The notes under the pieces: model-generated
The model's input: the letters and a program-made list of their open reading frames with translations, nothing else
What the model was told of the DNA's origin: nothing
The model's database searches: none
In this document: positions 1 through 64,000 of the stretch, piece by piece
How the letters are laid out: every line of letters starts with the position of its first letter
Position numbering within the stretch: position 1 is the stretch's first letter
NCBI GenBank assembly: GCA_017469275.1
Contig: JAFUGT010000014.1
Location: 2,079-66,078, forward strand
Length of the DNA: 64,000 nucleotides
Source of the DNA: Lachnospiraceae bacterium
GTDB taxonomy: Bacteria > Bacillota > Clostridia > Lachnospirales > Lachnospiraceae
Direction of reading: 5' to 3'
Program-made: the position numbers and the translations under genes

Positions 1-301
1 TGTAAGTGGAACCAAGTATCGTAAAACCTTTGTGATCAGCATCCTCAGTAGTAGATACATTCTCACTACCTTCAAGGTAATTACGTACCAGAGTACCATC
101 CTTAAGATCCTCTATCGGAGCATTCTTGATATTCTCCATTATGACCTGAGCATAATCATTACGCCCCTGCGCAGTTTTGGCACTATCTGTTGTTTTAGTA
201 CTGGTCACCAATGATGAAACAAGTGGAACCATTAGTACCAGAAATACTGCCAATGCTATAAGTACTTCTACCAGTGTGACACCGCTATTCTTTTTTTGCA
301 T
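1..301 (-). CDS. Type IV (minor) pilin / pseudopilin, C-terminus off the window edge
   Basis: Not in the ORF track because it runs off the edge. The reverse strand from ATG at 301..299 reads MQKKNSG|VTLVEVLIALAVFLVLM..., a prepilin-type N-terminal signal (Gly, then a hydrophobic helix with Glu at +5). It lies directly downstream of the pilO-like gene. Confidence 0.75.
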   Translation of the reverse strand, partial: MQKKNSGVTLVEVLIALAVFLVLMVPLVSSLVTSTKTTDSAKTAQGRNDYAQVIMENIKNAPIEDLKDGTLVRNYLEGSENVSTTEDADHKGFTILGSTY

Positions 302-321
302 CATTGGCTATCACTCCATTC

Positions 322-1551
322 TTATTGATAAACTTTAACCAAACCATTCTTTGTTATATTTACCCTAGGTGATACAGTATCATCTCCACTAACCTTAATA
401 TAAACAGGAAGAGCAGTCTTATTATCAACTGTAATCTTAACCTTAACCTGATCATCCGTATTCTTACGCTCAGATGACTGTACAAGAATCTTCACATCTT
501 CAGCAGATGTAATCTCTGCTTCATACGAATTCTGATCATCTAAAGTATACTTACAATAGTTCTTTCCATCTGTCTCATATATTTCATACTTGATGGTAGA
601 AATACCATTATCACTGTTTGAAAGAACTGATGCATCTTTACCTGCACCATTCTGTCCAACAACTTTGGCAGATACATCACTTGACGCTGCATTGATCATA
701 GTATAGAAATCGTATGTTGTCTCAAGTGCAGATCCATCATTATCATCATACTTGGTAAGTTTTTCATTAGCCGAACCAGATGTGCCTACAGCACCACCAA
801 ATATATTATCGACACCAATATCAACCTGATTAAGATCAATACTTCTTTCAGGTCTCTCCTTGCCCTCAACCGAATAACAATATACGCTCATAGAACCGGT
901 ATATTCGTCATCATCCGTCTTAGCAATTGATAACTGATCAACTGTCATTCTGTCTGAGTATGTATCAACATATTTGATAACATCCTTCAAAGATTTGTAA
1001 GATCCTTCATAAGAGATGGGGAAATTTGCTCTATAACATATCAATGAATCATCACCTGCTTCAGCAACAGCTTCACCCTCTGTGGGAGCCGGTTCAGTTG
1101 GTGCCGCCTCTTCTGTTGTCGCAGCATCTGCAGGTGCCTCTCCTTCAGCAGGAGCAGCTTCACCACCTTCAAGCGTAGTAGTAGCTCCACCAGTACCTAA
1201 TGTATAGAATTCTTCTTTCTCTCCCAAACCTAAACTCTTGATATCAAAGTCATTGTTATCCTTGATTCCCTGTAAAAACATAATTGTTATTTCCTGATTC
1301 AAATCTGCAGGAAAAGCAGCCAATACATCCTGATACTTCTGGTCGTATTCAACAATACCAGCCTCATACTTAGGTCTGTCTGCTTCTTTTCTCAAAAGAT
1401 CATCCAACCTTGTCTGTAAACTAACACATTCAGCTTCAATCGCCTGTCTCTCATCAAAATTAGGTTTTGCAAAATATAATATAGATGCACCACATATAAT
1501 AATTCCAAGCAGTATAAGCAATGCACTCTTTGTTGAATTAGTCATCTTCAT
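322..1551 (-). CDS. PilO-like type IV pilus assembly protein with a long C-terminal extension
   Basis: N-terminal TM helix followed by a coiled-coil region (ERQAIEAECVSLQTRLDDLLRKEADRP). It sits immediately after pilM/N. It has an Ala/Pro/Glu/Thr-rich linker and then a roughly 220 aa beta-rich domain of unknown function. Confidence 0.55.
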   Translation of the reverse strand: MKMTNSTKSALLILLGIIICGASILYFAKPNFDERQAIEAECVSLQTRLDDLLRKEADRPKYEAGIVEYDQKYQDVLAAFPADLNQEITIMFLQGIKDNNDFDIKSLGLGEKEEFYTLGTGGATTTLEGGEAAPAEGEAPADAATTEEAAPTEPAPTEGEAVAEAGDDSLICYRANFPISYEGSYKSLKDVIKYVDTYSDRMTVDQLSIAKTDDDEYTGSMSVYCYSVEGKERPERSIDLNQVDIGVDNIFGGAVGTSGSANEKLTKYDDNDGSALETTYDFYTMINAASSDVSAKVVGQNGAGKDASVLSNSDNGISTIKYEIYETDGKNYCKYTLDDQNSYEAEITSAEDVKILVQSSERKNTDDQVKVKITVDNKTALPVYIKVSGDDTVSPRVNITKNGLVKVYQ

Positions 1552-1567
1552 ATTCTATTCCCTCCTG

Positions 1568-3202
1568 TTACTCAGCCTGTAATTCATCAGAAGTCTCTTC
1601 CAACTCATCAACCGGTTCTTCCTCATCCATTGAAACAAATATGCATCTAAAATTAAATTGATATTCTACCTCTCCAGATTCTGCATCGCCTGCCTCAGCA
1701 ATAGAATCCACAAAGACCTCATCAATACACTCAACCTGTTTCATCTGAACGATAAGCTTTGCAACGGCATCATATGAATCCGCAGTACCAGCTATCTGCA
1801 CACCATTTTCACTTGAAGAGAAGCTTTCAACCGTCAAGCCCTTAGGCTGATTAGCCTCTAACGCATCAATAAACATGCTGACATTCTCATTAAGACTCTT
1901 GGTCTGATCATACATTATCTTAGCATCTTCATACTTCGCCTTCTTCTGTTCATACTCTGTTATAACCTGTTCCACGTCCTGAATTGCAAGAATCTGAGCA
2001 TTGAGATTATCTCTCTTGGCAATCGAGTTGTTCTTCATTACCGTCGTAGCAACAATCGAGCCGATACCGACTACTGCCAAAACAACACAGGCTATAGCCG
2101 AATACTTGACAGTATCAGCACTTCCACCAGAAGCGCCGCTCTTCCCTGACTTAACTTCTGTCAACTTGAAGCCCATAGGTGCAAATGCCGCACCGATAGC
2201 AGATACAAGATATACAGGATTATATATCTTAAGGTCAATCTTAGGGTCGAATTTAACATTATATAAGCTGTCAAGTATCTTAGTCTGGATATTCAACTGA
2301 ATCTTGAAAAGTCCATCAATACCACGTATAAGCGCACCATCACCGGTAAGATATACATCATCGATAGGCTTATCCGGATTCTTTGTTACATAGTAATCAA
2401 TAACACGACCAATATTGTTGATAAGATAACGGAACGCACCTGTTGCTGCATTGTCGTCAAAATCAACTGTTATCAATCGTTCATTCTGAAGCAAGCTCAT
2501 AGCTGTTGTAGCGTCAACACCCTTCTCGTCCATAACTTCAGTAACAGCCGCATTAGTACCATACGGAACTGTTCTCTGTAACAGAAGAGCATCGCCCTTA
2601 ACAATGTTAAGGATTGTAGACTCACTACCTAATTGTATGACCATGGTAGTCATAGTAGCACTCGTTTGAGTCTTGATAAGCTGGAGCATTGAATTACCAA
2701 CATAATCAATGGATTGTATAGTAAGTCCAAGCATACTTCCTAATTCATAATAGCCTTTAACCATTGATGACGGTGCAGCTACTACCATTAATTTAATTTG
2801 TTTTGTCTTATCCTCATTCACCACATGTTCCAGGATTGAATGAGAAACAACATAATCTTCTATATTAACAGGGAAATATTCAGATGCATTAGCCGAAACT
2901 ATTCCCTTTATCTTGTTTTCCTTCACTTCCGGAATCAAAACTTCACGGTTCACTATCTTTGTCGAAGTAAGAACAAATATTGCATTTTTATTAGTTATAC
3001 CGTTCCCTTCGAGCTGTTCTCTGATTGCTCCTGCAATCTTCTCCGGATTCTTAATATTACCATCTTCATAAGAATCTTCAGGAGTTTCAAAAATCAACGC
3101 ATTATGTACGTTAGTCTGTTTTTTCATTGAAGGTGTAACTTCAATGATCGTAATACTTTCATTAGTTATGTCTATTGTTAAGACTTTATTACTTTTTGCC
3201 AT
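1568..3202 (-). CDS. pilM: PilM-PilN fusion protein (actin-like ATPase fold, TM segment, PilN-like periplasmic-type domain)
   Basis: The first ~350 aa resemble PilM/FtsA-like proteins. A single TM segment (YSAIACVVLAVVGIGSIVATTVM) follows, then a coiled coil and a C-terminal domain as in PilN. Pilus locus context supports the call. Confidence 0.7.
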   Translation of the reverse strand: MAKSNKVLTIDITNESITIIEVTPSMKKQTNVHNALIFETPEDSYEDGNIKNPEKIAGAIREQLEGNGITNKNAIFVLTSTKIVNREVLIPEVKENKIKGIVSANASEYFPVNIEDYVVSHSILEHVVNEDKTKQIKLMVVAAPSSMVKGYYELGSMLGLTIQSIDYVGNSMLQLIKTQTSATMTTMVIQLGSESTILNIVKGDALLLQRTVPYGTNAAVTEVMDEKGVDATTAMSLLQNERLITVDFDDNAATGAFRYLINNIGRVIDYYVTKNPDKPIDDVYLTGDGALIRGIDGLFKIQLNIQTKILDSLYNVKFDPKIDLKIYNPVYLVSAIGAAFAPMGFKLTEVKSGKSGASGGSADTVKYSAIACVVLAVVGIGSIVATTVMKNNSIAKRDNLNAQILAIQDVEQVITEYEQKKAKYEDAKIMYDQTKSLNENVSMFIDALEANQPKGLTVESFSSSENGVQIAGTADSYDAVAKLIVQMKQVECIDEVFVDSIAEAGDAESGEVEYQFNFRCIFVSMDEEEPVDELEETSDELQAE

Positions 3203-3256
3203 GTCGTAGCCTCCCTCGCTAATCAGAAGTTATTTTTTAATAGGTGATCACTATAA

Positions 3257-4087
3257 TTAAATTCTCATAATATTATCGATCCCTATCATATTCAGGTACC
3301 AGCTCACAAGCTGTTCCCCGCATATCATTGTTATATAAACGCCCAAAGATAAATACGGGCCAAAGGCAAATTGTCTATCGCCTTTCTTAATCTGCATGAG
3401 AATCACATGAATTATCGACCCTATAACGCATCCAATTCCCAAAGCAACAAAATTAAGTTTCCAGCCTAATAGTAAGCCAGTTGCTGCCATTAATTTGATG
3501 TCACCGTCCCCTATAACATGTGTAATATTGTCATCTCCGTATTTTTTCCTAATCATTGGAGTCGCAATCCTATCCACAATGTACAAAAAACCGCTGACCG
3601 CAAAAAGACCAATTACATATTGCCACCAATTAGATACATCTGCAAATAATCGAATTAGTCCACATATCAATATGACACCTGAATATTCTACAGGTATATA
3701 TTCCGTGTTCCAGTCAACTACACTTAATGCTAGAAGCATAGAAGCAGAAACACTAAAAACAATACAGGTAATATTTTGTCCTCTTGACCAACAGAGAATA
3801 CTTACCAGTATTGTATTAAAAAGAAAATAAATTATACGATGATGCAATGGAGCTATCATTATATAGCGACAGAACAAATGAACCTTATAATATGTATATA
3901 ACATAAAGGAAGATACATAATTATTGTCTTTAAATAAAGGTTTCCTGGCTATGCACGATGAATAATATTCACATCCATCACATGAGCCATCATTATCCAT
4001 CGCCTTTACATACGGATACAACCCTACACAAGATATACCTACAAGCCCCGTGATTACAACTAGCATTATCCATATCAACGCTCTCAT
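3257..4087 (-). CDS. pilD: Prepilin peptidase (A24 family)
   Basis: Polytopic membrane protein with both aspartyl motifs (VVDWNTEYIP and GDGDIKLMAATG). It is adjacent to the major pilin gene. Confidence 0.8.
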   Translation of the reverse strand: MRALIWIMLVVITGLVGISCVGLYPYVKAMDNDGSCDGCEYYSSCIARKPLFKDNNYVSSFMLYTYYKVHLFCRYIMIAPLHHRIIYFLFNTILVSILCWSRGQNITCIVFSVSASMLLALSVVDWNTEYIPVEYSGVILICGLIRLFADVSNWWQYVIGLFAVSGFLYIVDRIATPMIRKKYGDDNITHVIGDGDIKLMAATGLLLGWKLNFVALGIGCVIGSIIHVILMQIKKGDRQFAFGPYLSLGVYITMICGEQLVSWYLNMIGIDNIMRI

Positions 4088-4113
4088 ACATCAACCCCAC
4101 AAAGCATGACATA

Positions 4114-4143
4114 GGTACATTCCGCCTTACGACAGAATGTACC
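4114..4143 (-). terminator. Stem-loop between pilA and pilD (possible partial terminator or mRNA stabiliser)
   Basis: Perfect 9-bp inverted repeat ggtacattc (4114-4122) / gaatgtacc (4135-4143) with a 12-nt loop, about 25 nt after the pilA stop. The downstream U-tract is weak. Confidence 0.3.
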
Positions 4144-4167
4144 TTACCCTCATACTTAAAATTAGAA

Positions 4168-4617
4168 TTAGTCAACCCAGTTTGGTCCAATTGTAGGATA
4201 TACCATGTGACCAGCATCAGAACCACCGGCATAAACCTCCACTTTATTATCCGCAAGACCAATTGCTACATAATACTCGCCATTAACCGAAGATCCATGG
4301 AAGTCTTTTTTTGCCTTATGAGTACTTTTAGAACCAAGTGTCTTTGTAACCTCATTCTTAATAGCAGCTTCCCAAGTACCACTATACTTACACAACGCTA
4401 CATCATTTGAAACTGAATCATAAATACTCTCGTTAGAAAGTGCCGTCTGGATTGCAGATGCAATCTGCTGTGCATTAGAGATAGCAGCTGAACCTCTTGA
4501 CTTGTTGATGTACTTGATAAGAGCCGGAGCAAGAGCACCTGCTAAGATTGCCATGATGGCAATAACGATAATAAGTTCGACCAATGAGAAACCTTTGTTA
4601 GTTTTTTTCATAATCAT
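4168..4617 (-). CDS. pilA: Major type IV pilin
   Basis: N-terminus MIMKKTNKG|FSLVELIIVIAIMAILAGA is a canonical class III signal peptide with Phe+1 and Glu+5. The protein is 149 aa. Confidence 0.85.
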   Translation of the reverse strand: MIMKKTNKGFSLVELIIVIAIMAILAGALAPALIKYINKSRGSAAISNAQQIASAIQTALSNESIYDSVSNDVALCKYSGTWEAAIKNEVTKTLGSKSTHKAKKDFHGSSVNGEYYVAIGLADNKVEVYAGGSDAGHMVYPTIGPNWVD

Positions 4618-4677
4618 CTCTCCTTTTTATAATATTTTTTATTAAAACCGCCGTTGGTCGCAGCGGATCTAATCACG

Positions 4678-5889
4678 TTACATAGAATCGATTCCCTTGT
4701 ACATACTAAGAATCGGTCCGTATACAGCTGCAACAATAAGACCTACTATACCAGCAAGAACCACCATGGTAAGAGGTTCCATAGCCTGAGTAAGGGATTC
4801 TGTCGCAAGGTCAACCTCTCGATCGTAGAGGTCAGCCACCTTCTGCATCATATCTTCAATATTACCTGTCTCCTCTCCGATCTTAACCATCTGTACAAGC
4901 ATGGTAGGAAGCACTTCCATATCCTTGAGAGGTTTTGAAAGAGGAAGACCTTTAGCAACCTGAACCTTGGCATCCATAAGACCGTCTCGGAATATCTTGT
5001 TGCCCATCATCTTGGCAACCTGCTCAATCGCATCCAGCATAGGGATACCAGCAGACATCAACGTTGCAAGAGTTCTTGCAAAGGATGCCGAATTGGACTT
5101 TATAACAAGATCTTTGAATATCGGAGCATTAATAGCAATCTTTGCAAATAACAACTCTCCAAATGGCGTAGCCTTAAAAAATTTAAAGCCAACAACCACA
5201 GCTGCAACTATAATAATAAGAAGCGGCCACTTATGTAGGACAAAATCACTTCCCGCCATCATCAATCTCGTTGCGAACGGCAATTGAGTCCCCATCTCCG
5301 CAAACATATCAACAAAGTTAGGGATAACCGCAACCATAACAACTATAATAACCAACACCGCTACTATCATAACCATAATCGGGTACGTAAGAGCCCCCTT
5401 AATCTTGCCCTTCAAAGCATCATCTTTCTCAAAATGAGTCGACAGCCTGTCAAACGATGTCTCCAAACTACCGGAAGACTCACCTGCAGCCGTCATATTA
5501 ATCATAATCGGCGGAAAAACATCAGGATTAAGCCTGAAACCATCAGCTAAAGTACCGCCTTTCTCAACATACACCTTAGCCTCTATAAGCGCCGCCTTCA
5601 AAGTCTTGTTATCCAACTGTTCAGATAACATCTCAAGTGCAGTAATTACTGTAACACCTGCATTAAGAATACTTACCATCTGCTTACACAGAACAGAAAG
5701 ATCACGACTCTTAACTTTCTTCTTCAACGAAAAATTAAAACTTCCACCCTCACCGGCATCTCTGATGTCTGTAACGGTAAGACCTTCCGTCTTCAATCTT
5801 TCAATCGCCTTGTCACGGTCGGCAGCATCTATCGTCCCTTTCTTATTCTTACCGGACGCATCTGTTGCCTTATAATTGTACTGTGCCAT
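4678..5889 (-). CDS. pilC: Type IV pilus platform protein PilC (GspF family)
   Basis: Duplicated T2SS-F architecture with 3 TM blocks. The start is refined to ATG at 5889 (MAQYNYK...), which is preceded by GGAGGAG. The track start at 5955 lacks an RBS. Confidence 0.9.
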   Translation of the reverse strand: MAQYNYKATDASGKNKKGTIDAADRDKAIERLKTEGLTVTDIRDAGEGGSFNFSLKKKVKSRDLSVLCKQMVSILNAGVTVITALEMLSEQLDNKTLKAALIEAKVYVEKGGTLADGFRLNPDVFPPIMINMTAAGESSGSLETSFDRLSTHFEKDDALKGKIKGALTYPIMVMIVAVLVIIVVMVAVIPNFVDMFAEMGTQLPFATRLMMAGSDFVLHKWPLLIIIVAAVVVGFKFFKATPFGELLFAKIAINAPIFKDLVIKSNSASFARTLATLMSAGIPMLDAIEQVAKMMGNKIFRDGLMDAKVQVAKGLPLSKPLKDMEVLPTMLVQMVKIGEETGNIEDMMQKVADLYDREVDLATESLTQAMEPLTMVVLAGIVGLIVAAVYGPILSMYKGIDSM

Positions 5890-6012
5890 CCTTACTCCTC
5901 CACCATTCTCTATTATCACAAAATCCGAAATAGTAATGATATATAATCCTCCCAAGACAATATATCACCGGAAATTATGAACATTTCATTAACAAATTAT
6001 TGCTTAAATATG

Positions 6013-6041
6013 ATAATACTCCATATCCGTCATAATTGCAA
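6013..6041 (-). promoter_or_regulatory. Candidate sigma-A promoter for pilC-pilA
   Basis: On the minus strand: TTGCAA (6041-6036), a 17-nt spacer, then TATTAT (6018-6013). Confidence 0.35.
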
Positions 6042-6090
6042 TATTTTTTTTGTAAAAAAAGATATTTTTATAAAATATGTCAAAAAGTCA

Positions 6091-7143
6091 TTACATTTTC
6101 TTCTTCATGGCTACCTGATCCTGAGCATATATTAGTGCATTCTCACGACTTATCGAACCTTCTCTGTACAAATCATACAAATAATCATCTAACGTGATCA
6201 TTCCCATCTGCCTGCTGGTCTGGATTGTCGACTGAATCTGATGTGTCTTTGCTTCACGGATAAGACTTCGTATCGCAGGACTTCCTAGCATTACCTCAAA
6301 AGCTGCAACTCGTCCTCTGTCATCCTCGCAAGGTACAAGTGCCTGCGAGATAACACCTTCCAAAATCATCGCTAACTGAATACGGGTCTGTTGCTGCTGA
6401 TGAGTCGGGAAAACATCGATGATACGATCGATTGTATTGGCCGCTCCAATTGTATGCAACGTAGAGAACACCAAGTGTCCTGTCTCGGCAGCGGTAATGG
6501 CTGTAGAAATAGTCTCCAAGTCACGCATCTCTCCAAGAAGTATGATATCCGGATCCTCACGAAGAGCAGCTCTTAACGCATTACCGTAGCTTAATGTATC
6601 CATACCAACCTCACGCTGGTTAACAACCGATTTCTTATGATGATGCACATACTCTATAGGATCCTCCAAAGTAATGATATGATCCGTAAGATTCTCATTA
6701 GCTTTATTAATAATAGAAGCAAGAGTTGTAGACTTTCCCGAACCCGTAGGTCCCGTTACAAGCACCAGTCCTCTTTTTCTCTTGTATAACTCAACAACTT
6801 CAGTAGGGATTCCCAACTGATCTGGTCTTGGTATCACAGTCTCAACACGACGGTAAGCCGCTGCCATATTACCTCTGTCCATGAATACATTAACACGGAA
6901 ACGTCCCGTCTCATCTGAGTCGAAGGAGAAATCGACCTCTCCTCTTTCTTTAAGTATCTGTTTGTGACGCTCATGCATCGTCGCCCCGATCATCTCTGCC
7001 GCATCCGCAGGTTCAAGAGGCGGGCATTCAACCTCAATAAGCTTACCATGTATTCTAAGTTTGGGCGGTATACCTACCGCAATATGTACGTCGGAAGCTT
7101 TCTGCTCCACTGAAAATGCCAATAACTCTTTGATGTCAATCAT
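6091..7143 (-). CDS. pilT: Twitching motility retraction ATPase PilT
   Basis: 350 aa with Walker A GPTGSGKST, Asp box and His box (TGHLVFSTLHT). This is typical PilT length and sequence. Confidence 0.9.
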   Translation of the reverse strand: MIDIKELLAFSVEQKASDVHIAVGIPPKLRIHGKLIEVECPPLEPADAAEMIGATMHERHKQILKERGEVDFSFDSDETGRFRVNVFMDRGNMAAAYRRVETVIPRPDQLGIPTEVVELYKRKRGLVLVTGPTGSGKSTTLASIINKANENLTDHIITLEDPIEYVHHHKKSVVNQREVGMDTLSYGNALRAALREDPDIILLGEMRDLETISTAITAAETGHLVFSTLHTIGAANTIDRIIDVFPTHQQQQTRIQLAMILEGVISQALVPCEDDRGRVAAFEVMLGSPAIRSLIREAKTHQIQSTIQTSRQMGMITLDDYLYDLYREGSISRENALIYAQDQVAMKKKM

Positions 7144-7241
7144 CTGTTAAACCCCTTTCAATTTATAGTTTCATTATATATAATATCTTCCGCAGTATAT
7201 ATGTCATCACATATAACATTAAGATTATGCCGTGTGAAAAA

Positions 7242-8960
7242 TCAATACTCATCTCCCGCTTCGTATACGATTTTTCTCATTTCCGAAAGAGATGTCACTC
7301 CATTAAGCACATGTCTTGAACAACTTATCTTAAGTGTTGACATGCCTTCTTTGAGAGCCTGTTTCTCAATCTCGTTAGCAGGAGCATTCTTGGCAATAAC
7401 CTGTTGAAGACTTCTGGTAACAGTCATCATCTCATATACACCGATTCGACCTGCAAATCCTGTATCATTGCAAAGATTACAGCCATTTGGCTCATATACG
7501 ATAACATCCTCCTGATCTTCCGGAATCCCAAGAAGTCTCTTCTCATTAGGTTCTGCATATCTTGGTTGCTTACATGTACAAAGACGTCTTACAAGACGCT
7601 GTGCGATAACACCCACCAAGGCATCACCGGCTGTATACGGCTCAATTCCCATATCAATAAGACGGGTAACTGTAGACGCAGCAGAGTTAGTATGCAGTGT
7701 AGATACAACCAAGTGACCTGTGATAGCGGCTTTAACCGCAATATCCGCAGTCTCGCCATCACGAATCTCTCCGATCATTATTATATCCGGGTCCTGACGA
7801 AGAATAGATCTAAGAGCTGCCGCAAATGTCATATCCGCCTTCTCATTAACCTGACACTGATTGATTCCATCGATATTAGCCTCCACCGGATCCTCAACAG
7901 TTATGATATTAACTTCCTCTGTATTAAGCTCACTAAGCGCCGTATAAAGAGTTGTTGATTTACCTGAACCTGTAGGTCCCGTTACAAGGATGATTCCATG
8001 GGGGTTAGAAAGAATTCCATCGAACACTTTCTCTTCTGAAGGTGAAAGACCAAGTCCTGATTTAGGTCTCGTAAGTCCGTCCTTAGAAGTAAGACGCATA
8101 ACCGTCTTCTCTCCATACACTGTAGGAAGCATAGATACACGGATATCAAACTCTTTTCTATCTACCATGATAGATATACGTCCATCCTGAGGTTTACGTT
8201 TCTCAGATATATCCATACCGCCCATAATCTTAAGTCGTGCACATATACCGGAAAGCAATGAATAATCATATGACATGACCTGTTTAAGTACACCGTCAAT
8301 ACGATATCTTACACGAACCGACGTCTCTAACGGTTCAATATGTATATCGGAAGCTCTTTGTCTCACTCCGCCTTCAAGAATCTGTTTAACGAGCAAAACG
8401 ATAGGAGAATTCTCAATATCCGCATTGTATTCATCCTCCTCCGCCTGTGAAAGCATATCCTGCTCACGCTCTTTACGATACGCTTCAGCGGCCTCCATAG
8501 CCTGATGATTACCATAGAACTTAGCAATAGCATCATCAAGATCCTCTTCCATTGCAAGCATGGCTTCTATCTGTGAACCTGTTATAATTGACAAGTCGTC
8601 AATCGCTATAATATCCATAGGATCCGACATAGCCACCTTAAGAAGGTTTGGATTATTCTCATCATATCCTATAGGAAGCACCTTATACTTAAGTATAATG
8701 TCCTCCGGGATTAATGCAAGTGTATCATCTTCTAACTTAACACCCTTAAGATCTATGAATTCTACGCCCAACTGCTGGGTAAGTGTTGCAATTAAAAGTT
8801 CCTGACTTATAAGACCACTTTCAAGAAGAGTACGTCCAAGTCTTGTTCCCTTCTCCTTCTGCAATGCCAACGCCTGCTGTAACTCATCCTCCGTGATTGC
8901 TCCCGCCGCAACGAGGAGATCACCCATTCTGATTTTCTTTCTACCTACTCCTATACGCAT
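7242..8960 (-). CDS. pilB: Type IV pilus assembly ATPase PilB (GspE family)
   Basis: 572 aa with an N-terminal MshEN/T2SSE_N-like region, Walker A GPTGSGKST, and a tetracysteine cluster (CTC...C...CNLC). Confidence 0.9.
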   Translation of the reverse strand: MRIGVGRKKIRMGDLLVAAGAITEDELQQALALQKEKGTRLGRTLLESGLISQELLIATLTQQLGVEFIDLKGVKLEDDTLALIPEDIILKYKVLPIGYDENNPNLLKVAMSDPMDIIAIDDLSIITGSQIEAMLAMEEDLDDAIAKFYGNHQAMEAAEAYRKEREQDMLSQAEEDEYNADIENSPIVLLVKQILEGGVRQRASDIHIEPLETSVRVRYRIDGVLKQVMSYDYSLLSGICARLKIMGGMDISEKRKPQDGRISIMVDRKEFDIRVSMLPTVYGEKTVMRLTSKDGLTRPKSGLGLSPSEEKVFDGILSNPHGIILVTGPTGSGKSTTLYTALSELNTEEVNIITVEDPVEANIDGINQCQVNEKADMTFAAALRSILRQDPDIIMIGEIRDGETADIAVKAAITGHLVVSTLHTNSAASTVTRLIDMGIEPYTAGDALVGVIAQRLVRRLCTCKQPRYAEPNEKRLLGIPEDQEDVIVYEPNGCNLCNDTGFAGRIGVYEMMTVTRSLQQVIAKNAPANEIEKQALKEGMSTLKISCSRHVLNGVTSLSEMRKIVYEAGDEY

Positions 8961-9026
8961 ATTCTAATCCTCTCATATTCGTTGTAATTATTAATATATC
9001 TGTTCTTAATCGCACAACTCATTATA

Positions 9027-10514
9027 TCATTTTTTTATCTTAGCCTTGGATCCAACACCTTTGGACTTAAGAAGTTTCTTATAAGTCGCAAGCTTCTTCT
9101 TAGGCACCTTGAAAGTCGCCTTCTTGTGAGTACCCTTAAATGCCTTAGCTCCAACTTTCTTATTGGTAAGTTTGGTAGTCTTAATCGTTATCGACTTAAG
9201 CTTCTTACATCCAAAGAAGGCCTGTTTACCAATCTTTTCAACCCCCGAAGGAATCACTATCTTCTTGATTTTAGTACACTTATAGAACGCCTTGGCTCCA
9301 ATTATTCTGGTATTGCTGCCTTTGAATATAACTGTCTGAAGGTTCGTGCACCCGGAAAATGCCTCAGCTCCAATTGTCTCTATATTACTGCCTATAGTAA
9401 TTGTCTTAATCTTCTTATTGTTCTTGAATGCTTTGGCAGCAATTGATGTGACTCTATACGCTCTGCCGGAAGAGGTAACGGTATCCGGAATAACAGGATT
9501 CTCTTCTGTAGTTCCCTCCGAACGATATTCTACAGTCTTCTCACCGGTTGCTTCTTCCTTCTGAACATATGTTGTATCTTCATTCTGTGATGGAATCACC
9601 TGTTCCGTAGTATCAACAGAAGGCGGATTATCACCTGTAGTAACTTTGCCATCAGAACTTACCGTACCTGCAAAAGACCAAACATCAGTCTTGGATATAT
9701 CAAGATGGATAGCCGGACGAACAGCGAGGTCATATCGATTAACCTGCATACCCTTGTGATCGGGTATATTACCACTCTCCCAAATATACAGGGCATTGTT
9801 TGTGTAATATCCGGGTGTCCTTAACCACCAGCCTCCCTTTTCACCGGCTTTGTTGGTATTCGTCGATAATGCAGTTCCACCAGCCTCTACAAATGCAGTA
9901 TTAAGACTTTCTCTGGTGGCATTTGCGCTATCAGCAGAAGAAAAACCGTAAGCTGTATTCGTCACATCCTGATACGACAACAGGAATACTTTGTCTTTAG
10001 TTGCAGCCGCTGCCTTGGCAGGTCTGTCAGGATTAGGTGATTCAGGTACATTAGTCTCATATATAGCAGCCTGTTCAGTTGCCGTAAAAGCTTTGTTAAT
10101 AAAGTTGGATGAAGTATAATTCGCTTTATAAGCATTGTATGTACTATTATATCCGTTAAGCCAGCTTCGCACTATACTCTGACTCCATTCATACTGATCC
10201 AGATTCTTATTGAATCTTTGAGTGTCAAGATTGCCGTCAGCCACAAGAAAAGCATCATTACCATTAACCTGTAAGACTCTCCATTTGATAGCATCCTGTT
10301 TAATTCCTTTGGAATCGGTCTGCGCATACCTTCCAAAATACACAGTATCCCATGTGGTTACTCCGCCAGCAACTCTCGGATTAGAAATCTTTGCAGCATT
10401 AACAGTTGTCATATCATTCGACACTACACATGAAAACATCGGCACCACTAACGCTAACGATAAGGCTGCCGATAATATACGTTTTTTCAACGTCTTCCCT
10501 CTCTTAGAATACAT
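9027..10514 (-). CDS. Secreted surface protein: DUF6273-like N-domain plus BspA-type leucine-rich repeats and a Lys-rich tail
   Basis: Signal peptide, then IKWRVL...WWLRTPG motifs. The C-terminal repeats (I.IGS.IE.IG..AF.GC..L) are typical of the BspA/LRR_5 type. The protein ends in a poly-Lys tail with no LPXTG motif. Confidence 0.6.
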   Translation of the reverse strand: MYSKRGKTLKKRILSAALSLALVVPMFSCVVSNDMTTVNAAKISNPRVAGGVTTWDTVYFGRYAQTDSKGIKQDAIKWRVLQVNGNDAFLVADGNLDTQRFNKNLDQYEWSQSIVRSWLNGYNSTYNAYKANYTSSNFINKAFTATEQAAIYETNVPESPNPDRPAKAAAATKDKVFLLSYQDVTNTAYGFSSADSANATRESLNTAFVEAGGTALSTNTNKAGEKGGWWLRTPGYYTNNALYIWESGNIPDHKGMQVNRYDLAVRPAIHLDISKTDVWSFAGTVSSDGKVTTGDNPPSVDTTEQVIPSQNEDTTYVQKEEATGEKTVEYRSEGTTEENPVIPDTVTSSGRAYRVTSIAAKAFKNNKKIKTITIGSNIETIGAEAFSGCTNLQTVIFKGSNTRIIGAKAFYKCTKIKKIVIPSGVEKIGKQAFFGCKKLKSITIKTTKLTNKKVGAKAFKGTHKKATFKVPKKKLATYKKLLKSKGVGSKAKIKK

Positions 10515-10646
10515 TACAACTCCTCCTTTGATATATATATGCCGTAAAACAATATATGATTATTCTTAGTTTATCAAATAATCACAAATTCCACAAGATT
10601 TTTTTATATAAATTCAAAAAAATGCTTAAACAATTTATGGAAAAGC

Positions 10647-10674
10647 ACTTTTTGTTAATTTCCTTCATAAAATA
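10647..10674 (+). promoter_or_regulatory. Mother-cell (SigK/SigE-type) promoter candidate for sigK
   Basis: AC (10647-10648), a 17-nt spacer, then CATAAAATA (10666-10674). This matches the B. subtilis SigK consensus AC-N16-17-CATAnnnTA. Confidence 0.4.
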
Positions 10675-10691
10675 TTGAAAAGCCCTTTCAG

Positions 10692-11333
10692 GTGACCGAC
10701 GTGCAGACTTTCAAAAAGCCTCTATCAAAAGAAGCAGAATTATACTATCTAACACAGAGTAAAAATGGCGACCTGAGGGCAAGGAATATTCTTGTTGAAT
10801 ATAATCTCAGACTTGTAGCCCATATCGTCAAAAAATATAACAACTTTGAGAGAGATACCGACGATCTGATATCCATTGGAACCATCGGACTCATCAAAGC
10901 TATCAATACTTACGATATTGAAAAAGGAAACCGTCTCGCCACATACGCCTCCCGCTGCATAGAGAATGAGCTTCTAATGATGCTTCGTCAGGAGAGAAAA
11001 TGTTCCAGGGAATTCTCATTATACGAGCCTATCGGTACTGACAAAGAAGGCAATGAAATCAATCTTCTTGATATAGTCGAAAGTAACAACACAGATATGA
11101 CTGAAAACATATCTTTGGAAGACGACATCAAACATCTCCATCATTCAATGAAGAACACTCTCACCGACAGAGAAACTGAGGTGTTGACACTGCGTTATGG
11201 TCTTTTCGGTCAAAAACCTCTCACCCAACGCGAGATTGCAAAGAAACTTAACATCTCACGTTCTTATGTGTCGCGCATTGAAAAGAAGGCTCTTTCCAAA
11301 CTCAAAACCTCAATGGACAGTACCTCTCCTTAA
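10692..11333 (+). CDS. sigK: Sporulation sigma factor SigK-like (sigma-70 family, group 3)
   Basis: NLRLVAHIVKKY, DLISIGTIGLIKAI, ATYASRCIENELLMMLR, PIGTDKEGNEINLLDIV and ISRSYVSRIEKKAL closely track SigK rather than the SigE signature (LVVYIARKF). GTG start. An in-frame stop 24 nt upstream leaves no room for a pro-sequence. Confidence 0.8.
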   Translation: MTDVQTFKKPLSKEAELYYLTQSKNGDLRARNILVEYNLRLVAHIVKKYNNFERDTDDLISIGTIGLIKAINTYDIEKGNRLATYASRCIENELLMMLRQERKCSREFSLYEPIGTDKEGNEINLLDIVESNNTDMTENISLEDDIKHLHHSMKNTLTDRETEVLTLRYGLFGQKPLTQREIAKKLNISRSYVSRIEKKALSKLKTSMDSTSP

Positions 11334-12560
11334 TACCGTTCCAACAGGAAGCATTTCTCCCACATCGACGATAAGCGGTTCCTTTGGGTGAGGTGCACTC
11401 TCAACGCATTTTCCTTCACTGCCTATTATCTCTTTTACTTTTAATTTTTTGTTACTTCCATCAAAGAGCATCGCCTCAATAACTTCTCCAACACTGAATT
11501 TGTTCCTCTGCATGAAGCAGAGTCTGCCCTTATCATCAACCTTCTCCACAGTTCCTATATAAGTATATTCTTTGACATATTCATTGTTATCATACACCTG
11601 CGAGTTCTCATCAGTTTTACCAAAATAAAATCCGGTAGTAAACTGACGGTAGGTGCATTTCCCAATCTCTTCCCTATAATAATCAAGATTATTCCTGTAC
11701 ACATCTATGCCCTTATTATAATCATCAATGGCTTTTCTGTAAGTTCTTGTTACTGTTGCCACATAAAGAGCCGTCTTCATCCTGCCTTCTATCTTGAAAC
11801 TGTCAATTCCCGACTCCATAAGTTCCGGTATGTGCTCCACCATATTGAGATCCTTGGAATTGAAGATATATGTACCGCGGTCATCCTCATCCACCGGAAA
11901 ATATTCACCCGGGCGTTGTTCTTCCACAACACTGTATTTCCACCTGCACGGGTGTGTACATGCCCCCTGATTAGCGTCTCTCCCGGTCAGGAAATGCGAT
12001 AACAGGCATCTACCGGAATAGGATATGCACATAGCTCCGTGAACAAAGCTTTCTATCTCCATATCCTCAGGAATATGGTCTCTTATCTCTCTGATTTCTT
12101 TGAGAGACAACTCCCTTGCAGACACAACTCTCGATGCACCCATATCATGCCAAAAATTATATATACCGTAATTGGTATTATTAGCCTGTGTACTTATATG
12201 TCTTTCCACATCCGGTAAGATTTCTTTTGCCATCATGAACACGGCAGGATCGGATATAATAAGAGCATCTATTCCTACCGGTTTGAGTTCTTCAAAATAT
12301 TGTCTTATTCCCTCAAGATCCTCATTGTGCGCAAATATATTAGCCGTCACATATAATTTCACTCCACGGTCATGACAATACTTTACCGCACTTGTCATAT
12401 CTTCCAGAGAGAAATTATGTGCCTTAGCCCGTAAACCGAACCTCTCCCCACCTATATATACGGCATCTGCTCCATAATTCACTGCCACCTTGAGAACTTC
12501 CAGACTCCCTGCCGGAATCAATAATTCTGTCTTTCTATTATCTTTATCACTCATGTTCAA
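11310..12560 (-). CDS. U32 family peptidase (YrrO/TrhP-like, tRNA U34 hydroxylation family)
   Basis: 416 aa with U32 motifs (E.S.H.A.CISYSGRCLLS). It is adjacent to a yrrM-like methyltransferase, as in B. subtilis yrrM-yrrN-yrrO. Confidence 0.85.
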   Translation of the reverse strand: MNMSDKDNRKTELLIPAGSLEVLKVAVNYGADAVYIGGERFGLRAKAHNFSLEDMTSAVKYCHDRGVKLYVTANIFAHNEDLEGIRQYFEELKPVGIDALIISDPAVFMMAKEILPDVERHISTQANNTNYGIYNFWHDMGASRVVSARELSLKEIREIRDHIPEDMEIESFVHGAMCISYSGRCLLSHFLTGRDANQGACTHPCRWKYSVVEEQRPGEYFPVDEDDRGTYIFNSKDLNMVEHIPELMESGIDSFKIEGRMKTALYVATVTRTYRKAIDDYNKGIDVYRNNLDYYREEIGKCTYRQFTTGFYFGKTDENSQVYDNNEYVKEYTYIGTVEKVDDKGRLCFMQRNKFSVGEVIEAMLFDGSNKKLKVKEIIGSEGKCVESAPHPKEPLIVDVGEMLPVGTVLRRGTVH

Positions 12561-12652
12561 TCCCTTGTAATTATCCTTATAATTATTCTTGTATCGTCAA
12601 TTCTCTATTTATTGATTTCTTTTATTATAATTCTCACTATACCTAAAGATAT

Positions 12653-13294
12653 TCACAATTTTACCGACAAAGCGACTCCATCACCTATAGATATAACCGA
12701 AGTATCTAACAGCTCATTATGTGTAAGTTCATAAAGGTATTCTCTCATCCTTGCATGTATAGTCCTGTTCCTGCGTTCTACCACAAACTTAGAATCCAGC
12801 ACTTCACCGTCCTGAAGGACATTATCAGATATCAGTACTCCATCATCTTCCATAAGTCTTATTACATCCGGAAGAAAATTGATATACTGTCCCTTGGCAG
12901 CATCCATAAAAATAAGATCAAACTTCTCATTCAGGTCATGCAAAACCTCTGTCGCATCTCCTTCAATAAGAGTTATCTTATCTCCCGTATCGGTTCTCTC
13001 GAAATTAGCCCTTGCTTTAACAACTCTCGGAGCCCAATTCTCTATTGTAGTAATATGTCCGCCCTCAGGAATGAACATACTCATATATATAGCAGAAAAT
13101 CCCACCGCAGTACCAACTTCAAGAACCTTCATGGGTTTTTTGATGCTTAACAAAGTCCTTATAAAGCTTCTGGTTTCCATCCTGACTATCGGAACCTCAT
13201 CTTCAAGCGCCTCTCGCTCTATATCTCCTAAAACACCCAGCTTCTCACAATTTAACGAATTAATATATGATGTAATCCTCTCATCTGTAATCAT
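12653..13294 (-). CDS. Class I SAM-dependent O-methyltransferase (YrrM/TrmR-like)
   Basis: O-methyltransferase family 3 motifs (VLEVGTAVGFSAIYM, DLIFMDAAK). Synteny with the U32 peptidase and the MltG-like gene supports the call. Confidence 0.8.
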   Translation of the reverse strand: MITDERITSYINSLNCEKLGVLGDIEREALEDEVPIVRMETRSFIRTLLSIKKPMKVLEVGTAVGFSAIYMSMFIPEGGHITTIENWAPRVVKARANFERTDTGDKITLIEGDATEVLHDLNEKFDLIFMDAAKGQYINFLPDVIRLMEDDGVLISDNVLQDGEVLDSKFVVERRNRTIHARMREYLYELTHNELLDTSVISIGDGVALSVKL

Positions 13295-13409
13295 GACGGC
13301 TCCTCTGTTCTAATATATATACTCATTCCCCACGTTCGGATGACTGAATATGTAACACTCATGCTTCGCATTCGTTAACATATTCATGTCTCCTCTGTAC
13401 TCTATATAT

Positions 13410-13790
13410 TCATGTCTCCTCGCTTTTTATACCACATATACACCTGCATATCTCGTCAGGAGTCATAGATGGGCCCAATTCGTAAGTTCCTGCTTGAATC
13501 TTGGAATTATATTTACCCAGATACATTCTCGCAAGTACAAGATATTCTCCATCAACAACTTGAAGATCATCAAGTAATTTTGCAACATCCATAGCATTGC
13601 TTCCCGGCTCTATTGTAATATTCATCATCTCCGTAGTTGCCGGTTTATATGGAACATCAGCAAATAGTTTGTAGGAAAAATGATAAGAATATAGAAATCC
13701 CTGAAAAATTCCAAGTACAAAAAGCATATTAATCATAGTTCTGAACACGAATTCTATTATTATCTTGAATTTACTTTCTCCACTTGTCAT
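13410..13790 (-). CDS. Truncated MltG/YceG-like protein (TM plus N-terminal LysM-like domain only)
   Basis: TM helix, then NITIEPGSNAMDVAKLL...KIQAGTYELGPSMTPDEI, which matches the N-terminal part of YceG/MltG. The ORF stops at 126 aa, and only ~115 nt follow before the next gene. Confidence 0.6.
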   Translation of the reverse strand: MTSGESKFKIIIEFVFRTMINMLFVLGIFQGFLYSYHFSYKLFADVPYKPATTEMMNITIEPGSNAMDVAKLLDDLQVVDGEYLVLARMYLGKYNSKIQAGTYELGPSMTPDEICRCICGIKSEET

Positions 13791-13815
13791 TTTGTATTCC
13801 TTTCACTTTTGACAC

Positions 13816-14166
13816 TTACATCATATAATCGTAATCGAGCTCGATATCTTTGGTAATCTCCTCATACATCTCAGCCATTTTCCGCGACAACATCTGTTCG
13901 GCAACAAGAAATCTGTTCACGACAGGTTGTCTTAAAACATTTTCATATTCAAGACCAAGACTGTGTATCTCCTGATATCTGTTAATACCATCATCATAGC
14001 TTTGCAATTCATAATTACGTCGTCTAAAGGAATTCATAGTCTGATACAATTCCGGACTGTTTTTGACAGCAGTTAGCGCATCCTGATAATTTCTGTATTC
14101 TTCACTGTCTTTAATCGCCTGATTTAATTGTCTGGCATGTTCTATCACGCTATCCGCCTCCTTCAC
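13816..14166 (-). CDS. YlbF/YmcA-family regulatory protein
   Basis: 116 aa helical protein with the pattern ...I..SEEY..Y......V...PEL......F typical of the YlbF/YheA (DUF964-like) family. Confidence 0.6.
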   Translation of the reverse strand: MKEADSVIEHARQLNQAIKDSEEYRNYQDALTAVKNSPELYQTMNSFRRRNYELQSYDDGINRYQEIHSLGLEYENVLRQPVVNRFLVAEQMLSRKMAEMYEEITKDIELDYDYMM

Positions 14167-14263
14167 TTAACGATAAATCCCTCGAACCCTAATCTAAATA
14201 TCAATCTATATAAGATAGTATCTTTCGGACATTCGTTATACTTTCATTGCAAAAATCAAATTA

Positions 14264-15979
14264 CTACACTTCCGTAATTATCGGCAATATCATAGGATTT
14301 CTCTTGGTTCTCTTCCATAAGAATTCGCCCAGATTATCCTTGATAGCCGTCTTAATCTTACCCCAGTCTGTAATATTTCTGTTAAGGCACTCATTAAGTG
14401 CATCAAATGCCACATCATGACATTCTTCCATAAGATTTTCTGATTCTCTGACATAAACAAAACCGCGGGATACTATATCCGGTCCTGCCACAAGCATATT
14501 ACTGTTCTTCTCGAGCGTAACAACAACAATTATCAATCCGTTCTGGGATAAATGCTGCCTGTCTCTCAGCACAATATTACCAACATCTCCTACGCCAAGT
14601 CCATCTACCAATATCCCCTGTGCCGTAACATTTCCTACTATCTTAGCACTTTCCTCTGAGAGTTCCAAAACATTACCATTACTCATGATAACAACGTGGT
14701 CCTTCTCAACCCCCATCTCTCTGGCAAGTTCCGCGTGACGCTTAAGATGTCTGAATTCACCATGTACAGGAATTGCAAACTTAGGCTTTGTCAAGGCATA
14801 GATAAGCTTAAGCTCCTCCTGACAGGCATGACCTGATACATGAGTATCCTGAAAGATTACCTCTGCGCCCTTCATTTCCAACTCGTTGATTACCTTATTA
14901 ATAGCTTTCTCATTACCCGGTATCGGACTTGAACTAAGTATAACAGTATCTCCCGGTTTAATACTAACTCTGTTATGAATATTAGCGGCAATCCTTGAGA
15001 GTGCGGCCATATTCTCGCCCTGACTTCCTGTTGTGATCAACACTATCTGATCATCAGGATAATTTCTTATCATCTCTATATCAATAAGTGTATTATCCGG
15101 AATCTGTATAAATCCAAGTTCAGATGCAGTATTGATAACATTGACCATACTGCGTCCTTCAATAACGACTTTTCTTCCGTACTTATGCGCACTGTTAATT
15201 ATCTGCTGCACTCTGTCCACATTAGAAGCAAATGTCGCTATTATCAAACGATTACTTTTATGCTCTGCAAATAGTATATCAAATGTTCTTCCGACCTTCT
15301 TCTCACTAGGTGTAAAGCCGGGTCTTTCCACGTTGGTGGAATCAGCCATCAAAGCCAGTACACCCTTCTTACCCAATTCAGCATATCTTTGAAGATCTAT
15401 AGTCTCACCAAATACAGGTGTGAAATCAACCTTGAAATCACCCGTGTGTACAAGTGTTCCCGCAGGAGTATATATGGCAAGTCCCGCAGAATCGGCAATC
15501 GAATGATTAGATCTTATAAATTCAATTCTGAAACAACCAAGGTTAATAGTCTGACCATAAGAAACAACTTTTCTCTTAACATTATTAAGCAGATTGTGTT
15601 CTCTTAGTTTGTTGTCAATCAATCCCACCGTAAGTTTTGTTGCATAAATCGGCATATTGAGTTCTTTCTCAATATAAGGAATGGCACCTATATGATCCTC
15701 ATGTCCGTGAGTGACAACCAAACCCTTAACTTTATCTGCATTATCCTTCAAGTAAGTAACATCGGGTATAACAAGATCAATACCCAACATATCCTCTTCA
15801 GGAAATGCCAAACCGCAATCAATTACAACTATAGTATCTTCATACTCAATAGCTGTAATGTTCATGCCGATTTGATCAAGTCCTCCAAGAGGAATGATCT
15901 TCACGCCGGGAGTCTTCTTCTGGTTCTTCTTGTCAAAGAAACGTCCTTCTGACTCTCCCCTTTTCATATTCATTTTCAA
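14264..15979 (-). CDS. rnj: Ribonuclease J
   Basis: Metallo-beta-lactamase/beta-CASP signature VTHGHEDHIGAIPY, about 570 aa. TTG start at 15979 lies 6 nt after GGAGGT. ATG alternatives exist at 15973 and 15967. Confidence 0.9.
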   Translation of the reverse strand: MKMNMKRGESEGRFFDKKNQKKTPGVKIIPLGGLDQIGMNITAIEYEDTIVVIDCGLAFPEEDMLGIDLVIPDVTYLKDNADKVKGLVVTHGHEDHIGAIPYIEKELNMPIYATKLTVGLIDNKLREHNLLNNVKRKVVSYGQTINLGCFRIEFIRSNHSIADSAGLAIYTPAGTLVHTGDFKVDFTPVFGETIDLQRYAELGKKGVLALMADSTNVERPGFTPSEKKVGRTFDILFAEHKSNRLIIATFASNVDRVQQIINSAHKYGRKVVIEGRSMVNVINTASELGFIQIPDNTLIDIEMIRNYPDDQIVLITTGSQGENMAALSRIAANIHNRVSIKPGDTVILSSSPIPGNEKAINKVINELEMKGAEVIFQDTHVSGHACQEELKLIYALTKPKFAIPVHGEFRHLKRHAELAREMGVEKDHVVIMSNGNVLELSEESAKIVGNVTAQGILVDGLGVGDVGNIVLRDRQHLSQNGLIIVVVTLEKNSNMLVAGPDIVSRGFVYVRESENLMEECHDVAFDALNECLNRNITDWGKIKTAIKDNLGEFLWKRTKRNPMILPIITEV

Positions 15980-16287
15980 AATTCTACCTCCATATCATTA
16001 TCTTCCAAAAGCTCATCAAATATCTTTGATAAACTCTCCAATTCTTTTTCATCTTCCACAAAAGAATACATTCCATACTCCTCATCAGATTCGTTCATAT
16101 TCTCTTTGAGTATCAAACATTCAATCTCGTCATTCTCATCAAATTCCTCAGTAGGAACAACAAGATAGTAATTAATTCCCATTAATTCCGTCTCTTCTAA
16201 AACGTAAAATTCTCCTTCTTCTCCATCTTCAAAGTTAATGATTATAGTATCTAATTCTTCATCCATAAATTCAATTCCTTTCATCAA
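15976..16287 (-). CDS. DUF1292 family protein (YrzB-like)
   Basis: Small acidic protein ([14 protein letters not shown]...INYYLVVP) typical of DUF1292. It overlaps ruvX by 4 nt and lies in the same order as B. subtilis yrrK-yrzB. Confidence 0.7.
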
Positions 16288-16706
16288 TTATGTTGTGAAT
16301 CCAGATAGCTTTGCAAAATCACAGCAGCCGCCATCTTGTCCACATAATCCTTTCTGTGTTCCCGTCGCACACCTGCCTCCACAAGTATCCGCTCAGACTC
16401 AATAGTTGTCAATCTCTCATCCTGTAATATAACTTCAAGTCCGGTCCTTCTTTCTAAGTGCTCTGCAAATTCTTTAGTTGCCGCAACCCTTTCACCTTCA
16501 GAGTTATCCATATTCTTAGGATATCCAAGCACAACAAAAGAAACCTTATACTCATCGATCAGTTCTTCAATCTTAGCTAAGGTCTTTCGTAACTTATTCT
16601 CTGACTTTCTCTCAATGGTCATAACCGGCTGTGCTGTTATCATTAGTTCATCACTGATTGCAACACCAACCGTCTTAGAACCATAATCAAGTCCCATAAT
16701 CCGCAT
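16284..16706 (-). CDS. ruvX: Holliday-junction resolvase-like putative nuclease RuvX/YqgF
   Basis: [19 protein letters not shown]... and the C-terminal DERLTT motif. 140 aa. Confidence 0.9.
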
Positions 16707-16720
16707 CTTAATGTCTCCTG

Positions 16721-16987
16721 TTATCTCAGTCTTGTATCAATATAATTTTCTAACAGGACTTCAATAATCTCATCACGTTCCGCTTTCATAATAAGACTTC
16801 TTGCATTCTTATAGCTTGTGATATATGTAGGATCACCACTCATTATATATCCCACTATCTGGCTTACAGGATTATAGCCTTTTTCAGACAACGCCACATA
16901 TACATCTGCAAGAATCTCTGTAACCGGAAGATCGTTATCTTTCACTACTTCGATAAATTGTGTGTTGTAATTATTACCTTCGTTCAT
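16721..16987 (-). CDS. ireB: IreB family regulatory phosphoprotein (UPF0297/YrzL)
   Basis: [32 protein letters not shown] is the conserved core of UPF0297/IreB. Confidence 0.8.
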
Positions 16988-17045
16988 TCTATCACGTCCC
17001 CATTTCGATAACTATATGATAATATACTTTTCCAAAAGTTGCAAG

Positions 17046-18524
17046 TCAAAATGTATAGGGTATTATTTCACCCACAATCTCATTGTCATTTTCTACCTGT
17101 ACCTTAACATATCTTTTTGTATATCCTGTGAACATTTTACATTTATCATTGTCAGCATTAATCATTTCCTCAACAAGCACCTCATCTGTAATTCCCTTAA
17201 GCGAAGTCTCATAATCCTTCTTCTGCCCTGCTGTAAGCTCAAGAAGAATATCACTTCTCTCATTTTTGATGTTCTCAGGCACTTGGTCAGGCATTTTCTC
17301 TGCCACAGTCCCTCGTCTTACTGAATATTTGAATACGTGTATCTCATACAGGTTAAGTCTTTTCAGGTTGTCAAGGGTAATACCGAATTCTTCCTCCGTC
17401 TCACCGGGAAAGCCAACTATTACATCTGTTGTAATTGCGGGCCTGTCAAAATACTCCCGAATCATCCTGCAGCTTTCCGTGTATTCCTCAATAGTATACT
17501 TTCTGTTCATTCTCTTAAGAGTTTCATTACATGCACTTTGAAGTGACAGGTGAAAATGAGGACACAACTTGTCTATTGTCGATATCTTATCAAGAAACTC
17601 CTTTGTAATTATTCTGGGTTCCAGAGAACCAAGACGTATTCTCTTAACTTCAGGAATCTTCGCCACACAACATATCAGATCTCCCAAATCTCTAACGTTA
17701 TTATAATTGATATTATTTTCAATAACAGAGAAATCGCGACCATACGAAGAAATATGAATGCCTGTTAGAACGAATTCCTTAACTCCGGAGCGTGCTAATC
17801 CTGATATTTCAGCTACCACTTTTTCCGGAGATCTGCTTCTGATCCGCCCTCTTGTATATGGTATTATACAATAAGAGCAAAATTGATTACAACCATCCTG
17901 CACCTTTATATATGCCCGCTGATGATCCAGATATGAGGATGTAAGTTCTCCCATTTCCTCAAAATCTGCTGATTTATCTATCTTAACATATATATCAGGC
18001 TTATGATCGATATTTTCGCTATTATAAACAAACGGATGTCTATTAACTAAATCCTCATTTGCATTACTTTCATTGTCTTGAGTATTAGCTGTAGCATCCG
18101 TCATTGTATCACGAGTCATATATTTTCCCAAGACTTCCATAATATTGCATTTACGGTCATTGCCGATAACCGCATCAACAAAATCAAGTGCCAGCAATTC
18201 ATCATGGGCTGCATTCACATAACATCCTGCCGCAATTACAATCGCCTCCGGATTTCTTCTCTTTGCCCGTCTTAGCATCTGTCTTGATTTTCTCTCAGCT
18301 ATATTAGTTACCGAGCATGTATTAACTATATAGAAATCAGCAATATCTTCCGGTTCAACCAATTCTATTCCTGAATCAGCCATTATCTTACGCATTGAAT
18401 CAGCCTCGTATCTGTTGACTTTACATCCCAGATTGATAACCGCCGCTGTATACATTCTGCGACCTGACTCCGGGTTGACTTTATTGGTATTTATTTTATT
18501 GGAATTCTCTAATTCTTTAATCAT
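17046..18524 (-). CDS. mtaB: tRNA (t6A37) methylthiotransferase MtaB (radical SAM, TRAM domain)
   Basis: An N-terminal MTTase domain is followed by the radical SAM motif CNQFCSYC and a C-terminal TRAM-like domain. The start is refined to ATG at 18524 (MIKELEN), 6 nt after GAGGTG. The track start is 18542. Confidence 0.85.
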   Translation of the reverse strand: MIKELENSNKINTNKVNPESGRRMYTAAVINLGCKVNRYEADSMRKIMADSGIELVEPEDIADFYIVNTCSVTNIAERKSRQMLRRAKRRNPEAIVIAAGCYVNAAHDELLALDFVDAVIGNDRKCNIMEVLGKYMTRDTMTDATANTQDNESNANEDLVNRHPFVYNSENIDHKPDIYVKIDKSADFEEMGELTSSYLDHQRAYIKVQDGCNQFCSYCIIPYTRGRIRSRSPEKVVAEISGLARSGVKEFVLTGIHISSYGRDFSVIENNINYNNVRDLGDLICCVAKIPEVKRIRLGSLEPRIITKEFLDKISTIDKLCPHFHLSLQSACNETLKRMNRKYTIEEYTESCRMIREYFDRPAITTDVIVGFPGETEEEFGITLDNLKRLNLYEIHVFKYSVRRGTVAEKMPDQVPENIKNERSDILLELTAGQKKDYETSLKGITDEVLVEEMINADNDKCKMFTGYTKRYVKVQVENDNEIVGEIIPYTF

Positions 18525-18623
18525 ATCCAACACCTCATCCATCGTTAAAACACTGTTTTAACGACACCTTATCTTCAAGGAGAAGACTAAGATTGTTACT
18601 ATTCACTTCACATACATTTGTTA

Positions 18624-18652
18624 TTGACTTTTACTTCACAAAAAGTTATCAT
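18624..18652 (+). promoter_or_regulatory. Candidate sigma-A promoter for the HPr-like gene
   Basis: TTGACT (18624-18629), a 17-nt spacer, then TATCAT (18647-18652). Confidence 0.4.
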
Positions 18653-18705
18653 AAATATAGATAGTGTTAACGCACATTATAATAATTTTAGGAGGACATG
18701 CAATT

Positions 18706-18936
18706 ATGAAATCAGTTAAAATTTCATTGAATTCAATCGATAAGGTTAAGAGCTTTGTTAACGATATCGCTAAGTTTGATGCAGAATTCGATCTTGTATA
18801 TGGAAGATATGTTATAGATGCAAAGTCAATCATGGGAATCTTCAGTCTTGATATTTCCCAGCCAATCGATCTCAACATTCATTCAGAGGGTGATGATGCA
18901 GAGATCATGAAGGTTCTTGAGCCATATATCATCTAA
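18706..18936 (+). CDS. HPr-family protein lacking the His15 site (Crh-like)
   Basis: 76 aa. KSIMGIFSL matches the HPr Ser46 region. The position equivalent to G-I-H15-A-R-P reads S-I-D-K-V-K. The start is refined to ATG at 18706, downstream of AGGAGG. Confidence 0.7.
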   Translation: MKSVKISLNSIDKVKSFVNDIAKFDAEFDLVYGRYVIDAKSIMGIFSLDISQPIDLNIHSEGDDAEIMKVLEPYII

Positions 18937-18958
18937 CCAAGTATATACTTATCATCAG

Positions 18959-18991
18959 AAGGATGTCGAATATCTCGACATCCTTTTTATT
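18959..18991 (+). terminator. Rho-independent terminator
   Basis: Stem ggatgtcga (18961-18969) / tcgacatcc (18975-18983) with a 5-nt loop, followed by TTTTTATT. Confidence 0.7.
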
Positions 18992-19081
18992 GTTATTTTC
19001 CACCTGCATCGTTTTAACTATTACAGTTCTTTTTATATATCTTCTATCTGTATCTTTTATTACTATTTTTGATACAAGCCT

Positions 19082-20266
19082 CTATTCAGGCTTTATTTCA
19101 CACACTTCTATTGTATCAATCGCAGTCTTATAAAGTTCATCTATGACATCTGTAAGTTTCGTCTCTGACCTTTTGATTATATCCAGATTAGGTTTTGTTA
19201 CAGGGTGCTTTGCAACAAATATAGTGCAACAATCCTCATACGGCAAAATGGATGTTTCATACGTATCTATCTTCTCTGATATATCAATTATATCCTGCTT
19301 ATCCATTCCGATACATGGTCGAAATACAGGCAATGTACATACTTCGTTAGTGCAATACAAACTTTGCATAGTCTGTGAAGCCACCTGGCCTATGCTCTCT
19401 CCCGTTATAAGCGCCTGACAACTATTAGCTTTAGCTATATCCTCAGCAATTCTCATCATATAGCGTCTCATAATAATTGTAAGTTCATCATGAGGACATT
19501 TCTCGTAGATTGCCAACTGTATATCCGTAAAATTAACTATATGCAATCTTATAGGACCCGAATATTCCGATACAATACGGGCAAGATCGATTACCTTCTG
19601 CTTTGCGTGCTCAGAAGTATATGGAGGAGCATTGAAATATATAGCTTCCAACTCTACGCCTCTCTTAGAGATCATATAACCGGCAACAGGCGAATCTATA
19701 CCGCCCGACAATAGCAACATAGCCTTACCGTTAGTACCGACCGGAAGACCACCTGCACCCTTGATAGTCTCAGAATAAATGTACACTTTCTCCCTCAGTT
19801 CTATGGTTAACATAACGTCAGGATTATGCACATCAACCTTATAATCAGAGAATTCTTCCAGTAAATAGTGTCCTATCTCACTGTTGACCTCCATCGACTG
19901 CATCGGAAAAGACTTGTCGGCACGTCTGGTATATACCTTAAAAGTCAGGTTTTTATTGCCATAACGCTTCCCCATGTATTCTATTGATTTATTCTTTATA
20001 GAATCAAAATCTACACTATCCTCCACAACAATCGGGCATATTCCAATTATTCCAAACACCTTCTGAAGCTCAGTTATGACATCTTCATAATCAAAACTGC
20101 TTTCAGCTTCAAGAAATATTCTTCCATACTCGCGTCTTATAACAAAATCACCGAGTTTATCAACGTGCTCTTTAATTCTGTTACATAGAACATCTTCAAA
20201 AACATATCTGTTTTTACCTTTTGTTCCTATCTCCGCATATTTTATCATGAATGCCTTGTATTCCAT
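19082..20266 (-). CDS. thiI: tRNA 4-thiouridine synthase ThiI
   Basis: THUMP-type N-terminus and PP-loop LLLSGGIDSPVA. 394 aa. Confidence 0.9.
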   Translation of the reverse strand: MEYKAFMIKYAEIGTKGKNRYVFEDVLCNRIKEHVDKLGDFVIRREYGRIFLEAESSFDYEDVITELQKVFGIIGICPIVVEDSVDFDSIKNKSIEYMGKRYGNKNLTFKVYTRRADKSFPMQSMEVNSEIGHYLLEEFSDYKVDVHNPDVMLTIELREKVYIYSETIKGAGGLPVGTNGKAMLLLSGGIDSPVAGYMISKRGVELEAIYFNAPPYTSEHAKQKVIDLARIVSEYSGPIRLHIVNFTDIQLAIYEKCPHDELTIIMRRYMMRIAEDIAKANSCQALITGESIGQVASQTMQSLYCTNEVCTLPVFRPCIGMDKQDIIDISEKIDTYETSILPYEDCCTIFVAKHPVTKPNLDIIKRSETKLTDVIDELYKTAIDTIEVCEIKPE

Positions 20267-20306
20267 ATTTTACCATCCTTTGTCCGGTATTCGATATTTT
20301 TATAAT

Positions 20307-21470
20307 TTATTTTCTAGTAAACCTTCTTAATGTCGGGAGTAGTTCCTTCAGAACTTTAACCGTATATTCAGCCTCTTCTACCGTGTTATATTCACTAAAA
20401 CTGAATCTTAAAGTCGAGTCAAGCAGTTTTTCATCAAGACCTATTGATTTGAGTACTCCACTTATAGCAGGGTGATTAGAAGAGCAAGCCGAGCCGGCAG
20501 AAACATATATCCCTTTATCTTCTAAAGCATGAAGCAGAACTTCGCTTCTTACTCCTTCAAAACTAAGGCTGGAAATATGTGGTGCATCTCCGGAATTATC
20601 CGTGACTCCTTCTATGCTTGTTGCTCCATCAACCAATGTTTTTTTCACATTTTTCATTATGGTTATATTGTCATCTAACTTTTCATATATCTTTTCCACT
20701 GCTTTGCCCATGCCGGCAATTGCAGCTGTATTCTCCGTACCTGAACGAAGTCCCTTTTCCTGCCCGCCACCAAATAATATAGGCTTTATCTTGACATCGT
20801 TGCCCACAAAAAGAGCACCACTCCCTTTAGGACCATGTATCTTATGGCCGCTCATGGACAGCGCATCAATCCCGATTCTTTTGGGATAGATTCTCTGTTT
20901 TCCAAATGCTTGAACCGCATCAACATGATACAATACTTTTTTATTATTTGTTTCATTATACTCTTTGATTATCTTACCCACCTCTTCAATTGGCTCTATT
21001 GTTCCGATTTCATTATTAACAGCCATGACCGAAACCAGTATTGTATCATCACACAATTCTTCTCTAAGTTCATCAAGCGAAACCATTCCCCTAGAATCAA
21101 CCGATAAAAAGCTTACACGATATCCCTGTTCTTCTAAGAATAATAACGGATTATATACCGACGCGTGTTCAATCCTTGTAGTTATTATGTGATTACCCGC
21201 TCTCTTATTAGCTTCCACAATACCAATAAGCGCAAGATTATTAGCCTCAGTACCACCGGAAGTAAATGTAATCTCCTTCAGATCACATTTCAATTCTCTA
21301 CTGATAATTCTCCTGGCATCCTTAATATAGTTTTCGGCATCAACACCTTTGATATGAACTGACGAAGGATTACCATAATCTTTATCCATCGTTTCTAACA
21401 ATATATCCCTGACTTCAGGAATAATCTTTGTTGTCGCTGCATTATCAAAATATACTTCCATTCTTAACAT
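20307..21470 (-). CDS. Cysteine desulfurase (NifS/IscS class V aminotransferase)
   Basis: PLP-Lys motif SMSGHKIHGPKG and catalytic Cys loop SAGSACSS. It is paired with thiI. Confidence 0.9.
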   Translation of the reverse strand: MLRMEVYFDNAATTKIIPEVRDILLETMDKDYGNPSSVHIKGVDAENYIKDARRIISRELKCDLKEITFTSGGTEANNLALIGIVEANKRAGNHIITTRIEHASVYNPLLFLEEQGYRVSFLSVDSRGMVSLDELREELCDDTILVSVMAVNNEIGTIEPIEEVGKIIKEYNETNNKKVLYHVDAVQAFGKQRIYPKRIGIDALSMSGHKIHGPKGSGALFVGNDVKIKPILFGGGQEKGLRSGTENTAAIAGMGKAVEKIYEKLDDNITIMKNVKKTLVDGATSIEGVTDNSGDAPHISSLSFEGVRSEVLLHALEDKGIYVSAGSACSSNHPAISGVLKSIGLDEKLLDSTLRFSFSEYNTVEEAEYTVKVLKELLPTLRRFTRK

Positions 21471-21476
21471 CCTATT

Positions 21477-24119
21477 CTATGCTTCATTAGCTACAATGAT
21501 ACTATTCTTCTTATTATTCCGTTTAATAAAATGAATAGCACATAATATCAAGTATAATATGATTCCACACAACGACATAATCTTTCCATATACCGGCGTA
21601 ACACCAACATACTTGAATTCAACAATATGCTCTCCCTTTGTAAGAGGTACACCTATCGATGCTCCTCCTATTGTCTTACATTTTGTCTTATTACCATCGA
21701 CATATACATCAAATCCTACATCAGACTGAACAGATGTCATCATAATACCATCTTCTTCTGCCTTGATAGAACCCTTGATATAATCAGATTCCATAGTCTC
21801 AATATCATATACATTTTTGCTAAGTTTTTCATACACTTTAGAATATGCATCCTCATTGAATTTTGCAAAGCGGAAAAATACAGATGTATAAGTATCCTTA
21901 TAATAATCTTCATTTATTAGTGCTACTAATGTTACTTTCTGTCCTTTTTTTACCGTTCCCACATGTATAGTACTTCTATTATACCCATCAGAATCTCTGC
22001 CAATAATTTCACCATCTATAAATGTTGAAAACCTACCCGCAAATGACGATCTCGCATCAACATACAAATCCATATCTTCATCAGCAACAAATTCTATCTG
22101 AATACTATCATTTTCATTACCATAAGAACTTTCAAAATTATATACATAAGCTTCTTTAGAAATATATGACTCGTCACGTTTTATCTCTTTTTTCAATATG
22201 TCATTACACTTTACTTCAGGATTAATTACAGTAAATATATTATCAGCTTCGCCCGTGGTCAAGTAAGCAAAGGAATTCTGACATTCAAAACACGTTTTAT
22301 CATTTGGATCCCATTCCAATATATCATTATTAACCATATACCCCAGTCCTGCAAGACGTCTAACTTCAAATAAATTACTACCATAATATGACTTTACTAT
22401 GTCTGCATCACTCGTATCAACTTTAGTGTTTGCAACAAGAAACCTGACATTGAATATCAGGTTAATCAAAGGAGAGCCCCCTTTGAGTGTATATTCAACA
22501 TTTCCTGTATTCCCCATTCCCAATCTTCCCATCAAATTATGCATATTTCCATTAATAGCAGATACAAAGCCTGATATAGTACTTTTCGATGTAAACAACC
22601 CTGCATTATCATAACCCATTGATGATGACATTCTTTCACCAATATCAAGATCTGCATCTTCAAATGCACTGATCCCAAATAAATCATTAGAGCTATCATC
22701 AACAAACATTATAGTATTGTAGTGCTCATTAATTAAATAGTACGCATTACAAGATAATTCCATCATTCCCAACACTGCAATTATAAGCAACATCTTATCA
22801 TATGATATTCCCTTTCTGCAGAACACAACAAACAATAAAATGTAAACAAAAATCAGAAACATCGTGGTGATATATATTATGGTGGAATCATAATTATCAA
22901 TACTAAAAAATGTATAGAAAAATGCGATCACACTTATGGTTCCAACTACAATTACATGTTTAGATAATACATCACCCAAATGTATTAATACCATCATCAA
23001 TAAGAATAACAATATAAAAACATAAAAATTAGAAAATCTATGGTATACCCCATTAGGAACATTGAACAAATGCCAAATCAAACTTAATGAACCAACGAAA
23101 AAACTAAGAGTCATAAATAAGGTGACAGATATTAGATATATCTTTTTTTTCTTTTCAATATCAATAAATATAAAAAATAATACAGTAATGACTCCAATTA
23201 CCGATAAATATATATTGGGCTCCATTCTATATGGATTATTAATGGGCGAAAATATAAAAAGTTGTTGTATAAAATCAGTAAAACCAATAATGATAGATTT
23301 TGCATATTCCGAAGTAGCATTATAATCTGCATTCATTCTAATACGATTGCCTGAAATAACCAAACCATCTATTATTAAACCTGACGCTATTAACGCAGAC
23401 AAAACTGAACTACAAGCAAAAATAAAGAATTTTTTCAACTTATCCTCTGTATCTGAATCATATTGAAAAAAGAACCACATAACCAGAAATATACATACTT
23501 CAAACGCCATATATGCATTACTTATAATGGTAAATGTAAGTATTAGACAATATAATAACCAATTTTTATTATCAACCAATCTTTCAATTAACAACAATAA
23601 TATAGGAAAACAAATTGTAACATCAGTAAATTGAATATATCTAATAAAATTAATATTACTACTACTCAACATAAATGTAACCCCAAGAAATAAAGAAACT
23701 GCTTTTTTATGAGTACGTAACGTATTATACTTTGTATTATAAAAGAAATACACCATTGAAACACCGGTACATGACCATTTCAATACCATTACTACCTGAA
23801 TCATATCAATCATATAATTTTTAGGAAAAATTAACAAAAGAATAGTAAACGGCGAAAAAAAATATCCTAAAATTGCCAAAAAAGGCATCCCACCTACTAC
23901 ATTCCATGTATAACTCAAACTTTCTCCACTATGAATTTTTTCCCATAATTCCATAGCAAATGGCAATAATTGAACCGATGTATCTCCGTTAAGTATTGAA
24001 GCGTTACCACTTAACCATCCATCATTAAACAGAGCAACAAACAACAATATTATCCAAGGAACGCAAAAAGCTATAATATATATACAGAATTTTTCCCAAA
24101 AAGCAATTATTTTTTTCAT
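21477..24119 (-). CDS. YfhO-family polytopic membrane glycosyltransferase (GT-C-like)
   Basis: 880 aa with more than 10 N-terminal TM helices, then a large extracytoplasmic C-domain and a terminal TM. The overall architecture and N-terminal sequence style match the YfhO family. Confidence 0.75.
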   Translation of the reverse strand: MKKIIAFWEKFCIYIIAFCVPWIILLFVALFNDGWLSGNASILNGDTSVQLLPFAMELWEKIHSGESLSYTWNVVGGMPFLAILGYFFSPFTILLLIFPKNYMIDMIQVVMVLKWSCTGVSMVYFFYNTKYNTLRTHKKAVSLFLGVTFMLSSSNINFIRYIQFTDVTICFPILLLLIERLVDNKNWLLYCLILTFTIISNAYMAFEVCIFLVMWFFFQYDSDTEDKLKKFFIFACSSVLSALIASGLIIDGLVISGNRIRMNADYNATSEYAKSIIIGFTDFIQQLFIFSPINNPYRMEPNIYLSVIGVITVLFFIFIDIEKKKKIYLISVTLFMTLSFFVGSLSLIWHLFNVPNGVYHRFSNFYVFILLFLLMMVLIHLGDVLSKHVIVVGTISVIAFFYTFFSIDNYDSTIIYITTMFLIFVYILLFVVFCRKGISYDKMLLIIAVLGMMELSCNAYYLINEHYNTIMFVDDSSNDLFGISAFEDADLDIGERMSSSMGYDNAGLFTSKSTISGFVSAINGNMHNLMGRLGMGNTGNVEYTLKGGSPLINLIFNVRFLVANTKVDTSDADIVKSYYGSNLFEVRRLAGLGYMVNNDILEWDPNDKTCFECQNSFAYLTTGEADNIFTVINPEVKCNDILKKEIKRDESYISKEAYVYNFESSYGNENDSIQIEFVADEDMDLYVDARSSFAGRFSTFIDGEIIGRDSDGYNRSTIHVGTVKKGQKVTLVALINEDYYKDTYTSVFFRFAKFNEDAYSKVYEKLSKNVYDIETMESDYIKGSIKAEEDGIMMTSVQSDVGFDVYVDGNKTKCKTIGGASIGVPLTKGEHIVEFKYVGVTPVYGKIMSLCGIILYLILCAIHFIKRNNKKNSIIVANEA

Positions 24120-24289
24120 TATTATTGAACCTCGTATAATAAGTGTATAGCCAATAGAAATGATGGTTATGCACTTATCCTTTCTCTAAAATTTATAGAT
24201 AATCTGAGACATCAGGGTAAACCCTTTCCATCTCATCTACATTGGTTATTAGTTACATAGGTTATTCTGGGGTATGATATCAGCATAGT

Positions 24290-24680
24290 CTAATGTCTAG
24301 ATGCACTGGTTATTTTCCTTTTACTGTTGTTGCCTCATTAGAATCAACTTCTGTTTACAGCATACCTATAGCTAACTCTCTCTCTTCATGTGAAGTGTTA
24401 TTACTCCTCAAACCTAATATGTTTGCCGTAAACCCCAACCGCACGGCAAACTACAAGAAAACCTACATCGGTGTCGTCAAGTCGGATCATATTGATTCCT
24501 TCGTTATTGCGGACTACGCAAGAGTCGGAAACATTAAAACGAAACCTTTTCGTGGCAGTCAGTTTCTTGCACTTAAATGCCTTACAAGACATCGACTTCA
24601 CGTAAATTTGTTCGTTTAGTTTATGGATTGCTGACCAGAAAACCAACTGTACTCCGGCGTATTGCTTGATACATCAAATA
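24290..24680 (+). pseudogene. IS110-family transposase relic (5'-truncated and internally deleted)
   Basis: LESTSVYSIPIANSL...FAVNPNRTANYKK...VKSDHIDSFVIADYARVG...LALKCLTRHR resembles the DEDD N-domain of IS110 transposases. It shifts frame directly into KFVRLVYGLLTRK, a typical extreme C-terminus. The central catalytic region is absent. Confidence 0.7.
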
Positions 24681-24806
24681 AATAACTCTTATTTAAGACT
24701 ATTTTCAATAGGTCCGTTAAAGTTACCCTTTTCCCAAAAATTCATATCAAAAACTTTTCATATCACCCATTGACATATCACCAGATTGCTCCTATCGTAT
24801 CACTAT

Positions 24807-26459
24807 CTATTTATAATTAATTTTGTACACATTAAACACATATCCTTCCTCAATAAGTTCATAATCACAATCATACCCATAATGTTCCTTATAATATGTA
24901 AGTAAAACATCAAGTGTCTTCTCTTTACTTTGTACAAAAAACACATTATCCTTGAGCACAATATCTTCAAGTACATTTTTAATTCCCTTATCACTCAAGC
25001 TACTTTTATAAGACGGGGAATTACATAACCAATTTCCTGTTGTTATAACATTTCTCATATAACCAGAGGATATAGAAGCATATGGTTTACAAACAAAACA
25101 AGTATTTAGAAAGTCCAACGTGTTGCACACATATATATTATCATTATCATTAGAGAAATATTCGACCGCTACAATCTCATCATTGTTGTAAAAATTATTA
25201 TAATTGAAATCCCGAAAAACTAACACATAATATATTATTAATGATAATAATAGTATTAAAATTGTAGATATATATATTTTCTTTTCTGATATCTTAGGCA
25301 ATAATTTATGAACATCACAATTATCTAATAACATATATATATACGAAACAATTGCCGAAAGCCATATAACATGATTAACCCTCTCAACCACTCTCCCCAT
25401 ATAAATAAATACAGATATATACATTATTGTTACAATTCCAACAAGAACTCCAAATAGTTGTATTTTTTTATTACTATTCCCAATACAACACAACAATAAC
25501 AACAACCATACCCAAAACAATACTCCATTACATTCTTCTACCAATAAAGCCATATCAAAAGCATTTTCATATTCAGCCTTTTGTATAACACTTAAAGACT
25601 TCAATCTATTTGTATCAAACACATTATTATCATCAAAAATCCAATTATCTAACATCAAAATATCATTGTAAGAAAAACCGTTTTCTTGATAGGCACTTAG
25701 ATTTTCCTCATAATCCGGAAACGGATAATCCATAACAAGAGCTCTTACCTCATTATATGAATTATAATCTTTCCAACCAGCATCAGATAAATAGTATAAT
25801 TTATCAAAAGCTGTCAATACAATAGCAAGTATAGCAACGCCTAAAATAGTAAAAATCATTTTTTTAATATCATTTGAAGTATTCATCATTGAATAAACGA
25901 CAATCAATATTGCAAAAGGTAATATCAGATAAATACTGTCAATTCTCAACATTATTCCATAGACAAACAACAAAACACCCATCCATAAATCAAACTTCGA
26001 GTCATTTACGATGAAAGACCACAAACATAAAAAACCTGCTATCATCATAAAACCTGCAGTTCTTGTAAATTGAATACCCCTTATAAAATTGAAAACAAAT
26101 ACAAACCAACTAAGTAAATTAACACAACATGCTAATTTAATATTTCCCTTGATAGCTATTAACTTTACCAGTGCAGATATTGCGATGATAACAAAAACAT
26201 ATTGAAACACCACGTACCAATTAAAAACAGGAATTAAACCAGTAATAAATTTCAATATATAACCTAAAATAACATTTGAAAAAACAAGACATTGTCGATA
26301 ATTATCGCCATAAGCTCCTGCCAGAATACAACCCATACCAAAATCATCATTAGTTTCAAAATATGTTGGGAAAAAAAATTTTAATATGATTACTGTGTAA
26401 AATAAATTTTGAACAAAAAAAATAAAAAAGTATTTCCATTCCTGTTTCTTCATAGCCAA
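24807..26459 (-). CDS. Uncharacterised polytopic membrane protein, candidate GT-C glycosyltransferase
   Basis: 550 aa with about 11 TM helices. An acidic motif follows TM1 (FETNDDFG), as in GT-C first-loop DxD/ExD motifs. There is a mid-protein soluble loop and a C-terminal soluble domain. It is the last gene of the Arn-like operon. The function is inferred, not recognised by homology. Confidence 0.4.
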   Translation of the reverse strand: MAMKKQEWKYFFIFFVQNLFYTVIILKFFFPTYFETNDDFGMGCILAGAYGDNYRQCLVFSNVILGYILKFITGLIPVFNWYVVFQYVFVIIAISALVKLIAIKGNIKLACCVNLLSWFVFVFNFIRGIQFTRTAGFMMIAGFLCLWSFIVNDSKFDLWMGVLLFVYGIMLRIDSIYLILPFAILIVVYSMMNTSNDIKKMIFTILGVAILAIVLTAFDKLYYLSDAGWKDYNSYNEVRALVMDYPFPDYEENLSAYQENGFSYNDILMLDNWIFDDNNVFDTNRLKSLSVIQKAEYENAFDMALLVEECNGVLFWVWLLLLLCCIGNSNKKIQLFGVLVGIVTIMYISVFIYMGRVVERVNHVIWLSAIVSYIYMLLDNCDVHKLLPKISEKKIYISTILILLLSLIIYYVLVFRDFNYNNFYNNDEIVAVEYFSNDNDNIYVCNTLDFLNTCFVCKPYASISSGYMRNVITTGNWLCNSPSYKSSLSDKGIKNVLEDIVLKDNVFFVQSKEKTLDVLLTYYKEHYGYDCDYELIEEGYVFNVYKINYK

Positions 26460-26478
26460 TCTCCATAATATAATATTA

Positions 26479-27615
26479 TCAATCGAAATATTTATTTATC
26501 ACTTCGATTATGTATATTATCTCTTCCTCAGTAAGCCCATAATACATCGGTAGTCTTAATAATCGATCACTTTCTTTAGTAGTATACTTATCATCTCCTG
26601 AAAATCTTCCATACTTTCTTCCCGCTACAGAACTATGAAGCGGAACATAATGAAAGACAGCCAGTATACCATTATCCTTAAGGTATTTCAACAAATTAGT
26701 TCTTTCTTCTAAATCCTTGACCTTTATATAAAACATATGGGCATTATGCTCACATTCATCAGGTATATATGGTAATGATACGTATCCTTTATCTTCAAGT
26801 TCTTTTAATCCACTATAATACATATTCCATGACTTCATCCTATCCTTTTTGATTTCTTCAGCAACCTCCAATTGAGCCCATAGATAAGCAGCGTTAATTT
26901 CGCTTGGAAGAAACGATGAACCCTTGTCAACCCATGTATATTTGTCAACTTGTCCACGAAAGAACTGATTCCGATTAGTCCCTTTTTCTCTTACTATTTC
27001 TGCCATTTCAAGATATTTCTTGTTATTTAGGAAAATTGCTCCGCCTTCTCCCATGCTGTAATTCTTTGTTTCATGAAAACTGTATGCTCCAAAATCGCCT
27101 AAAGTACCTAATGATTTTCCTTTATATGTAGCACACATTCCCTGTGCAGCATCCTCTATTACGTAAAGGTTATGTCGTCTTGCAATATTATTAATCACAT
27201 CCATATCACAACCCACACCTGCGTAATGGACTGGAACAATCGCTTTTGTTCGTTCAGTAATGGCGTCTTCAATAAGTTGCTCATTAATATTCATAGTATC
27301 TGGTCTGATATCAACAAATACACATGTTGCACCGTGTATCACAAAAGCATTAGCTGTAGAAACAAATGTATATGATGGCATGATAACTTCATCGCCCGGA
27401 CTAATCCCGCAAATCAAAGCACACATCTCCAGCGCAGATGTACATGATGTAGTCAATAATACCTTTTTCGCTTCGGTATAATTCTCTAACCATTGCTGAC
27501 ATTTGTTATTAAATTCTCCATCACCGCATATCTTTCCATTCCTTATGGCCTTAGATATGTACTGCTCTTCCATTCCGACATATGGTGGTTTATTAAATGG
27601 TATCATTTTTATCAC
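26479..27615 (-). CDS. DegT/DnrJ/EryC1 aminotransferase, WecE-like (dTDP-4-amino-4,6-dideoxyhexose transaminase)
   Basis: The N-terminus IPFNKPPYVGMEEQYISKAIRNGKICGDGEFNNKCQQWLE parallels E. coli WecE. The PLP-lysine motif SFHETKNY is present. Confidence 0.85.
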   Translation of the reverse strand: MIKMIPFNKPPYVGMEEQYISKAIRNGKICGDGEFNNKCQQWLENYTEAKKVLLTTSCTSALEMCALICGISPGDEVIMPSYTFVSTANAFVIHGATCVFVDIRPDTMNINEQLIEDAITERTKAIVPVHYAGVGCDMDVINNIARRHNLYVIEDAAQGMCATYKGKSLGTLGDFGAYSFHETKNYSMGEGGAIFLNNKKYLEMAEIVREKGTNRNQFFRGQVDKYTWVDKGSSFLPSEINAAYLWAQLEVAEEIKKDRMKSWNMYYSGLKELEDKGYVSLPYIPDECEHNAHMFYIKVKDLEERTNLLKYLKDNGILAVFHYVPLHSSVAGRKYGRFSGDDKYTTKESDRLLRLPMYYGLTEEEIIYIIEVINKYFD

Positions 27616-27627
27616 TCCTACCTAATC

Positions 27628-27978
27628 CTACTTTATACAAGACACACCTATTCCAATTATAATTAAAATAATTCCTAATGCCTTATTCTTTTCTATCTTC
27701 TCATTCACTGTAAAATATCCCAATATTGCAACAAAAATATAGCCCAATGATTCTATAACCGGAGCCATAGAAAGAGGAACTTTTTTGAGGGCAACAACCG
27801 TTAACAATGTGGATGCCAGAAAAATCACATAAGCCGTGATTACATAAGGATTAATATATTCTTTGATAACAGATTCATGTGACTTTTGTGTACTTTTTTT
27901 TAGAAGTACTTGCGCTATGGACGATATAAATACAGAACACACATAAATCAATATATATTTTATCATAGTAATTATCAT
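27628..27978 (-). CDS. Half-size EamA/SMR-like membrane protein (ArnE/ArnF-type flippase subunit candidate)
   Basis: 116 aa with 4 TM helices. It is paired with a second half-size protein next to a polyprenyl-phosphate GT2, as in arnC...arnE-arnF. Confidence 0.55.
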   Translation of the reverse strand: MIITMIKYILIYVCSVFISSIAQVLLKKSTQKSHESVIKEYINPYVITAYVIFLASTLLTVVALKKVPLSMAPVIESLGYIFVAILGYFTVNEKIEKNKALGIILIIIGIGVSCIK

Positions 27979-27991
27979 ACTCCATTATCAT

Positions 27992-28381
27992 CTATTCTTT
28001 ACTTATTGAATCTGAACGTACCACCAGAATAACACCAGCTATTATAATACATATTCCGATTATTTTCCATATAGTTATATGTTCTCGAAAAAACAAAGCC
28101 CCCCACAGCACTGTCCATATCATACATATCGCTTTATTAGAATACACTGTAGTAAGTTGCATTTTTTTCAATAATTGTTGCCATACAATCGCATATAATC
28201 CCATGTTAAAAAGTGAAATCCCATAAAACAACAAAAATCGCATCGACATAAAAGTTTCCTGCGATGCAACTTTGGACGAAGTCGCCAGTAAAGAATTAAA
28301 TAACAAAAAGACATGTAAAATCAAAATATTTCTAATAGATAAATTATGTTCTTTCAATATCGAATTTCCCTTCCGAATCAT
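27992..28381 (-). CDS. Half-size EamA/SMR-like membrane protein (ArnE/ArnF-type flippase subunit candidate)
   Basis: 129 aa with 4 predicted TM helices. Its 5' end overlaps the GT2 gene by 38 nt. Confidence 0.5.
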   Translation of the reverse strand: MIRKGNSILKEHNLSIRNILILHVFLLFNSLLATSSKVASQETFMSMRFLLFYGISLFNMGLYAIVWQQLLKKMQLTTVYSNKAICMIWTVLWGALFFREHITIWKIIGICIIIAGVILVVRSDSISKE

Positions 28382-29321
28382 CTTGTTTTTTATTATGATC
28401 TACCGTTTGTCTAATAACATATTGTGGCTCACGATTTGCACTCATATACAATCTGCCCACATATTCTCCCATCATTCCCAGTACTATCAATATTACTCCA
28501 CATAATACAAGCGTAACCGCCATCATGGAACTCCAACCTTCCACTACATAAGGATTAATTATTTTTTTAATCAAAACAATAATACTATAAATCAAACCGA
28601 CACACGCCGTAATAAAGCCAAAAAGAGTAGATATTCTGAGTGGTTTAATTGAAAATGTAGTGGCCCCGTTTATCCATAAAGAAACTAATTTAGGAAATGT
28701 ATACCCCGAAGACCCAATTTCCCGTTTTCTATGTCCGACAAACACTGAACCCACCTTATCTGTCGCTCTAAAAACAAGACCAGGTAAATATACGTAAGCA
28801 TTTTGATACTCATTCATAGTATCAATAATGTATTTTTTTGCAGCATAAAAACTACTACCCTCAAACTCTTTAGGAATTGACATCAAGTGAACCCCCATCC
28901 ATTTTGCAAACTTTGAACCGAGATTTCGATATAAACTATGCTTTTTATGTCTATATTTACCATAAACCACATCATATCCATTTTTAAGTTCTTCTACCAA
29001 TTTATATGTATCCTCTACTGCAATCTGACCATCATCATCAAGTGATACCACAACATCTCCTTTTGATAGTCTATATCCAGCAAGTAAAGCAGCATGTTGT
29101 CCGAAATTTCTCGTTAAGTCTATTCCAATAATATTATCATTATTATCACATAACTTCACAATAACCTCCCACACCTTGTCAGGAGATGAATCATTAACCA
29201 ATATTATTTCATAATTGTATTCTTGATGTACCTTTTGTATTTCATGTATTTCATCTATCACACCTTCAATTGTATTTTCAGAACCATAACACGGAATAAC
29301 AAATGAAATCATCTTTTTCAT
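28344..29321 (-). CDS. GT2 polyprenyl-phosphate glycosyltransferase (ArnC/GtrB/CsbB-like)
   Basis: FVIPCYGSE..., LVNDSSPD and SLDDDGQ (DxD) motifs, plus two C-terminal TM helices, as in GtrB/ArnC. Confidence 0.85.
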   Translation of the reverse strand: MKKMISFVIPCYGSENTIEGVIDEIHEIQKVHQEYNYEIILVNDSSPDKVWEVIVKLCDNNDNIIGIDLTRNFGQHAALLAGYRLSKGDVVVSLDDDGQIAVEDTYKLVEELKNGYDVVYGKYRHKKHSLYRNLGSKFAKWMGVHLMSIPKEFEGSSFYAAKKYIIDTMNEYQNAYVYLPGLVFRATDKVGSVFVGHRKREIGSSGYTFPKLVSLWINGATTFSIKPLRISTLFGFITACVGLIYSIIVLIKKIINPYVVEGWSSMMAVTLVLCGVILIVLGMMGEYVGRLYMSANREPQYVIRQTVDHNKKQDDSEGKFDIERT

Positions 29322-29327
29322 TATAAA

Positions 29328-29861
29328 TCACTCTCCAATATCATTTAATAAGCGCCTTACCTTACTATTTCCATAATCCAACTCATGCTCATAATATGCA
29401 CAAGCTATTCCGTTTCTATCAATATACGCTTTAGGTTCAAACCCATTTTTTTTATGCATTCTCATTACTTTTTTGTTGTTAAGATAAACCACACAGCATA
29501 CCTTATCCAATTTTAAGATATCACGAGCAAAATCATTAAGCAAAATCTCAGCTTCCATAGTTTCTAATGGATTGCCATAACTAACCTCTCTACCAATCTC
29601 GCCCATTTTTCCATGTATATCATAAACACCAATAAGTCCTATTCTTTCCGCTTTCTTATTAAGTACAACAAAATAATAATCGCCAGGCTGTTGCATCTGC
29701 CACTTTATAAATTCTCGTTGTTGTTCCATAGTGTGCGCCGGCTGTCCGACATAGGCTCTAAACTTTTCATTCATCCTAATATTATAAGAAAACTCCGCAT
29801 CATCTAATGTTATACTTCGCATATCAACAAATTTGCCAATAATCACTTCTTCATAAACCAA
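29328..29861 (-). CDS. GNAT family N-acyltransferase (RimJ/RimL-like)
   Basis: 177 aa with acetyltransferase_3-like motifs (YFVVLNK...RIGLIGVYDI, NKKVMRMHKKNGF). Confidence 0.7.
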   Translation of the reverse strand: MVYEEVIIGKFVDMRSITLDDAEFSYNIRMNEKFRAYVGQPAHTMEQQREFIKWQMQQPGDYYFVVLNKKAERIGLIGVYDIHGKMGEIGREVSYGNPLETMEAEILLNDFARDILKLDKVCCVVYLNNKKVMRMHKKNGFEPKAYIDRNGIACAYYEHELDYGNSKVRRLLNDIGE

Positions 29862-29880
29862 AGTATTACCCCCATATAAA

Positions 29881-30663
29881 TCATCTTTTTATGCAATACA
29901 CTATATCCCAAGTACCATCATGTACCAATCCATATTTCTTATGAAAGCGCAGAGACGCTATGTTATTCTCGCTTACCCAAGCATATACATATCGCCCCCC
30001 ATTTTTATAATATTCCTTAAGTCGTTTTATCATAATTGCATGAATATTTTTTTTATCCCCTTTATTATAAACCTGATTAATATAAAAACTTTTGGGTTTA
30101 ATGTCTGTCTGCAATAATGCATCTATATGATTATCATTACCACGATGAATTAGTATTTCTTTTTTTTCAACTATCCCAGCCAATTCCTTATCATCACAAA
30201 GATGACTTATTGCAGTATCAAACTCTGACCACAGTAATTGATTTATTTCATGAACATCATCATATGTAGCAACAATACCTGCAGAATCATCTTCATACTT
30301 CATTATCGTATAATCATCAAGTATCTTTGAACAATCTCTTGTTGCAACCCTCATCATCTTTGCTAACAATATTTCTCCACTGAACACTTTACTGTACTGA
30401 TTATCATCCATTGTAATAAAATCAATATAAAATGTTCCACTATCTAGATTCGAAAGTATTTTTTTTAAATGAAACTTGTCCTGAACATAAAAAAATAGCC
30501 TGTTAATCCCATTATCGTTACACGAAAACAAAAACGATTCTTCATAATCCCAAATATCATCAGCATTTTCTATAACACTTAACGAATAACAATTAGTAAG
30601 TGGTTTACATATCTTTTTTAAATTATTAATATGAGTGATAATAATATCTTTATTAACCATCAA
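29881..30663 (-). CDS. Two-domain protein with a C-terminal GNAT fold (WecD-like architecture)
   Basis: The C-terminal segment YVYAWVSENNIASLRFHKKYGL is a GNAT motif A/B region. The ~130 aa N-domain is unrecognised. Confidence 0.45.
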   Translation of the reverse strand: MMVNKDIIITHINNLKKICKPLTNCYSLSVIENADDIWDYEESFLFSCNDNGINRLFFYVQDKFHLKKILSNLDSGTFYIDFITMDDNQYSKVFSGEILLAKMMRVATRDCSKILDDYTIMKYEDDSAGIVATYDDVHEINQLLWSEFDTAISHLCDDKELAGIVEKKEILIHRGNDNHIDALLQTDIKPKSFYINQVYNKGDKKNIHAIMIKRLKEYYKNGGRYVYAWVSENNIASLRFHKKYGLVHDGTWDIVYCIKR

Positions 30664-30689
30664 ATCAAATACCTCAAGTTCAATATATA

Positions 30690-31754
30690 CTACAAATCAG
30701 ATTCAATGATTTCACAATTATTTAGGTTACCTATATCCATAAATACAACACCCCACGCTAAACCTGATCCAAATGCAGATAAGCAACAACTGTTATTTTT
30801 ATTAATAAGTTCATCTCTTGCGTTAAATATTGCAGTCATTGGTATAGAAGCACCACTTGGATTACCAAAATTTTCAACAAGATTCATTGGAAACTTGTCA
30901 AAAGGAATGCCTACCTTTTGAGCAAGTTTTTTTAACATAAACTTATTCGGCTGATGAAAAAAGAAATAATCAAAATCTTCAATAGTCTTATGTTCACTGT
31001 CAAAAGCATCCTTTAACATTTTAGAGACATCCGACTGAACAAAATTAAACACTTCACTTCCATCCATGCAAATATTATCTAAAGACCTGTAATTCCCTTC
31101 ACTATCCATTTTAACCTTAGCAGTTTCAATATTACAAGGCATTTTAAATCCACCTGCAGGAATAATTAACGCATTTCTGCGTTTTCCGTCTGTATTCATC
31201 TCAAAATAGATTGGAGATGATTCTGAATTTTCCAATACCGTAATACACGCCGCATCACCTATAAGAGGGTAATCATTTCTATCTCTTCTAGAAACCTTAT
31301 GACTAATAACATCACCATTTACCAACAACACTTTTTTATCAATGTGTTCTAATAACATAAACGATTGCATCAAACCAACCAAAAAACCGCAACACCCCTG
31401 AGCAATATCCAAGCAAATTATATTTTCCCCAAATCCACATTCTGCTTGAATTATATTACTTATGTGTGGGACAAAATAATCCGGACACAATGAAACTACT
31501 ACTATCGCTCCAATTTCATTCCTATTAATCCAATTATTAGCAAACATATAATTAATACCATAAATAGCAAAATCAGAAACAGTCGTACTTTCCTTAGATA
31601 ATCTATGACAATTATAACCCATCACTTTCTTTAGTCTCATAGATTGTTTTTCCGTAAAACTGTAATTGCCAATTTCGTCATCAAAATAACTCTCCATTTC
31701 CGGAAGCAATCCAAGCATCGTAGTTATTTTTTTATTATTAAACCGCATAATCAT
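30690..31754 (-). CDS. KASIII (FabH-like) condensing enzyme or acyltransferase
   Basis: Cys-His-Asn triad in context: IAQGCCGFLVG, FFFHQPNKFM, ENFGNPSGASIP. It overlaps the upstream carrier gene by 4 nt. Confidence 0.8.
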   Translation of the reverse strand: MIMRFNNKKITTMLGLLPEMESYFDDEIGNYSFTEKQSMRLKKVMGYNCHRLSKESTTVSDFAIYGINYMFANNWINRNEIGAIVVVSLCPDYFVPHISNIIQAECGFGENIICLDIAQGCCGFLVGLMQSFMLLEHIDKKVLLVNGDVISHKVSRRDRNDYPLIGDAACITVLENSESSPIYFEMNTDGKRRNALIIPAGGFKMPCNIETAKVKMDSEGNYRSLDNICMDGSEVFNFVQSDVSKMLKDAFDSEHKTIEDFDYFFFHQPNKFMLKKLAQKVGIPFDKFPMNLVENFGNPSGASIPMTAIFNARDELINKNNSCCLSAFGSGLAWGVVFMDIGNLNNCEIIESDL

Positions 31755-31984
31755 TTCGATTCACCTTTTGATTTGATAATTAGTGATTGTATAGAATTCA
31801 AAGAAGTAAAATTCTCAGGTAATATATCTAATCCATCAATCGTTACATTATATTTCTCTTCTAACAAATCACAAAGGTTAATAATATCAAATGAATCCAA
31901 CATTCCATCAGCAATAAAGTCACTACTATCACTAAAATCGAATTCCGGTTTAATCTCAGTTAAAATATCTAAAACATCCTGCAT
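31751..31984 (-). CDS. DltC-like aminoacyl/acyl carrier protein
   Basis: 77 aa. ADGMLDSFDIINLCDLLEEKY...PENFTSLNSIQSLI parallels DltC (EEGLLDSFGTVELLL...). The Ser in LDSF is the predicted phosphopantetheine site. Confidence 0.75.
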   Translation of the reverse strand: MQDVLDILTEIKPEFDFSDSSDFIADGMLDSFDIINLCDLLEEKYNVTIDGLDILPENFTSLNSIQSLIIKSKGESK

Positions 31985-32002
31985 ATCACATATCTCCTTA
32001 TA

Positions 32003-33532
32003 TCACATATTATTAATTTTATCTTTTAACAATAGTCTGTCAATTTTTCCATTTGTATTTCTCGGCAATACATCTAATTTAATATATTCTGTTGGTATCA
32101 TATACGAAGGTAATCTTCTCCCTATGTTTTTTCTAAAATCACCAACACTTAATTCATCTTGGTTTTCATAAAACAAAACAATCTCCCGTTTTTCGCTATT
32201 ATAAACGGCACAACAATAATCTACTAATTTCAAGTCATTCTCAACCACATGCTCTATCTCACCTAGCTCTATTCGATATCCCATATGCTTAATTAAACTA
32301 TCTTTTCGCCCCTTAAAAATAATATTTCCATCTTCTCTCAGATATGCTATATCACCCGTACGATAAATCAATTCAGGATACATCGTATTTAAAGGATTTT
32401 GAACAAATGAACTCATAGTCTTCTCTAAATTATTATAATATCCCATGGCTAAAGATGAACCTCGTACACACAATTCACCCTCTTCTCCTATGTGACAAAT
32501 ATTATTATTATCATTTAATATCATAATATCAGTATTTTTATATGGAATACCGATCGGTAATGGTTCATTCTCATCGGGTCGTTCTTTCACAATATAATAT
32601 GTACAATCCAAAGTTATTTCTATGGGCCCGTACAAATTAACAAAAACAGCAGCAGGCAACTTATCATACCACATAGTAAATTGTTTTGTTGGAAACACTT
32701 CGCCCGCAAACCAAACTAATCTTAGATTTGGTAATTCCATTTTATCTAATAAACCTAAATTAGCTATATTTACCATAATAGACGGTACCCAGAAAATAAA
32801 ATTAACATTATTCTTAACTAAACACTCTAGTAATCTAGCTGGAAACGCAGCCAAAAAAGCATCAAGTAGTATCAATTCCGAAGCATTTCTCATCATCATA
32901 CATAATTCAAATTCAAAAATATCAAATACCACAGGTGAAAGCGAACCTATTATTTCACTACCGTCAAAATTAAAAAGTTCTCCCGAAGCATTCATGAAAT
33001 CTATAAAACTCCTATGATTGAGAACGACACCTTTTGGTGTTCCTGTTGAGCCCGATGTATTAATTATACAAAACGGATCAGTATCAATTAACCTACTTCT
33101 CTTTTTTAACAATACTTCGTCATCTATAATAACATTATGCAATTCTATTTCATCTATTATAACTAATGGAATACTTAGACCGGTTAAATTAGCTACATAA
33201 GCGGAACTGGTAACAATCACCATCGGCTTTACTGTTTTCAAAATGTTGTTAATTCTTTCAATCGGAGTTTTTACATCCAAATTAACAAAATGATTTGATG
33301 AATACATGATACCTAAATCCGCAATCACTATATTTATTTCTTTAGGAAGAAAAACCGCTATAGGAATATTTACAGAATCTTTAAACATTGCAGATAAATA
33401 AGTTCCCAGTTTCATTGAATAGTTTTTTAATTCTTTAAAATCAATTTTTGTATCGTTATGTCTCACAGCAATTTTATCAGCATTATGATTTACAGTTGTT
33501 TCAAAATACTCTAATAGATTAATTATATTCAT
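32003..33532 (-). CDS. Adenylate-forming enzyme (DltA/NRPS A-domain-like)
   Basis: Core motifs IINTSGSTGTPKGV, YRTGDIAYLREDGNIIFKGRKDSLIKHMGYRIELGEIE and NGKIDR. Confidence 0.85.
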   Translation of the reverse strand: MNIINLLEYFETTVNHNADKIAVRHNDTKIDFKELKNYSMKLGTYLSAMFKDSVNIPIAVFLPKEINIVIADLGIMYSSNHFVNLDVKTPIERINNILKTVKPMVIVTSSAYVANLTGLSIPLVIIDEIELHNVIIDDEVLLKKRSRLIDTDPFCIINTSGSTGTPKGVVLNHRSFIDFMNASGELFNFDGSEIIGSLSPVVFDIFEFELCMMMRNASELILLDAFLAAFPARLLECLVKNNVNFIFWVPSIMVNIANLGLLDKMELPNLRLVWFAGEVFPTKQFTMWYDKLPAAVFVNLYGPIEITLDCTYYIVKERPDENEPLPIGIPYKNTDIMILNDNNNICHIGEEGELCVRGSSLAMGYYNNLEKTMSSFVQNPLNTMYPELIYRTGDIAYLREDGNIIFKGRKDSLIKHMGYRIELGEIEHVVENDLKLVDYCCAVYNSEKREIVLFYENQDELSVGDFRKNIGRRLPSYMIPTEYIKLDVLPRNTNGKIDRLLLKDKINNM

Positions 33533-33576
33533 AACTATTTACCCTTATCATCATTACTTATTTTAATACAGCCAAT

Positions 33577-34314
33577 TTATCTTTCCGTAATATCTATTGT
33601 CCGTCCCCCGTCAATAGTAATTTGTTGTCCTGTAATCCACCTTGCTTTATCAGATAACAAGAACTCTACAATTGGAGCAATATCGCTAGGTTTCCCAATC
33701 CCCAAAGGATAGTCATTTTCAAATTTCTGTAGCATCTCGGGATTTTCAAACAGTTCTTTTGTCATCTCTGTAATCATACCACCAGGAAGAACAGAATTAA
33801 CTCTCACCCCTGGTGCTAGTTCGACAGCCAAACTACGCATCAATCCATCTAAAGCAGCTTTAGATGAACTATACATAGAAAATGCCGCAGCTCCCCTATT
33901 ACTTATATTACTTGAAATAAAAACAACCGATTTTAAATTACCATTATTAATTTTCTTTGAACATAAACACTTTGTTATTATAGCAGGAGCATAAACATTA
34001 ACCGCGAATATTTTTTGCAAATCGTTTATTTTAATATTCCTCAACGGAAGAATTTTCATAACACCTGCACAATGAACAAAATAATCTACACTAATATTAT
34101 TAACTTTAAGAAATATCTTTAAATCGTTTTCGAGGTTATCAAAATCATTCAGTTCATGATTCCAGATAAAAGGATTATTATCACAAAGAAGTCTGACTTC
34201 TTGTAATCTTTTTTCATCTCTTCCACTTAGAATTATGGTATGTTCCTTAGATAAACTAATTGCTAACTCTCTCCCTACACCTGATGAAGCACCTGTTAAT
34301 AGTAAAAAACCCAT
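33577..34314 (-). CDS. SDR family oxidoreductase
   Basis: LLTGASSGVGRE (TGxxxGxG) and YSSSKAALDG (YxxxK). Confidence 0.85.
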   Translation of the reverse strand: MGFLLLTGASSGVGRELAISLSKEHTIILSGRDEKRLQEVRLLCDNNPFIWNHELNDFDNLENDLKIFLKVNNISVDYFVHCAGVMKILPLRNIKINDLQKIFAVNVYAPAIITKCLCSKKINNGNLKSVVFISSNISNRGAAAFSMYSSSKAALDGLMRSLAVELAPGVRVNSVLPGGMITEMTKELFENPEMLQKFENDYPLGIGKPSDIAPIVEFLLSDKARWITGQQITIDGGRTIDITER

Positions 34315-34349
34315 AAATAGTCCTCCTCGACATATTAATAAACGTAAAG

Positions 34350-35135
34350 TTATTGAGCAGTATACCCACCATCAATGTTAAATACCGCACCTGTGGTCCA
34401 CTTCGAAGCATCTGACAATAAAAAAACCACTGCATTGGCTATATCCAACGCTTCTCCCCAGCCTAACGGATGCATGCGCTCAATTATGTCAGCATAATTA
34501 TTATCGAATAACAAATTAACATTATCTGCCATATTAGTTTTAATAAAACCAGGTGCAACACAATTAACTCTAATTTTTTTATTCGCTAATTCTATAGCTA
34601 AAGATTTTGTCATACCTACAATAGCCGCTTTACTCATAGCGTATGCTACATTCGCAGAAGACCCAACAAGTCCATACACCGAAGATATGAATACAATCGA
34701 ACCTTGCTTACTCATGTCATGTCCTTTTTTCCCAGCAAAAATTTTGGCCAAATTCAATCCTGCTTGAGAATTAATTCGCATAACCTTTTCATAATGATCA
34801 TTGGAAATAGTTCTTAACGGAGATATAGATGGAATTCCTGCACAATGAACCAATCCGGTATATACACTATTTAATTTTTCTCTTGAATCAATAATAATTT
34901 TTTTTACTAATTCAAAATCATTCAAATCAACAACTGCACATACTATTTTATTATTTGAATTCTCTAATTCTTTCTCGAGAGAATTCAATCCGCTCTCATC
35001 TATATCCAACAATAACAAATTTGCCCCTAACTTATAAAGTAATACCGCTGTTTCCCTACCAATTCCAGAAGCTGCACCCGTTACTATTACAGTTTTATCG
35101 TACATCGACATAGGATTTATCATACTATTTTCCAA
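34350..35135 (-). CDS. SDR family oxidoreductase (FabG-like ketoreductase)
   Basis: VTGAASGIGRE, YAMSKAAIVGMTKSLAIELA and a FabG-like C-terminus (GGYTAQ). Confidence 0.85.
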   Translation of the reverse strand: MENSMINPMSMYDKTVIVTGAASGIGRETAVLLYKLGANLLLLDIDESGLNSLEKELENSNNKIVCAVVDLNDFELVKKIIIDSREKLNSVYTGLVHCAGIPSISPLRTISNDHYEKVMRINSQAGLNLAKIFAGKKGHDMSKQGSIVFISSVYGLVGSSANVAYAMSKAAIVGMTKSLAIELANKKIRVNCVAPGFIKTNMADNVNLLFDNNYADIIERMHPLGWGEALDIANAVVFLLSDASKWTTGAVFNIDGGYTAQ

Positions 35136-35138
35136 TTA

Positions 35139-35360
35139 TCACTTCTCCATCAATTCAAGAATATCTTTAACATATACAAAACTTTTTATTTGATCACCTG
35201 AAATCTTCTTTCCAAATTCATCATCAAACATGACGATCAATGAAAGTTTTGTCATTGAATCATACTCTTCAATTTCCTCCAATTTCATATCAGGGTTTAA
35301 GCTACCTTCATCAGTTTCAAACGTTTCCTCCAGTAATTCAAGTTTTTCTTTTTCTGTCAT
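35139..35360 (-). CDS. Acyl carrier protein
   Basis: 73 aa acidic helical protein with an EEYDSMTKLSLI (DSx) phosphopantetheine motif. Confidence 0.75.
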   Translation of the reverse strand: MTEKEKLELLEETFETDEGSLNPDMKLEEIEEYDSMTKLSLIVMFDDEFGKKISGDQIKSFVYVKDILELMEK

Positions 35361-35408
35361 ATTTTTTCTCCTTTTTTTATATTTACTTTAAATGAGTTCT
35401 TTTCTCAT

Positions 35409-36461
35409 CTAATAGTCATCTTCATAATACTCGTCAGTTTTTATAAGTGGATATACATTATCAACGTTCATATAACAATCAACTGCACACCAAGATAAAC
35501 CAATACCATATCCACAAAGCATAAAATGTGATACTCCATTATTTACAAGTGCCAATTTTTCAACCAGAGAAACAGGAATTGATGCAGAAGAAGTATTCGC
35601 AAACTTATCAATTGCTTTTATACTTTTATCAGAAGAAAAGCCTGTTTTCTTCTCAATCTGAGACATAATCAGCTTATTAGATTGATGTAACACAAGATAA
35701 TCATAATCTTCGGCAGTGCAACCCATTTTACCCATTAATTCATTTATTAATACAGGAACCTCATTTGTCGAAAAATTAAAAACCGCTATATCATCAGTAA
35801 TATCAATATCTGCACTTTTATATGGATTCCTATAAAAACCCCATGGAGCGATTAATGCATTATATCGACTTCCATCTGTCTTATACATAAAGTTAATATT
35901 TTTAGCCATAATATCTTTTTTTAGTAACGTAGCACTACCCGCATCTCCAAATAACAATTTACCTGTATTAAATTCTATACTATCAGTTGGGATTTTATCC
36001 CTAGACGCAGTCTCACCACACATCAACAAGCCATATTGCGCTTTAGATTCCATCATTATACTTCCCACTATATTAAGTCCGCATACATATCCCGAACAAC
36101 CCAAATTGACATCAAACGCAATACAATCCTCACCTATACCTAATCTGTATTGAAGAACTGTTGCCGTAGATGGCTTTCTATAATCTGAAGTCTGCGTCAC
36201 ATATACAATGACCCCTATGCTGTTTTTGTCAATCTTTTTATCCTCAATAATCTTTTTAGCAGCGGCATAACACCAATCCGAATTAACCTGATTATAAGTT
36301 GATACAAAACGTCCCTCAACTCCAGTATTTTTGGTAAATTTCTTTATAATTTTTCTATTAGCATCACTTGTATTACCAAATTGATCAGCCAACGAAAGCC
36401 ATCTGTCTGGTACGGCTGCAGAAACCGCTTCTATGCTAATTCCCCTAATACACGATTCCAT
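35409..36461 (-). CDS. KASIII (FabH-like) condensing enzyme
   Basis: Triad in context: DVNLGCSGYVCG, LVLHQSNKLI, KFANTSSASIP. Confidence 0.8.
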   Translation of the reverse strand: MESCIRGISIEAVSAAVPDRWLSLADQFGNTSDANRKIIKKFTKNTGVEGRFVSTYNQVNSDWCYAAAKKIIEDKKIDKNSIGVIVYVTQTSDYRKPSTATVLQYRLGIGEDCIAFDVNLGCSGYVCGLNIVGSIMMESKAQYGLLMCGETASRDKIPTDSIEFNTGKLLFGDAGSATLLKKDIMAKNINFMYKTDGSRYNALIAPWGFYRNPYKSADIDITDDIAVFNFSTNEVPVLINELMGKMGCTAEDYDYLVLHQSNKLIMSQIEKKTGFSSDKSIKAIDKFANTSSASIPVSLVEKLALVNNGVSHFMLCGYGIGLSWCAVDCYMNVDNVYPLIKTDEYYEDDY

Positions 36462-36492
36462 GATCTATTCCTTCCATTCAAAATATTTATAT

Positions 36493-37254
36493 TTAACAAG
36501 ATGTAGAAAAACCTCCATCTACAGGCATTGTTACACCTGTAATCATTCTAGCCTCTTCTGACAATAAAAATGTAATTGCATATGCCACATCTTTAGGTTC
36601 TATAATACCCAAATATTGTCTATTCGATAAAGAACTGTCAGATTCTTCTTCGTAACCATTCATTTTCAAATAATCAATATACATTTGCGTTTTAACCATA
36701 GACGGTGCCACTGAGTTTAAGTAAACATGCTTATTTGACAATTCCTTTGCCATGCATCTAACGGATGCATCCATTGCTGCTTTAGAAGCCGAATATGCAA
36801 TATGAGCTTTATCGCCAAACCTAGCAGCATTAGAAGAAACCGCTACAATTCGCAAGCCATCATTATACATATTTTTCATTGTAACTTGGCGAACACATTC
36901 AACAAACCCAAAATAATTTGTTGTAAATGTATCTAATAACCGCTTATTATTTAAATATTTCAGGGGAACATCTCCATCCGAAATACCTGCTGTATAAACC
37001 ATGCCGTCTAATTTTCCTTGTTCAGATACAATAGTTTTTATCATAGAATTAATTCCATCAATATCTGAAACGTCAAAAACATAACATGCTTTTTTATGAG
37101 AATTAATTTTTTCGATTACATTATGCAATTTTTCTTTACGTCTAGCGACCAATATAACATTTGCGCCTTGTATAGACGTAGTATAGGCTACCTCTTCTCC
37201 GATCCCCGAAGACGCACCTATAATCAATATATTCTTCCCAGATAAATCTATCAT
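36493..37254 (-). CDS. SDR family oxidoreductase
   Basis: IIGASSGIGEE and YSASKAAMDASVRCMAKEL. It is the first gene of the operon. Confidence 0.85.
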   Translation of the reverse strand: MIDLSGKNILIIGASSGIGEEVAYTTSIQGANVILVARRKEKLHNVIEKINSHKKACYVFDVSDIDGINSMIKTIVSEQGKLDGMVYTAGISDGDVPLKYLNNKRLLDTFTTNYFGFVECVRQVTMKNMYNDGLRIVAVSSNAARFGDKAHIAYSASKAAMDASVRCMAKELSNKHVYLNSVAPSMVKTQMYIDYLKMNGYEEESDSSLSNRQYLGIIEPKDVAYAITFLLSEEARMITGVTMPVDGGFSTSC

Positions 37255-37427
37255 TTTTATTCTCCATAAATAGTCATCATTTACTATAATAACCAGTTAC
37301 AATTTATATTATCTTCTCTATCCTACAACTATATTCCTTACTCTTGGCATTATAATTAATCCCAACCAATAATATCTCTCCAACATAATCCTTAAGTATG
37401 GCTGATGTCATACATAAAACACATGGG

Positions 37428-38189
37428 TTATCTTTCCATCAACCACATAAGAATAGACAACACCGTCATCCCGGCAGTTTCTGTCCTTAATATCCTGTGT
37501 CCAAGAGAAATGATGTTGCCACCTAATCCTTTGAGTTTCTCAATCTCAGAAGTTTCGAAGCCGCCTTCAGGTCCTATGAATATTCCAATTGAACCCTTAT
37601 CTGCTGCTTCCTTCAAAATCTTCCTTGAATATTCCATTCCATCAGCGCACTCGTAAGGTATTATAACACATTCCAACGATTTTGCAAACTCCAAAGATTG
37701 TTCAAATTTCATAACTTCTCTCACTTTGGGAATAATACCTCTTTTTGACTGCTTTGCCGCACTTTCAGCTATCAAATTAAGGCGTTCAACCTTTTTAGCC
37801 GCCTTCTTGTCATCAAGCTTAACAACACACCGATTCATCATAACAGGAACTATCTCATATACCCCAAGTTCAACCGCTTTCTGCACGATCTGTTCCATTT
37901 TATCACCCTTAGGATAGCCTTGAAACAAAGTGATTTTTGCCGGAAGTTCCCTGTTATTCCCAAAAATGTCAGTTATCTTCAATCTGACCGCAGAACTGCC
38001 ACAATCATTTCTTTCGCTCCCACAATATTCAACAATAACTGCCTCGTATTCCTTATCGCTGCCATCACTCAACAGAACCTTGTCACCAATCTTCATACGG
38101 AGTACATTGCGAATGTGATTATAGTCATCACCGGCAATTTCTATATAATCGTTATTCAGTTGTTCGTGATCTATAAAAAAACGATACAT
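37428..38189 (-). CDS. rsmE: 16S rRNA (uracil1498-N3)-methyltransferase RsmE (YqeU)
   Basis: N-terminal MYRFFI...HI.NVLR and C-terminal IGPEGGF...E..........LG.RILR.ETA motifs. Confidence 0.9.
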   Translation of the reverse strand: MYRFFIDHEQLNNDYIEIAGDDYNHIRNVLRMKIGDKVLLSDGSDKEYEAVIVEYCGSERNDCGSSAVRLKITDIFGNNRELPAKITLFQGYPKGDKMEQIVQKAVELGVYEIVPVMMNRCVVKLDDKKAAKKVERLNLIAESAAKQSKRGIIPKVREVMKFEQSLEFAKSLECVIIPYECADGMEYSRKILKEAADKGSIGIFIGPEGGFETSEIEKLKGLGGNIISLGHRILRTETAGMTVLSILMWLMER

Positions 38190-38228
38190 ATTACAAACTT
38201 ACTCCTATATTCAATAGATATACCCGGA

Positions 38229-39200
38229 TCATTTAGCCACAAAAGAAACCCATTCTCCCATGTGCTCCACATCAACTATCTCGAAGCCATTATCTACCAG
38301 AGCCTTTCTGACTTCATCTTCCTTGGTATTGATTATTCCTGAGCTAATAAACACCCCGTCATCCTTCATAAACCGTCTGACAACGCCTGACAACGGTATT
38401 ATAACATCGGCAAGTATATTTGCCACAACAATATCGTATTTGCCTGTATCAGCTACAACATCAGCAAATTCTTTATCACCGATTATATTACCCTTGACAA
38501 TCGTATATATACCGTCATCGATATCATTCAACTTAAGGTTATCTATACTCGCTTTAACGGCGAGCTCATCAATATCCACGCCATATATCTTTGATGCACC
38601 AAGCTTAGCAGCAATTATTGATAATATCCCACTGCCGCACCCTGCATCCAGTACTGACGTATCTTTATCCTTTGATATATATTGTTTTAATGCCGATATA
38701 CAAAGTTTGGTTGTCTCGTGCGATCCGGTACCAAATGCTGTTCCGGGGTCGATATTGATAACTATGTCGTTATCATTAACGGCAGCCTTCTCGGTCCATG
38801 TGGGTTGAATTACTATGTTGTCCTCCAGTCTGAATGGATGAAAAAATTCTTTCCAGTTATTCATCCAATCTTTATCTTCAGTCTCACCTATAGAAATCTT
38901 ACCGGTGCCAACCTCCATGTATGCAGACATATCATTAAGCTGCTCCTGAATATAACGACACAAATCCTTAATGTCAATCCCTTTGCTGTCATTTTCATCA
39001 ATATAACACGATACATACGCAACTCCGTCATCAGGCGGCAACTCCGGTAGTATATCTATGAACATAGCCTGCTTGTCCTCTTCCGATAAAGGAATCTTAT
39101 CCTCTACCTCTATTCCTTCAACGCCATACTCACTTAATACGTAACTTAACATATCTGTAGCTGCTGTATTTGTCTCTATCGTAATCTTAGTCCATTTCAT
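38229..39200 (-). CDS. prmA: Ribosomal protein L11 methyltransferase
   Basis: IDPG.AFGTG.H.TT and VLDAGCGSGILSI motifs. It lies downstream of dnaJ as in Bacillus. Confidence 0.9.
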   Translation of the reverse strand: MKWTKITIETNTAATDMLSYVLSEYGVEGIEVEDKIPLSEEDKQAMFIDILPELPPDDGVAYVSCYIDENDSKGIDIKDLCRYIQEQLNDMSAYMEVGTGKISIGETEDKDWMNNWKEFFHPFRLEDNIVIQPTWTEKAAVNDNDIVINIDPGTAFGTGSHETTKLCISALKQYISKDKDTSVLDAGCGSGILSIIAAKLGASKIYGVDIDELAVKASIDNLKLNDIDDGIYTIVKGNIIGDKEFADVVADTGKYDIVVANILADVIIPLSGVVRRFMKDDGVFISSGIINTKEDEVRKALVDNGFEIVDVEHMGEWVSFVAK

Positions 39201-39293
39201 ATCTTTCCTATATCTCCTGTACTATATAACTTCAAAACTGCCATATGCATCATAGCACATGGCAGTTTATTAGTAAACAATTATGCAAATCTA

Positions 39294-40457
39294 TTATTTC
39301 TTTCCAAATCCCTTTTTCTTCTTATGTCCGGAAAAACTGAAATCTCCGGCTGAATCAGTAGACCTTCTTGCAGTTGAGCCTGTAGCCTCTTCAAAGTTAT
39401 TAAGAATATTCTTCTGTTCCTCTGTAAGTTTATCAGGAACCTGCACAACAAGGGTCACATAAAGATCACCTCTTGTATTCTTGTTACGAAGAGTCGGAAC
39501 ACCCTTACCTTTTATCTTAATCTTAGTATCTGTCTGAGTTCCGGGCTTAATATCGTATTCCATAGGACCATCAATTGTATTGATAGTAATTGTTCCACCA
39601 AGAGCTGCCTGAGTAAATGTTATCGGCTCTGTAGAGAACAGGTCATACTCCTGACGCTGGAACTGAGGATGACGATCGACTAATACCGTTACAAGTAAAT
39701 CTCCTCTTTCGCCACCATTAGTTCCCGGTTCACCCTTCTCACGTATACGGATACTCTGTCCGTTATCAATTCCGGCCGGAACTGCCACCTGAATCTTTTT
39801 CTTACTCTTAACATATCCTGTTCCGGAACACTGATTACACTTAAATTTGATAACCTTACCTGTACCTGAACATTCAGGACAAGTCTGTACATTACGGACA
39901 ACTCCGAACAATGACTGTTGTGTAAATACAACCTGGCCTTTACCATTACACTTAGGACAAGTCTCGGGATTGTGTCCCGGCTGAGAACCGGTACCATGAC
40001 AAACCACACACTCATCCTTTAACGGCAATTCCAATTCTTTCTGACATCCGAATACAGCTTCATCAAATTTGACGCGCACACTCGTCTTTATATTAGCACC
40101 TTTAATAGGACCATTTGATTGACGTGACCTTGTTCCTCCAAACATATCCCCGAAGATATCTCCGAAAATATCACTCATATCTGAGAAATCGAATCCGCCA
40201 AATCCGCCACCCATGCCGCTGTTAGGATCAAATGCCGCATGACCGAACTGATCATATTTTGCTCTTGTGTCAGGATCGCTCAAAACCTTATATGCTTCAG
40301 AAGCTTCCTTAAACTTTGCCTCCGCCTCTGCATCTCCCGGGTTCATGTCAGGGTGATACTTTTTAGCTATAGCACGATAAGCCTTTTTCAATTCGGCTTC
40401 GGTTGCATTCTTGGATACTCCAAGCACTTCATAATAATCTCTTTTTGTTTCTGCCAT
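39294..40457 (-). CDS. dnaJ: Molecular chaperone DnaJ
   Basis: J-domain ([10 protein letters not shown]...YHPD), G/F-rich region and four CxxCxGxG zinc motifs. Confidence 0.95.
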
Positions 40458-40537
40458 CTTTCCTCACCTATATATATTTATCAAGAGTACCCACGACTTA
40501 ACAAAGCCGTGGGAATATCGCCTAGTAACAGCATGAA

Positions 40538-42388
40538 TTATATCTCTGTATAATCGCCATCAACAACGTCGCCCTCTGCATACTCTGTAGGACCTTCAGC
40601 ACCTGTTCCCGCATTTGCTCCGGGACCGTTCTGCTCATACAGCTTAGCGAACAGATTCTGAGCACTGTTCATAAGTGTCTCTCTCGCATTCTTTAACTGT
40701 TCAACATCATAGTCACTCATATTCTCAGGATCTGTGCTCTCAACAAGACTCTTAAGGGCCGCAAGATCAGCCTCAACCTTAGTCTTATCTTCGCCTGAAA
40801 GCTTATCACCAACATCCTGTAATGCTTTCTCTGTCTGGAATACCATTGCATCAGCATCATTTCTTGCCTCAACAGCCTCTTTACGTTTCTTATCCTGAGC
40901 CTCATACTCTGCAGCTTCCTTAACTGCCTTTTCGATATCATCATCAGACATGTTAGAACCTGCTGTAATTGTGATATGCTGCTCTCTGCCTGTTCCAAGA
41001 TCCTTAGCAGAAACGTTAACGATACCGTTAGCGTCGATATCAAATGTTACCTCAATCTGAGGAACACCACGTCTGGCAGGAGCGATACCATCCAGACGGA
41101 AACGACCAAGCGTCTTATTGTCTCTTGCAAACTGTCTCTCACCCTGTACGATATGGATATCAACCGCATCCTGATTATCCTGAGCTGTAGAGAATATCTG
41201 GCTCTTCTTTGTAGGAATTGTTGTATTTCTATCGATAAGTCTTGTAGCAACACCACCCATGGTTTCAATTGAAAGTGAAAGCGGAGTTACATCAAGAAGA
41301 AGGATTTCACCGGCACCTGCATCTCCGGCAAGCTTACCACCCTGGATAGATGCACCGATCGCAACACACGCATCAGGATTGATTCCCTTGAATGGCACTT
41401 TGCCCGAAAGATTCTTAACCATTCCCTGAACAGCGATAATACGTGTTGAACCACCAACAAGAAGTACCTTGTCAAGCTCTGATGCTGAAAGACCTGCATC
41501 ATTAAGAGCAGTCTTAACAGGCTCTGAAGTCTTCTCTACAAGATGTGCTGTAAGCTCATCGAATTTTGCTCTTGAAAGATCCATATCAAAATGCTTAGGA
41601 CCTTCTGCTGTAGCAGTGATGAAAGGAAGATTGATATTGGTTGTTGTAGAAGAAGAAAGCTCTTTCTTAGCCTTCTCAGCTGCTTCCTTAAGTCTCTGCA
41701 TAGCCATCTTATCTGTTGAAAGATCAACACCCTCTGTTTTCTTGAATTCATCCAACATATACTGTGTAATTACATTATCGAAGTCATCACCACCGAGTTT
41801 GTTATCACCGGCTGTTGCCAAAACTTCGATAACTCCGTCACCAATCTCAATGATAGATACATCAAATGTACCACCACCAAGGTCATAAACCATAATCTTC
41901 TGCTCATTTTCATTATCAAGACCATAAGAAAGAGCCGCTGCCGTAGGCTCGTTGATGATACGTTTTACATCAAGACCTGCGATACGACCTGCATCCTTTG
42001 TTGCCTGTCTCTGTGAATCTGAGAAGTAAGCAGGAACTGTGATAACTGCCTCATCAACCTTCTCACCCAAGTAACTCTCTGCATCTGCTTTCAATTTCTG
42101 AAGCACCATTGCAGAAATCTCCTGAGGTGTATATTTCTTATCATCTATTGATACTTTATAATCAGAACCCATATGTCTCTTGATTGAAGAAATAGTCTTA
42201 TCTGCATTTGTAACAGCCTGACGTTTTGCAGGCTCACCTACAACACGCTCACCTGTCTTTGTAAATGCTACTATAGACGGTGTTGTTCTTGCGCCTTCTG
42301 CATTGTTGATAACAACCGGCTTACCACCTTCCATAACAGCTACACATGAATTAGTTGTACCTAAGTCAATACCAATTATTTTTCCCAT
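40538..42388 (-). CDS. dnaK: Molecular chaperone DnaK (Hsp70)
   Basis: [17 protein letters not shown] and other canonical Hsp70 signatures. Confidence 0.97.
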
Positions 42389-42501
42389 GATTTTAATCCT
42401 CCTATATTGTATTAAATAATACTTTTTACTTGTTAGATTACTCTTAAAAATTAATTATTTCTAAGTTTCTTGTCATTAATAACCAAACCGTTTCTATGAT
42501 T

Positions 42502-43125
42502 CTAGTTTGCCACTTTAACCATGCTGTGTCTGAGCACCTGTTCCTTATACAGATAACCTTTCTGAAGCTCCTCGGCAACCACATTCTCACCAAGTTCCTC
42601 ATCTTCAATATGAAGAACCGCATTGTGATAATCAGGATCAAATGCCTGACCCTCAGCATTCATAGGTGTTACCCCGATTTCTTCCAAGGTAACCATCATC
42701 TGCTTATATATCTTGTCAACACCCTGTTCAAAAGCTCTTTCCTTATCCTCTTCTGGAATAGCCTGCAAAGCTCTCTCAAAGTTGTCAACTACGGGGAGCA
42801 GTTTTTCTAATACTTCTTTCGCTCCCACATCATACATATGCTTTGATTCTTTTTCATTACGATTTCTTGCGTTTTCAAATTCAGCAAGAAGACGCTTGTA
42901 TCTGTCATCCGACTCCTCAAGCTGTTCTTTTAATTTACTGATTTCAAGTTCCAGCGCTTTGTTATTACCACCGCGTCGGTTTCCTTTTTTGCCTTTGACC
43001 GGTTTCTTAGAAGTCTCCTCGGCAGTTTCTTTGGTTTCAACTTCAGTTTCTTCGGTCGTCTCCACTGCTACATCTTCAACGGATTCCTCTGTCGGTTGTC
43101 CGGTCGGCTTATTCTTCTCTGCCAC
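42502..43125 (-). CDS. grpE: Nucleotide exchange factor GrpE
   Basis: RLLAEFENARNR and the C-terminal GYLYKEQVLRHSMVKV motif. Confidence 0.9.
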   Translation of the reverse strand: MAEKNKPTGQPTEESVEDVAVETTEETEVETKETAEETSKKPVKGKKGNRRGGNNKALELEISKLKEQLEESDDRYKRLLAEFENARNRNEKESKHMYDVGAKEVLEKLLPVVDNFERALQAIPEEDKERAFEQGVDKIYKQMMVTLEEIGVTPMNAEGQAFDPDYHNAVLHIEDEELGENVVAEELQKGYLYKEQVLRHSMVKVAN

Positions 43126-43135
43126 TTTCCCACCT

Positions 43136-44167
43136 CTATTCTTTCTTCTTAAATATCTCGTCTAACTCACCTGTAAGATTTTTCAAGGTACTTACGACCT
43201 TCTGATAATCCATTCGCTTCGGTCCTATGATACCTATGGTACCTTTAGCACCCTCAGCAAGTTCATAGGTTGCCGTAACAATACTGCAATCCTTCATCGA
43301 TGACACCGGAGTCTCTTCACCGATGTACACCTGAATGCCTGTATCACTGTCGTTGTGAAGCGTTTCATCTATCAACTCATCAAGTCCCTGACGATCTTCC
43401 AACGCCTCCAATAGCTTAGTAGTCTGCTCAACATTACCAAGTTCGGGATACTTCAGCATATTCGTAGCTCCGTTGGTATAAATCTCAACCTCATCCGCTT
43501 CATGTATCGCCTCGGTTATTCCCTGGAAGATTCCTTCCATCACTTCGGCATATTCGCCGGCCTGATTCTTAATAGTATGAATCATTTCCAGATTGATATC
43601 CTGTAATGATGCTCCCTGAAGAAATGTATTGAGCAAAACATTAAGTTTCAGAATCTCATCATTCTCCATTGGCCTGTCAATCGGAATAAGCTTATTACGA
43701 ATCACATTGTTGTCTACAACTATAACAGCCAACATCTGATTATCATCCACCTGCGACAGTTGTATGAACTTAAGCTTGGAATTCTGATACTGCGGAGCCG
43801 ATACAAGGGCTGCATAATTAGTGTTGTAAGCAAGCACCTTAGCCACCTGCTTGAGCATTGATTCCATCTTGTCAACACGCTCAAGTAACTGTGTCTTCAT
43901 CTCTTCCATCTCAGAGTCTTTCTCGACCATCATCTGATCCACATATAATCGATATCCCTTATCAGTAGGAATTCTTCCTGCAGATGTATATGGCTGTTTG
44001 AGAAAACCCATCTCTTCGAGATCCTGCATCTCATTACGGATTGTCGCAGAAGAAAGGTTCAAATCCGTAAATTTGGAAATGGTTCTCGACCCCACCGGCT
44101 CACCGGTTTCAAGATAATTAGAAATAATCGCCTTGAGAATCTTCAGTTTTCGATCATCTATTTCCAT
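43136..44167 (-). CDS. hrcA: Heat-inducible transcription repressor HrcA
   Basis: N-terminal winged-helix EPVGSRTISK...SSATIRNEM.DLEE.GF. 343 aa. A CIRCE element lies upstream. Confidence 0.92.
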   Translation of the reverse strand: MEIDDRKLKILKAIISNYLETGEPVGSRTISKFTDLNLSSATIRNEMQDLEEMGFLKQPYTSAGRIPTDKGYRLYVDQMMVEKDSEMEEMKTQLLERVDKMESMLKQVAKVLAYNTNYAALVSAPQYQNSKLKFIQLSQVDDNQMLAVIVVDNNVIRNKLIPIDRPMENDEILKLNVLLNTFLQGASLQDINLEMIHTIKNQAGEYAEVMEGIFQGITEAIHEADEVEIYTNGATNMLKYPELGNVEQTTKLLEALEDRQGLDELIDETLHNDSDTGIQVYIGEETPVSSMKDCSIVTATYELAEGAKGTIGIIGPKRMDYQKVVSTLKNLTGELDEIFKKKE

Positions 44168-44198
44168 CTATCAGACCCCTTTCCTGCTATTTTTGTTG

Positions 44199-44225
44199 TT
44201 AGCACTCAATCCATTAGAGTGCTAA
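44199..44225 (-). promoter_or_regulatory. CIRCE operator (HrcA binding site)
   Basis: Perfect TTAGCACTC-N9-GAGTGCTAA at 44199-44225, 31 nt upstream of the hrcA start. Confidence 0.92.
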
Positions 44226-44236
44226 CATCTTTGTAT

Positions 44237-44265
44237 AGAGTACCACCGCTATATAATTTTGTCAA
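44237..44265 (-). promoter_or_regulatory. Candidate sigma-A promoter of the hrcA-grpE-dnaK-dnaJ operon
   Basis: On the minus strand: TTGACA (44265-44260), a 17-nt spacer, then TACTCT (44242-44237) preceded by TGg. CIRCE begins 11 nt downstream. Confidence 0.45.
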
Positions 44266-44366
44266 GGGAAAACTCAAGAAAAATCACAGAAAATTTACAA
44301 TAAAAAATACAGATAATCAAGTTATATTTCTAAATAATTAAATGATTATCTGCATTTAAAATCTTA

Positions 44367-44813
44367 TCATGTTCTCTTAATATATGTCGCACTACATTTC
44401 GGGCATCTGACACTTACTTTGTTCTTGCCCTTGGGAATACGGATTACCTGTTTGCAGGACTTACATACAAAATAAATGTACTCTTTATCTCTGATACTTC
44501 TTATCTTCATATTGATAACAAGTTTGATATAGTCTACAAATCTTACCACATTGCCCATATAACGCATATAGACATCATTTTCCGCCTTGCGCTTCTCCAG
44601 TTTTTTAGAAAAAACTCTCATATAACATAACACTACGAATACGGTTCCTATAAGAACGAACACCCACTTATGGGTGAACAGGGCAATCACCACAAATATG
44701 AATCCTATGAGCATAATAAAGTTATTAAGTTCATCCAATCCGCATCTTCTAGACATCGCATATCGCATGTCCTCTCGGAACATATTAACGTATTTCTTAA
44801 GCATATTAAGCAT
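44367..44813 (-). CDS. Membrane protein with a C-terminal zinc ribbon
   Basis: Two TM helices, then CKSC...(17 aa)...CPKC. No function recognised. Confidence 0.5.
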   Translation of the reverse strand: MLNMLKKYVNMFREDMRYAMSRRCGLDELNNFIMLIGFIFVVIALFTHKWVFVLIGTVFVVLCYMRVFSKKLEKRKAENDVYMRYMGNVVRFVDYIKLVINMKIRSIRDKEYIYFVCKSCKQVIRIPKGKNKVSVRCPKCSATYIKRT

Positions 44814-44944
44814 CGTCTCCTATACACTGCAAAATTATATATTTGAAAGAAAAACTTCAATTTCGTAGTCTACCATAAAAAGAATGATGTGTCAAAAGGA
44901 CATTAATGACAGTGCAAGTTTAATTATCCTCGACGCTTCATCCG

Positions 44945-45154
44945 CTAAAAACAACGGAATATTAAGCATATCATTATCCAATTGATCTTTGCAACCTCGT
45001 GTATCTCAGGATGTTTTGCAAAATCACGTTCATAGGCAGATATAATATCCCTTAAAATACGCTGAATTTCATTAGGATCATGTTCTGTTATCCAGTTTTC
45101 CACAACTTCAGGCATACCACCTGTTACATAATACATTTTCAGTTTCTCATACAA
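44945..45154 (-). pseudogene. Relic of an AAA-ATPase (DUF4143-type) gene
   Basis: YYVTGGMPEVVENW...IQRILRDIISAYERDFAKH matches the middle of ATPase/DUF4143 proteins. No Walker-motif N-domain or C-terminal domain is encoded nearby. Confidence 0.5.
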
Positions 45155-45214
45155 TGGATTATAGAAAGCTTCGTTAAACTCAGGCTAAATATAGACAAGC
45201 AAAACCATTACAAT

Positions 45215-46552
45215 TCATAACATAAACTCAGCCATAATTGTATTACTTACATCAAGTCCCTTATCACTCAAGTGAAGTCTTTCACCATCAACAACAAGGT
45301 ATCCGCTTGAAACATACTTATCGATAACAGCGCCGTACATCTCTCGAATATCCTTACCGAAACGTTTTTCAAATTCACGGCAGTCAATACCTGATATACA
45401 TCTAAGTCCAAGAAACATGAACTCCTCAATCTCATCCTTTTCCTTTTGAACATGTATTGCCGTATAACAGTTATTAATATATTCGGCAATGGATGAAACA
45501 TCTGTCCAACCGGTTCCCAGCTTAGAAAATCTTCCGATATACTCGTCGATATTATCTATACCCTTAAATCTTACCGCAGTTAAATTTCCGGCAACTTCAT
45601 TATCTTCATATAACTTAATATCTTTATCGTCACCATATTCATGTTGCAATTCATATTCGTAATCGTCACCGTACTCATCTTCAATATCAATAAAAGTTGT
45701 ATCATAATCCTTACCAATACTAAGTTTCATATATGATGATGCGCCAAGTCCCACGCCAAGATATTCACCACCTGTCCAATATCTTAAATTGTGCCTGCAC
45801 TCATATCCGGTCCTTGCGTAGTTGGATATCTCATACCTGTTGTATCCCGCCCCACCAAGCAGTAGCTTGGTCCTTGCATATTGCTTTCTATCCATCTCTT
45901 CAGAAGGGAGCTTGGATAGCAAATCCACGTCATCCGCAAGGGGTGTGCCGTCTTCGACAATCAGACTATAGGCAGATATATGCTCCGGAGATAGTTCTAC
46001 CACCTTCCCGAGAGTCTTAACATAGGACTCCATGCTCTCACCCGGAAGTCCGGACATAATATCTATATTAATATTGGAAAAACCCGCCTCTCTTGCCCTG
46101 CTATACGCAGCAATGAACTGGTCGTAGTTGTGAGCTCTTCCGAGTGTCTTCAACATATCATCATTGGTGCTTTGAAGTCCGATGGAAAGTCGGTTTATTC
46201 CTAACTTTCTGTATTCTCCAATTTTATCTGCAGTTAAACTGTCAGGATTACCTTCAATCGTTATCTCAGCGTCTGCTGACACAGTAAATGTTTTCCTGAC
46301 CTTATTAAGAATTTTCCCGATATATTCCGCAGGTATGTAGGAAGGCGTTCCACCACCAACAAAAATCGTGACAACACTATAGTCTTCCGCAATCAAACTG
46401 TATGCACCGATTTCTTTACACAAGGCATCCACGTATTCCCGCTGTCTGATGATATCACATTCCCCAAAAGACAGGAAATCGCAATAAATGCATTTCTTCT
46501 TACAAAAAGGGATATGTATATATATACTTAATTCTCTACTCATACATCTCAT
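45215..46552 (-). CDS. hemW: Radical SAM heme chaperone HemW (HemN-like, oxygen-independent coproporphyrinogen oxidase family)
   Basis: IYIHIPFCKKKCIYCDF radical-SAM motif and a HemN_C domain. The start is ambiguous (ATG at 46552 or 46543; the track gives TTG at 46558). Confidence 0.88.
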   Translation of the reverse strand: MRCMSRELSIYIHIPFCKKKCIYCDFLSFGECDIIRQREYVDALCKEIGAYSLIAEDYSVVTIFVGGGTPSYIPAEYIGKILNKVRKTFTVSADAEITIEGNPDSLTADKIGEYRKLGINRLSIGLQSTNDDMLKTLGRAHNYDQFIAAYSRAREAGFSNINIDIMSGLPGESMESYVKTLGKVVELSPEHISAYSLIVEDGTPLADDVDLLSKLPSEEMDRKQYARTKLLLGGAGYNRYEISNYARTGYECRHNLRYWTGGEYLGVGLGASSYMKLSIGKDYDTTFIDIEDEYGDDYEYELQHEYGDDKDIKLYEDNEVAGNLTAVRFKGIDNIDEYIGRFSKLGTGWTDVSSIAEYINNCYTAIHVQKEKDEIEEFMFLGLRCISGIDCREFEKRFGKDIREMYGAVIDKYVSSGYLVVDGERLHLSDKGLDVSNTIMAEFML

Positions 46553-46566
46553 TACCAAATCATAAC

Positions 46567-46761
46567 TTAAAACTTGTAATCTATTCCTGCCTGTTTCATA
46601 ATTCCATTGGCTGTGTGTCGTGATTTCATCTTTGAATCCACCGTTACCGGTCTGTTCGTAATCGGACTAAACCATATATCATGATCTCCTTTTCAGCGAC
46701 GCAAGAACGAACAGCCATGCATTTTTAATATATCCCGTACCTTCTTCTCGAATTCTGCCAC
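46567..46761 (-). pseudogene. hicA: HicA-family toxin gene with an in-frame TGA
   Basis: My own translation gives (V)AEFEKKVRDILKMHGCSFLRR*KGDHDIWFSPITNRPVTVDSKMKSRHTANGIMKQAGIDYKF, which fits the HicA/YcfA pattern. The TGA is at 46695-46693. The GTG start overlaps the hicB stop by 1 nt. Confidence 0.65.
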
Positions 46762-46976
46762 TATGCATATGCCTCCATATATCTTTCTGCAATAAAGTGA
46801 ATTTTCTCTGCTTGTGCAGCATGATTAAGTTCCAACAATTCAGGAATCGCAAACTTCACCTTTTCTATAAGAGCATCAACAGAACCAGACTCCAAAACAA
46901 GCCCTGGAATATCCTCACTTGTTGCTACACATACTCTCGCTTCTTCATCCCACAAAAACTTAACTATATACTCCAT
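46761..46976 (-). CDS. hicB: HicB-like antitoxin (DUF1902-type)
   Basis: MEYIVKFLWDEEARVCVATSEDIPGLVLESGSVDALIEKVKFAIPELLELN is typical of DUF1902/HicB N-domains. The start is refined to ATG at 46976, after AAGGAGG. Confidence 0.65.
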   Translation of the reverse strand: MEYIVKFLWDEEARVCVATSEDIPGLVLESGSVDALIEKVKFAIPELLELNHAAQAEKIHFIAERYMEAYA

Positions 46977-47001
46977 ATCAAAACCTCCTTGCAAAATCCC
47001 T

Positions 47002-48816
47002 CTACTCATCATCTAACTTCAACACACTCATAAATGCCTTCTGCGGCACTTCCACATTTCCTATCTGGCGCATACGCTTCTTACCTTCCTTCTGTTTCTC
47101 AAGAAGTTTCTTCTTACGTGTGATGTCACCTCCGTAACATTTAGCAAGCACGTCCTTCTTATACGCTTTGACTGTTTCACGCGCTATAATCTTACTTCCG
47201 ATTGCCGCCTGAATAGGTATCTCAAAGAGATGTCTCGGTATCTCGGTCTTTAATTTCTCGCACATTTTCCTTCCACGCTCATAAGCCGTATCCGCATGCA
47301 CAATAAATGACAAGGCGTCCACCTCTTCTTTATTGATAAGAATATCCAGTTTGACAAGATTAGACCGCACATATCCATTTAATTCATAATCAAAGGACGC
47401 GTAACCTCTCGAACGAGATTTAAGTGCATCAAAGAAATCATAAATGATCTCGTTAAGAGGAAGATCATATTTCAATAACGCTCTGGTCTCCTCCATGTAT
47501 TCCATGCTCTTATACACGCCTCTCCGCTCCTGACAAAGCTGCATGATTGGTCCCACATAGTCCTTTGTCACCATTATCTCCGCTGCAACAAATGGCTCCT
47601 CCATATAATCTATCTGTGAAGGATCCGGCATATTAGACGGATTGGTAAGTTCTATCATCGTACCATCTGTCTTGTGAATGCGATATACAACACCCGGAGC
47701 AGTGGTCACGAGATCAAGGTTGTATTCTCTCTCAAGTCTCTCCTGAATTATTTCAAGATGAAGAAGTCCGAGAAAACCACATCTGAAGCCAAAGCCTAAT
47801 GCAATTGATGTCTCCGGTTCATAGGACAATGCCGCATCATTTAACTGCAACTTCTCTAAAGCATCTCTGAGATCCGGATATTTTGCACCATCTGCCGGAT
47901 ACATTCCACAATACACCATGGGATTAGCCTTCTTATATCCAGGAAGCGCTTCCGCACAGGGATTGTCCGCATCAGTTACAGTATCCCCCACCCGGGTCTC
48001 CTTAACATCTTTTAGACTTGCGGTAATATAACCAACCATTCCGGCTGAAAGCTCATCTTGAGGAATGAACTGTCCTGCACCGAATATACCAACTTCAACG
48101 ACCTCAACCTCGGCACCTGTCGCCATCATTCTTATTATACTGCCCTTTTTGACAGAACCGTCAAAGAGTCTGCAGAAAATGATAACGCCCTTATACGCAT
48201 CATACTTACTGTCAAATATAAGTGCCTTCAAAGGACCATCGACATCACCCGAAGGTGCAGGTATCTTGGTAACGATCTGCTCTAACACTTCATCAATATT
48301 AATTCCTGTCTTAGCGGAAATTCTCGGTGCATCCTGTGCCTCAATACCTATAACATCTTCAATTTCGTTGACAACCCTGTCAGGTTCCGCACTTGGCAGA
48401 TCTATCTTATTGATAACCGGCATAACATCTAAGTCATTGTCTATGGCAAGATACACATTAGCAAGAGTCTGCGCTTCAATACCCTGAGCAGCATCCACCA
48501 CAAGTATAGCGCCCTCACAGGCCGCCAGACTTCTTGACACCTCATAGTTGAAATCCACGTGTCCCGGAGTATCAATAAGATTAAATATATACTCTTCTCC
48601 ATCTTTCGCCTTATACACAATTCTTACAGCCTGTGCCTTGATAGTAATTCCACGTTCCCTTTCGAGCTCCATGTTATCAAGCACCTGCGCCTGCATCTCC
48701 CTGTCTGTCAAAAGTCCAGTCTTCTCAATAATCCTATCCGCCAACGTAGACTTTCCATGATCTATATGTGCTATTATACAAAAATTCCTGATTCTGCTTT
48801 GATCTATATGTGCCAT
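47002..48816 (-). CDS. lepA: Translation elongation factor 4 (LepA)
   Basis: [28 protein letters not shown] and a LepA-specific C-terminal domain. 604 aa. Confidence 0.97.
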
Positions 48817-48993
48817 ATATAATTATCTCCTGTTATCTAATATATAAATTAAGTTTACCTTAGTAAGCAGCGTTCGAAACTCTTATAGGTTATTGACGCT
48901 TAACGCTTTGGCTTTTAAGTGTGTGTCAGTGTGGTATACTGTACTGAGAGTTTCGAATCTATGTCTCCATGTTATCATTCGCAAAATATTCAA

Positions 48994-49015
48994 ATTTGCA
49001 CACAAGTGTGCAAAT
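48994..49015 (-). terminator. Palindrome downstream of spoIIP (terminator hairpin or operator)
   Basis: tttgcacac (48995-49003) aa gtgtgcaaa (49006-49014), 26 nt after the spoIIP stop. On the minus strand it is followed by a moderately T-rich ttgaatatttt. Confidence 0.4.
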
Positions 49016-49040
49016 CGACCATTTTGCTCATTGTATCACA

Positions 49041-50330
49041 TCAATGTGAATTCCTCAACACTTTATCAAGCATTGCCGCTAATGGCTCCATTGCATTCTT
49101 CTCTTCTTCCAACGTATTATTCTGTGCTCCAGCCTCGATTAAGGTTGCTCTCGGCATGACATGGAGATTGTATCTAAGACTCCTGACATATATCTTTCTC
49201 ACAAAGTCCCCATATGCTTCCTTCCCCGCAAGATAGAGCTGAAAACTGAAAGCAAGATTAGAAAGTTTATTGGGATTTTCAAGATAATCAATTTCACCGT
49301 TAAGGTTAGAGCGACTTACACCATTTAAGAACATGATTTTTGCCGTCGGCTTGCCATTTACTTCCGTGACCAGATGCGTCTCTTCATCCACACCATCCCT
49401 GTGAAGATCAATGACAACTTCTATGGTGGGATTTTCCGCCAATATCTTGCTTATCCCGCTAAATGAATTCTCATAGGCTTTACTTCTGTCCAGTACCCCG
49501 TCAATCACATCCTATGTAGTTTCGTCATGATATGTAGGAATCGCATATTCTTCATTCAGGAGCTTTGCAAGGTAGGCACCCACTCCCACCACCGTATCTT
49601 CCTTAACGCCTGCTCTGCTGTCTGCAAAACTTTCAGAGGAATGAGTATGATAAATGAGTACCTTGTATGGCGCTTTTGATTCTGTCATAATATTATCGGC
49701 CTGGATTGTTTTGTCAGTCTGGATTGTTTCACTTTCTGACACCTTTCTATCTGTCTTTGGTTTATCAGGCAGATCGTGAAGTGACATATCCGCATCTAAA
49801 AGATTGGAGATATCAAGTTCAGCAGCACTCATACTTGTATTGCTGTCTACCACAAATATTTTACTCGTCAAGAAGTCAGGTTTTGAAAGCTGTTTCCTTG
49901 TAAAGGTTGTTCCCTTGGATTCATTTTTTATCAATGCCTTATTATTAACCTGTCCATCCCCATCAAGCTTATCAGCATCGTTACCCGATATATTCCCCAA
50001 CGTATCTTCAACACCATTTTTACTCTGTTCATTTCCACTTTCCACACCGTTATTATCCATTACAGCCATATCAGCCCCTGCCGCGCTACTGCTCTCATCC
50101 TCATAAAACCAATCCGGCACCTCGTAAGAAGCCAGATAATCCTTATCAGCACTTCCGAACTCAGTCTCATAGGTAAGGGCAGGAAGAAAATAACTTGTCA
50201 AAATATAAAATATATCATCGGGTTTTCTGTTAATAAAACACACTATCCAGAGAAGTATCAGAAGAAAGCCTATCAGTCTTTTCTTTTTATTTAATTGTCC
50301 TTTTTTTGAAGATATATGGTTTGATCTCAT
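49041..50330 (-). pseudogene. spoIIP: Stage II sporulation protein P (SpoIIP) interrupted by an in-frame TAG
   Basis: The two track ORFs (49512..50330 and 49041..49508) are in the same frame. The minus strand reads ...EYAIPTYHDETT*DVIDGVLDRSKAY.... SpoIIP motifs VLIYHTHSSESF and VIDLHRDG lie on opposite sides of the stop at 49514-49512. Confidence 0.8.
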
Positions 50331-50392
50331 ATATCCATTGTATTCAATAATATAAAGCTATATTCTTGTATATACACATATTAATCACTTCG

Positions 50393-51298
50393 TCAAGCTA
50401 ACGCCGCCTCATTTATGGCCTCGGAGATTGTGTAGCTTATCCTTTTGACCGCTTCATCAATATCCTTTGGGGTAACAAACATATTTTCCAGATAAGGCGT
50501 CACCATCTCACACGCCAACTGATATCTCTCGTCTTCATTAAATTTCTTCAGCACATTCTTAGGTCCGTTTTTGCCAAAGGCATCCACCATCGCATCCATG
50601 GCATCATTTACGATTGTCGGAACAGATATGACCGTCGGCACACCTATGGCGAGAACCGGTATACCGATGTTCTCGGAATTAATAGCATTTCTGTGATTTC
50701 CAACTCCCGAGCCCGGACTGATTCCCGTATCTGCCAACTGTATGGTCTTATTGAGCCTGTCCGACTGTCTTGCCGCCAACGCATCTATCACTATTAAGAG
50801 TTCAGGTTTTATCTTATCCACTAACGCCTGCAAAATAGTAAGGGACTCCATTCCGGTCTGAGCCATCACCCCGGGGGCAATGGCACTCACCTCTATACTG
50901 TGAGATATTATTCCTTCCCGCAGAAGATGTCTTGTCACATACAGATTATCTATGACAAATGGTCCCAATGCATCCGGTGTGACCTCCCTGTTACCCAGTC
51001 CTGCCACCATTATTCTTCTCTTGTTACCTATAAACCGCTTAAGATTCTTTGACAACACTTCGGTCATTGGCTTGTGAAAACTGTCATCATGCTCCCTTAA
51101 ATGTTCACTCTCCAATGTAATATATGTTCCAACCGGCTTACCGAGATTCATCGCCCCCTCTTCATTTTCCACCACGATTCTGGTCTCTAAAATATCTGTG
51201 TCACCGTTATTTTTCGTAGAAACATGCACTCCCTTTATAGGCTCATCTGTCTCTATATCTTCTTTCATCTCCAGTGCCAAGTCAGTCCTTACCCGCAT
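50393..51298 (-). CDS. gpr: Germination protease GPR
   Basis: MRVRTDLALE N-terminus, about 300 aa, and the conserved position between rpsT and spoIIP. Confidence 0.9.
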   Translation of the reverse strand: MRVRTDLALEMKEDIETDEPIKGVHVSTKNNGDTDILETRIVVENEEGAMNLGKPVGTYITLESEHLREHDDSFHKPMTEVLSKNLKRFIGNKRRIMVAGLGNREVTPDALGPFVIDNLYVTRHLLREGIISHSIEVSAIAPGVMAQTGMESLTILQALVDKIKPELLIVIDALAARQSDRLNKTIQLADTGISPGSGVGNHRNAINSENIGIPVLAIGVPTVISVPTIVNDAMDAMVDAFGKNGPKNVLKKFNEDERYQLACEMVTPYLENMFVTPKDIDEAVKRISYTISEAINEAALA

Positions 51299-51458
51299 AT
51301 TTTTTACCCACCTTTTCAGATTTCACATTGCCTTCCGGCTTCGTGAGGTTCTTTGCAAAATACCCGATTTTATATACAAGTAAGCAAATCGGTTGCTTTG
51401 CACATTATATACATATATAAAGTATATCCTGATAATCCAATTTAATACAAAAAAACAT

Positions 51459-51487
51459 TTGACAAACAACATGTGTTTATGTATTAT
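51459..51487 (+). promoter_or_regulatory. Sigma-A promoter of rpsT
   Basis: TTGACA (51459-51464), a 17-nt spacer, then TATTAT (51482-51487). Confidence 0.55.
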
Positions 51488-51573
51488 ATATGAGTATGTT
51501 TACATTAGATTGTCCGTGTCCGGTTTTAATGTAAAACCATAACACAATTATTTCAGGAATGGAGGTGTTTTCA

Positions 51574-51837
51574 TTGGCTAACATTAAATCAGCAAAGAAA
51601 AGAATCAAAGTTATCGAGACCAAGACTTTAAGAAATAAGATGATCAAATCTAAGCTTAAAACTCTTATCAAGAAGTTAGAGGCTGCTGTTGAAGCAGGTG
51701 ATAAGAAGGAAGCTGCTGAGCAGTTGAAGGTTTGTACTTCTGAACTTAGCAAGGCTGCTGCTAAGGGAATTCTTCATAAGAATACTGCTTCAAGAAAGAT
51801 TTCACGTTTATCAGCTATGGTAAACAAGATGGCATAA
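51574..51837 (+). CDS. rpsT: 30S ribosomal protein S20
   Basis: (M)[12 protein letters not shown]... is the conserved S20 N-terminus. TTG start at 51574 lies 6 nt after GGAGGTG. The track ATG at 51559 overlaps the RBS. Confidence 0.92.
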
Positions 51838-51872
51838 TTATTATCTTGAGTTTAATAATAACCATATATACG

Positions 51873-51902
51873 AAAAGGACTGCTAACCCACAGTCCTTTT
51901 TA
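51873..51902 (+). terminator. Rho-independent terminator, probably bidirectional (rpsT and holA)
   Basis: aaaaggactg (51873-51882) / cagtcctttt (51891-51900) with an 8-nt loop. The A-tract and T-tract flanks allow function on both strands. Confidence 0.7.
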
Positions 51903-51999
51903 TCATTTGTATAGATCTATGTTCTTCCGAAGCAACTGTTTCTATAATATCTTTCCATTGTTCCTTGTTCTCTTTATCCAAACTATTTCAATACACATT

Positions 52000-52983
52000 T
52001 CATCCGGCTGAAGAGAACTCAACTATCAGCAGTTCCACTCCAACAATATCTTTGACAAGACCGGTTTTGATGTTCGCTTCTGTCTCAAGACATTTCTCCA
52101 ACATGTGTATAAATGATTCCTTCCCGTTATGTCTTATCTGTGACTTATAACGGTTAATTGTCCATTTGGGAATTCCCGCTGCCGATGCAATCTCATCAGA
52201 ACTTTTACCGGATTTGATAAGTTCAGATACCTCTAACATCTTTCGTACATTTCTTGATAACTGGGAAAGTATAAATAAGGGCTCCTGCTTTAACTCCAAA
52301 AGATTCCTATATAACAACAGTGCCTCCTTCTGGTTCCGGTTACCTATGGCATCGATCATGGCATATAAAGTATCATCTGCCTCATTTACACAAATGGCGC
52401 GCACATCATCCACAGTGATCTCACCACGTTCACCTACATAGGCAAACAATTTTTCAAGCTCGTTTTTTATGAGGAGCATGTCAAGCCCCACAGCGCCGAT
52501 AAAATACTCAACAGCATTCTCATAAATCTGCTTGTTCTCATCCTTGCACAACTTGGCTATCCACTTTCTGAGTTCACCCTCCGTAGGCGGTTTCATCTCA
52601 GTCTTATAGCCGTTCTTCTTGAACCAGTTGTTAAGACGATTTCTTCCATCCACCTCAGCTTCTACAAATATAACGTGAGTAGAATCTGGAAAATTCTCAA
52701 GTCTTTTTTCAAAGCCCTCCGGAGTCTTTTTAAAAAGCCCGCTGTTCTCCACAACAATAACTCTATTATCCGCAAAGAAGGGAAGCGTGTCACCAATATC
52801 AAGCATTTCACTGACATTAATCTTTTTCCCTTCAAAATAGGAATAATTCATATTATCCTCTGCGTCTACAAGTGCTTTTATAAGTTTATCCCTGTATTGA
52901 TGCTTGAGATAGTCCTCCGATCCGTAAAGCAGATAAAACCTCTCAAAATTATTCTCTTTGATATCCTGCATTATTTTTTTCAT
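52000..52983 (-). CDS. holA: DNA polymerase III delta subunit
   Basis: Delta-subunit pattern (YLLYGSEDYL...). The position matches B. subtilis yqeN/holA. The start is refined to ATG at 52983, after AAGAGG. Confidence 0.85.
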   Translation of the reverse strand: MKKIMQDIKENNFERFYLLYGSEDYLKHQYRDKLIKALVDAEDNMNYSYFEGKKINVSEMLDIGDTLPFFADNRVIVVENSGLFKKTPEGFEKRLENFPDSTHVIFVEAEVDGRNRLNNWFKKNGYKTEMKPPTEGELRKWIAKLCKDENKQIYENAVEYFIGAVGLDMLLIKNELEKLFAYVGERGEITVDDVRAICVNEADDTLYAMIDAIGNRNQKEALLLYRNLLELKQEPLFILSQLSRNVRKMLEVSELIKSGKSSDEIASAAGIPKWTINRYKSQIRHNGKESFIHMLEKCLETEANIKTGLVKDIVGVELLIVEFSSAG

Positions 52984-53190
52984 TTCGCTAAACCTCTTGC
53001 ACAATCATGATTATCTCATGTCGCCTGTCGGCTCCATGTGTTCATCTACGTTCCACTCCGGACCGCACAGAACCAATGTCCACAGGACATTGTGCGCCAC
53101 CGCTTCTATTATCATTCTTCACTTCACATATATTACACCATCAAACATAATCCGTCATTCCGCTTATATTACATCAGCAAATATCATCCA

Positions 53191-55608
53191 TTACTTCATA
53201 TACGTCGTAACCTCATATCTCTTGCCATCTGTCCTTATGGCAACCGCTCCGGAATCCTTCGTCATATATATCCTTCCACAGTACTCTTTTAACCTGTCAA
53301 CAACCTCTTCCGCAGGATGTCCGTATCTGTTATGCTCTCCAACAGAAATGACCGAGACATCAAATCCTATATTTCTCAAAAACCCCTTACAAGATGATGT
53401 GGCAGAACCATGATGAGCCACCTTCAGGACCTCCATACTATTCCCCTGCCTTATACTGCCCATAAATGATTCATTAGAAAGCAGTTTTTGCTCAACAACA
53501 TCATCTATATCTCCGGTAAACAACGCATCAAAAAGTCCATACTGCATCCAGAGCACAATACTGTTCTCATTTTTATCTGCGGTTAAATTATTACCCGGAT
53601 TAAGACAATGAAATATCACATCACCAATTATCATCCTATCACCGGACTTCAAAAAATACAACCGGCATCCTTTGTCCTTTGCAGCATTAACCAAATCAAG
53701 ATACGCCTCATCCGGCTCATCAATACCGGGCAGTACAAAGTTATTGACCACCACTTCATCATCGGTCAACATCTCCAAAAGCCCCGAATAATGATCGGAA
53801 TCGCTGTGGGTAACGATCATATAATCTATCATCCCACTACCATAGTACTTCACACCGTTTTTGATTATGTAAGTTCCAACTTTTTTCTTACTGCTGCTGC
53901 CACCATCAATCAAAACGCTCTCCTTAGAAGGAGTGCGTATGTATATTCCATCTCCCTGACCCACATCAAAGAAATTGATGACCAGACGTTTATCGCATAC
54001 CGGTATCACCAGCACAATAATGAAAATAACAAATGATACCCTTGACACAAACCGGTTATGTTTCCATAAGCCTATTAACAAAGATGCGAGTATAATATAA
54101 TAAAACCATATCCACCAACTTTCCGGTCTCCCGAAATTAATCGTATGAAAAGGCATTCCGTCAGTTAGTTTACATAACATCTCATATATATCAAATATCC
54201 TGCAGGCAATAAATGAACAGATTCCTGTACCCGGTATACCAAAAAGCCCTGATATACTTAACAGCACAAGCATTGCTAACAACACACCCATTAACGGAAC
54301 CACAACAATATTGATCATCAGACCATACACAGGCACTTCGTAGAAATAATAGAAAAGTACCGGTAAGATGACAAGTTGAACACTAATACTAATTAAAAGA
54401 CCATCCCACACTTTGCGGCACAAAAAAGCCGCCCAACTCCTTCCCCTAACCTTAATGCCCGGTTCTTTATTATCCTGTTCCTTCTTCCCCGCTGCCAGCC
54501 TGCCAAAACCAAGCACCCGGATTTCCGATAATTTACTTAAAAAATCCACATCCTCAAAACATCTTTCCAATATTGGATTAATTACGGATATTCCAATAAC
54601 CGCTCCAAAAGAAAGCAGAAAACCAACCTGACAATATGCTTCCGGTGTCCAAATGAGCATCAAAAAAAGCGCTATCATGACTGATGTTATTGCGTCATAT
54701 TTTCTCCCCAGCACTTCCGAAACAATTAGCAGGATAAGCATTATCATAGCTCGGACTGTTGCACCGGAAAGACCTGTCAACAAACCGTATAACACAATAA
54801 ATGTTATACTAACAAACGCTGCAACAGTGAAACTTCCCGTCACTTTCCTGATGATACGATAGAAAGTTCCACCAAACATGGCGATATGTAATCCGGAAAT
54901 AGCAATAATATGCGCTATACCACTTCTTTGGTATAATGCCTTGATGTCCTTATCTATATCCGATTTATCTCCTAACACCATCGCCTTGGCAAGAGAACTC
55001 TTATCTTCGGGAAGCCATTTATCAAACAGATCGCAAAGATAAAAATTAATCTTTTCTAAATAATTCAAAAATGAATATGCAGTTTTCTCAGTGCATATTA
55101 TGTCAACCTTACTCAGGCGCATCAAATTGCCGTTTGCAGTCTCATATCTGTTCTCATCAAACTGACCATAATTAGTAGCTGTCATAAAGGGTTCAAATAC
55201 TCCCTCTCCATCGACTCTACACCCTATATTAATATCATTATCAGATTCTACAATAATATACGTATGTATCCGACTAGCATTTATCCTAACTGTCCTTACC
55301 CGGTAGCTGCCTTCATGATTCTTATACCTGTTAACAACGATTCCCGAAAAAGAAACCTTATCCCCGGGCGAAAATGTACACGCTTCTTTTTTCTTATCGT
55401 TATATGCGCCACACACATTTCCTAAGAGAAAAAACAATATTCCGACTAATAATAGTACCTTATTGTTCCTAATATACTCAAACTTTGAAATATACAATAT
55501 TATGAATATTCCAAGACATATGATAAAACTCAATGCCCCGGTAGTCTTTCCTACTAACAGCTCTCCAAGCACAAACAAGACCACCCAATAAAGCATTGGT
55601 CGTTTCAA
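53191..55608 (-). CDS. comEC: DNA internalisation competence protein ComEC/Rec2
   Basis: Polytopic competence domain followed by a C-terminal metallo-beta-lactamase domain (MIVTHSDSDHYSG). 805 aa. Confidence 0.9.
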   Translation of the reverse strand: MKRPMLYWVVLFVLGELLVGKTTGALSFIICLGIFIILYISKFEYIRNNKVLLLVGILFFLLGNVCGAYNDKKKEACTFSPGDKVSFSGIVVNRYKNHEGSYRVRTVRINASRIHTYIIVESDNDINIGCRVDGEGVFEPFMTATNYGQFDENRYETANGNLMRLSKVDIICTEKTAYSFLNYLEKINFYLCDLFDKWLPEDKSSLAKAMVLGDKSDIDKDIKALYQRSGIAHIIAISGLHIAMFGGTFYRIIRKVTGSFTVAAFVSITFIVLYGLLTGLSGATVRAMIMLILLIVSEVLGRKYDAITSVMIALFLMLIWTPEAYCQVGFLLSFGAVIGISVINPILERCFEDVDFLSKLSEIRVLGFGRLAAGKKEQDNKEPGIKVRGRSWAAFLCRKVWDGLLISISVQLVILPVLFYYFYEVPVYGLMINIVVVPLMGVLLAMLVLLSISGLFGIPGTGICSFIACRIFDIYEMLCKLTDGMPFHTINFGRPESWWIWFYYIILASLLIGLWKHNRFVSRVSFVIFIIVLVIPVCDKRLVINFFDVGQGDGIYIRTPSKESVLIDGGSSSKKKVGTYIIKNGVKYYGSGMIDYMIVTHSDSDHYSGLLEMLTDDEVVVNNFVLPGIDEPDEAYLDLVNAAKDKGCRLYFLKSGDRMIIGDVIFHCLNPGNNLTADKNENSIVLWMQYGLFDALFTGDIDDVVEQKLLSNESFMGSIRQGNSMEVLKVAHHGSATSSCKGFLRNIGFDVSVISVGEHNRYGHPAEEVVDRLKEYCGRIYMTKDSGAVAIRTDGKRYEVTTYMK

Positions 55609-55614
55609 TTGTTA

Positions 55615-56577
55615 CTACATTCCCTCCTGTTCAACAATATCAAGATTTCTTTCAAGCAATCCGTCAATCGGCATAGTCTCCCTGTAAAATGGTATCTTCT
55701 CTCCGTCCTTTAAGAACTGAACCTTTGTAACTGTCGGAAGCTCTACCAACGAATTGACTATTGAGTAAACTATAATATCATTTTTTAACTCATTGTCAGT
55801 ATTGTAAAACTCATCACTTAAATCTATATAACAAATCCCATCCTTAACGGCTATACTCTTTATCGTTGTATCCGCACTGATAGTTGCCGTATAACCTTCA
55901 CGTTTCGGACCTTCAATCAGCGCTTCTATCACCATTCTTCCAAGAGACATGTTGTTAGTTATCTCTATAGACTTCCTGTAGGATTTCAAAGCAGTACCGG
56001 ATTCATTGGCAAAATAGAGCACAATGTTACCCTTTTGTTTGCTGCCGGAAGTATCACCAAATGACATTGTAAATGAATCCTCATCGAAGGTTTCACTGAC
56101 TGTAGCGGTTTCCGGATCCGTATTCGCCACATCCGTCATGTATATGGTAAGCTTATCAACACCTTCTAACTGAAGTAACGTCTTAGCCACACATCCCTTG
56201 AAAAACAATAAAGATTCCGCAGAGACATTATCATATACCACATTAAATGATATCTCTATTCGACCTCTCACATTCTCGACAGGATTCTCAACATATACGA
56301 AACTATCGGGTATGGGCGATTGACAATCCACAGTAGCTTCCATGCTGGATAGATGCTTGATCAAATCGTTAACATTCTGATTGAGATCATTACCTTTATC
56401 TAATGTGTACACCGACTGTACCATATCAGTTTTATTATTGTTTACATAATATATGTATATCTGGTTTTCCGACAGTTCTTCCGGGGCAGTATCCACTTCT
56501 TCTTTAGCACCACAACCCACAAGAACAATCAACAAAAACATGAATATAAAACTTACGATTTTCTTACTTTTTCCCAT
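55615..56577 (-). CDS. GerMN-domain lipoprotein (GerM-like)
   Basis: Lipobox LVGC, followed by two repeats resembling GerMN domains. The start is refined to ATG at 56577. Confidence 0.55.
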   Translation of the reverse strand: MGKSKKIVSFIFMFLLIVLVGCGAKEEVDTAPEELSENQIYIYYVNNNKTDMVQSVYTLDKGNDLNQNVNDLIKHLSSMEATVDCQSPIPDSFVYVENPVENVRGRIEISFNVVYDNVSAESLLFFKGCVAKTLLQLEGVDKLTIYMTDVANTDPETATVSETFDEDSFTMSFGDTSGSKQKGNIVLYFANESGTALKSYRKSIEITNNMSLGRMVIEALIEGPKREGYTATISADTTIKSIAVKDGICYIDLSDEFYNTDNELKNDIIVYSIVNSLVELPTVTKVQFLKDGEKIPFYRETMPIDGLLERNLDIVEQEGM

Positions 56578-56718
56578 GGCTATCCCTTCCGGCAATTCTA
56601 TATTTACATGTACATACTCTTTTCTTCAAAGCAATTCATGCGTTCTCATAAATCCGAATACTTCTACGCATTATCATTCCTACAAATCTACATTCTACAA
56701 AAAATCATTTTCCGGTCA

Positions 56719-58203
56719 TCAGCTCACATATTTGAGTGGTATCCTCACCGTAAATGTTGTGCCCTCACCGGGTTCGGAGAACAACTTGATGGCACCTTTA
56801 TGCATAAGAATCGCATTTCTTGTAATTGCAAGTCCCAATCCGGTACCTCCGGTATCACGGCTTCTTGCTTTATCCACGCGGTAGAATCTCTCAAACACCT
56901 GAGACTGGCTATCCTCAGGTATTCCTACCCCCGTATCCTGAACCTTTACATAGAAGAACTTGTGATCTGAATTCAAGGATACATATACGCTTCCACCATC
57001 ATTGTTGTATTTGACCGCATTCTCTATAAGATTTGAAAATGCCAATGTAAGTTTGACTTCGTCTACCTCACCGATAACTTCACGAAAACTTTCGAACACA
57101 ACATCAATATTGCGCTTTGCTGCAATCGGCTTAATTCGCTTTAACAAAAGTTCAAGCAATGCATTAATATTGACCGGCGCTATATTAAGTGCCGAGGATT
57201 TCTTGTCCATTTTAACCAAAGTAAGCAGGTCGTTGATTATCTTGCCTTCCCTGTCTATCTCCTGAACCATGTCCGACATGAATTCCCGATACATCTCATT
57301 AGGCACTTCCTCCTGCATGAGAAGAGAATCGGCTAACACTTTCATAGATGTAATCGGTGTCTTTAGTTCATGTGACACGTTAGAAACAAATTCCTGTCTA
57401 GAGTCTTCTAACACCTGCATTTTATTAAGCAGTACATTAAATGATTCCGTAAGTTCAACAAACTCCTTATACTTACTCTTTGCATCCAGAGGTTCCAGAT
57501 GTCCTTCATTCAAAGTCCGTATCTGTCCGTTAAGTCTGTTAAGCCCCGACACTGCAATCTTACTTATTAAGTATGCCGACATAACCGCCAACATAAGGAA
57601 AAGCATAAGCAGAATATGCATCTGCTCATTAAGGTATTCATTCGTATCTTCTATATCATGCAAGGACACAGTTGCAATCATGATTCCGTTCACAACCTTC
57701 TCTGCATTGACAATAGGAATGATAACCTCCGCATAGTCATCCACCATACGAATGCTTCTGTCATTCTCACCGCGCATTACTTTGACAGCTTCATCATATA
57801 TTATGTAATTATTCTGATCGATCGTGTAGGTATCTTTGAGGATTTTGTAATTGGGATCAATCACGAGAATACGCCCTTCCCATACATTAGCCAATTGGTC
57901 TATCTGTACGTTTAAGTTACTCCTTAAGGCGTCCATTGTAAATTGATTAACCAGAATCTGGTTTCCCAGAATATTACACTGATTCTGTACGAGTGTTAAT
58001 TTCTGTTTGACCATTCTGTCATTATAAGAATGCTGCACTAGCATGCTAAATGATAACATAAGTAACATACTAAGCAGCAAAAAAGAACAAAATACTATAA
58101 ATCTAAGGCTTTTTAAGGGATTAGTGAATTTTCTATTTCTTAAAATAGTAACCAACTCCCCACTTTGTCTGAATATACTTAGGGTCACCCGGATTAGACT
58201 CAA
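56719..58203 (-). CDS. Sensor histidine kinase (HAMP, HisKA, HATPase_c)
   Basis: H-box FVSNVSHELKTP, plus N, G1 (DTGVGI) and G2 (GTGLGLAI) boxes. The start is uncertain: the track start overlaps the response regulator by 71 nt. Confidence 0.85.
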   Translation of the reverse strand: MSLIRVTLSIFRQSGELVTILRNRKFTNPLKSLRFIVFCSFLLLSMLLMLSFSMLVQHSYNDRMVKQKLTLVQNQCNILGNQILVNQFTMDALRSNLNVQIDQLANVWEGRILVIDPNYKILKDTYTIDQNNYIIYDEAVKVMRGENDRSIRMVDDYAEVIIPIVNAEKVVNGIMIATVSLHDIEDTNEYLNEQMHILLMLFLMLAVMSAYLISKIAVSGLNRLNGQIRTLNEGHLEPLDAKSKYKEFVELTESFNVLLNKMQVLEDSRQEFVSNVSHELKTPITSMKVLADSLLMQEEVPNEMYREFMSDMVQEIDREGKIINDLLTLVKMDKKSSALNIAPVNINALLELLLKRIKPIAAKRNIDVVFESFREVIGEVDEVKLTLAFSNLIENAVKYNNDGGSVYVSLNSDHKFFYVKVQDTGVGIPEDSQSQVFERFYRVDKARSRDTGGTGLGLAITRNAILMHKGAIKLFSEPGEGTTFTVRIPLKYVS

Positions 58204-58819
58204 TCTTTTCGCGAAGTCTTCTCACATGCACATCCACAGTACGTCCATCGCCAAGCGCATCACTTCCCCACACTTGTTTCAACAGATCATCCCTTGAATA
58301 TACTTTATTCGGATGTAGCAACAACAGAGTGAGGATATTGAATTCCTTAGCAGTGAGATTAATCTCCTCACCTAATATTGAGACCCTGCGGCTATCCATA
58401 TCGATAGTCATATCTCCCTCAACAATGGTTCTCGACTCATCTGTATTCGGAGCCTTCTTATGGTTTCTTCTGATAATTGCTTTGATTCTTGCCTTAACTT
58501 CTAATATATTAAAGGGTTTCGTAATATAGTCATCCGCACCATATTCCAACCCCAGTATCTTGTCCATGTCTTCCCCTTTAGCGGTTAACATAATAATAGG
58601 AACATCCGAAAATTCACGTATAGCCTGACATACATCAAAGCCTGACAATCCGGGAAGCATTACGTCAAGAAGTATAATATCAAATTCATTATTCTTAGCC
58701 AGCTCTAATGCCTCTTCTCCATCATAAGCTGCCGTTACTTCCATCTCATCCTGCTCTAAAGAGAATTTGATTCCCTTAACAATCAGTTTTTCATCATCAA
58801 CAACCAATACTTTTTTCAT
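58133..58819 (-). CDS. OmpR-family response regulator
   Basis: Receiver domain (VVDDE...DVMLPG...LTAK) and a winged-helix Trans_reg_C domain (VWG...VDVHV.RLR.K). Confidence 0.9.
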   Translation of the reverse strand: MKKVLVVDDEKLIVKGIKFSLEQDEMEVTAAYDGEEALELAKNNEFDIILLDVMLPGLSGFDVCQAIREFSDVPIIMLTAKGEDMDKILGLEYGADDYITKPFNILEVKARIKAIIRRNHKKAPNTDESRTIVEGDMTIDMDSRRVSILGEEINLTAKEFNILTLLLLHPNKVYSRDDLLKQVWGSDALGDGRTVDVHVRRLREKIESNPGDPKYIQTKWGVGYYFKK

Positions 58820-58844
58820 TTCAGATCTCCTCTATCATCCCGCA

Positions 58845-59555
58845 TTATATACTGATACGATCCTTAATCTTATTATATACTCCTTCTTTAATGCCCTGAA
58901 TTTTCATTATATCCTCAATGGATTTGAAGCCTCCGGTCTCTTCACGATACCTAATTATATCATCTGCCTTGGATTCTCCGATTCCCGGAAGTGTCATAAG
59001 AACCTCCTTAGACGCACTGTTAATATTGACCGTTCCTTCATCATTCGGGGAAAATGCTGACTCTTCACGCTCCAAACTATTAACACCTGTCCATTCTTCA
59101 TCCAGTCCCGGAACATATATGGTCTGACCGTCAGACACAGGTTTTGCCTGATCTAATGCCTCCGGTCTTCCATCGTCAGTGATACCGCCGGCTAAATCTA
59201 TGGCATCATATATTCTGCTGCCTGTGGATAACTTATACACTCCCGGAGAGAATACATGACCACGAACATATACATAGATTTCACCACCGTCAGTTTTGTC
59301 GCTGTCACTACTCTTGTAGCTGCCTTCAGCTTGAACATCACCTGCTCTATCTGTATCCTCTTCAGCAGTGTCCCTGCCTTTTTGAGCATAACCTTTGCTG
59401 TTCTTATCATCACTGATTACAGCCTCTTGCAGACTCATACCTTCATCATCAGTCTCAACACCACTCTTATCGGCTATTACAACCGCATCATTATGCATAC
59501 ATCCGGTAGTAAAAAAGAGCATCAAAAAAACAAATGTCAAATATAAAGTTTTCAA
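58845..59555 (-). CDS. comEA: Competence protein ComEA (SLBB plus helix-hairpin-helix DNA receptor)
   Basis: C-terminal INSASKEVLMTLPGIGESKADDIIRYREE.GGFKSIEDIMKIQGI. TTG start lies 7 nt after AGGAGG. A possible lipobox (TTGC) is present. Confidence 0.85.
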   Translation of the reverse strand: MKTLYLTFVFLMLFFTTGCMHNDAVVIADKSGVETDDEGMSLQEAVISDDKNSKGYAQKGRDTAEEDTDRAGDVQAEGSYKSSDSDKTDGGEIYVYVRGHVFSPGVYKLSTGSRIYDAIDLAGGITDDGRPEALDQAKPVSDGQTIYVPGLDEEWTGVNSLEREESAFSPNDEGTVNINSASKEVLMTLPGIGESKADDIIRYREETGGFKSIEDIMKIQGIKEGVYNKIKDRISI

Positions 59556-59690
59556 ATTATTCCTCCTAATATATTATTAGGGGAATAGACATATAATCAA
59601 TAAAAAGGATACCTTCATAATACATAAAAAACCAATAAATGACAACATATTTTTTGTTTTTTTAAGTTTTTTTTAATATTTTTTTATAAT

Positions 59691-60128
59691 TTATTTCGCC
59701 TTAAAAACAAACAATCCGATAACCGAAATTACCATTCCCGTCAACTTAGACCATGAAAAAGGAACCTTCTCCACGCCAAACAAACCGAACAATTCAATAA
59801 GATAAGCCACAAAAACCTGAGTGATAACTATGGCCAATACCGCTTTCGCAGGTCCTAACATAGACATACTCTTAATTACGGTAAAGGTTATAAACGCCCC
59901 GATAACTCCACCTAAAAGCATATACTTCCTGTCTATTTTAAAAAGAGAACCCACAGGAATCTTTCCCATTTCCAGAAAAAGATATAAGGCCAGACATACT
60001 AAGAAGCCTGTAAGCTGTACAAAACAGTTAGTTATCCAGGTTCCACTCTCTGTCGTAACTCCGGTCTTAAATACCCCCTGAACACTCATCCATGCACCGG
60101 AAATCCTTGCAATCAAAAAGCCCCACAT
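59691..60128 (-). CDS. Small DMT-superfamily membrane protein (DUF606/YdcZ-like)
   Basis: 145 aa with 4-5 TM helices. Called from general resemblance only. Confidence 0.5.
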   Translation of the reverse strand: MWGFLIARISGAWMSVQGVFKTGVTTESGTWITNCFVQLTGFLVCLALYLFLEMGKIPVGSLFKIDRKYMLLGGVIGAFITFTVIKSMSMLGPAKAVLAIVITQVFVAYLIELFGLFGVEKVPFSWSKLTGMVISVIGLFVFKAK

Positions 60129-60315
60129 AATATTCCTCCTGTCACTACAACTAATGATTAGGTAATTGCGAAACGCTATATTTATAAGAAATATTATATG
60201 AAGCTTTCATATTATTTTATTCATTTTTTATTAGTTTTATTTTAACTACAGCTACTATCACTATCGATATCATGCTAATCTTTTATCATATTTTATAATT
60301 TAACCACAGTTAAAT

Positions 60316-61749
60316 TTACTTCATCTTCTTCTCCATGACTCCCTGCAGCTTATCAAGTTCTTCCTTTGCATTTGCGCCTTCCCATATGGCATCGAAGGTG
60401 TTACCGCTCTCCATAAGATACTCCCCCAAAAGCATAGTTTTGGGAACGGGTTTGGAGTTCTGATATTGTGCATAGAGTATTGTCTGCTTATCGTCAAAAT
60501 GATATTTCTGATTGATAACAGGCATCTTACCGTTACCCATATATTGTCTTGCCTGATCCTCAAAAGCGAGATAAAGTGCAAACATATTGCCGGCTGCCGT
60601 ATTATTACCGTAGGGATTGATAAATGCCCCATAGGTCGTGGAATAACATGCTGAGGATAACTCGGCTGTCAGACTCGGAACATATGCAACCTTATAATCA
60701 GTATCATTCCCTGCATCATCGCTTTCCACATCCGCATTGTTTCCTGCATCATCGGTACTTCCTGCATCCTCTGCACTTTCCGCATTCTCTGCACCTTCTG
60801 ATACATTGTTACCCGTCTCATTCTCCGGAGCACTGTCACCATCAGCAGTCTTATTGTCATTATTCATCTCATAAAGAACAGGCAAAATATCCGATTTACA
60901 AAGTCCTAATACCAAAGTCCCCTCTTTGATCCTGTTCATAACAGTATCATGGGAAATATTAGTTTTGTCCATCCAAAGATACTCACTTAAAGATTGAAAA
61001 TATTCCATCGCCTTAACTTCCTGCTCACCATTCACAGAGAAGGACTTGATATCGTCTCCGTTCTCACCGAAAATGTCAGCATAAGCGGCAATAAACATGG
61101 AATTAATATATGGGTCTGCCACATCCCATCTGAAAACTGCTTTGGTGGAACCGGTATCCTCATATTCATCTAGGAATGCAAGTATATCATCTATTGATGC
61201 AGGAGCATTCTCCAATAACTTGGAATCATACACAAGACAATAAGTGTCAAAATATATGGGATATCCATATTGTTTTCCCTTATAATTAAATGCTTTCTTA
61301 GATACTTCGGGATAATTATCCTTCCAGAACTTATCATCAAATGCACTGTTTTCTTCTACCAGTCCACCGGTCACTGCAAATTCAAGTCTGTCGTTACCCA
61401 TTATATACATATCGGGTCCGCTTTGATTCTGATTAGCCTGATTAATATCCTCAAAAAGCTGTGCTCCATCATAATATACAAGTTCGACTTTGATTCCGTA
61501 TTCTTTCTCAAAATCAGAAGCCTTCTGTGCCAGCCATCTCTGATCCGCCATGTCAGTGTACCAACACGTAGTAACAGAATTATTATTATCCTTCTTCCAC
61601 GTCTGCATCATATTTTCAAAAGTGACCGGAAGATCGGCTGTCTGTTCTTCTGTAACAGTATCTTTTGTTCCACAGCCGGATAACAGACAAAGAATCATAG
61701 TTAGAACCATTAAACATTCAAGCCATCTTTTTTTCATATAATTCTCCAT
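60316..61749 (-). CDS. ABC transporter extracellular solute-binding lipoprotein (sugar-type) with an acidic insert
   Basis: Lipobox LLSGC and a family-1 SBP-like fold pattern. It has a ~60 aa Asp/Glu/Asn/Gly/Ala-rich insertion. No permease or ATPase gene is adjacent. Confidence 0.75.
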   Translation of the reverse strand: MENYMKKRWLECLMVLTMILCLLSGCGTKDTVTEEQTADLPVTFENMMQTWKKDNNNSVTTCWYTDMADQRWLAQKASDFEKEYGIKVELVYYDGAQLFEDINQANQNQSGPDMYIMGNDRLEFAVTGGLVEENSAFDDKFWKDNYPEVSKKAFNYKGKQYGYPIYFDTYCLVYDSKLLENAPASIDDILAFLDEYEDTGSTKAVFRWDVADPYINSMFIAAYADIFGENGDDIKSFSVNGEQEVKAMEYFQSLSEYLWMDKTNISHDTVMNRIKEGTLVLGLCKSDILPVLYEMNNDNKTADGDSAPENETGNNVSEGAENAESAEDAGSTDDAGNNADVESDDAGNDTDYKVAYVPSLTAELSSACYSTTYGAFINPYGNNTAAGNMFALYLAFEDQARQYMGNGKMPVINQKYHFDDKQTILYAQYQNSKPVPKTMLLGEYLMESGNTFDAIWEGANAKEELDKLQGVMEKKMK

Positions 61750-61781
61750 AATATATTATAAAACTTCAAATTCACAGTTTC

Positions 61782-62672
61782 TCAGAAAAGGGGCTCCTTA
61801 AGGATTGCTGTTCCGATACCTTTCTCAGTAAAGAATTCCAACAACAGACAGTGTTCCACACGACCGTCCAATATATGCACTCTTGAAACACCGTTTTCAA
61901 TCGCATCAATACAGTTTGACAGTTTTGGAAGCATTCCGCCGCCAACTATACCCTTCTCAATGAATTCCTTTGCCTCATTAACATCCATTTCAGATATAAG
62001 AGTGCTCTTATCATTTGGGTCCACAAAAACTCCCTCTATATCGGTAAGGAAAACCAATTTCTCGGCATTTAATGCCTTGGCAACGGCACAGGCCGCATCA
62101 TCTGCATTGATATTATAGCTTTCAAAATCCTCCGATGAACCGATTGGAGCAATTACAGGAATATAATTATTCTCCAACAGAGTATCTAAAATATTGCCGT
62201 CAACCTTGCAGACTTCACCCACATATCCAATATCTTTGCCTCCGGGAAAACGCTTCTTAACCGTCATCAAACCGGCATCCTTACCGCTTATTCCAACAGC
62301 ATTTACTCCAAGCTTCTGCATCATCTGCACAAGACCTTTGTTGACCTTAGAAAGCACCATCTCAGCTATCTCCATAGTCTCATTGTCTGTAACGCGGAGA
62401 CCGTTGATAAATTCAGGCTCCTTGCCTATCATTTCAACCCATTTACTGATCTCTTTTCCGCCGCCATGAACAATGATCGGATTAAGACCGATGAGCTTTA
62501 ATAGTGCCACATCTTTTATCACGTTATACTTAAGATTTTCATCAAGCATAGCACTTCCGCCATACTTGACAACAATCTTTTTTCCGTTGAATTTCTGTAT
62601 ATAAGGAAGCGCTTCTATAAGTGTCTGCGCCTTTATAAGAAGCTGATCCATATTAAGTTCACTGTTTACCAT
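61782..62672 (-). CDS. argB: Acetylglutamate kinase
   Basis: [15 protein letters not shown] and NINADDAA motifs. Confidence 0.93.
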
Positions 62673-62699
62673 AGCTTTATCCTCACTTTCTATCTTATT

Positions 62700-63740
62700 C
62701 TACGGGAACATAGGGGGCTGTTCTAAGCCCATACTCTCCGGAAGGTCAAATATCAGATTCATATTCTGAACTGCCTGTCCTGCCGCACCTTTTACCAGAT
62801 TATCTAAAGCGCCCATTACAACAACGCGTTTTGTTCTCTCGTCAATCTTGAAATTGACATCCACATAATTGCTGCCCTTGACCCATCTGGTCTCAGGACA
62901 AACATCCTTATTAAGCACCCTTACAAACTTCTCGTCTCCATAGTATTTGTCATAAACCGCCTTTATATCCTCATATGTATAATCCTTTGTGAGGTTACCG
63001 TAAGCTGTCACAAGAATTCCTCTGTCCATAGGAACTAAATGCGGTGTGAAATTAATCATTATCTCCTTGCCACAGGCATATCCAAGCTGTTCCTCAATCT
63101 CAGGTGTGTGTCTGTGATTGGTCACTCCATATGCCTTGATACTCTCATTAACTTCACAGTAGAGATTAGGCACCTTTGCTCCTCTTCCTGCACCTGACGT
63201 TCCTGACTTCGCATCCACTATTATAGTATCCGGATCGATTATACCTTCTTTTACCAACGGGTAAAGCGACAATATGGAACAGGTAGTGTAACATCCCGGA
63301 TTGGCAACAAGACGTCTGCCCTTAATGTCTTCACGGTTAATCTCACATAGACCATACACCGCTTCCTTAATATATTCAGGAGACTTGTGTTCTATTCCGT
63401 ACCATTTCTCATAAACAGCTACATCCTTAATTCTGAAGTCTGCTGAGAGATCTATAATTTTAACCTTAGATAAAATTGATTCATTGACTAAAGATGCACA
63501 AAGCCCCTGAGGTGTGGCTGTAAAGATAACGTCCGCTTTATCCGCCAGCTCATCCATGTTATCATCCATACACTTAGCATCTACTAATTCAAACATATTA
63601 CCGAAGATATCCGAGTAATTCTTATCTATATAGCTTCTTGAACCATACCATACTATCTCCGCTTCCTTATGTCCTAAAAGAAGCCTTACCAGTTCCTGTC
63701 CTGCATAACCGGTAGAACCTATGATTCCTACCTTGATCAT
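62700..63740 (-). CDS. argC: N-acetyl-gamma-glutamyl-phosphate reductase
   Basis: IIGSTGYAGQEL and the active-site motif ANPGCYTT. The start is refined to ATG at 63740 (MIKVGIIG), after GAGGTG. Confidence 0.93.
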   Translation of the reverse strand: MIKVGIIGSTGYAGQELVRLLLGHKEAEIVWYGSRSYIDKNYSDIFGNMFELVDAKCMDDNMDELADKADVIFTATPQGLCASLVNESILSKVKIIDLSADFRIKDVAVYEKWYGIEHKSPEYIKEAVYGLCEINREDIKGRRLVANPGCYTTCSILSLYPLVKEGIIDPDTIIVDAKSGTSGAGRGAKVPNLYCEVNESIKAYGVTNHRHTPEIEEQLGYACGKEIMINFTPHLVPMDRGILVTAYGNLTKDYTYEDIKAVYDKYYGDEKFVRVLNKDVCPETRWVKGSNYVDVNFKIDERTKRVVVMGALDNLVKGAAGQAVQNMNLIFDLPESMGLEQPPMFP

Positions 63741-64000
63741 ATAAATCACCTCATATTCTATAATAATACACGCATACAAAAAAGCATTATAGCACTGTTT
63801 TCCAATATTGTACATAATGTTTTTTGAAACAATTCATAATTATACATATTTTATGTATATTATGCAAGCATTATTTTGAGCTCTTTATCGTCCTATATAT
63901 CAATAGTTTCATAAATATTAAATATATTCAATAAAAAACAATCATATATTTTTATACATTTTGGTATTGCATAACTTTGCAATTCGTTGTATATTATTGA

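What the first reader, a model, noticed from the sequence alone, without database searches (positions are those of the whole stretch)
24807..37254. 15-gene operon joining a carrier-protein acyl-assembly line to an Arn/Gtr-type polyprenyl-phosphate aminosugar pathway in a Gram-positive-type genome
Seen: fifteen co-directional genes have gaps of at most 48 nt or overlap each other (37254 down to 24807). In order they are SDR, KASIII, ACP, SDR, SDR, DltA-like adenylating enzyme, DltC-like carrier, KASIII, two-domain GNAT, GNAT, ArnC/GtrB-like GT2 with C-terminal TM helices, two half-size EamA/SMR-like proteins, a WecE-like sugar 4-transaminase (PLP motif SFHETKNY), and a 550-aa polytopic membrane protein.

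Established knowledge: WecE makes dTDP-4-amino-4,6-dideoxygalactose. ArnC plus ArnE/F plus ArnT load an N-acylated aminosugar onto undecaprenyl phosphate, flip it, and transfer it outside the membrane. Firmicutes use the analogous GT-A/flippase/GT-C logic (CsbB-GtcA-YfhO, GtlA-GtlB) to decorate teichoic acids.

Inference: this operon builds a dTDP-4-amino-dideoxyhexose and N-acylates it with a custom hydroxy- or amino-acyl chain made on dedicated carrier proteins. It then parks the product on a polyprenyl phosphate, flips it, and attaches it to an extracytoplasmic acceptor such as LTA, WTA, S-layer or pilin. I know of no characterised system with this full combination in Firmicutes. The nearest analogies I recall are the ACP/ligase-dependent N-acylations of perosamine or Qui4N in Gram-negative O-antigens.
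Basis: partly seen in the sequence, partly recalled or inferred. Interest (0 to 1): 0.85.

Follow-up and report, generated by a model that had tools for sequence, protein, structure and literature searches.

The report
Acylated aminosugar surface-decoration gene island
A rumen Lachnospiraceae genome carries a strain-variable gene island that most likely builds an unusual acylated aminosugar, loads it on a membrane lipid carrier and attaches it to a cell-surface molecule. The set of genes has not been characterised, but it is assembled from known kinds of parts.

Summary

Tools added four things:
- The 260-aa protein with no Pfam match is a tandem GNAT resembling VipF and WecD.
- The 550-aa membrane protein weakly resembles GT-C transferases (STT3, ArnT).
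- A YfhO gene (21477-24119) belongs to the same low-GC island. An IS110 remnant separates it from the operon.
- The organism is a ruminant-gut Lachnospiraceae MAG.

Fourteen or fifteen of the genes recur together, in a different order, in other rumen/gut Clostridia. Sub-cassettes also occur in Fibrobacter and Synergistaceae. A near-identical sister strain has a different glycan island at the same site and lacks the acyl line, so this is a hypervariable surface-glycan locus.

Best explanation: dTDP-4-amino-4,6-dideoxyhexose made by WecE is N-acylated with a chain built on two carrier proteins. An ArnC-like GT2 transfers it to undecaprenyl phosphate, an ArnE/F-like pair flips it, and the GT-C-like protein and/or YfhO attach it outside the cell.

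The acyl chemistry and the acceptor remain inferred. Gram-negative precedents exist (Pseudomonas syringae viosamine island, Flavobacterium psychrophilum wfpC-G). It is a new variant of known kinds and moderately interesting.

The parts
36493..37254 (-). g01 SDR / ketoacyl reductase-like
   Evidence: adh_short_C2 154 bits and FabG-like NCBIfam hits below the equivalog cut-offs. Homologs of 58-61% identity lie in colinear clusters L014 and L022-L025.
35409..36461 (-). g02 KASIII-a (FabH-like condensing enzyme)
   Evidence: ACP_syn_III plus ACP_syn_III_C. Cys/His/Asn motifs are visible in the translation. 60-62% identity in L014 and L022-L025.
35139..35360 (-). g03 acyl carrier protein (73 aa)
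   Evidence: PP-binding 19.3 bits (cut-off 20.8) and NCBIfam ACP PRK05350 E 1.7e-7. DSM serine motif.
34350..35135 (-). g04 SDR
   Evidence: adh_short_C2 177 bits, FabG-like. Travels as a pair with g05 directly upstream of the A gene in L011, L014, L015 and L022-L025.
33577..34314 (-). g05 SDR
   Evidence: adh_short_C2 133 bits. 57-64% identity in related loci.
32003..33532 (-). g06 stand-alone NRPS-type adenylating enzyme
   Evidence: AMP-binding 182 bits and TIGR01733 amino-acid adenylation 291 bits. Below the DltA cut-offs. PDB relatives are NRPS A domains and DltA. Specificity code DIFFWALL(C/D)K retains Asp235 and Lys517 and is invariant in 17 loci.
31751..31984 (-). g07 aminoacyl/peptidyl-type carrier protein (77 aa)
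   Evidence: PP-binding 18.9 bits (cut-off 20.8), LDSFD serine motif. Its last 4 nt overlap the start of g08.
30690..31754 (-). g08 KASIII-b, always preceded by the A gene and the carrier gene
   Evidence: ACP_syn_III plus ACP_syn_III_C. Cys/His/Asn motifs align to PDB 4efi. 59-69% identity in all related loci, always downstream of A and CP wherever the upstream sequence is present. 2429 homologs at E<1e-30.
29881..30663 (-). g09 tandem-GNAT acyltransferase (family without a Pfam model)
   Evidence: No Pfam or NCBIfam hit. AF2 pLDDT 94. Foldseek finds VipF, WecD (TDP-fucosamine acetyltransferase, E 1.5e-8), MshD and other tandem GNATs. 751 representatives at E<=1e-3. One homolog, P0014, is fused to an EamA half-transporter.
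29328..29861 (-). g10 single-domain GNAT resembling sugar N-acyltransferases
   Evidence: Acetyltransf_3 51 bits, weak PseH hit, best PDB match FdhC 5kta at E 1.8e-5. Homologs of 50-57% identity lie with GT2 and EamA, and mostly with WecE, in L011, L012, L021, L022, L024 and L025.
28344..29321 (-). g11 ArnC/GtrB-type polyprenyl-phosphate glycosyltransferase (GT2)
   Evidence: Glycos_transf_2 97 bits. NCBIfam ArnC E 6e-51 and PgfS E 3e-44, both below cut-off. Full-length alignment to ArnC structures 9bhc/8vxh (145 bits), then GtrB 5ekp. DDD motif and two C-terminal TM helices.
27992..28381 (-). g12 half-size EamA/DMT protein (ArnE/F-like flippase subunit)
   Evidence: EamA 39.6 bits above cut-off. 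ArnE E 4e-6 and ArnF E 3.5e-4. About 4 TM helices. The likely true start is 28357 (gene call).
27628..27978 (-). g13 half-size EamA/DMT protein (ArnE/F-like flippase subunit)
   Evidence: EamA 39 bits. ArnE E 4e-8 and ArnF E 4e-7. 4 TM helices.
26479..27615 (-). g14 WecE, dTDP-4-keto-6-deoxy-D-glucose 4-aminotransferase
   Evidence: TIGR02379 638 bits (cut-off 435) and NF008687 631 bits (cut-off 375). 529 bits to E. coli WecE 4piw, with the PLP lysine motif identical.
24807..26459 (-). g15 polytopic membrane protein, probably a GT-C-type transferase
   Evidence: No Pfam hit. About 11-13 TM helices. Invariant DD38-39 just after the first TM helix. AF2 pLDDT 81. The only Foldseek hits with probability above 0.9 are STT3A (E 3e-3, TM 0.43) and ArnT (E 0.028, TM 0.39). 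Homologs sit next to WecE or YfhO in L011, L012, L024, L026 and L027.
24293..24619 (+). IS110-family transposase remnant that interrupts the island
   Evidence: DEDD_Tnp_IS110 partial match, profile positions 48-134 of 155. In sister strain L026 the g15 and YfhO homologs are only 37 nt apart.
   Evidence: YfhO 355 bits full length. PgfM2/PgfM1 NCBIfam hits are far below cut-off. Low GC like the operon. Adjacent to the g15 homolog in L026 and separated from it by one gene in L027.

Best explanation
This is a strain-variable island of about 16 kb (21477-37254) in a rumen Lachnospiraceae genome. It most likely decorates a cell-surface molecule with an N-acylated 4-amino-4,6-dideoxyhexose delivered on a lipid carrier.

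Proposed steps:
1. WecE converts dTDP-4-keto-6-deoxyglucose, supplied from elsewhere in the genome, into dTDP-Fuc4N or dTDP-Qui4N. The enzyme identity is shown by family membership.
2. A custom acyl chain is built on two dedicated carrier proteins (inferred). The adenylating enzyme g06 loads a small alpha-amino acid onto carrier g07. KASIII-b (g08) condenses that aminoacyl thioester with malonyl-ACP (g03). SDRs reduce the keto group to give a gamma-amino-beta-hydroxyacyl chain. KASIII-a and the extra SDRs either extend the chain once more or make a 3-hydroxybutanoyl cap.
3. The two GNAT-type enzymes, tandem-GNAT g09 and FdhC/PseH-like g10, move the acyl group(s) onto the sugar amine and/or cap the chain amine. 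Which enzyme does which step is not resolved.
4. The ArnC-like GT2 g11 transfers the acylated sugar to undecaprenyl phosphate.
5. The ArnE/F-like pair g12/g13 flips it across the membrane.
6. The GT-C-like g15 and/or YfhO g16 attach it to an extracytoplasmic acceptor (teichoic acid, wall polysaccharide or surface protein; unknown).
For: Enzyme identities:
- WecE scores above the equivalog cut-offs and 529 bits to E. coli WecE.
- The GT2 aligns along its full length to ArnC structures and has two C-terminal TM helices.
- The best named hits of the EamA halves are ArnE and ArnF.
- g15 gives confident fold hits only to GT-C enzymes and has an invariant DD just after the first TM helix.
- YfhO scores 355 bits.

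Linkage between the acyl line and the sugar genes:
- L022, L024 and L025 carry homologs of g01-g14 at 35-71% identity in a different gene order. L024 also has a g15 homolog.
- Fibrobacter loci L011 and L012 and Eubacterium loci L016 and L021 combine the A-CP-KASIII-tandem-GNAT cassette with GT2 and the EamA pair; WecE accompanies them in L012, L016 and L021.
- One tandem-GNAT homolog is fused to an EamA half-transporter.

Acyl chemistry:
- A, CP, KASIII-b and g09 are invariably adjacent, and the CP and KASIII-b genes overlap by 4 nt.
- Relatives in which KASIII-b is the only condensing enzyme (L004-L007) also encode an extra ACP, an SDR and a carboxyltransferase. L006/L007, and L003 (which has a second KASIII), also encode a malonyl-CoA:ACP transacylase. 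This points to a malonyl-dependent Claisen condensation.
- The KASIII-b triad is intact.
- The A-domain code keeps Asp235 and Lys517, is lined by Phe, Phe and Trp, and is invariant in 17 loci.

Surface-glycan role:
- Sister strain L026 has flanking genes 90-99% identical but a different island at the same place. That island has WecE at 88%, the EamA pair at 76-81%, GT2 at 45%, g15 at 50% and YfhO at 59%. It also carries FdtA and a second DegT, and it has no acyl line.
- The island is about 30% GC against about 40% in the flanks, and it contains an IS110 remnant.

Precedents for ACP/KAS/KR-built N-acyl groups on 4-aminosugars: PMC3927599 and PMC6519341.
Against: - No biochemical or structural data exist for any of these proteins or for the glycan.
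- No rmlA or rmlB lies in the 64-kb window, so the dTDP-sugar supply is unverified.
- I know of no ArnC/GtrB-type GT2 shown to use a dTDP-sugar donor (my knowledge, not tested).
- The g15 fold matches are weak (TM about 0.4).
- Gamma-amino-beta-hydroxyacyl groups are not, to my knowledge, known substituents of bacterial glycans. In contrast, N-(3-hydroxybutanoyl)-aminoacyl groups are known, which favours the first rival for the acyl chemistry.
- The amino acid could not be assigned from the specificity code.
- Most relatives have an MBL-fold gene after the tandem GNAT that this window lacks.
- Co-transcription is not shown, and the terminator and promoter scans were uninformative.
Confidence: 0.65

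Rival explanations
1. The overall logic is the same (acylated Fuc4N/Qui4N delivered through undecaprenyl phosphate), but the acyl group is a peptidyl-amido type, for example N-(3-hydroxybutanoyl)-aminoacyl. The KASIII enzymes only make 3-hydroxybutanoyl-ACP from acetyl-CoA and malonyl-ACP, as VioS, ACP and VioR do. The amino acid held on carrier g07 is joined through amide bonds by the two GNAT-type enzymes. One enzyme acylates the aminoacyl amine, and the other transfers the product to the sugar amine.
For: - The g02-g03 pair with an SDR mirrors the vioS/acp/vioR module that gives N-(3-hydroxybutanoyl)viosamine.
- Two N-acyltransferases are always present: g09 plus either g10 or an AAC(3)-like enzyme.
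- The best solved relative of g10 is FdhC, a GNAT sugar N-acyltransferase. From memory, FdhC uses 3-hydroxybutanoyl-CoA.
- From memory, N-(3-hydroxybutanoyl)-alanyl and related groups are known substituents of 3- and 4-amino-dideoxyhexoses in O-antigens.
Against: - It does not explain why KASIII-b is always next to the A and carrier genes, translationally coupled to the carrier gene, and far more conserved (59-69%) than KASIII-a-type genes in the minimal-type loci (32-36%).
- It does not explain the need for two KASIII and three SDR enzymes in the window.
Confidence: 0.22
2. KASIII-b is not a condensing enzyme but a KASIII-like acyltransferase of the CerJ/ChlB6 type. It moves the aminoacyl group from carrier g07 onto a hydroxyl of the hydroxyacyl chain or of the sugar, giving an aminoacyl ester comparable to D-alanyl esters on teichoic acids.
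For: - KASIII-like acyltransferases that take acyl groups from discrete carrier proteins to sugar hydroxyls are known (my knowledge).
- The A enzyme and carrier resemble DltA and DltC at superfamily level.
- Relatives L004 and L005 carry an MBOAT (the DltB superfamily) two genes downstream of the cassette.
Against: - The full Cys-His-Asn triad needed for decarboxylative condensation is kept.
- Relatives carry malonyl-supply genes (transacylase, carboxyltransferase) although KASIII-b is their only KAS.
- No MBOAT or DltD is present in the window.
Confidence: 0.08
3. The acyl line (g01-g10) and the sugar/lipid-carrier genes (g11-g16) are two unrelated cassettes that merely sit side by side in a recombination hot spot. 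The acyl line makes a separate small molecule or lipid.
For: - The sister strain keeps the sugar/lipid-carrier genes without the acyl line.
- The A-CP-KASIII-GNAT cassette also occurs beside other sugar pathways, namely NeuB in L003 and a hexose 2,3-dehydratase in L023.
Against: - In every context seen, the cassette lies among aminosugar or glycosyltransferase genes.
- WecE, GT2 and the EamA pair co-occur with it in L012, L016, L021, L022, L024 and L025, which span different phyla and gene orders.
- A tandem-GNAT-EamA fusion exists.
- Both GNATs resemble nucleotide-sugar N-acyltransferases.
- No release or export functions typical of small-molecule clusters are present.
Confidence: 0.05

Closest known systems
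Viosamine islands of Pseudomonas syringae pv. tabaci (vioA, vioS, acp, vioR, vioB, vioM, vioT) and P. aeruginosa PAK (PMC3927599)
   Same: A dTDP-4-keto-6-deoxyglucose 4-aminotransferase is clustered with a KASIII, a dedicated ACP, a ketoacyl reductase and an N-acyltransferase. Together they make an N-(3-hydroxybutanoyl)-4-amino-4,6-dideoxyhexose for a surface structure.
   Different: - No adenylating enzyme, second carrier, second KASIII or tandem GNAT is listed for the P. syringae island.
- The acyltransferase is VioB-type rather than a GNAT.
- The sugar is transferred directly from the nucleotide to flagellin glycan by VioT in the cytoplasm, not through undecaprenyl phosphate, a flippase and a GT-C.
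- The host is Gram-negative.
Flavobacterium psychrophilum O-polysaccharide genes wfpC-wfpG (PMC6519341)
   Same: Two different ketoacyl-ACP synthases, a dedicated ACP, a ketoacyl-ACP reductase and an acyltransferase are proposed to build an N-3,5-dihydroxyhexanoyl group on a 4-aminosugar. This matches the two-KAS, multi-reductase layout found here.
   Different: - The sugar is UDP-Qui2NAc4N.
- The acyltransferase is PglD-like.
- There is no amino-acid activation.
- The sugar enters a Wzy-type O-antigen repeat unit.
Arn pathway (ArnB, ArnA, ArnC, ArnD, ArnE/F, ArnT) of Gram-negative bacteria
   Same: The same order of operations applies. A 4-aminosugar nucleotide is N-acylated and moved to undecaprenyl phosphate by an ArnC-type GT2. 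A pair of 4-TM proteins flips it, and a GT-C transfers it outside the cell. ArnC structures are the best solved relatives of g11.
   Different: - The sugar is a dTDP-6-deoxyhexose made by a WecE equivalog, not UDP-Ara4N.
- The acyl group is a custom chain rather than formyl.
- No ArnA or ArnD is present.
- The acceptor cannot be lipid A in a Firmicute.
- All Arn NCBIfam scores lie far below the equivalog cut-offs.
Gram-positive three-component glycosylation systems (CsbB-GtcA-YfhO, GtlA-GtlB, S. mutans PgfS/PgfM1/PgfM2)
   Same: A GT2 makes a polyprenyl-phosphate sugar that is flipped and used by a YfhO-type GT-C on teichoic acids or surface proteins. YfhO is present, and its best named NCBIfam hits are PgfM2 and PgfM1. 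Reviews are listed (PMC8035078, PMC5836110).
   Different: - The flippase is an EamA/ArnE-F-type pair instead of GtrA/GtcA.
- From my knowledge, the characterised systems carry plain Glc, Gal or GlcNAc. Here the sugar is an acylated 4-amino-4,6-dideoxyhexose.
- An extra GT-C-like protein (g15) is present.
ECA Fuc4NAc branch (WecE-WecD) and, from memory, the Bacillus anthracis anthrose operon antABCD
   Same: WecE is an equivalog. The tandem GNAT g09 resembles WecD in fold. From memory, anthrose is a Firmicute 4-amino-4,6-dideoxyhexose N-acylated with a hydroxyacyl group.
   Different: - WecD uses acetyl-CoA.
- No WecF-type transferase is present.
- From memory, anthrose uses a CoA-linked acyl donor and cytoplasmic glycosyltransferases.
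Adenylating enzyme - discrete carrier - KASIII priming, e.g. PtmS/PtmI/PtmK in pactamycin (from memory; gene list only in PMC13402214)
   Same: A stand-alone adenylate-forming enzyme loads an amino-substituted acid on a discrete carrier protein. A KASIII then extends it with malonyl-ACP.
   Different: - That pathway makes an actinomycete secondary metabolite.
- Its substrate is 3-aminobenzoate.
- It has no link to surface glycans.

Membership tests
Arn (Ara4N) lipid-linked aminosugar pathway | ArnC-type GT2 with C-terminal membrane helices that makes an undecaprenyl-phosphate sugar | tested here: met
   Full-length alignment to ArnC structures (145 bits, E 3e-41) and two C-terminal TM helices. 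The NCBIfam ArnC score of 173 against a cut-off of 529 shows it is not an ArnC ortholog.
Arn (Ara4N) lipid-linked aminosugar pathway | ArnB aminotransferase acting on a UDP-4-keto-pentose, plus ArnA decarboxylase/formyltransferase | tested here: not met
   The aminotransferase is a WecE equivalog (638 and 631 bits above cut-off; ArnB 199 bits against a cut-off of 631). No ArnA-like domain appears in any of the 16 proteins.
Arn (Ara4N) lipid-linked aminosugar pathway | ArnE/ArnF pair of small 4-TM flippase subunits | tested here: inconclusive
   Two adjacent half-size EamA proteins score above the Pfam cut-off, and their best named NCBIfam hits are ArnE and ArnF (E 4e-8 to 3.5e-4), far below the cut-offs of 92 and 99 bits. 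Each has about 4 TM helices.
Arn (Ara4N) lipid-linked aminosugar pathway | ArnT GT-C transferase and ArnD deacylase | tested here: inconclusive
   g15 matches STT3A and ArnT with Foldseek probability 1.00 and 0.97, but TM is only 0.39-0.43. No Polysacc_deac_1 (ArnD-type) gene is in the window. One lies at the edge of relative L003.
Gram-positive GT2 / flippase / YfhO three-component glycosylation | YfhO-family GT-C encoded with a polyprenyl-phosphate GT2 | tested here: met
   YfhO 355 bits full length at 21477-24119. It belongs to the same low-GC island. It lies 37 nt downstream of the g15 homolog in L026 and one gene away from it in L027.
Gram-positive GT2 / flippase / YfhO three-component glycosylation | GtrA/GtcA-family flippase | tested here: not met
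   No GtrA-family hit. The candidate flippase is an EamA pair.
ECA Fuc4NAc branch (WecE/WecD/WecF) | WecE dTDP-4-keto-6-deoxyglucose transaminase | tested here: met
   NCBIfam TIGR02379 and NF008687 score above cut-off. 529 bits to E. coli WecE, with the PLP lysine motif conserved.
ECA Fuc4NAc branch (WecE/WecD/WecF) | WecD acetyltransferase and WecF Fuc4NAc transferase | tested here: not met
   g09 resembles WecD only in fold (Foldseek E 1.5e-8, TM 0.49-0.56, 13% identity). No WecF-type family hit was returned for any island protein.
ACP-dependent N-acyl aminosugar cassettes (viosamine island, wfpC-G) | Sugar 4-aminotransferase co-located with KASIII, a dedicated ACP, a ketoreductase and an N-acyltransferase | tested here: met
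   g14, g02/g08, g03, g01/g04/g05 and g09/g10. The precedents are described.
ACP-dependent N-acyl aminosugar cassettes (viosamine island, wfpC-G) | Left-handed beta-helix (VioB/PglD-type) acyltransferase and direct use of the nucleotide sugar by a cytoplasmic glycosyltransferase | tested here: not met
   Both acyltransferases are of GNAT fold. The only glycosyltransferases are an ArnC-type GT2 and GT-C-type proteins.
Dlt D-alanylation system | DltA and DltC equivalogs together with DltB (MBOAT) and DltD | tested here: not met
   DltA models score 264 and 243 bits against cut-offs of 476 and 560. DltC hits have E about 2e-4 against a cut-off of 68 bits. No MBOAT or DltD is in the window.
NRPS-type amino-acid adenylation enzymes | Core motifs, with Asp235 and Lys517 of the specificity code retained | tested here: met
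   TIGR01733 scores 291 bits, just under its cut-off of 317. The code is DIFFWALL(C/D)K with Asp235 and Lys517. The GrsA reference sequence was recalled from memory and checked against its known code DAWTIAAICK.

The most novel reading that the evidence does not exclude
The invariant four-gene cassette consists of a stand-alone A domain, a carrier protein, KASIII-b and a tandem GNAT from a family without a Pfam model. In the most novel reading it is a previously undescribed, horizontally mobile route in which a KASIII is primed by an aminoacyl-carrier protein. The product would be a gamma-amino-beta-hydroxyacyl (statine/GABOB-like) chain installed on aminosugars. In this genome the chain would end up on an undecaprenyl-phosphate-linked Fuc4N/Qui4N and then on the cell surface. 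That would be a new class of glycan substituent and a new acyl-carrier-protein-dependent sugar N-acyltransferase family in gut and rumen anaerobes.
Probability: 0.35. Interest if true: 0.7.

Novelty: new variant of a known kind. Interest (0 to 1): 0.55.

Why it matters
Surface glycans of gut and rumen Clostridia are almost unexplored, yet they shape phage susceptibility, immune recognition and strain competition. This locus shows a serotype-like, hypervariable glycan site in Lachnospiraceae. It also shows a portable acyl-assembly cassette that crosses phyla (Clostridia, Fibrobacter, Synergistaceae).

If the proposed chemistry holds, three things follow:
- An amino-acid-primed KASIII step and a new tandem-GNAT acyltransferase family would be added to glycan biosynthesis.
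- The ArnC / ArnE-F / GT-C delivery logic would be extended to dTDP-derived, heavily acylated 6-deoxyhexoses in Gram-positive bacteria.
- The cassette could be used to engineer N-acyl diversity on aminosugars.

Tried and rejected
- The promoter and terminator consensus scans over 21-38.5 kb gave counts at the shuffle expectation. They say nothing about operon boundaries.
- The word-indexed homolog search for the tandem GNAT returned only 22 clusters, which suggested extreme rarity. Full HMMER found 751 representatives, so the rarity claim was dropped.
- Assigning the A-domain substrate from the Stachelhaus code failed. DIFFWALL(C/D)K matched no code I could recall. Only 'small alpha-amino acid' is inferred, and position 331 is ambiguous (C or D) because of a one-residue indel.
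- The very high PDB score to LgrA (340 bits) at first suggested glycine specificity. It is the sum of two A-domain matches in one chain and is not informative.
- I wanted to check whether the P. aeruginosa PAK glycosylation island also has an adenylating enzyme and a second carrier. Neither paper (PMC55422, PMC387798) is held. The FdhC paper (PMC5095703) is also not held.
- Literature searches found no characterised equivalent. I searched for amino-acid-primed KASIII chemistry, for ACP-dependent N-acyl aminosugars in O-antigens and for Arn-like systems in Firmicutes. The library covers only open-access papers.
- A target hypothesis (type IV pilin) arose because L023 places the cluster directly upstream of pilus genes and the window has the same pilus genes about 16 kb away. 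I rejected it as unsupported, because the adjacency is not conserved in the other loci.
- A search for rmlA and rmlB among all window ORFs of at least 150 aa found none. The rest of the genome could not be examined.

Full report
**1. Observation**

The fifteen minus-strand ORFs from 37254 down to 24807 are real.

Pfam and NCBIfam confirm the domain series. In gene order it is:
- SDR
- KASIII
- ACP
- SDR
- SDR
- NRPS-type adenylating enzyme
- carrier protein
- KASIII
- a 260-aa protein with no family hit
- GNAT (Acetyltransf_3)
- GT2
- two half-size EamA proteins
- DegT/WecE aminotransferase
- a 550-aa membrane protein with no family hit

Catalytic motifs are intact:
- SDR glycine-rich and YxxxK motifs, and the carrier-protein serines.
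- Cys/His/Asn in both KASIII proteins.
- The A-domain core motifs with Asp235 and Lys517.
- The DDD motif of the GT2.
- The PLP lysine of WecE.

Co-directionality is not significant by itself, because nearly all genes in the window are on the minus strand. The promoter and terminator scans were at chance level. The evidence that this is one unit comes from spacing and from comparative genomics.

**2. What the two unannotated proteins are**

The 260-aa protein (g09) gave a high-confidence AlphaFold model (pLDDT 94). Foldseek matched it to tandem-GNAT acyltransferases. These include Legionella VipF, E. coli WecD (TDP-fucosamine acetyltransferase, the enzyme that follows WecE in ECA synthesis, E 1.5e-8), MshD and the clavulanate tandem GNAT. 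The family has no Pfam model. It has 751 representatives at E<=1e-3 among 1.84 billion representative proteins.

The 550-aa protein (g15) has about 11-13 TM helices. It has an invariant Asp-Asp at residues 38-39, just after the first TM helix. Its model has pLDDT 81. The only Foldseek hits with probability above 0.9 are the GT-C enzymes STT3A and ArnT, but the TM-scores are only about 0.4. It is probably a GT-C transferase, but this is not proven.

**3. Surroundings**

- The organism is a Lachnospiraceae MAG from a ruminant-gut data set. This follows from the NCBI name of g15 and the metagenome source of the contig. Sporulation genes in the window fit a Firmicute.
- The operon sits directly downstream of hrcA-grpE-dnaK-dnaJ-prmA-rsmE.
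- Downstream of g15 lies a truncated IS110 transposase fragment on the opposite strand (24293-24619). An intact 880-aa YfhO GT-C gene follows (21477-24119, 355 bits).
- The stretch from about 22 to 36 kb has 29-34% GC. The flanks have 36-43%.
- No rmlA or rmlB is in the window.

**4. Comparative genomics**

*Same position in other samples.* The exact cluster, or its first genes after rsmE, occurs in three metagenome samples.

*A sister strain with a different island.* L026 has flanking genes at 90-99% identity (ThiI 99%, RNase J 99.5%). It carries a different island at the same site. Its gene order is GT2, methyltransferase, EamA, EamA, YfhO, WecE (88%), FdtA, GT2, GNAT, DegT, g15 homolog (50%), YfhO (59%), IscS. 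It has no acyl-assembly genes. Three conclusions follow:
- The site is a hypervariable, serotype-like glycan locus.
- g15 and YfhO are normally adjacent (37 nt apart in L026), so YfhO belongs to the unit and the IS110 remnant split it off.
- The acyl line is an accessory module added to a WecE / GT2 / EamA / GT-C core.

*The whole gene set recurs elsewhere.* Loci L022, L024 and L025, from other rumen/gut Clostridia, contain homologs of g01-g14 at 35-71% identity in a different order. There, WecE-EamA-EamA come first and GT2 plus GNAT are on the opposite strand. An MBL-fold gene is added. L024 also has a g15 homolog and a full IS110 transposase.

*A smaller cassette is more widespread.* The four genes A, CP, KASIII-b and tandem GNAT are invariably contiguous wherever the contig extends far enough upstream. 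Loci L010 and L019 are cut at the contig end. The cassette sits in sugar-gene neighbourhoods in loci drawn from several sources:
- MAGs of Lachnospiraceae, Dorea, Eubacterium, Clostridium, Huintestinicola, Fibrobacter and Synergistaceae
- unclassified metagenome contigs

The accompanying sugar genes vary:
- WecE, GT2 and the EamA pair in L012, L016 and L021
- NeuB in L003
- a hexose 2,3-dehydratase in L023

*A gene fusion.* One tandem-GNAT homolog is fused to an EamA half-transporter.

**5. Mechanism**

Steps supported by family membership:
- g14 is a WecE equivalog, 529 bits to E. coli WecE. The sugar is therefore a dTDP-4-amino-4,6-dideoxyhexose.
- The best solved relatives of g11 are ArnC and then GtrB, aligned over the full length including the membrane helices.
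- The best named hits of g12 and g13 are ArnE and ArnF.
- g16 is YfhO.

The layout thus follows the Arn order of operations: aminate, N-acylate, transfer to undecaprenyl phosphate, flip, transfer outside. It uses a different sugar, a different acyl group and necessarily a different acceptor.

The acyl chemistry is inferred:
- The A domain keeps Asp235 and Lys517, the alpha-amino and carboxylate anchors. Its pocket is lined by Phe, Phe and Trp, and the code DIFFWALL(C/D)K is invariant across 17 loci. This suggests one small alpha-amino acid.
- The carrier gene overlaps KASIII-b by 4 nt.
- KASIII-b retains the decarboxylative triad.
- In relatives where KASIII-b is the only condensing enzyme, the cluster still carries an extra ACP, an SDR and a carboxyltransferase. 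Some also carry a malonyl-CoA:ACP transacylase.

The simplest reading is that KASIII-b extends an aminoacyl-carrier thioester with malonyl-ACP and an SDR reduces the product. The result would be a gamma-amino-beta-hydroxyacyl chain. The window's extra KASIII-a and SDRs then either add a second C2 unit or make a 3-hydroxybutanoyl cap. The first option parallels F. psychrophilum wfpC/E for 3,5-dihydroxyhexanoyl. The second parallels vioS/acp/vioR.

The two GNAT-type enzymes place the acyl groups. g09 is WecD-like in fold. The best PDB hit of g10 is the sugar N-acyltransferase FdhC, and it has a weak PseH match. g09 co-varies with the acyl cassette, and g10 co-varies with the GT2, EamA and WecE genes. 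Their exact roles are unresolved.

**6. Rivals**

- An amide-linked N-(hydroxyacyl)-aminoacyl group. This chemistry is known in O-antigens (my knowledge) and fits the gene content almost as well. It does not explain the strict coupling of the A, carrier and KASIII-b genes.
- KASIII-b acting as an acyltransferase that makes aminoacyl esters. The intact triad and the malonyl-supply genes in relatives argue against it.
- Two unrelated cassettes lying side by side. Repeated co-occurrence in rearranged form across phyla, and the GNAT-EamA fusion, argue against it.

**7. Comparison with known systems**

The locus is not a member of the Arn pathway. The aminotransferase is WecE, ArnA and ArnD are absent, and all Arn model scores are far below their cut-offs. 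It is not a Dlt system, because the DltA and DltC scores are below cut-off and DltB and DltD are missing. It is not the ECA pathway, because WecF is absent and WecD similarity is limited to fold.

It works like a combination of two known kinds:
- ACP-dependent N-acyl aminosugar cassettes of Gram-negative bacteria (viosamine island, wfpC-G).
- The GT2 / flippase / GT-C extracytoplasmic glycosylation systems known in Gram-positive bacteria (CsbB-GtcA-YfhO, Pgf), here with an Arn-type flippase pair.

The new elements are the amino-acid-activating A-CP-KASIII-tandem-GNAT cassette and the delivery of a dTDP-derived acylated 6-deoxyhexose through a polyprenyl phosphate. I found no characterised equivalent in the accessible literature.

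**8. Verdict**

- Novelty: a new variant of known kinds.
- Interest: 0.55. A glycobiologist would find the cassette and the hypervariable Lachnospiraceae locus worth testing. However, each functional block has clear precedents, and the product and acceptor remain hypothetical.

Noticed in passing
window 24293-24619 (+), within the 687-nt gap 24120-24806: A truncated IS110-family transposase fragment sits between the GT-C-like gene and YfhO. In sister strain L026 these two genes are 37 nt apart. L024 has a full-length IS110 transposase beside its version of the cluster.
   Followed up: partly
window 22760 (inside YfhO, 21477-24119): The window and the ENA contig L001 differ at 8 positions over 21.5 kb. 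The difference at 22760 lies inside YfhO. The gene is intact (880 aa) in the window but is called as two genes (453 and 410 aa) in L001, presumably because of this base. This could be population heterogeneity, an on/off variant or an assembly error.
   Followed up: partly
window 41370-41424 (dnaK): Five of the eight window-versus-L001 mismatches cluster within 55 nt of dnaK. This suggests a local assembly or strain-mixture artefact.
   Followed up: no
window 49041-49508 and 49512-50330: SpoIIP is split into two adjacent ORFs that cover profile positions 139-268 and 20-133. It is either a frameshift or stop pseudogene, or a sequencing error in the MAG.
   Followed up: no
window 322-8960; L023 14182-21068: The window has a type IV pilus gene set: two T2SSE ATPases, T2SSF, a prepilin peptidase and PilM/PilN. 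In Lachnospiraceae RUG12564 (L023), the homologous acyl/aminosugar cluster lies immediately upstream of the same pilus gene order. Pilin glycosylation is a possible but untested target.
   Followed up: partly
window 9027-10514: A BspA-type leucine-rich-repeat protein carrying DUF6273. It is a candidate glycosylated surface protein, but nothing links it to the island.
   Followed up: no
L008, L012, L015, L021 (A-domain genes): A second class of adenylating enzyme (41-44% identity, code DNLFLALVCK) replaces the main class in L008, L012 and L021. It accompanies the main class in L015, which has two A genes. The cassette may therefore use different amino acids in different genomes.
   Followed up: partly
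L004/L005 11509-14413: In these relatives an MBOAT (DltB superfamily) gene and a 490-aa unknown gene lie downstream of the cassette, separated from the tandem GNAT by an MBL-fold gene. This hints that some versions export the carrier-bound acyl group in a Dlt-like way.
   Followed up: no
L003-L007, L016-L018, L020 (gene between the SDR and the A gene): Minimal versions of the cassette carry an AAC(3)-type (Antibiotic_NAT) acetyltransferase where the window has two SDRs. This is annotated in L003-L007 and inferred from an equivalent gap in L016-L018 and L020. Most relatives also have an MBL-fold hydrolase after the tandem GNAT that the window lacks.
   Followed up: partly
P0014 (389 aa, metagenomic): A natural fusion of a tandem-GNAT (g09) homolog with a g12-like EamA half-transporter.
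   Followed up: partly

Follow-up and report, generated by a model that had tools for sequence, protein, structure and literature searches.

The window analysed here is a 64-kb stretch of gut Lachnospiraceae DNA that carries, at positions 30690-37254, eight acyl-building genes on the minus strand. The open reading frames had been picked out in an earlier note, and all eight were confirmed with their coordinates and strand. They open a low-GC operon of 15 genes and fill its 5′ half; the downstream half encodes a tandem-GNAT protein, an FdhC-like GNAT, an ArnC/PgfS-like GT2, an ArnE/F-like flippase pair, WecE and, last, a polytopic membrane protein. Beyond the operon lies a yfhO gene. The low-GC island lies between rsmE and iscS/thiI, and related copies of the cassette were found in glycan loci. 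The features are as follows.

36493..37254, minus: SDR1, classical ketoreductase-type (Pfam adh_short/adh_short_C2/KR)
35409..36461, minus: KASIII-A, FabH-like condensing enzyme (Pfam ACP_syn_III and ACP_syn_III_C)
35139..35360, minus: ACP1, acyl carrier with YDSMTK (PP-binding, 19.3 bits)
34350..35135, minus: SDR2, FabG-like ketoreductase (Pfam, 6e-52)
33577..34314, minus: SDR3, second core SDR (Pfam adh_short_C2, 1.6e-38; PF23441)
32003..33532, minus: stand-alone NRPS/DltA-type adenylating (A) enzyme (AMP-binding, 1.9e-53)
31751..31984, minus: carrier protein 2 with LDSFDIINL (PP-binding, 18.9 bits)
30690..31754, minus: KASIII-B, core condensing enzyme (Pfam ACP_syn_III and ACP_syn_III_C)
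29881..30663, minus: G260, tandem-GNAT fold, proposed N-capping enzyme (AF2 model, Foldseek)
29328..29861, minus: G177, GNAT, proposed NDP-aminosugar N-acyltransferase (Pfam Acetyltransf_3, 3.4e-13)
28344..29321, minus: GT2 polyprenyl-phosphate glycosyltransferase, ArnC/GtrB/PgfS-like (Pfam Glycos_transf_2)
27992..28381, minus: half-size EamA/SMR-like protein, ArnE/F-like flippase subunit 1 (Pfam EamA)
27628..27978, minus: half-size EamA/SMR-like protein, ArnE/F-like flippase subunit 2 (Pfam EamA)
26479..27615, minus: WecE-family dTDP-4-keto-6-deoxyglucose 4-aminotransferase (NCBIfam TIGR02379, NF008687)
24807..26459, minus: 550-aa polytopic membrane protein, candidate GT-C-type transferase (hydropathy)
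24293..24619, plus: IS110-family transposase fragment between operon and yfhO (DEDD_Tnp_IS110, 4.7e-12)
21477..24119, minus: YfhO-family GT-C membrane glycosyltransferase, PgfM-like (Pfam YfhO, 1.5e-105)

Pfam scans covering all island ORFs and almost every remaining ORF of 110 aa or more in the window identified none of five enzyme types: hot-dog dehydratase, enoyl reductase, FabD, thioesterase and PPTase. The absences that the earlier note had listed, malonyl transferase among them, are thus borne out.

Adenylation, carriers, condensation and reduction

The adenylating enzyme displays the motifs SGSTGTPKG, YRTGD and NGKIDR, all as previously noted. It scored 291 bits against TIGR01733, and its best PDB matches were NRPS A domains, the top one being the LgrA module 2 A domain. 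These matches support the proposed NRPS/DltA-type amino-acid activator; the score against the DltA subfamily (264 bits) is under the cut-offs of 476 and 560. The specificity code retains Asp235 and Lys517, which are kept in all cassette-linked homologues examined except that of an outlying locus (L054). The 10-residue code DIFFWALLDK is invariant across 121 homologues and, to our knowledge, equals no specificity code previously described. The predicted substrate class is a small α-amino acid. The identity of a fatty-acyl-AMP ligase was considered and ruled out by the TIGR01733 score, the A-domain PDB matches and Asp235/Lys517.

Both carriers fall just under the PP-binding gathering score of 20.8 bits. 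The carrier Ser, whose loss the earlier note had regarded as fatal to its reading, is present in both, within DSM in ACP1 and DSF (LDSFD) in carrier 2, and is kept in nine of nine orthologues of each. ACP1 matched the NCBIfam ACP model PRK05350 (1.7e-7), was found in 23 of 23 complete loci, and presumably bears both the malonyl extender and the chain as it grows. Carrier 2 had been described as clearly DltC-like. This did not hold, as the NCBIfam DltC model matched both carriers equally weakly (E ~2e-4, ~21 bits against a cut-off of 68); carrier 2 gave weak matches to AmcB, OlsHI-ACP and DltC. Its stop codon overlaps the KASIII-B start, and in 56 of 65 loci its gene immediately precedes that of KASIII-B. 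We infer that carrier 2 is the aminoacyl carrier.

In both KASIII proteins, Cys, His and Asn fall at the triad positions of 4EFI (PDB), E. faecalis FabH and E. coli FabH (C112/H244/N274), with the KASIII-A triad aligned to 4EFI, 3IL6 and E. coli FabH. The triad is therefore intact in both, as the earlier note had read it, and the alignment removes the concern of a missing Cys. For KASIII-B, whose nearest PDB match is 4EFI (1e-45), all 120 homologues compared retain the triad unchanged. The nearest PDB relatives of both proteins are FabH-type condensing enzymes (4EFI, FabH, BioZ, PqsD), and neither CerJ nor DpsC was among the 60 best PDB matches, which argues for condensation rather than transfer. 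KASIII-like acyltransferases exist, and triad retention is compatible with that role as well. Gene order and triad conservation are what suggest a decarboxylative condensation starting from an aminoacyl-carrier. The usual primers of KASIII are CoA-bound, and we know of no established activity of an aminoacyl-carrier-primed KASIII in glycan pathways. KASIII-A occurs in only 8 of the 23 complete related loci, and we propose that, together with SDR1, it is an optional extension add-on for second-round elongation. In minimal cassettes KASIII-B is the sole condensing enzyme, and ACP1 and an SDR are still kept.

All three SDRs matched adh_short/adh_short_C2 (E 1e-31 to 1e-52) and harbour YxxxK, unlike the Yx6K of FabI/FabL. 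Both YxxxK and TGxxxGxG had been ascribed to all three; the former stands in each, while SDR1 deviates from the latter (IGASSGIG, with YSASK). SDR1 orthologues with 58-61% identity occupy the equivalent position in three loci (L011-L013). SDR2 (VTGAASGIG, YAMSK) scored 175 bits against the NCBIfam FabG subfamily, under its cut-off. The best PDB match of SDR3 is 4-hydroxyisoleucine dehydrogenase (5GWT). The idea that each keto group has its own reductase was not upheld, as loci carry 1-3 SDRs per 1-3 KASIII in a varying ratio. That SDR number does not track KASIII number counts against the model favoured below, as does the alternation of SDR3 with an AAC(3)-like N-acetyltransferase, which takes the same position in other loci.

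Related loci, proposed N-capping enzymes and sugar genes

About 90 related loci were found in Clostridia, Bacilli, Bacteroidota and environmental metagenomes. Their conserved core consists of the adenylating enzyme, carrier 2 and KASIII-B. This trio is 55-70% identical (KASIII-B, 59-68%) between loci, whereas ACP1, KASIII-A and the SDRs of the same loci reach only 30-45%; the adenylating enzyme is tightly tied genetically to its two partners. One more distant set of loci (48-51% identity) has the arrangement A-(G260|FormT)-CP2-KASB-ACP1-SDR, which places KASIII-B between the two carriers. An MBL-fold hydrolase, possibly a thioesterase, ends the cassette in 18 of the 23 complete loci; none is present in the 64-kb window, a point against the favoured model. 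So is the core cassette of the cultured Paenibacillus cellulosilyticus, which is flanked by secA/prfB and arg genes and has no sugar gene closer than 14 kb. Parabacteroides distasonis harbours a parallel cassette (carrier, carrier, acyl-AMP ligase, KASIII, SDR, PglD-like transferase), which by its gene content shows the same putative logic of an adenylate-loaded starter and a KASIII.

G260 belongs to no Pfam family. Its AF2 model (pLDDT 94.5) matched WecD, VipF and MshD in Foldseek at ~1e-8, WecD being the best fold match, and its family comprises only 173 representative clusters. All 23 of the complete loci encode either G260 or a Formyl_trans_N protein, the two occupying interchangeable positions, and have a separate sugar N-acyltransferase (G177 or PglD-like) as well. 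From fold and distribution we propose that G260 caps the amine of an amino-acid-derived chain. This universal N-capping enzyme, absent from the earlier note, is the best evidence for an amine in the chain.

The best PDB match of G177 is FdhC (5KTA, 1.8e-5), a GNAT that places 3-hydroxybutanoyl on a dTDP-aminosugar. Where the sugar genes are of the PglE/PglF type, the place of G177 is taken by a PglD-like LbH acyltransferase. WecE scored 638 bits against TIGR02379 (cut-off 435) and 631 bits against NF008687 (cut-off 375), and on these scores the aminotransferase assignment is bona fide. The GT2, with two C-terminal TM helices by hydropathy, reached 173 bits for NCBIfam ArnC and 151 bits for PgfS, both under the cut-offs. 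Flippase subunit 1 has four TM segments and weak ArnE/ArnF matches; subunit 2 matched ArnE at 4.4e-8 and ArnF at 4.2e-7. The 550-aa protein, with ~10 hydrophobic segments ahead of a soluble C-terminal region, matched no Pfam or NCBIfam family, and is 24% identical to a large membrane protein beside WecE in another locus (L007); it is a candidate GT-C-type transferase for delivering the sugar to its acceptor. The YfhO protein is far under the cut-offs for NCBIfam PgfM2/PgfM1, and could act in this pathway or in another.

The earlier note had suggested an N-substituent of a dideoxy-aminosugar, and the presence of WecE, an FdhC-like GNAT and Und-P glycosylation genes in one operon agrees with this. 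The acyl target is very probably the amine of a 4-amino-4,6-dideoxyhexose. The host, however, is a Gram-positive spore-former, and by analogy the delivery route is Arn-like or CsbB-YfhO-like and not that of a Gram-negative O-antigen.

Comparison with known systems

In F. psychrophilum, wfpC-G have been proposed to place 3,5-dihydroxyhexanoyl on Qui2NAc4N by means of two KAS, an ACP, a KR and a PglD-like transferase (PMC6519341). As in the cassette, a dedicated ACP, two 3-ketoacyl-ACP synthases and a ketoreductase occur in a glycan locus with no dehydratase or enoyl reductase, and a sugar N-acyltransferase is proposed to act on a 4-amino-4,6-dideoxy sugar. This published proposal sets a precedent for the ACP/KAS/KR/transferase logic. 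As described, however, it has no adenylating enzyme, second carrier or N-capping enzyme; its transferase is PglD-like (LbH) rather than a GNAT, it belongs to a Gram-negative Wzx/Wzy O-antigen system, and its R-group route is a genetic proposal.

DltA/DltC and AlmE/AlmF/AlmG also combine a stand-alone amino-acid adenylating enzyme with a dedicated carrier in envelope modification, whereas the cassette carrier is coupled to KASIII, ACP and ketoreductases, and Pfam scans of the island identified no DltB/DltD or LpxL-type transferase. In pactamycin biosynthesis (PtmS/PtmI/PtmK), an acid with an amino group is loaded by a separate adenylate-forming enzyme onto a stand-alone ACP, and a KASIII adds one malonyl unit to it, as proposed for the cassette; the starter is 3-aminobenzoate, not an α-amino acid, and the pathway is an antibiotic one. 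Within an O-antigen cluster, Vibrio cholerae O1 rfbK-O use an ACP and an AMP-forming ligase to build the unusual N-acyl group of perosamine, a 4-amino-4,6-dideoxy sugar, with no KASIII or amino-acid A domain; the product is 3-deoxy-L-glycero-tetronate.

FdhC and WecE-WecD N-acylation are matched in the operon by WecE, the FdhC-related G177 and the WecD-like fold of G260. The G177 similarity is weak, its donor presumably being a more complex acyl group in thioester linkage to ACP, and G260 is more likely to act on the chain amine, as a cap, than on the sugar. The Arn and CsbB/GtrB-flippase-YfhO (Pgf) systems share with the operon an aminotransferase, N-acylation, a GT2 acting on undecaprenyl phosphate, a two-subunit small flippase and a large GT-C-type membrane transferase. 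All ArnC, ArnE/F and PgfS/PgfM matches are under curated cut-offs; relative to Arn, the sugar would be dTDP-4-amino-4,6-dideoxyhexose and not UDP-Ara4N, and the operon has no ArnA, ArnD or ArnT.

Proposed pathway and alternatives

The eight genes probably build a short amino-/hydroxy-acyl group from an amino acid and malonyl units, decorating a surface-exported amino sugar. Our preferred reading, a tentative one with a probability of roughly 0.45, is that the cassette is a minimal discrete NRPS/type-II-PKS hybrid, the acyl half of a surface-glycan decoration operon, and follows an amino-acid-primed route. The A enzyme, whose class is shown, would adenylate a small α-amino acid and load carrier 2, and G260 would cap the amino group, a formyltransferase doing so in other loci. 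The Cys of KASIII-B would receive the aminoacyl unit from carrier 2 and condense it, with decarboxylation, with malonyl-ACP1 charged by housekeeping FabD, giving 4-(acyl)amino-3-oxoacyl-ACP1. A core SDR would reduce the 3-keto group, and KASIII-A with SDR1 may add one further C2 unit and a second hydroxyl; with no dehydration or enoyl reduction, the product would be a statine-like 6-amino-3,5-dihydroxyacyl chain. G177 would move it to the 4-amino group of the WecE-made sugar, which the GT2 would then transfer to undecaprenyl phosphate. By analogy, the ArnE/F-like pair would flip the lipid-linked sugar, and the 550-aa protein and/or YfhO may attach it to an envelope polymer or protein. Our literature searches found no biochemical study of the A/carrier 2/KASIII-B trio and no glycan with a γ-amino-β-hydroxyacyl N-substituent, the latter a further point against this reading; the assembly line is small, widespread and unstudied.

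Somewhat unlikely, in our estimate, are separate hydroxyacyl and aminoacyl branches linked through an amide or ester bond. KASIII-B, alone or together with KASIII-A, would act with ACP1 and the SDRs on acetyl-CoA and malonyl-ACP1 in the manner of FabH/FabG to give 3-hydroxybutanoyl- or 3,5-dihydroxyhexanoyl-ACP1, and G260 (Fem/MprF-like fold) or the AAC(3)-like enzyme would couple this with the aminoacyl unit that the A enzyme and carrier 2 supply. The outcome would be an N-(hydroxyacyl)-aminoacyl substituent of the sugar amine, a type known in several O-antigens, which contain N-(3-hydroxybutanoyl)-alanyl and N-acetyl-aminoacyl amides of Qui4N/Qui3N/Fuc3N. G260 has Foldseek matches to aminoacyl-transferring MprF/L-PGS domains (~1e-6) and lies between A and carrier 2 in several loci, the F. 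psychrophilum precedent requires no amino acid, and KASIII-B, in a low-identity alignment, appears to retain the CoA contacts R36/R151 of FabH. Two branches leave unexplained, however, why carrier 2 and not ACP1 is translationally coupled to and co-conserved with KASIII-B. They also leave unexplained the swapping of a formyltransferase for G260 at one position, since formylation is capping and not coupling, and a generic FabH reaction needs no KASIII kept at 60-70% identity amid varying neighbours.

We regard as improbable a KASIII-B that is a non-decarboxylating acyltransferase like CerJ, ChlB6 or PtmR, an option raised in the earlier note. Such enzymes acting on sugars are established in natural-product pathways, and the pairing of A enzyme with carrier is reminiscent of DltA/DltC and AlmE/AlmF. 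KASIII-B, in function akin to AlmG or DltB/D, would move the aminoacyl group from carrier 2 to a hydroxyl or amine of the sugar or hydroxyacyl chain, yielding a cationic aminoacyl ester comparable to D-alanylation or lipid A glycylation. The invariance of the full triad, decarboxylation residues included, and the lack of CerJ/DpsC-type proteins among the 60 best PDB matches argue otherwise; moreover, ACP1 and the SDR of minimal cassettes would be left with no condensing enzyme, and universal N-capping enzymes speak against a free cationic amine as the purpose.

A free small molecule, such as an N-acyl γ-amino-β-hydroxy acid released by the MBL hydrolase, with a secondary glycan-gene association, is quite improbable. 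It would suit the P. cellulosilyticus cassette and the hydrolase at the end of most complete loci, but the window has no such hydrolase, and, both here and in almost every other locus with sufficient flanking sequence, the cassette is part of an operon encoding a sugar aminotransferase and a sugar N-acyltransferase.

Spare fabH/fabG/acpP paralogues for ordinary fatty-acid or lipid synthesis, as FabH/FabG/ACP-like annotation at the family level would allow, are barely credible: every gene scores under the curated NCBIfam cut-offs for FabH, FabG and AcpP, genes for FabD, FabZ, FabI/K and FabF were not found among the scanned ORFs of the window, and the location in a low-GC island, the related copies in glycan loci and the constant linkage to an amino-acid A domain and glycan genes set the cassette apart from housekeeping synthesis, as the first reading of this DNA had supposed.

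The operon and its surroundings

The eight open reading frames on the minus strand between 30690 and 37254 proved to be real, and their domains agreed with the description in the earlier note, namely three SDRs, two KASIII proteins, two carriers and an adenylating enzyme. The genes are separated by gaps of 3-48 nt, and the stop codon of carrier 2 overlaps the start of KASIII-B. None of the eight proteins reached the curated NCBIfam cut-offs for FabH, FabG, AcpP or DltA. The operon runs on, tightly packed, for seven genes past KASIII-B.

Genes of the operon and those next to it
30690-37254, minus strand: SDR1, KASIII-A, ACP1 (a small carrier), SDR2, SDR3, the stand-alone adenylating enzyme (A enzyme), carrier 2 and KASIII-B
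after KASIII-B: G260, a protein of 260 aa without a Pfam family
operon: G177, a 177-aa GNAT
operon: GT2 with two C-terminal TM helices
operon: two half-size EamA proteins
operon: DegT-family aminotransferase
operon, last gene: polytopic membrane protein, 550 aa
24293-24619, plus strand, past the operon: IS110-family transposase fragment
21477-24119, following the fragment: YfhO gene

The GC content is low (29-36%) at approximately 21.5-37.3 kb, compared with 37-43% in the flanks. Upstream of this stretch lie hrcA, grpE, dnaK, dnaJ, prmA and rsmE, and downstream an IscS-like desulfurase gene and thiI. Every gene in the region of about 19-48 kb is on the minus strand. The remaining genes of the window include lepA, sporulation and germination genes, comEC, holA and a type IV pilus cluster. 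A scan for promoters and terminators performed no better than with shuffled sequences (112 promoter-like sites versus 103, and 7 terminator-like sites versus 5). The IS110 fragment occupies a 687-nt gap between the gene for the 550-aa membrane protein and yfhO, and the insertion may have uncoupled yfhO from the operon. An ENA scaffold (locus L001) encodes an identical A enzyme, yet is not base-identical to the window; its YfhO is divided into two gene calls (19414-21530), as opposed to one intact 880-aa ORF in the window.

The adenylating enzyme, carriers, ketoreductases and condensing enzymes

The A enzyme is a stand-alone protein of 509 aa with motifs A3 (SGSTGTPKG), A8 (YRTGD) and A10 (NGKIDR) all present. 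Its top PDB matches were exclusively A domains of NRPSs (LgrA module 2, SrfA-C, TycA and GrsA ranking best) or DltA. The score against TIGR01733, the model for NRPS amino-acid adenylation, was 291 bits (cut-off 317). Curated DltA models gave 264 bits against a cut-off of 476 and 243 against 560, and an MBOAT or DltD protein, sought as a sign of a DltB/DltD neighbourhood, was absent from the island. The earlier note had also considered a fatty-acyl-AMP ligase; acyl-CoA ligase models reached at most 143 bits, far under the amino-acid A-domain scores, which speaks against such an enzyme. The ten specificity positions were then mapped using the motifs as anchors. The resulting code, DIFFWALLDK, was invariant in 121 homologues, with Asp235 and Lys517 retained. 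As these two residues hold the alpha-amino and carboxylate groups of the substrate in A domains, the substrate of the A enzyme is predicted to be an alpha-amino acid. The pocket lining of bulky hydrophobic residues (Phe, Phe, Trp, Leu and Leu) points to a substrate with a small side chain.

Both carriers are about 75 aa long with a DSx motif, and the Ser that would accept phosphopantetheine was kept in 9/9 orthologues of each. Their scores against the Pfam PP-binding model (19.3 and 18.9 bits) fell under the gathering score of 20.8, and we consider ACP1 and carrier 2 to be divergent carriers. Calling carrier 2 clearly DltC-like, as had been done, was an overstatement; the two carriers matched the DltC model equally weakly. 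The three classical SDRs each possess GxxxGxG and YxxxK. None reached the FabG equivalog cut-offs or displayed the Yx6K spacing of FabI/FabL, and the FabL model gave SDR1 111 bits (cut-off 328). The absences listed in the earlier note were also borne out; neither the island nor the scanned ORFs of the 64-kb window yielded a dehydratase, an enoyl reductase, FabD, a thioesterase or a PPTase.

Concerning the two KASIII proteins, both carry ACP_syn_III and ACP_syn_III_C domains with Pfam scores over the gathering thresholds. The Cys-His-Asn triad pointed out previously aligned in both with those of 4EFI, 3IL6 and E. coli FabH, and was invariant in 120/120 KASIII-B homologues in an alignment that included E. 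coli FabH (with residue indices checked). The nearest PDB entry for both was 4EFI, an uncharacterised KASIII from Burkholderia, followed by true FabH proteins. Judging from the domains and the triad, both are KASIII/FabH-type condensing enzymes, predicted to carry out decarboxylative Claisen condensation. A role in housekeeping fatty acid synthesis is essentially excluded, as scores of 150 and 129 bits against TIGR00747 (FabH; cut-off 292) do not support housekeeping-FabH orthology; against PRK12880 they were 147 and 198 bits (cut-off 436). Another alternative is that KASIII-B acts as an acyltransferase. The 60 best PDB matches of each KASIII included no CerJ/DpsC/ChlB6-type acyltransferases, and the triad is unaltered.

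Related loci in other bacteria

Thirteen loci were read through exact look-up or plasmid search, and 80 more were collected by a metagenome scan with a KASIII-B alignment (47-70% identity); loci were annotated by BLAST against our own reference set. A contig search with the single sequence of the A enzyme returned only one Porphyromonadaceae MAG, in two contig fragments. At 65-71% identity, each core protein was represented by over 120 90%-identity clusters, all from metagenomes or MAGs (for example Lachnospiraceae, Saccharofermentans and Clostridiales). The cassette is widespread and coherent, abundant in rumen and gut Clostridia and found also in Bacilli, Bacteroidota and soil and peat metagenomes; its chemistry is predicted throughout. 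The exact eight-gene order of the window recurs in four loci (L011, L012, L013 and L021), in most cases with G260 and an MBL-fold hydrolase coming next. Between loci, identity is 55-70% for the A enzyme, carrier 2 and KASIII-B, and only 30-45% for ACP1, KASIII-A and the SDRs. Carrier 2 lies immediately upstream of KASIII-B in 56 of the 65 loci with enough upstream sequence. Gene content was counted in 23 complete loci, defined as those flanked on each side by at least 4.5 kb.

Occurrence of cassette genes in the 23 complete loci
A enzyme: 23/23
ACP1: 23/23
G260 or Formyl_trans_N protein (FormT): 23/23 (18 + 5)
MBL hydrolase: 18/23
AAC(3)-like N-acetyltransferase (PF02522): 12/23
KASIII-A: 8/23

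In those 18 loci the MBL hydrolase stands at the cassette end, and among them are the three whose gene order matches that of the window exactly (L011, 10838-11569). It is absent from the window (29861-29881), where tblastn revealed no remnant. In minimal cassettes, such as L009, L010, the Porphyromonadaceae MAG (L003/L004) and Paenibacillus cellulosilyticus (L014), KASIII-B is the sole condensing enzyme and is accompanied by ACP1 and one or two SDRs. A distant group has the order A enzyme, G260 or FormT, carrier 2, KASIII-B, ACP1, SDR, a second SDR or the AAC(3)-like enzyme, MBL hydrolase, PglD-like protein or G177, and PglE-like protein or WecE, so that both carriers flank KASIII-B. A fixed slot between ACP1 and the A enzyme holds either a second SDR or the AAC(3)-like enzyme, whatever the sugar genes (SDR3 at 33577-34314 in the window; 9129-9986 in L007; 2400-3149 in L003). 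A rule of one SDR per KASIII, drawn from the first five loci, was dropped when the larger sample displayed 1-3 SDRs and 1-3 KASIII proteins that did not track each other.

The A enzyme itself varies. At least two A-domain classes, with codes DI[FY]FWALLDK and DNLF[LI]ALVDK, adjoin near-identical KASIII-B proteins. The second clade (L020, L023, L025, L026, L028, L031, L034, L044, L045 and L047) is about 44% identical to the A enzyme of the window, while the adjacent KASIII-B proteins are still approximately 61-68% identical to their counterpart. A divergent A enzyme beside a conserved KASIII-B implies that the starter amino acid has been swapped in these loci. Lys517 is kept in all cassette-linked A enzymes, and Asp235 in all except that of L054 (code SMLYLALDIK). 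Some cassettes contain further tailoring genes, encoding a SAM methyltransferase, a PhyH-type dioxygenase, an FkbH-like protein, a second AMP-ligase, or 2-oxoacid dehydrogenase E1/E3 with lipoate ligase (L082, 11085-12499; L044, 7783-9570; L048, 10838-16166; L026, 12814-14196). A dehydratase or enoyl reductase was present in none of the related cassettes inspected for extra genes.

A capsule locus on a Parabacteroides distasonis plasmid (NZ_OY725812.1; L015, 6453-10792) harbours an analogous cassette consisting of a PglD-like acetyltransferase, a PP-binding protein, an ACP, an AMP-binding protein, an A-type KASIII and an SDR. Its AMP-binding protein (463 aa) differs from the ligase of the window in lacking the Asp235 motif, and the starter is presumably not an amino acid. 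On one long-read contig (L006, 11533-12834) carrier 2 and KASIII-B were called as one 433-aa protein. We rejected this as a natural, Rosetta-stone-type fusion, since the contig contains several other broken genes nearby, and the two genes are separate in its twin, L005; an indel or assembly error is the probable cause.

G260 adopts a two-lobed GNAT fold in a structural model with a pLDDT of 94.5. Its best fold matches were WecD, VipF and MshD, with MprF-type aminoacyl transferases ranking below. The match to WecD at first led us to regard G260 as the sugar N-acyltransferase, a reading dropped on the evidence of the loci. The sugar N-acyltransferase depends on the sugar genes (G177 accompanies WecE/Arn-like sets, a PglD-like protein PglF/PglE-type sets), whereas G260 travels with the A enzyme and carrier genes and is interchangeable there with FormT. 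We thus propose that G260 is an N-capping enzyme and G177 the sugar transferase.

A proposed route to an N-acylated aminosugar

The conservation of the core, the coupling of carrier 2 to KASIII-B, the genes found in 23/23 loci, the minimal cassettes, the gene order of the distant group and the switching between G177 and PglD-like proteins are most simply read as a starter module that would supply the same type of first intermediate everywhere. On this reading, the module comprises the A enzyme, carrier 2, the N-cap enzyme and KASIII-B together with ACP1 and a ketoreductase. Around it are tailoring genes that vary and, optionally, an extension module made up of KASIII-A and an SDR. An amino acid would be loaded onto carrier 2 and N-acetylated by G260, or N-formylated in other loci. 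KASIII-B would condense the capped aminoacyl unit with malonyl-ACP1 and the product would be reduced, with a second extension and a second reduction in the window. G177 would then move the acyl chain to dTDP-Fuc4N or dTDP-Qui4N, and the sugar would be transferred to Und-P, flipped and attached outside the membrane. The route was drawn from domain identities, intact catalytic residues, the amino-acid-type A domain, the WecE assignment and gene-neighbourhood statistics. The chemistry of each step, the sequence in which capping and condensation occur, the donor of the acyl group for G177 and the final acceptor are predictions.

The sugar side of this proposal begins with the aminotransferase, which passed both WecE models (638 bits, cut-off 435; 631 bits, cut-off 375). 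The acyl acceptor would hence be a dTDP-4-amino-4,6-dideoxyhexose, Fuc4N or Qui4N. The sole sugar-related solved relative of G177 was FdhC (E = 1.8e-5), a GNAT that adds 3-hydroxybutanoyl to a dTDP-aminosugar. The GT2 is similar to ArnC and PgfS, the two EamA halves to ArnE and ArnF, and YfhO to PgfM1 and PgfM2, all with scores under the cut-offs. In comparison with the Arn pathway the working layout is the same, but the window system is neither a member nor an orthologous set; ArnC gave 173 bits against 529, ArnE/F 27-33 against 92-99 and ArnB 199 against 631, and ArnA, ArnD and ArnT are absent. The GT2 with two C-terminal TM segments and YfhO (Pfam, 1.5e-105) also agree with GtrB/CsbB-flippase-YfhO systems, with the GtrA slot filled here by the pair of EamA half-transporters and YfhO as a candidate partner. 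Common to both families is a layout of aminotransferase, N-acyltransferase, Und-P glycosyltransferase, two-subunit flippase and large membrane transferase.

Taken furthest, the proposal is that an N-capped aminoacyl-carrier primes a discrete KASIII, which adds one or two malonyl units to the amino acid, constituting a free-standing type II NRPS-PKS hybrid devoted to primary surface-glycan decoration and not to secondary metabolism. It would place statine-like gamma-amino-beta-hydroxyacyl groups on 4-amino-4,6-dideoxy sugars bound for a Gram-positive envelope by an Arn-like undecaprenyl-phosphate route. Across bacteria of the gut, the rumen and the environment, the cassette would be diversified combinatorially through changes of amino acid, cap, chain length, tailoring and sugar. 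We assign this reading a probability of about 0.4. A serious rival, which we judge rather unlikely, has separate hydroxyacyl and aminoacyl branches joined by an amide bond to form an N-(3-hydroxyacyl)-aminoacyl group. Groups of this kind are already known in O-antigens, but the scheme explains less well why carrier 2 is coupled to KASIII-B and why G260 and the formyltransferase are interchangeable. A further alternative is that the product of the cassette is a free metabolite. The cassette of the cultured isolate P. cellulosilyticus KACC 14175 (NZ_CP054613.1; L014, 9274-15711), in the order ACP1, SDR, AAC(3)-like enzyme, A enzyme, G260, carrier 2, KASIII-B and MBL hydrolase, lies between secA/prfB and YitT with arg genes, with no sugar genes within 14 kb.

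Discrete A/ACP/KASIII starter logic occurs in pactamycin biosynthesis, and Dlt and Alm carry out carrier-dependent aminoacylation of envelopes. Our literature search found nothing on an A/carrier/KASIII trio in glycan loci, on sugars bearing amino-hydroxyacyl groups, on the predicted C-C-extended amino-acid substituent or on FdhC; the sole match was the proposal for F. psychrophilum, a genetic precedent for ACP/KAS/KR/transferase logic (PMC6519341). What appears new is the combination, within glycan loci, of an amino-acid A domain, a carrier, a KASIII and a universal N-capping enzyme, of which we found no description. Unusual N-acyl groups carried by amino sugars act as dominant antigenic determinants in bacterial surface glycans, and to our knowledge the biosynthetic genes for most of them are guesses. 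If the proposed route holds, a KASIII primed from an aminoacyl carrier protein would be a new biochemical activity, C-C-extended amino acids would be a new class of glycan substituent, and commensals would possess a modular toolkit for varying their surface chemistry, in which amino acid, N-cap, elongation, hydroxylase, methylase and sugar can each be swapped. The genes also predict an Arn-like route for lipid-linked aminosugars in spore-forming Gram-positive bacteria. The system can be tested directly with a few small soluble proteins.

A link to pilin glycosylation is possible. The window carries a type IV pilus cluster at 322-8960 (PilM/N, prepilin peptidase, pilin at 4168-4617, PilC, PilT and PilB), and in L012 (13182-19068) the acyl cassette, a PglD-like transferase and a GT2 directly adjoin pilB-pilT-pilC-pilin-pilD-pilMN. 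Elsewhere in the window, SpoIIP (49041-50330) is split into adjacent ORFs at 49512-50330 and 49041-49508, corresponding to the first and second halves of the Pfam model, possibly through a frameshift, pseudogene formation or assembly error. Between the pilus cluster and a U32 peptidase, 9027-10514 encodes a 495-aa protein with BspA-type leucine-rich repeats and DUF6273.
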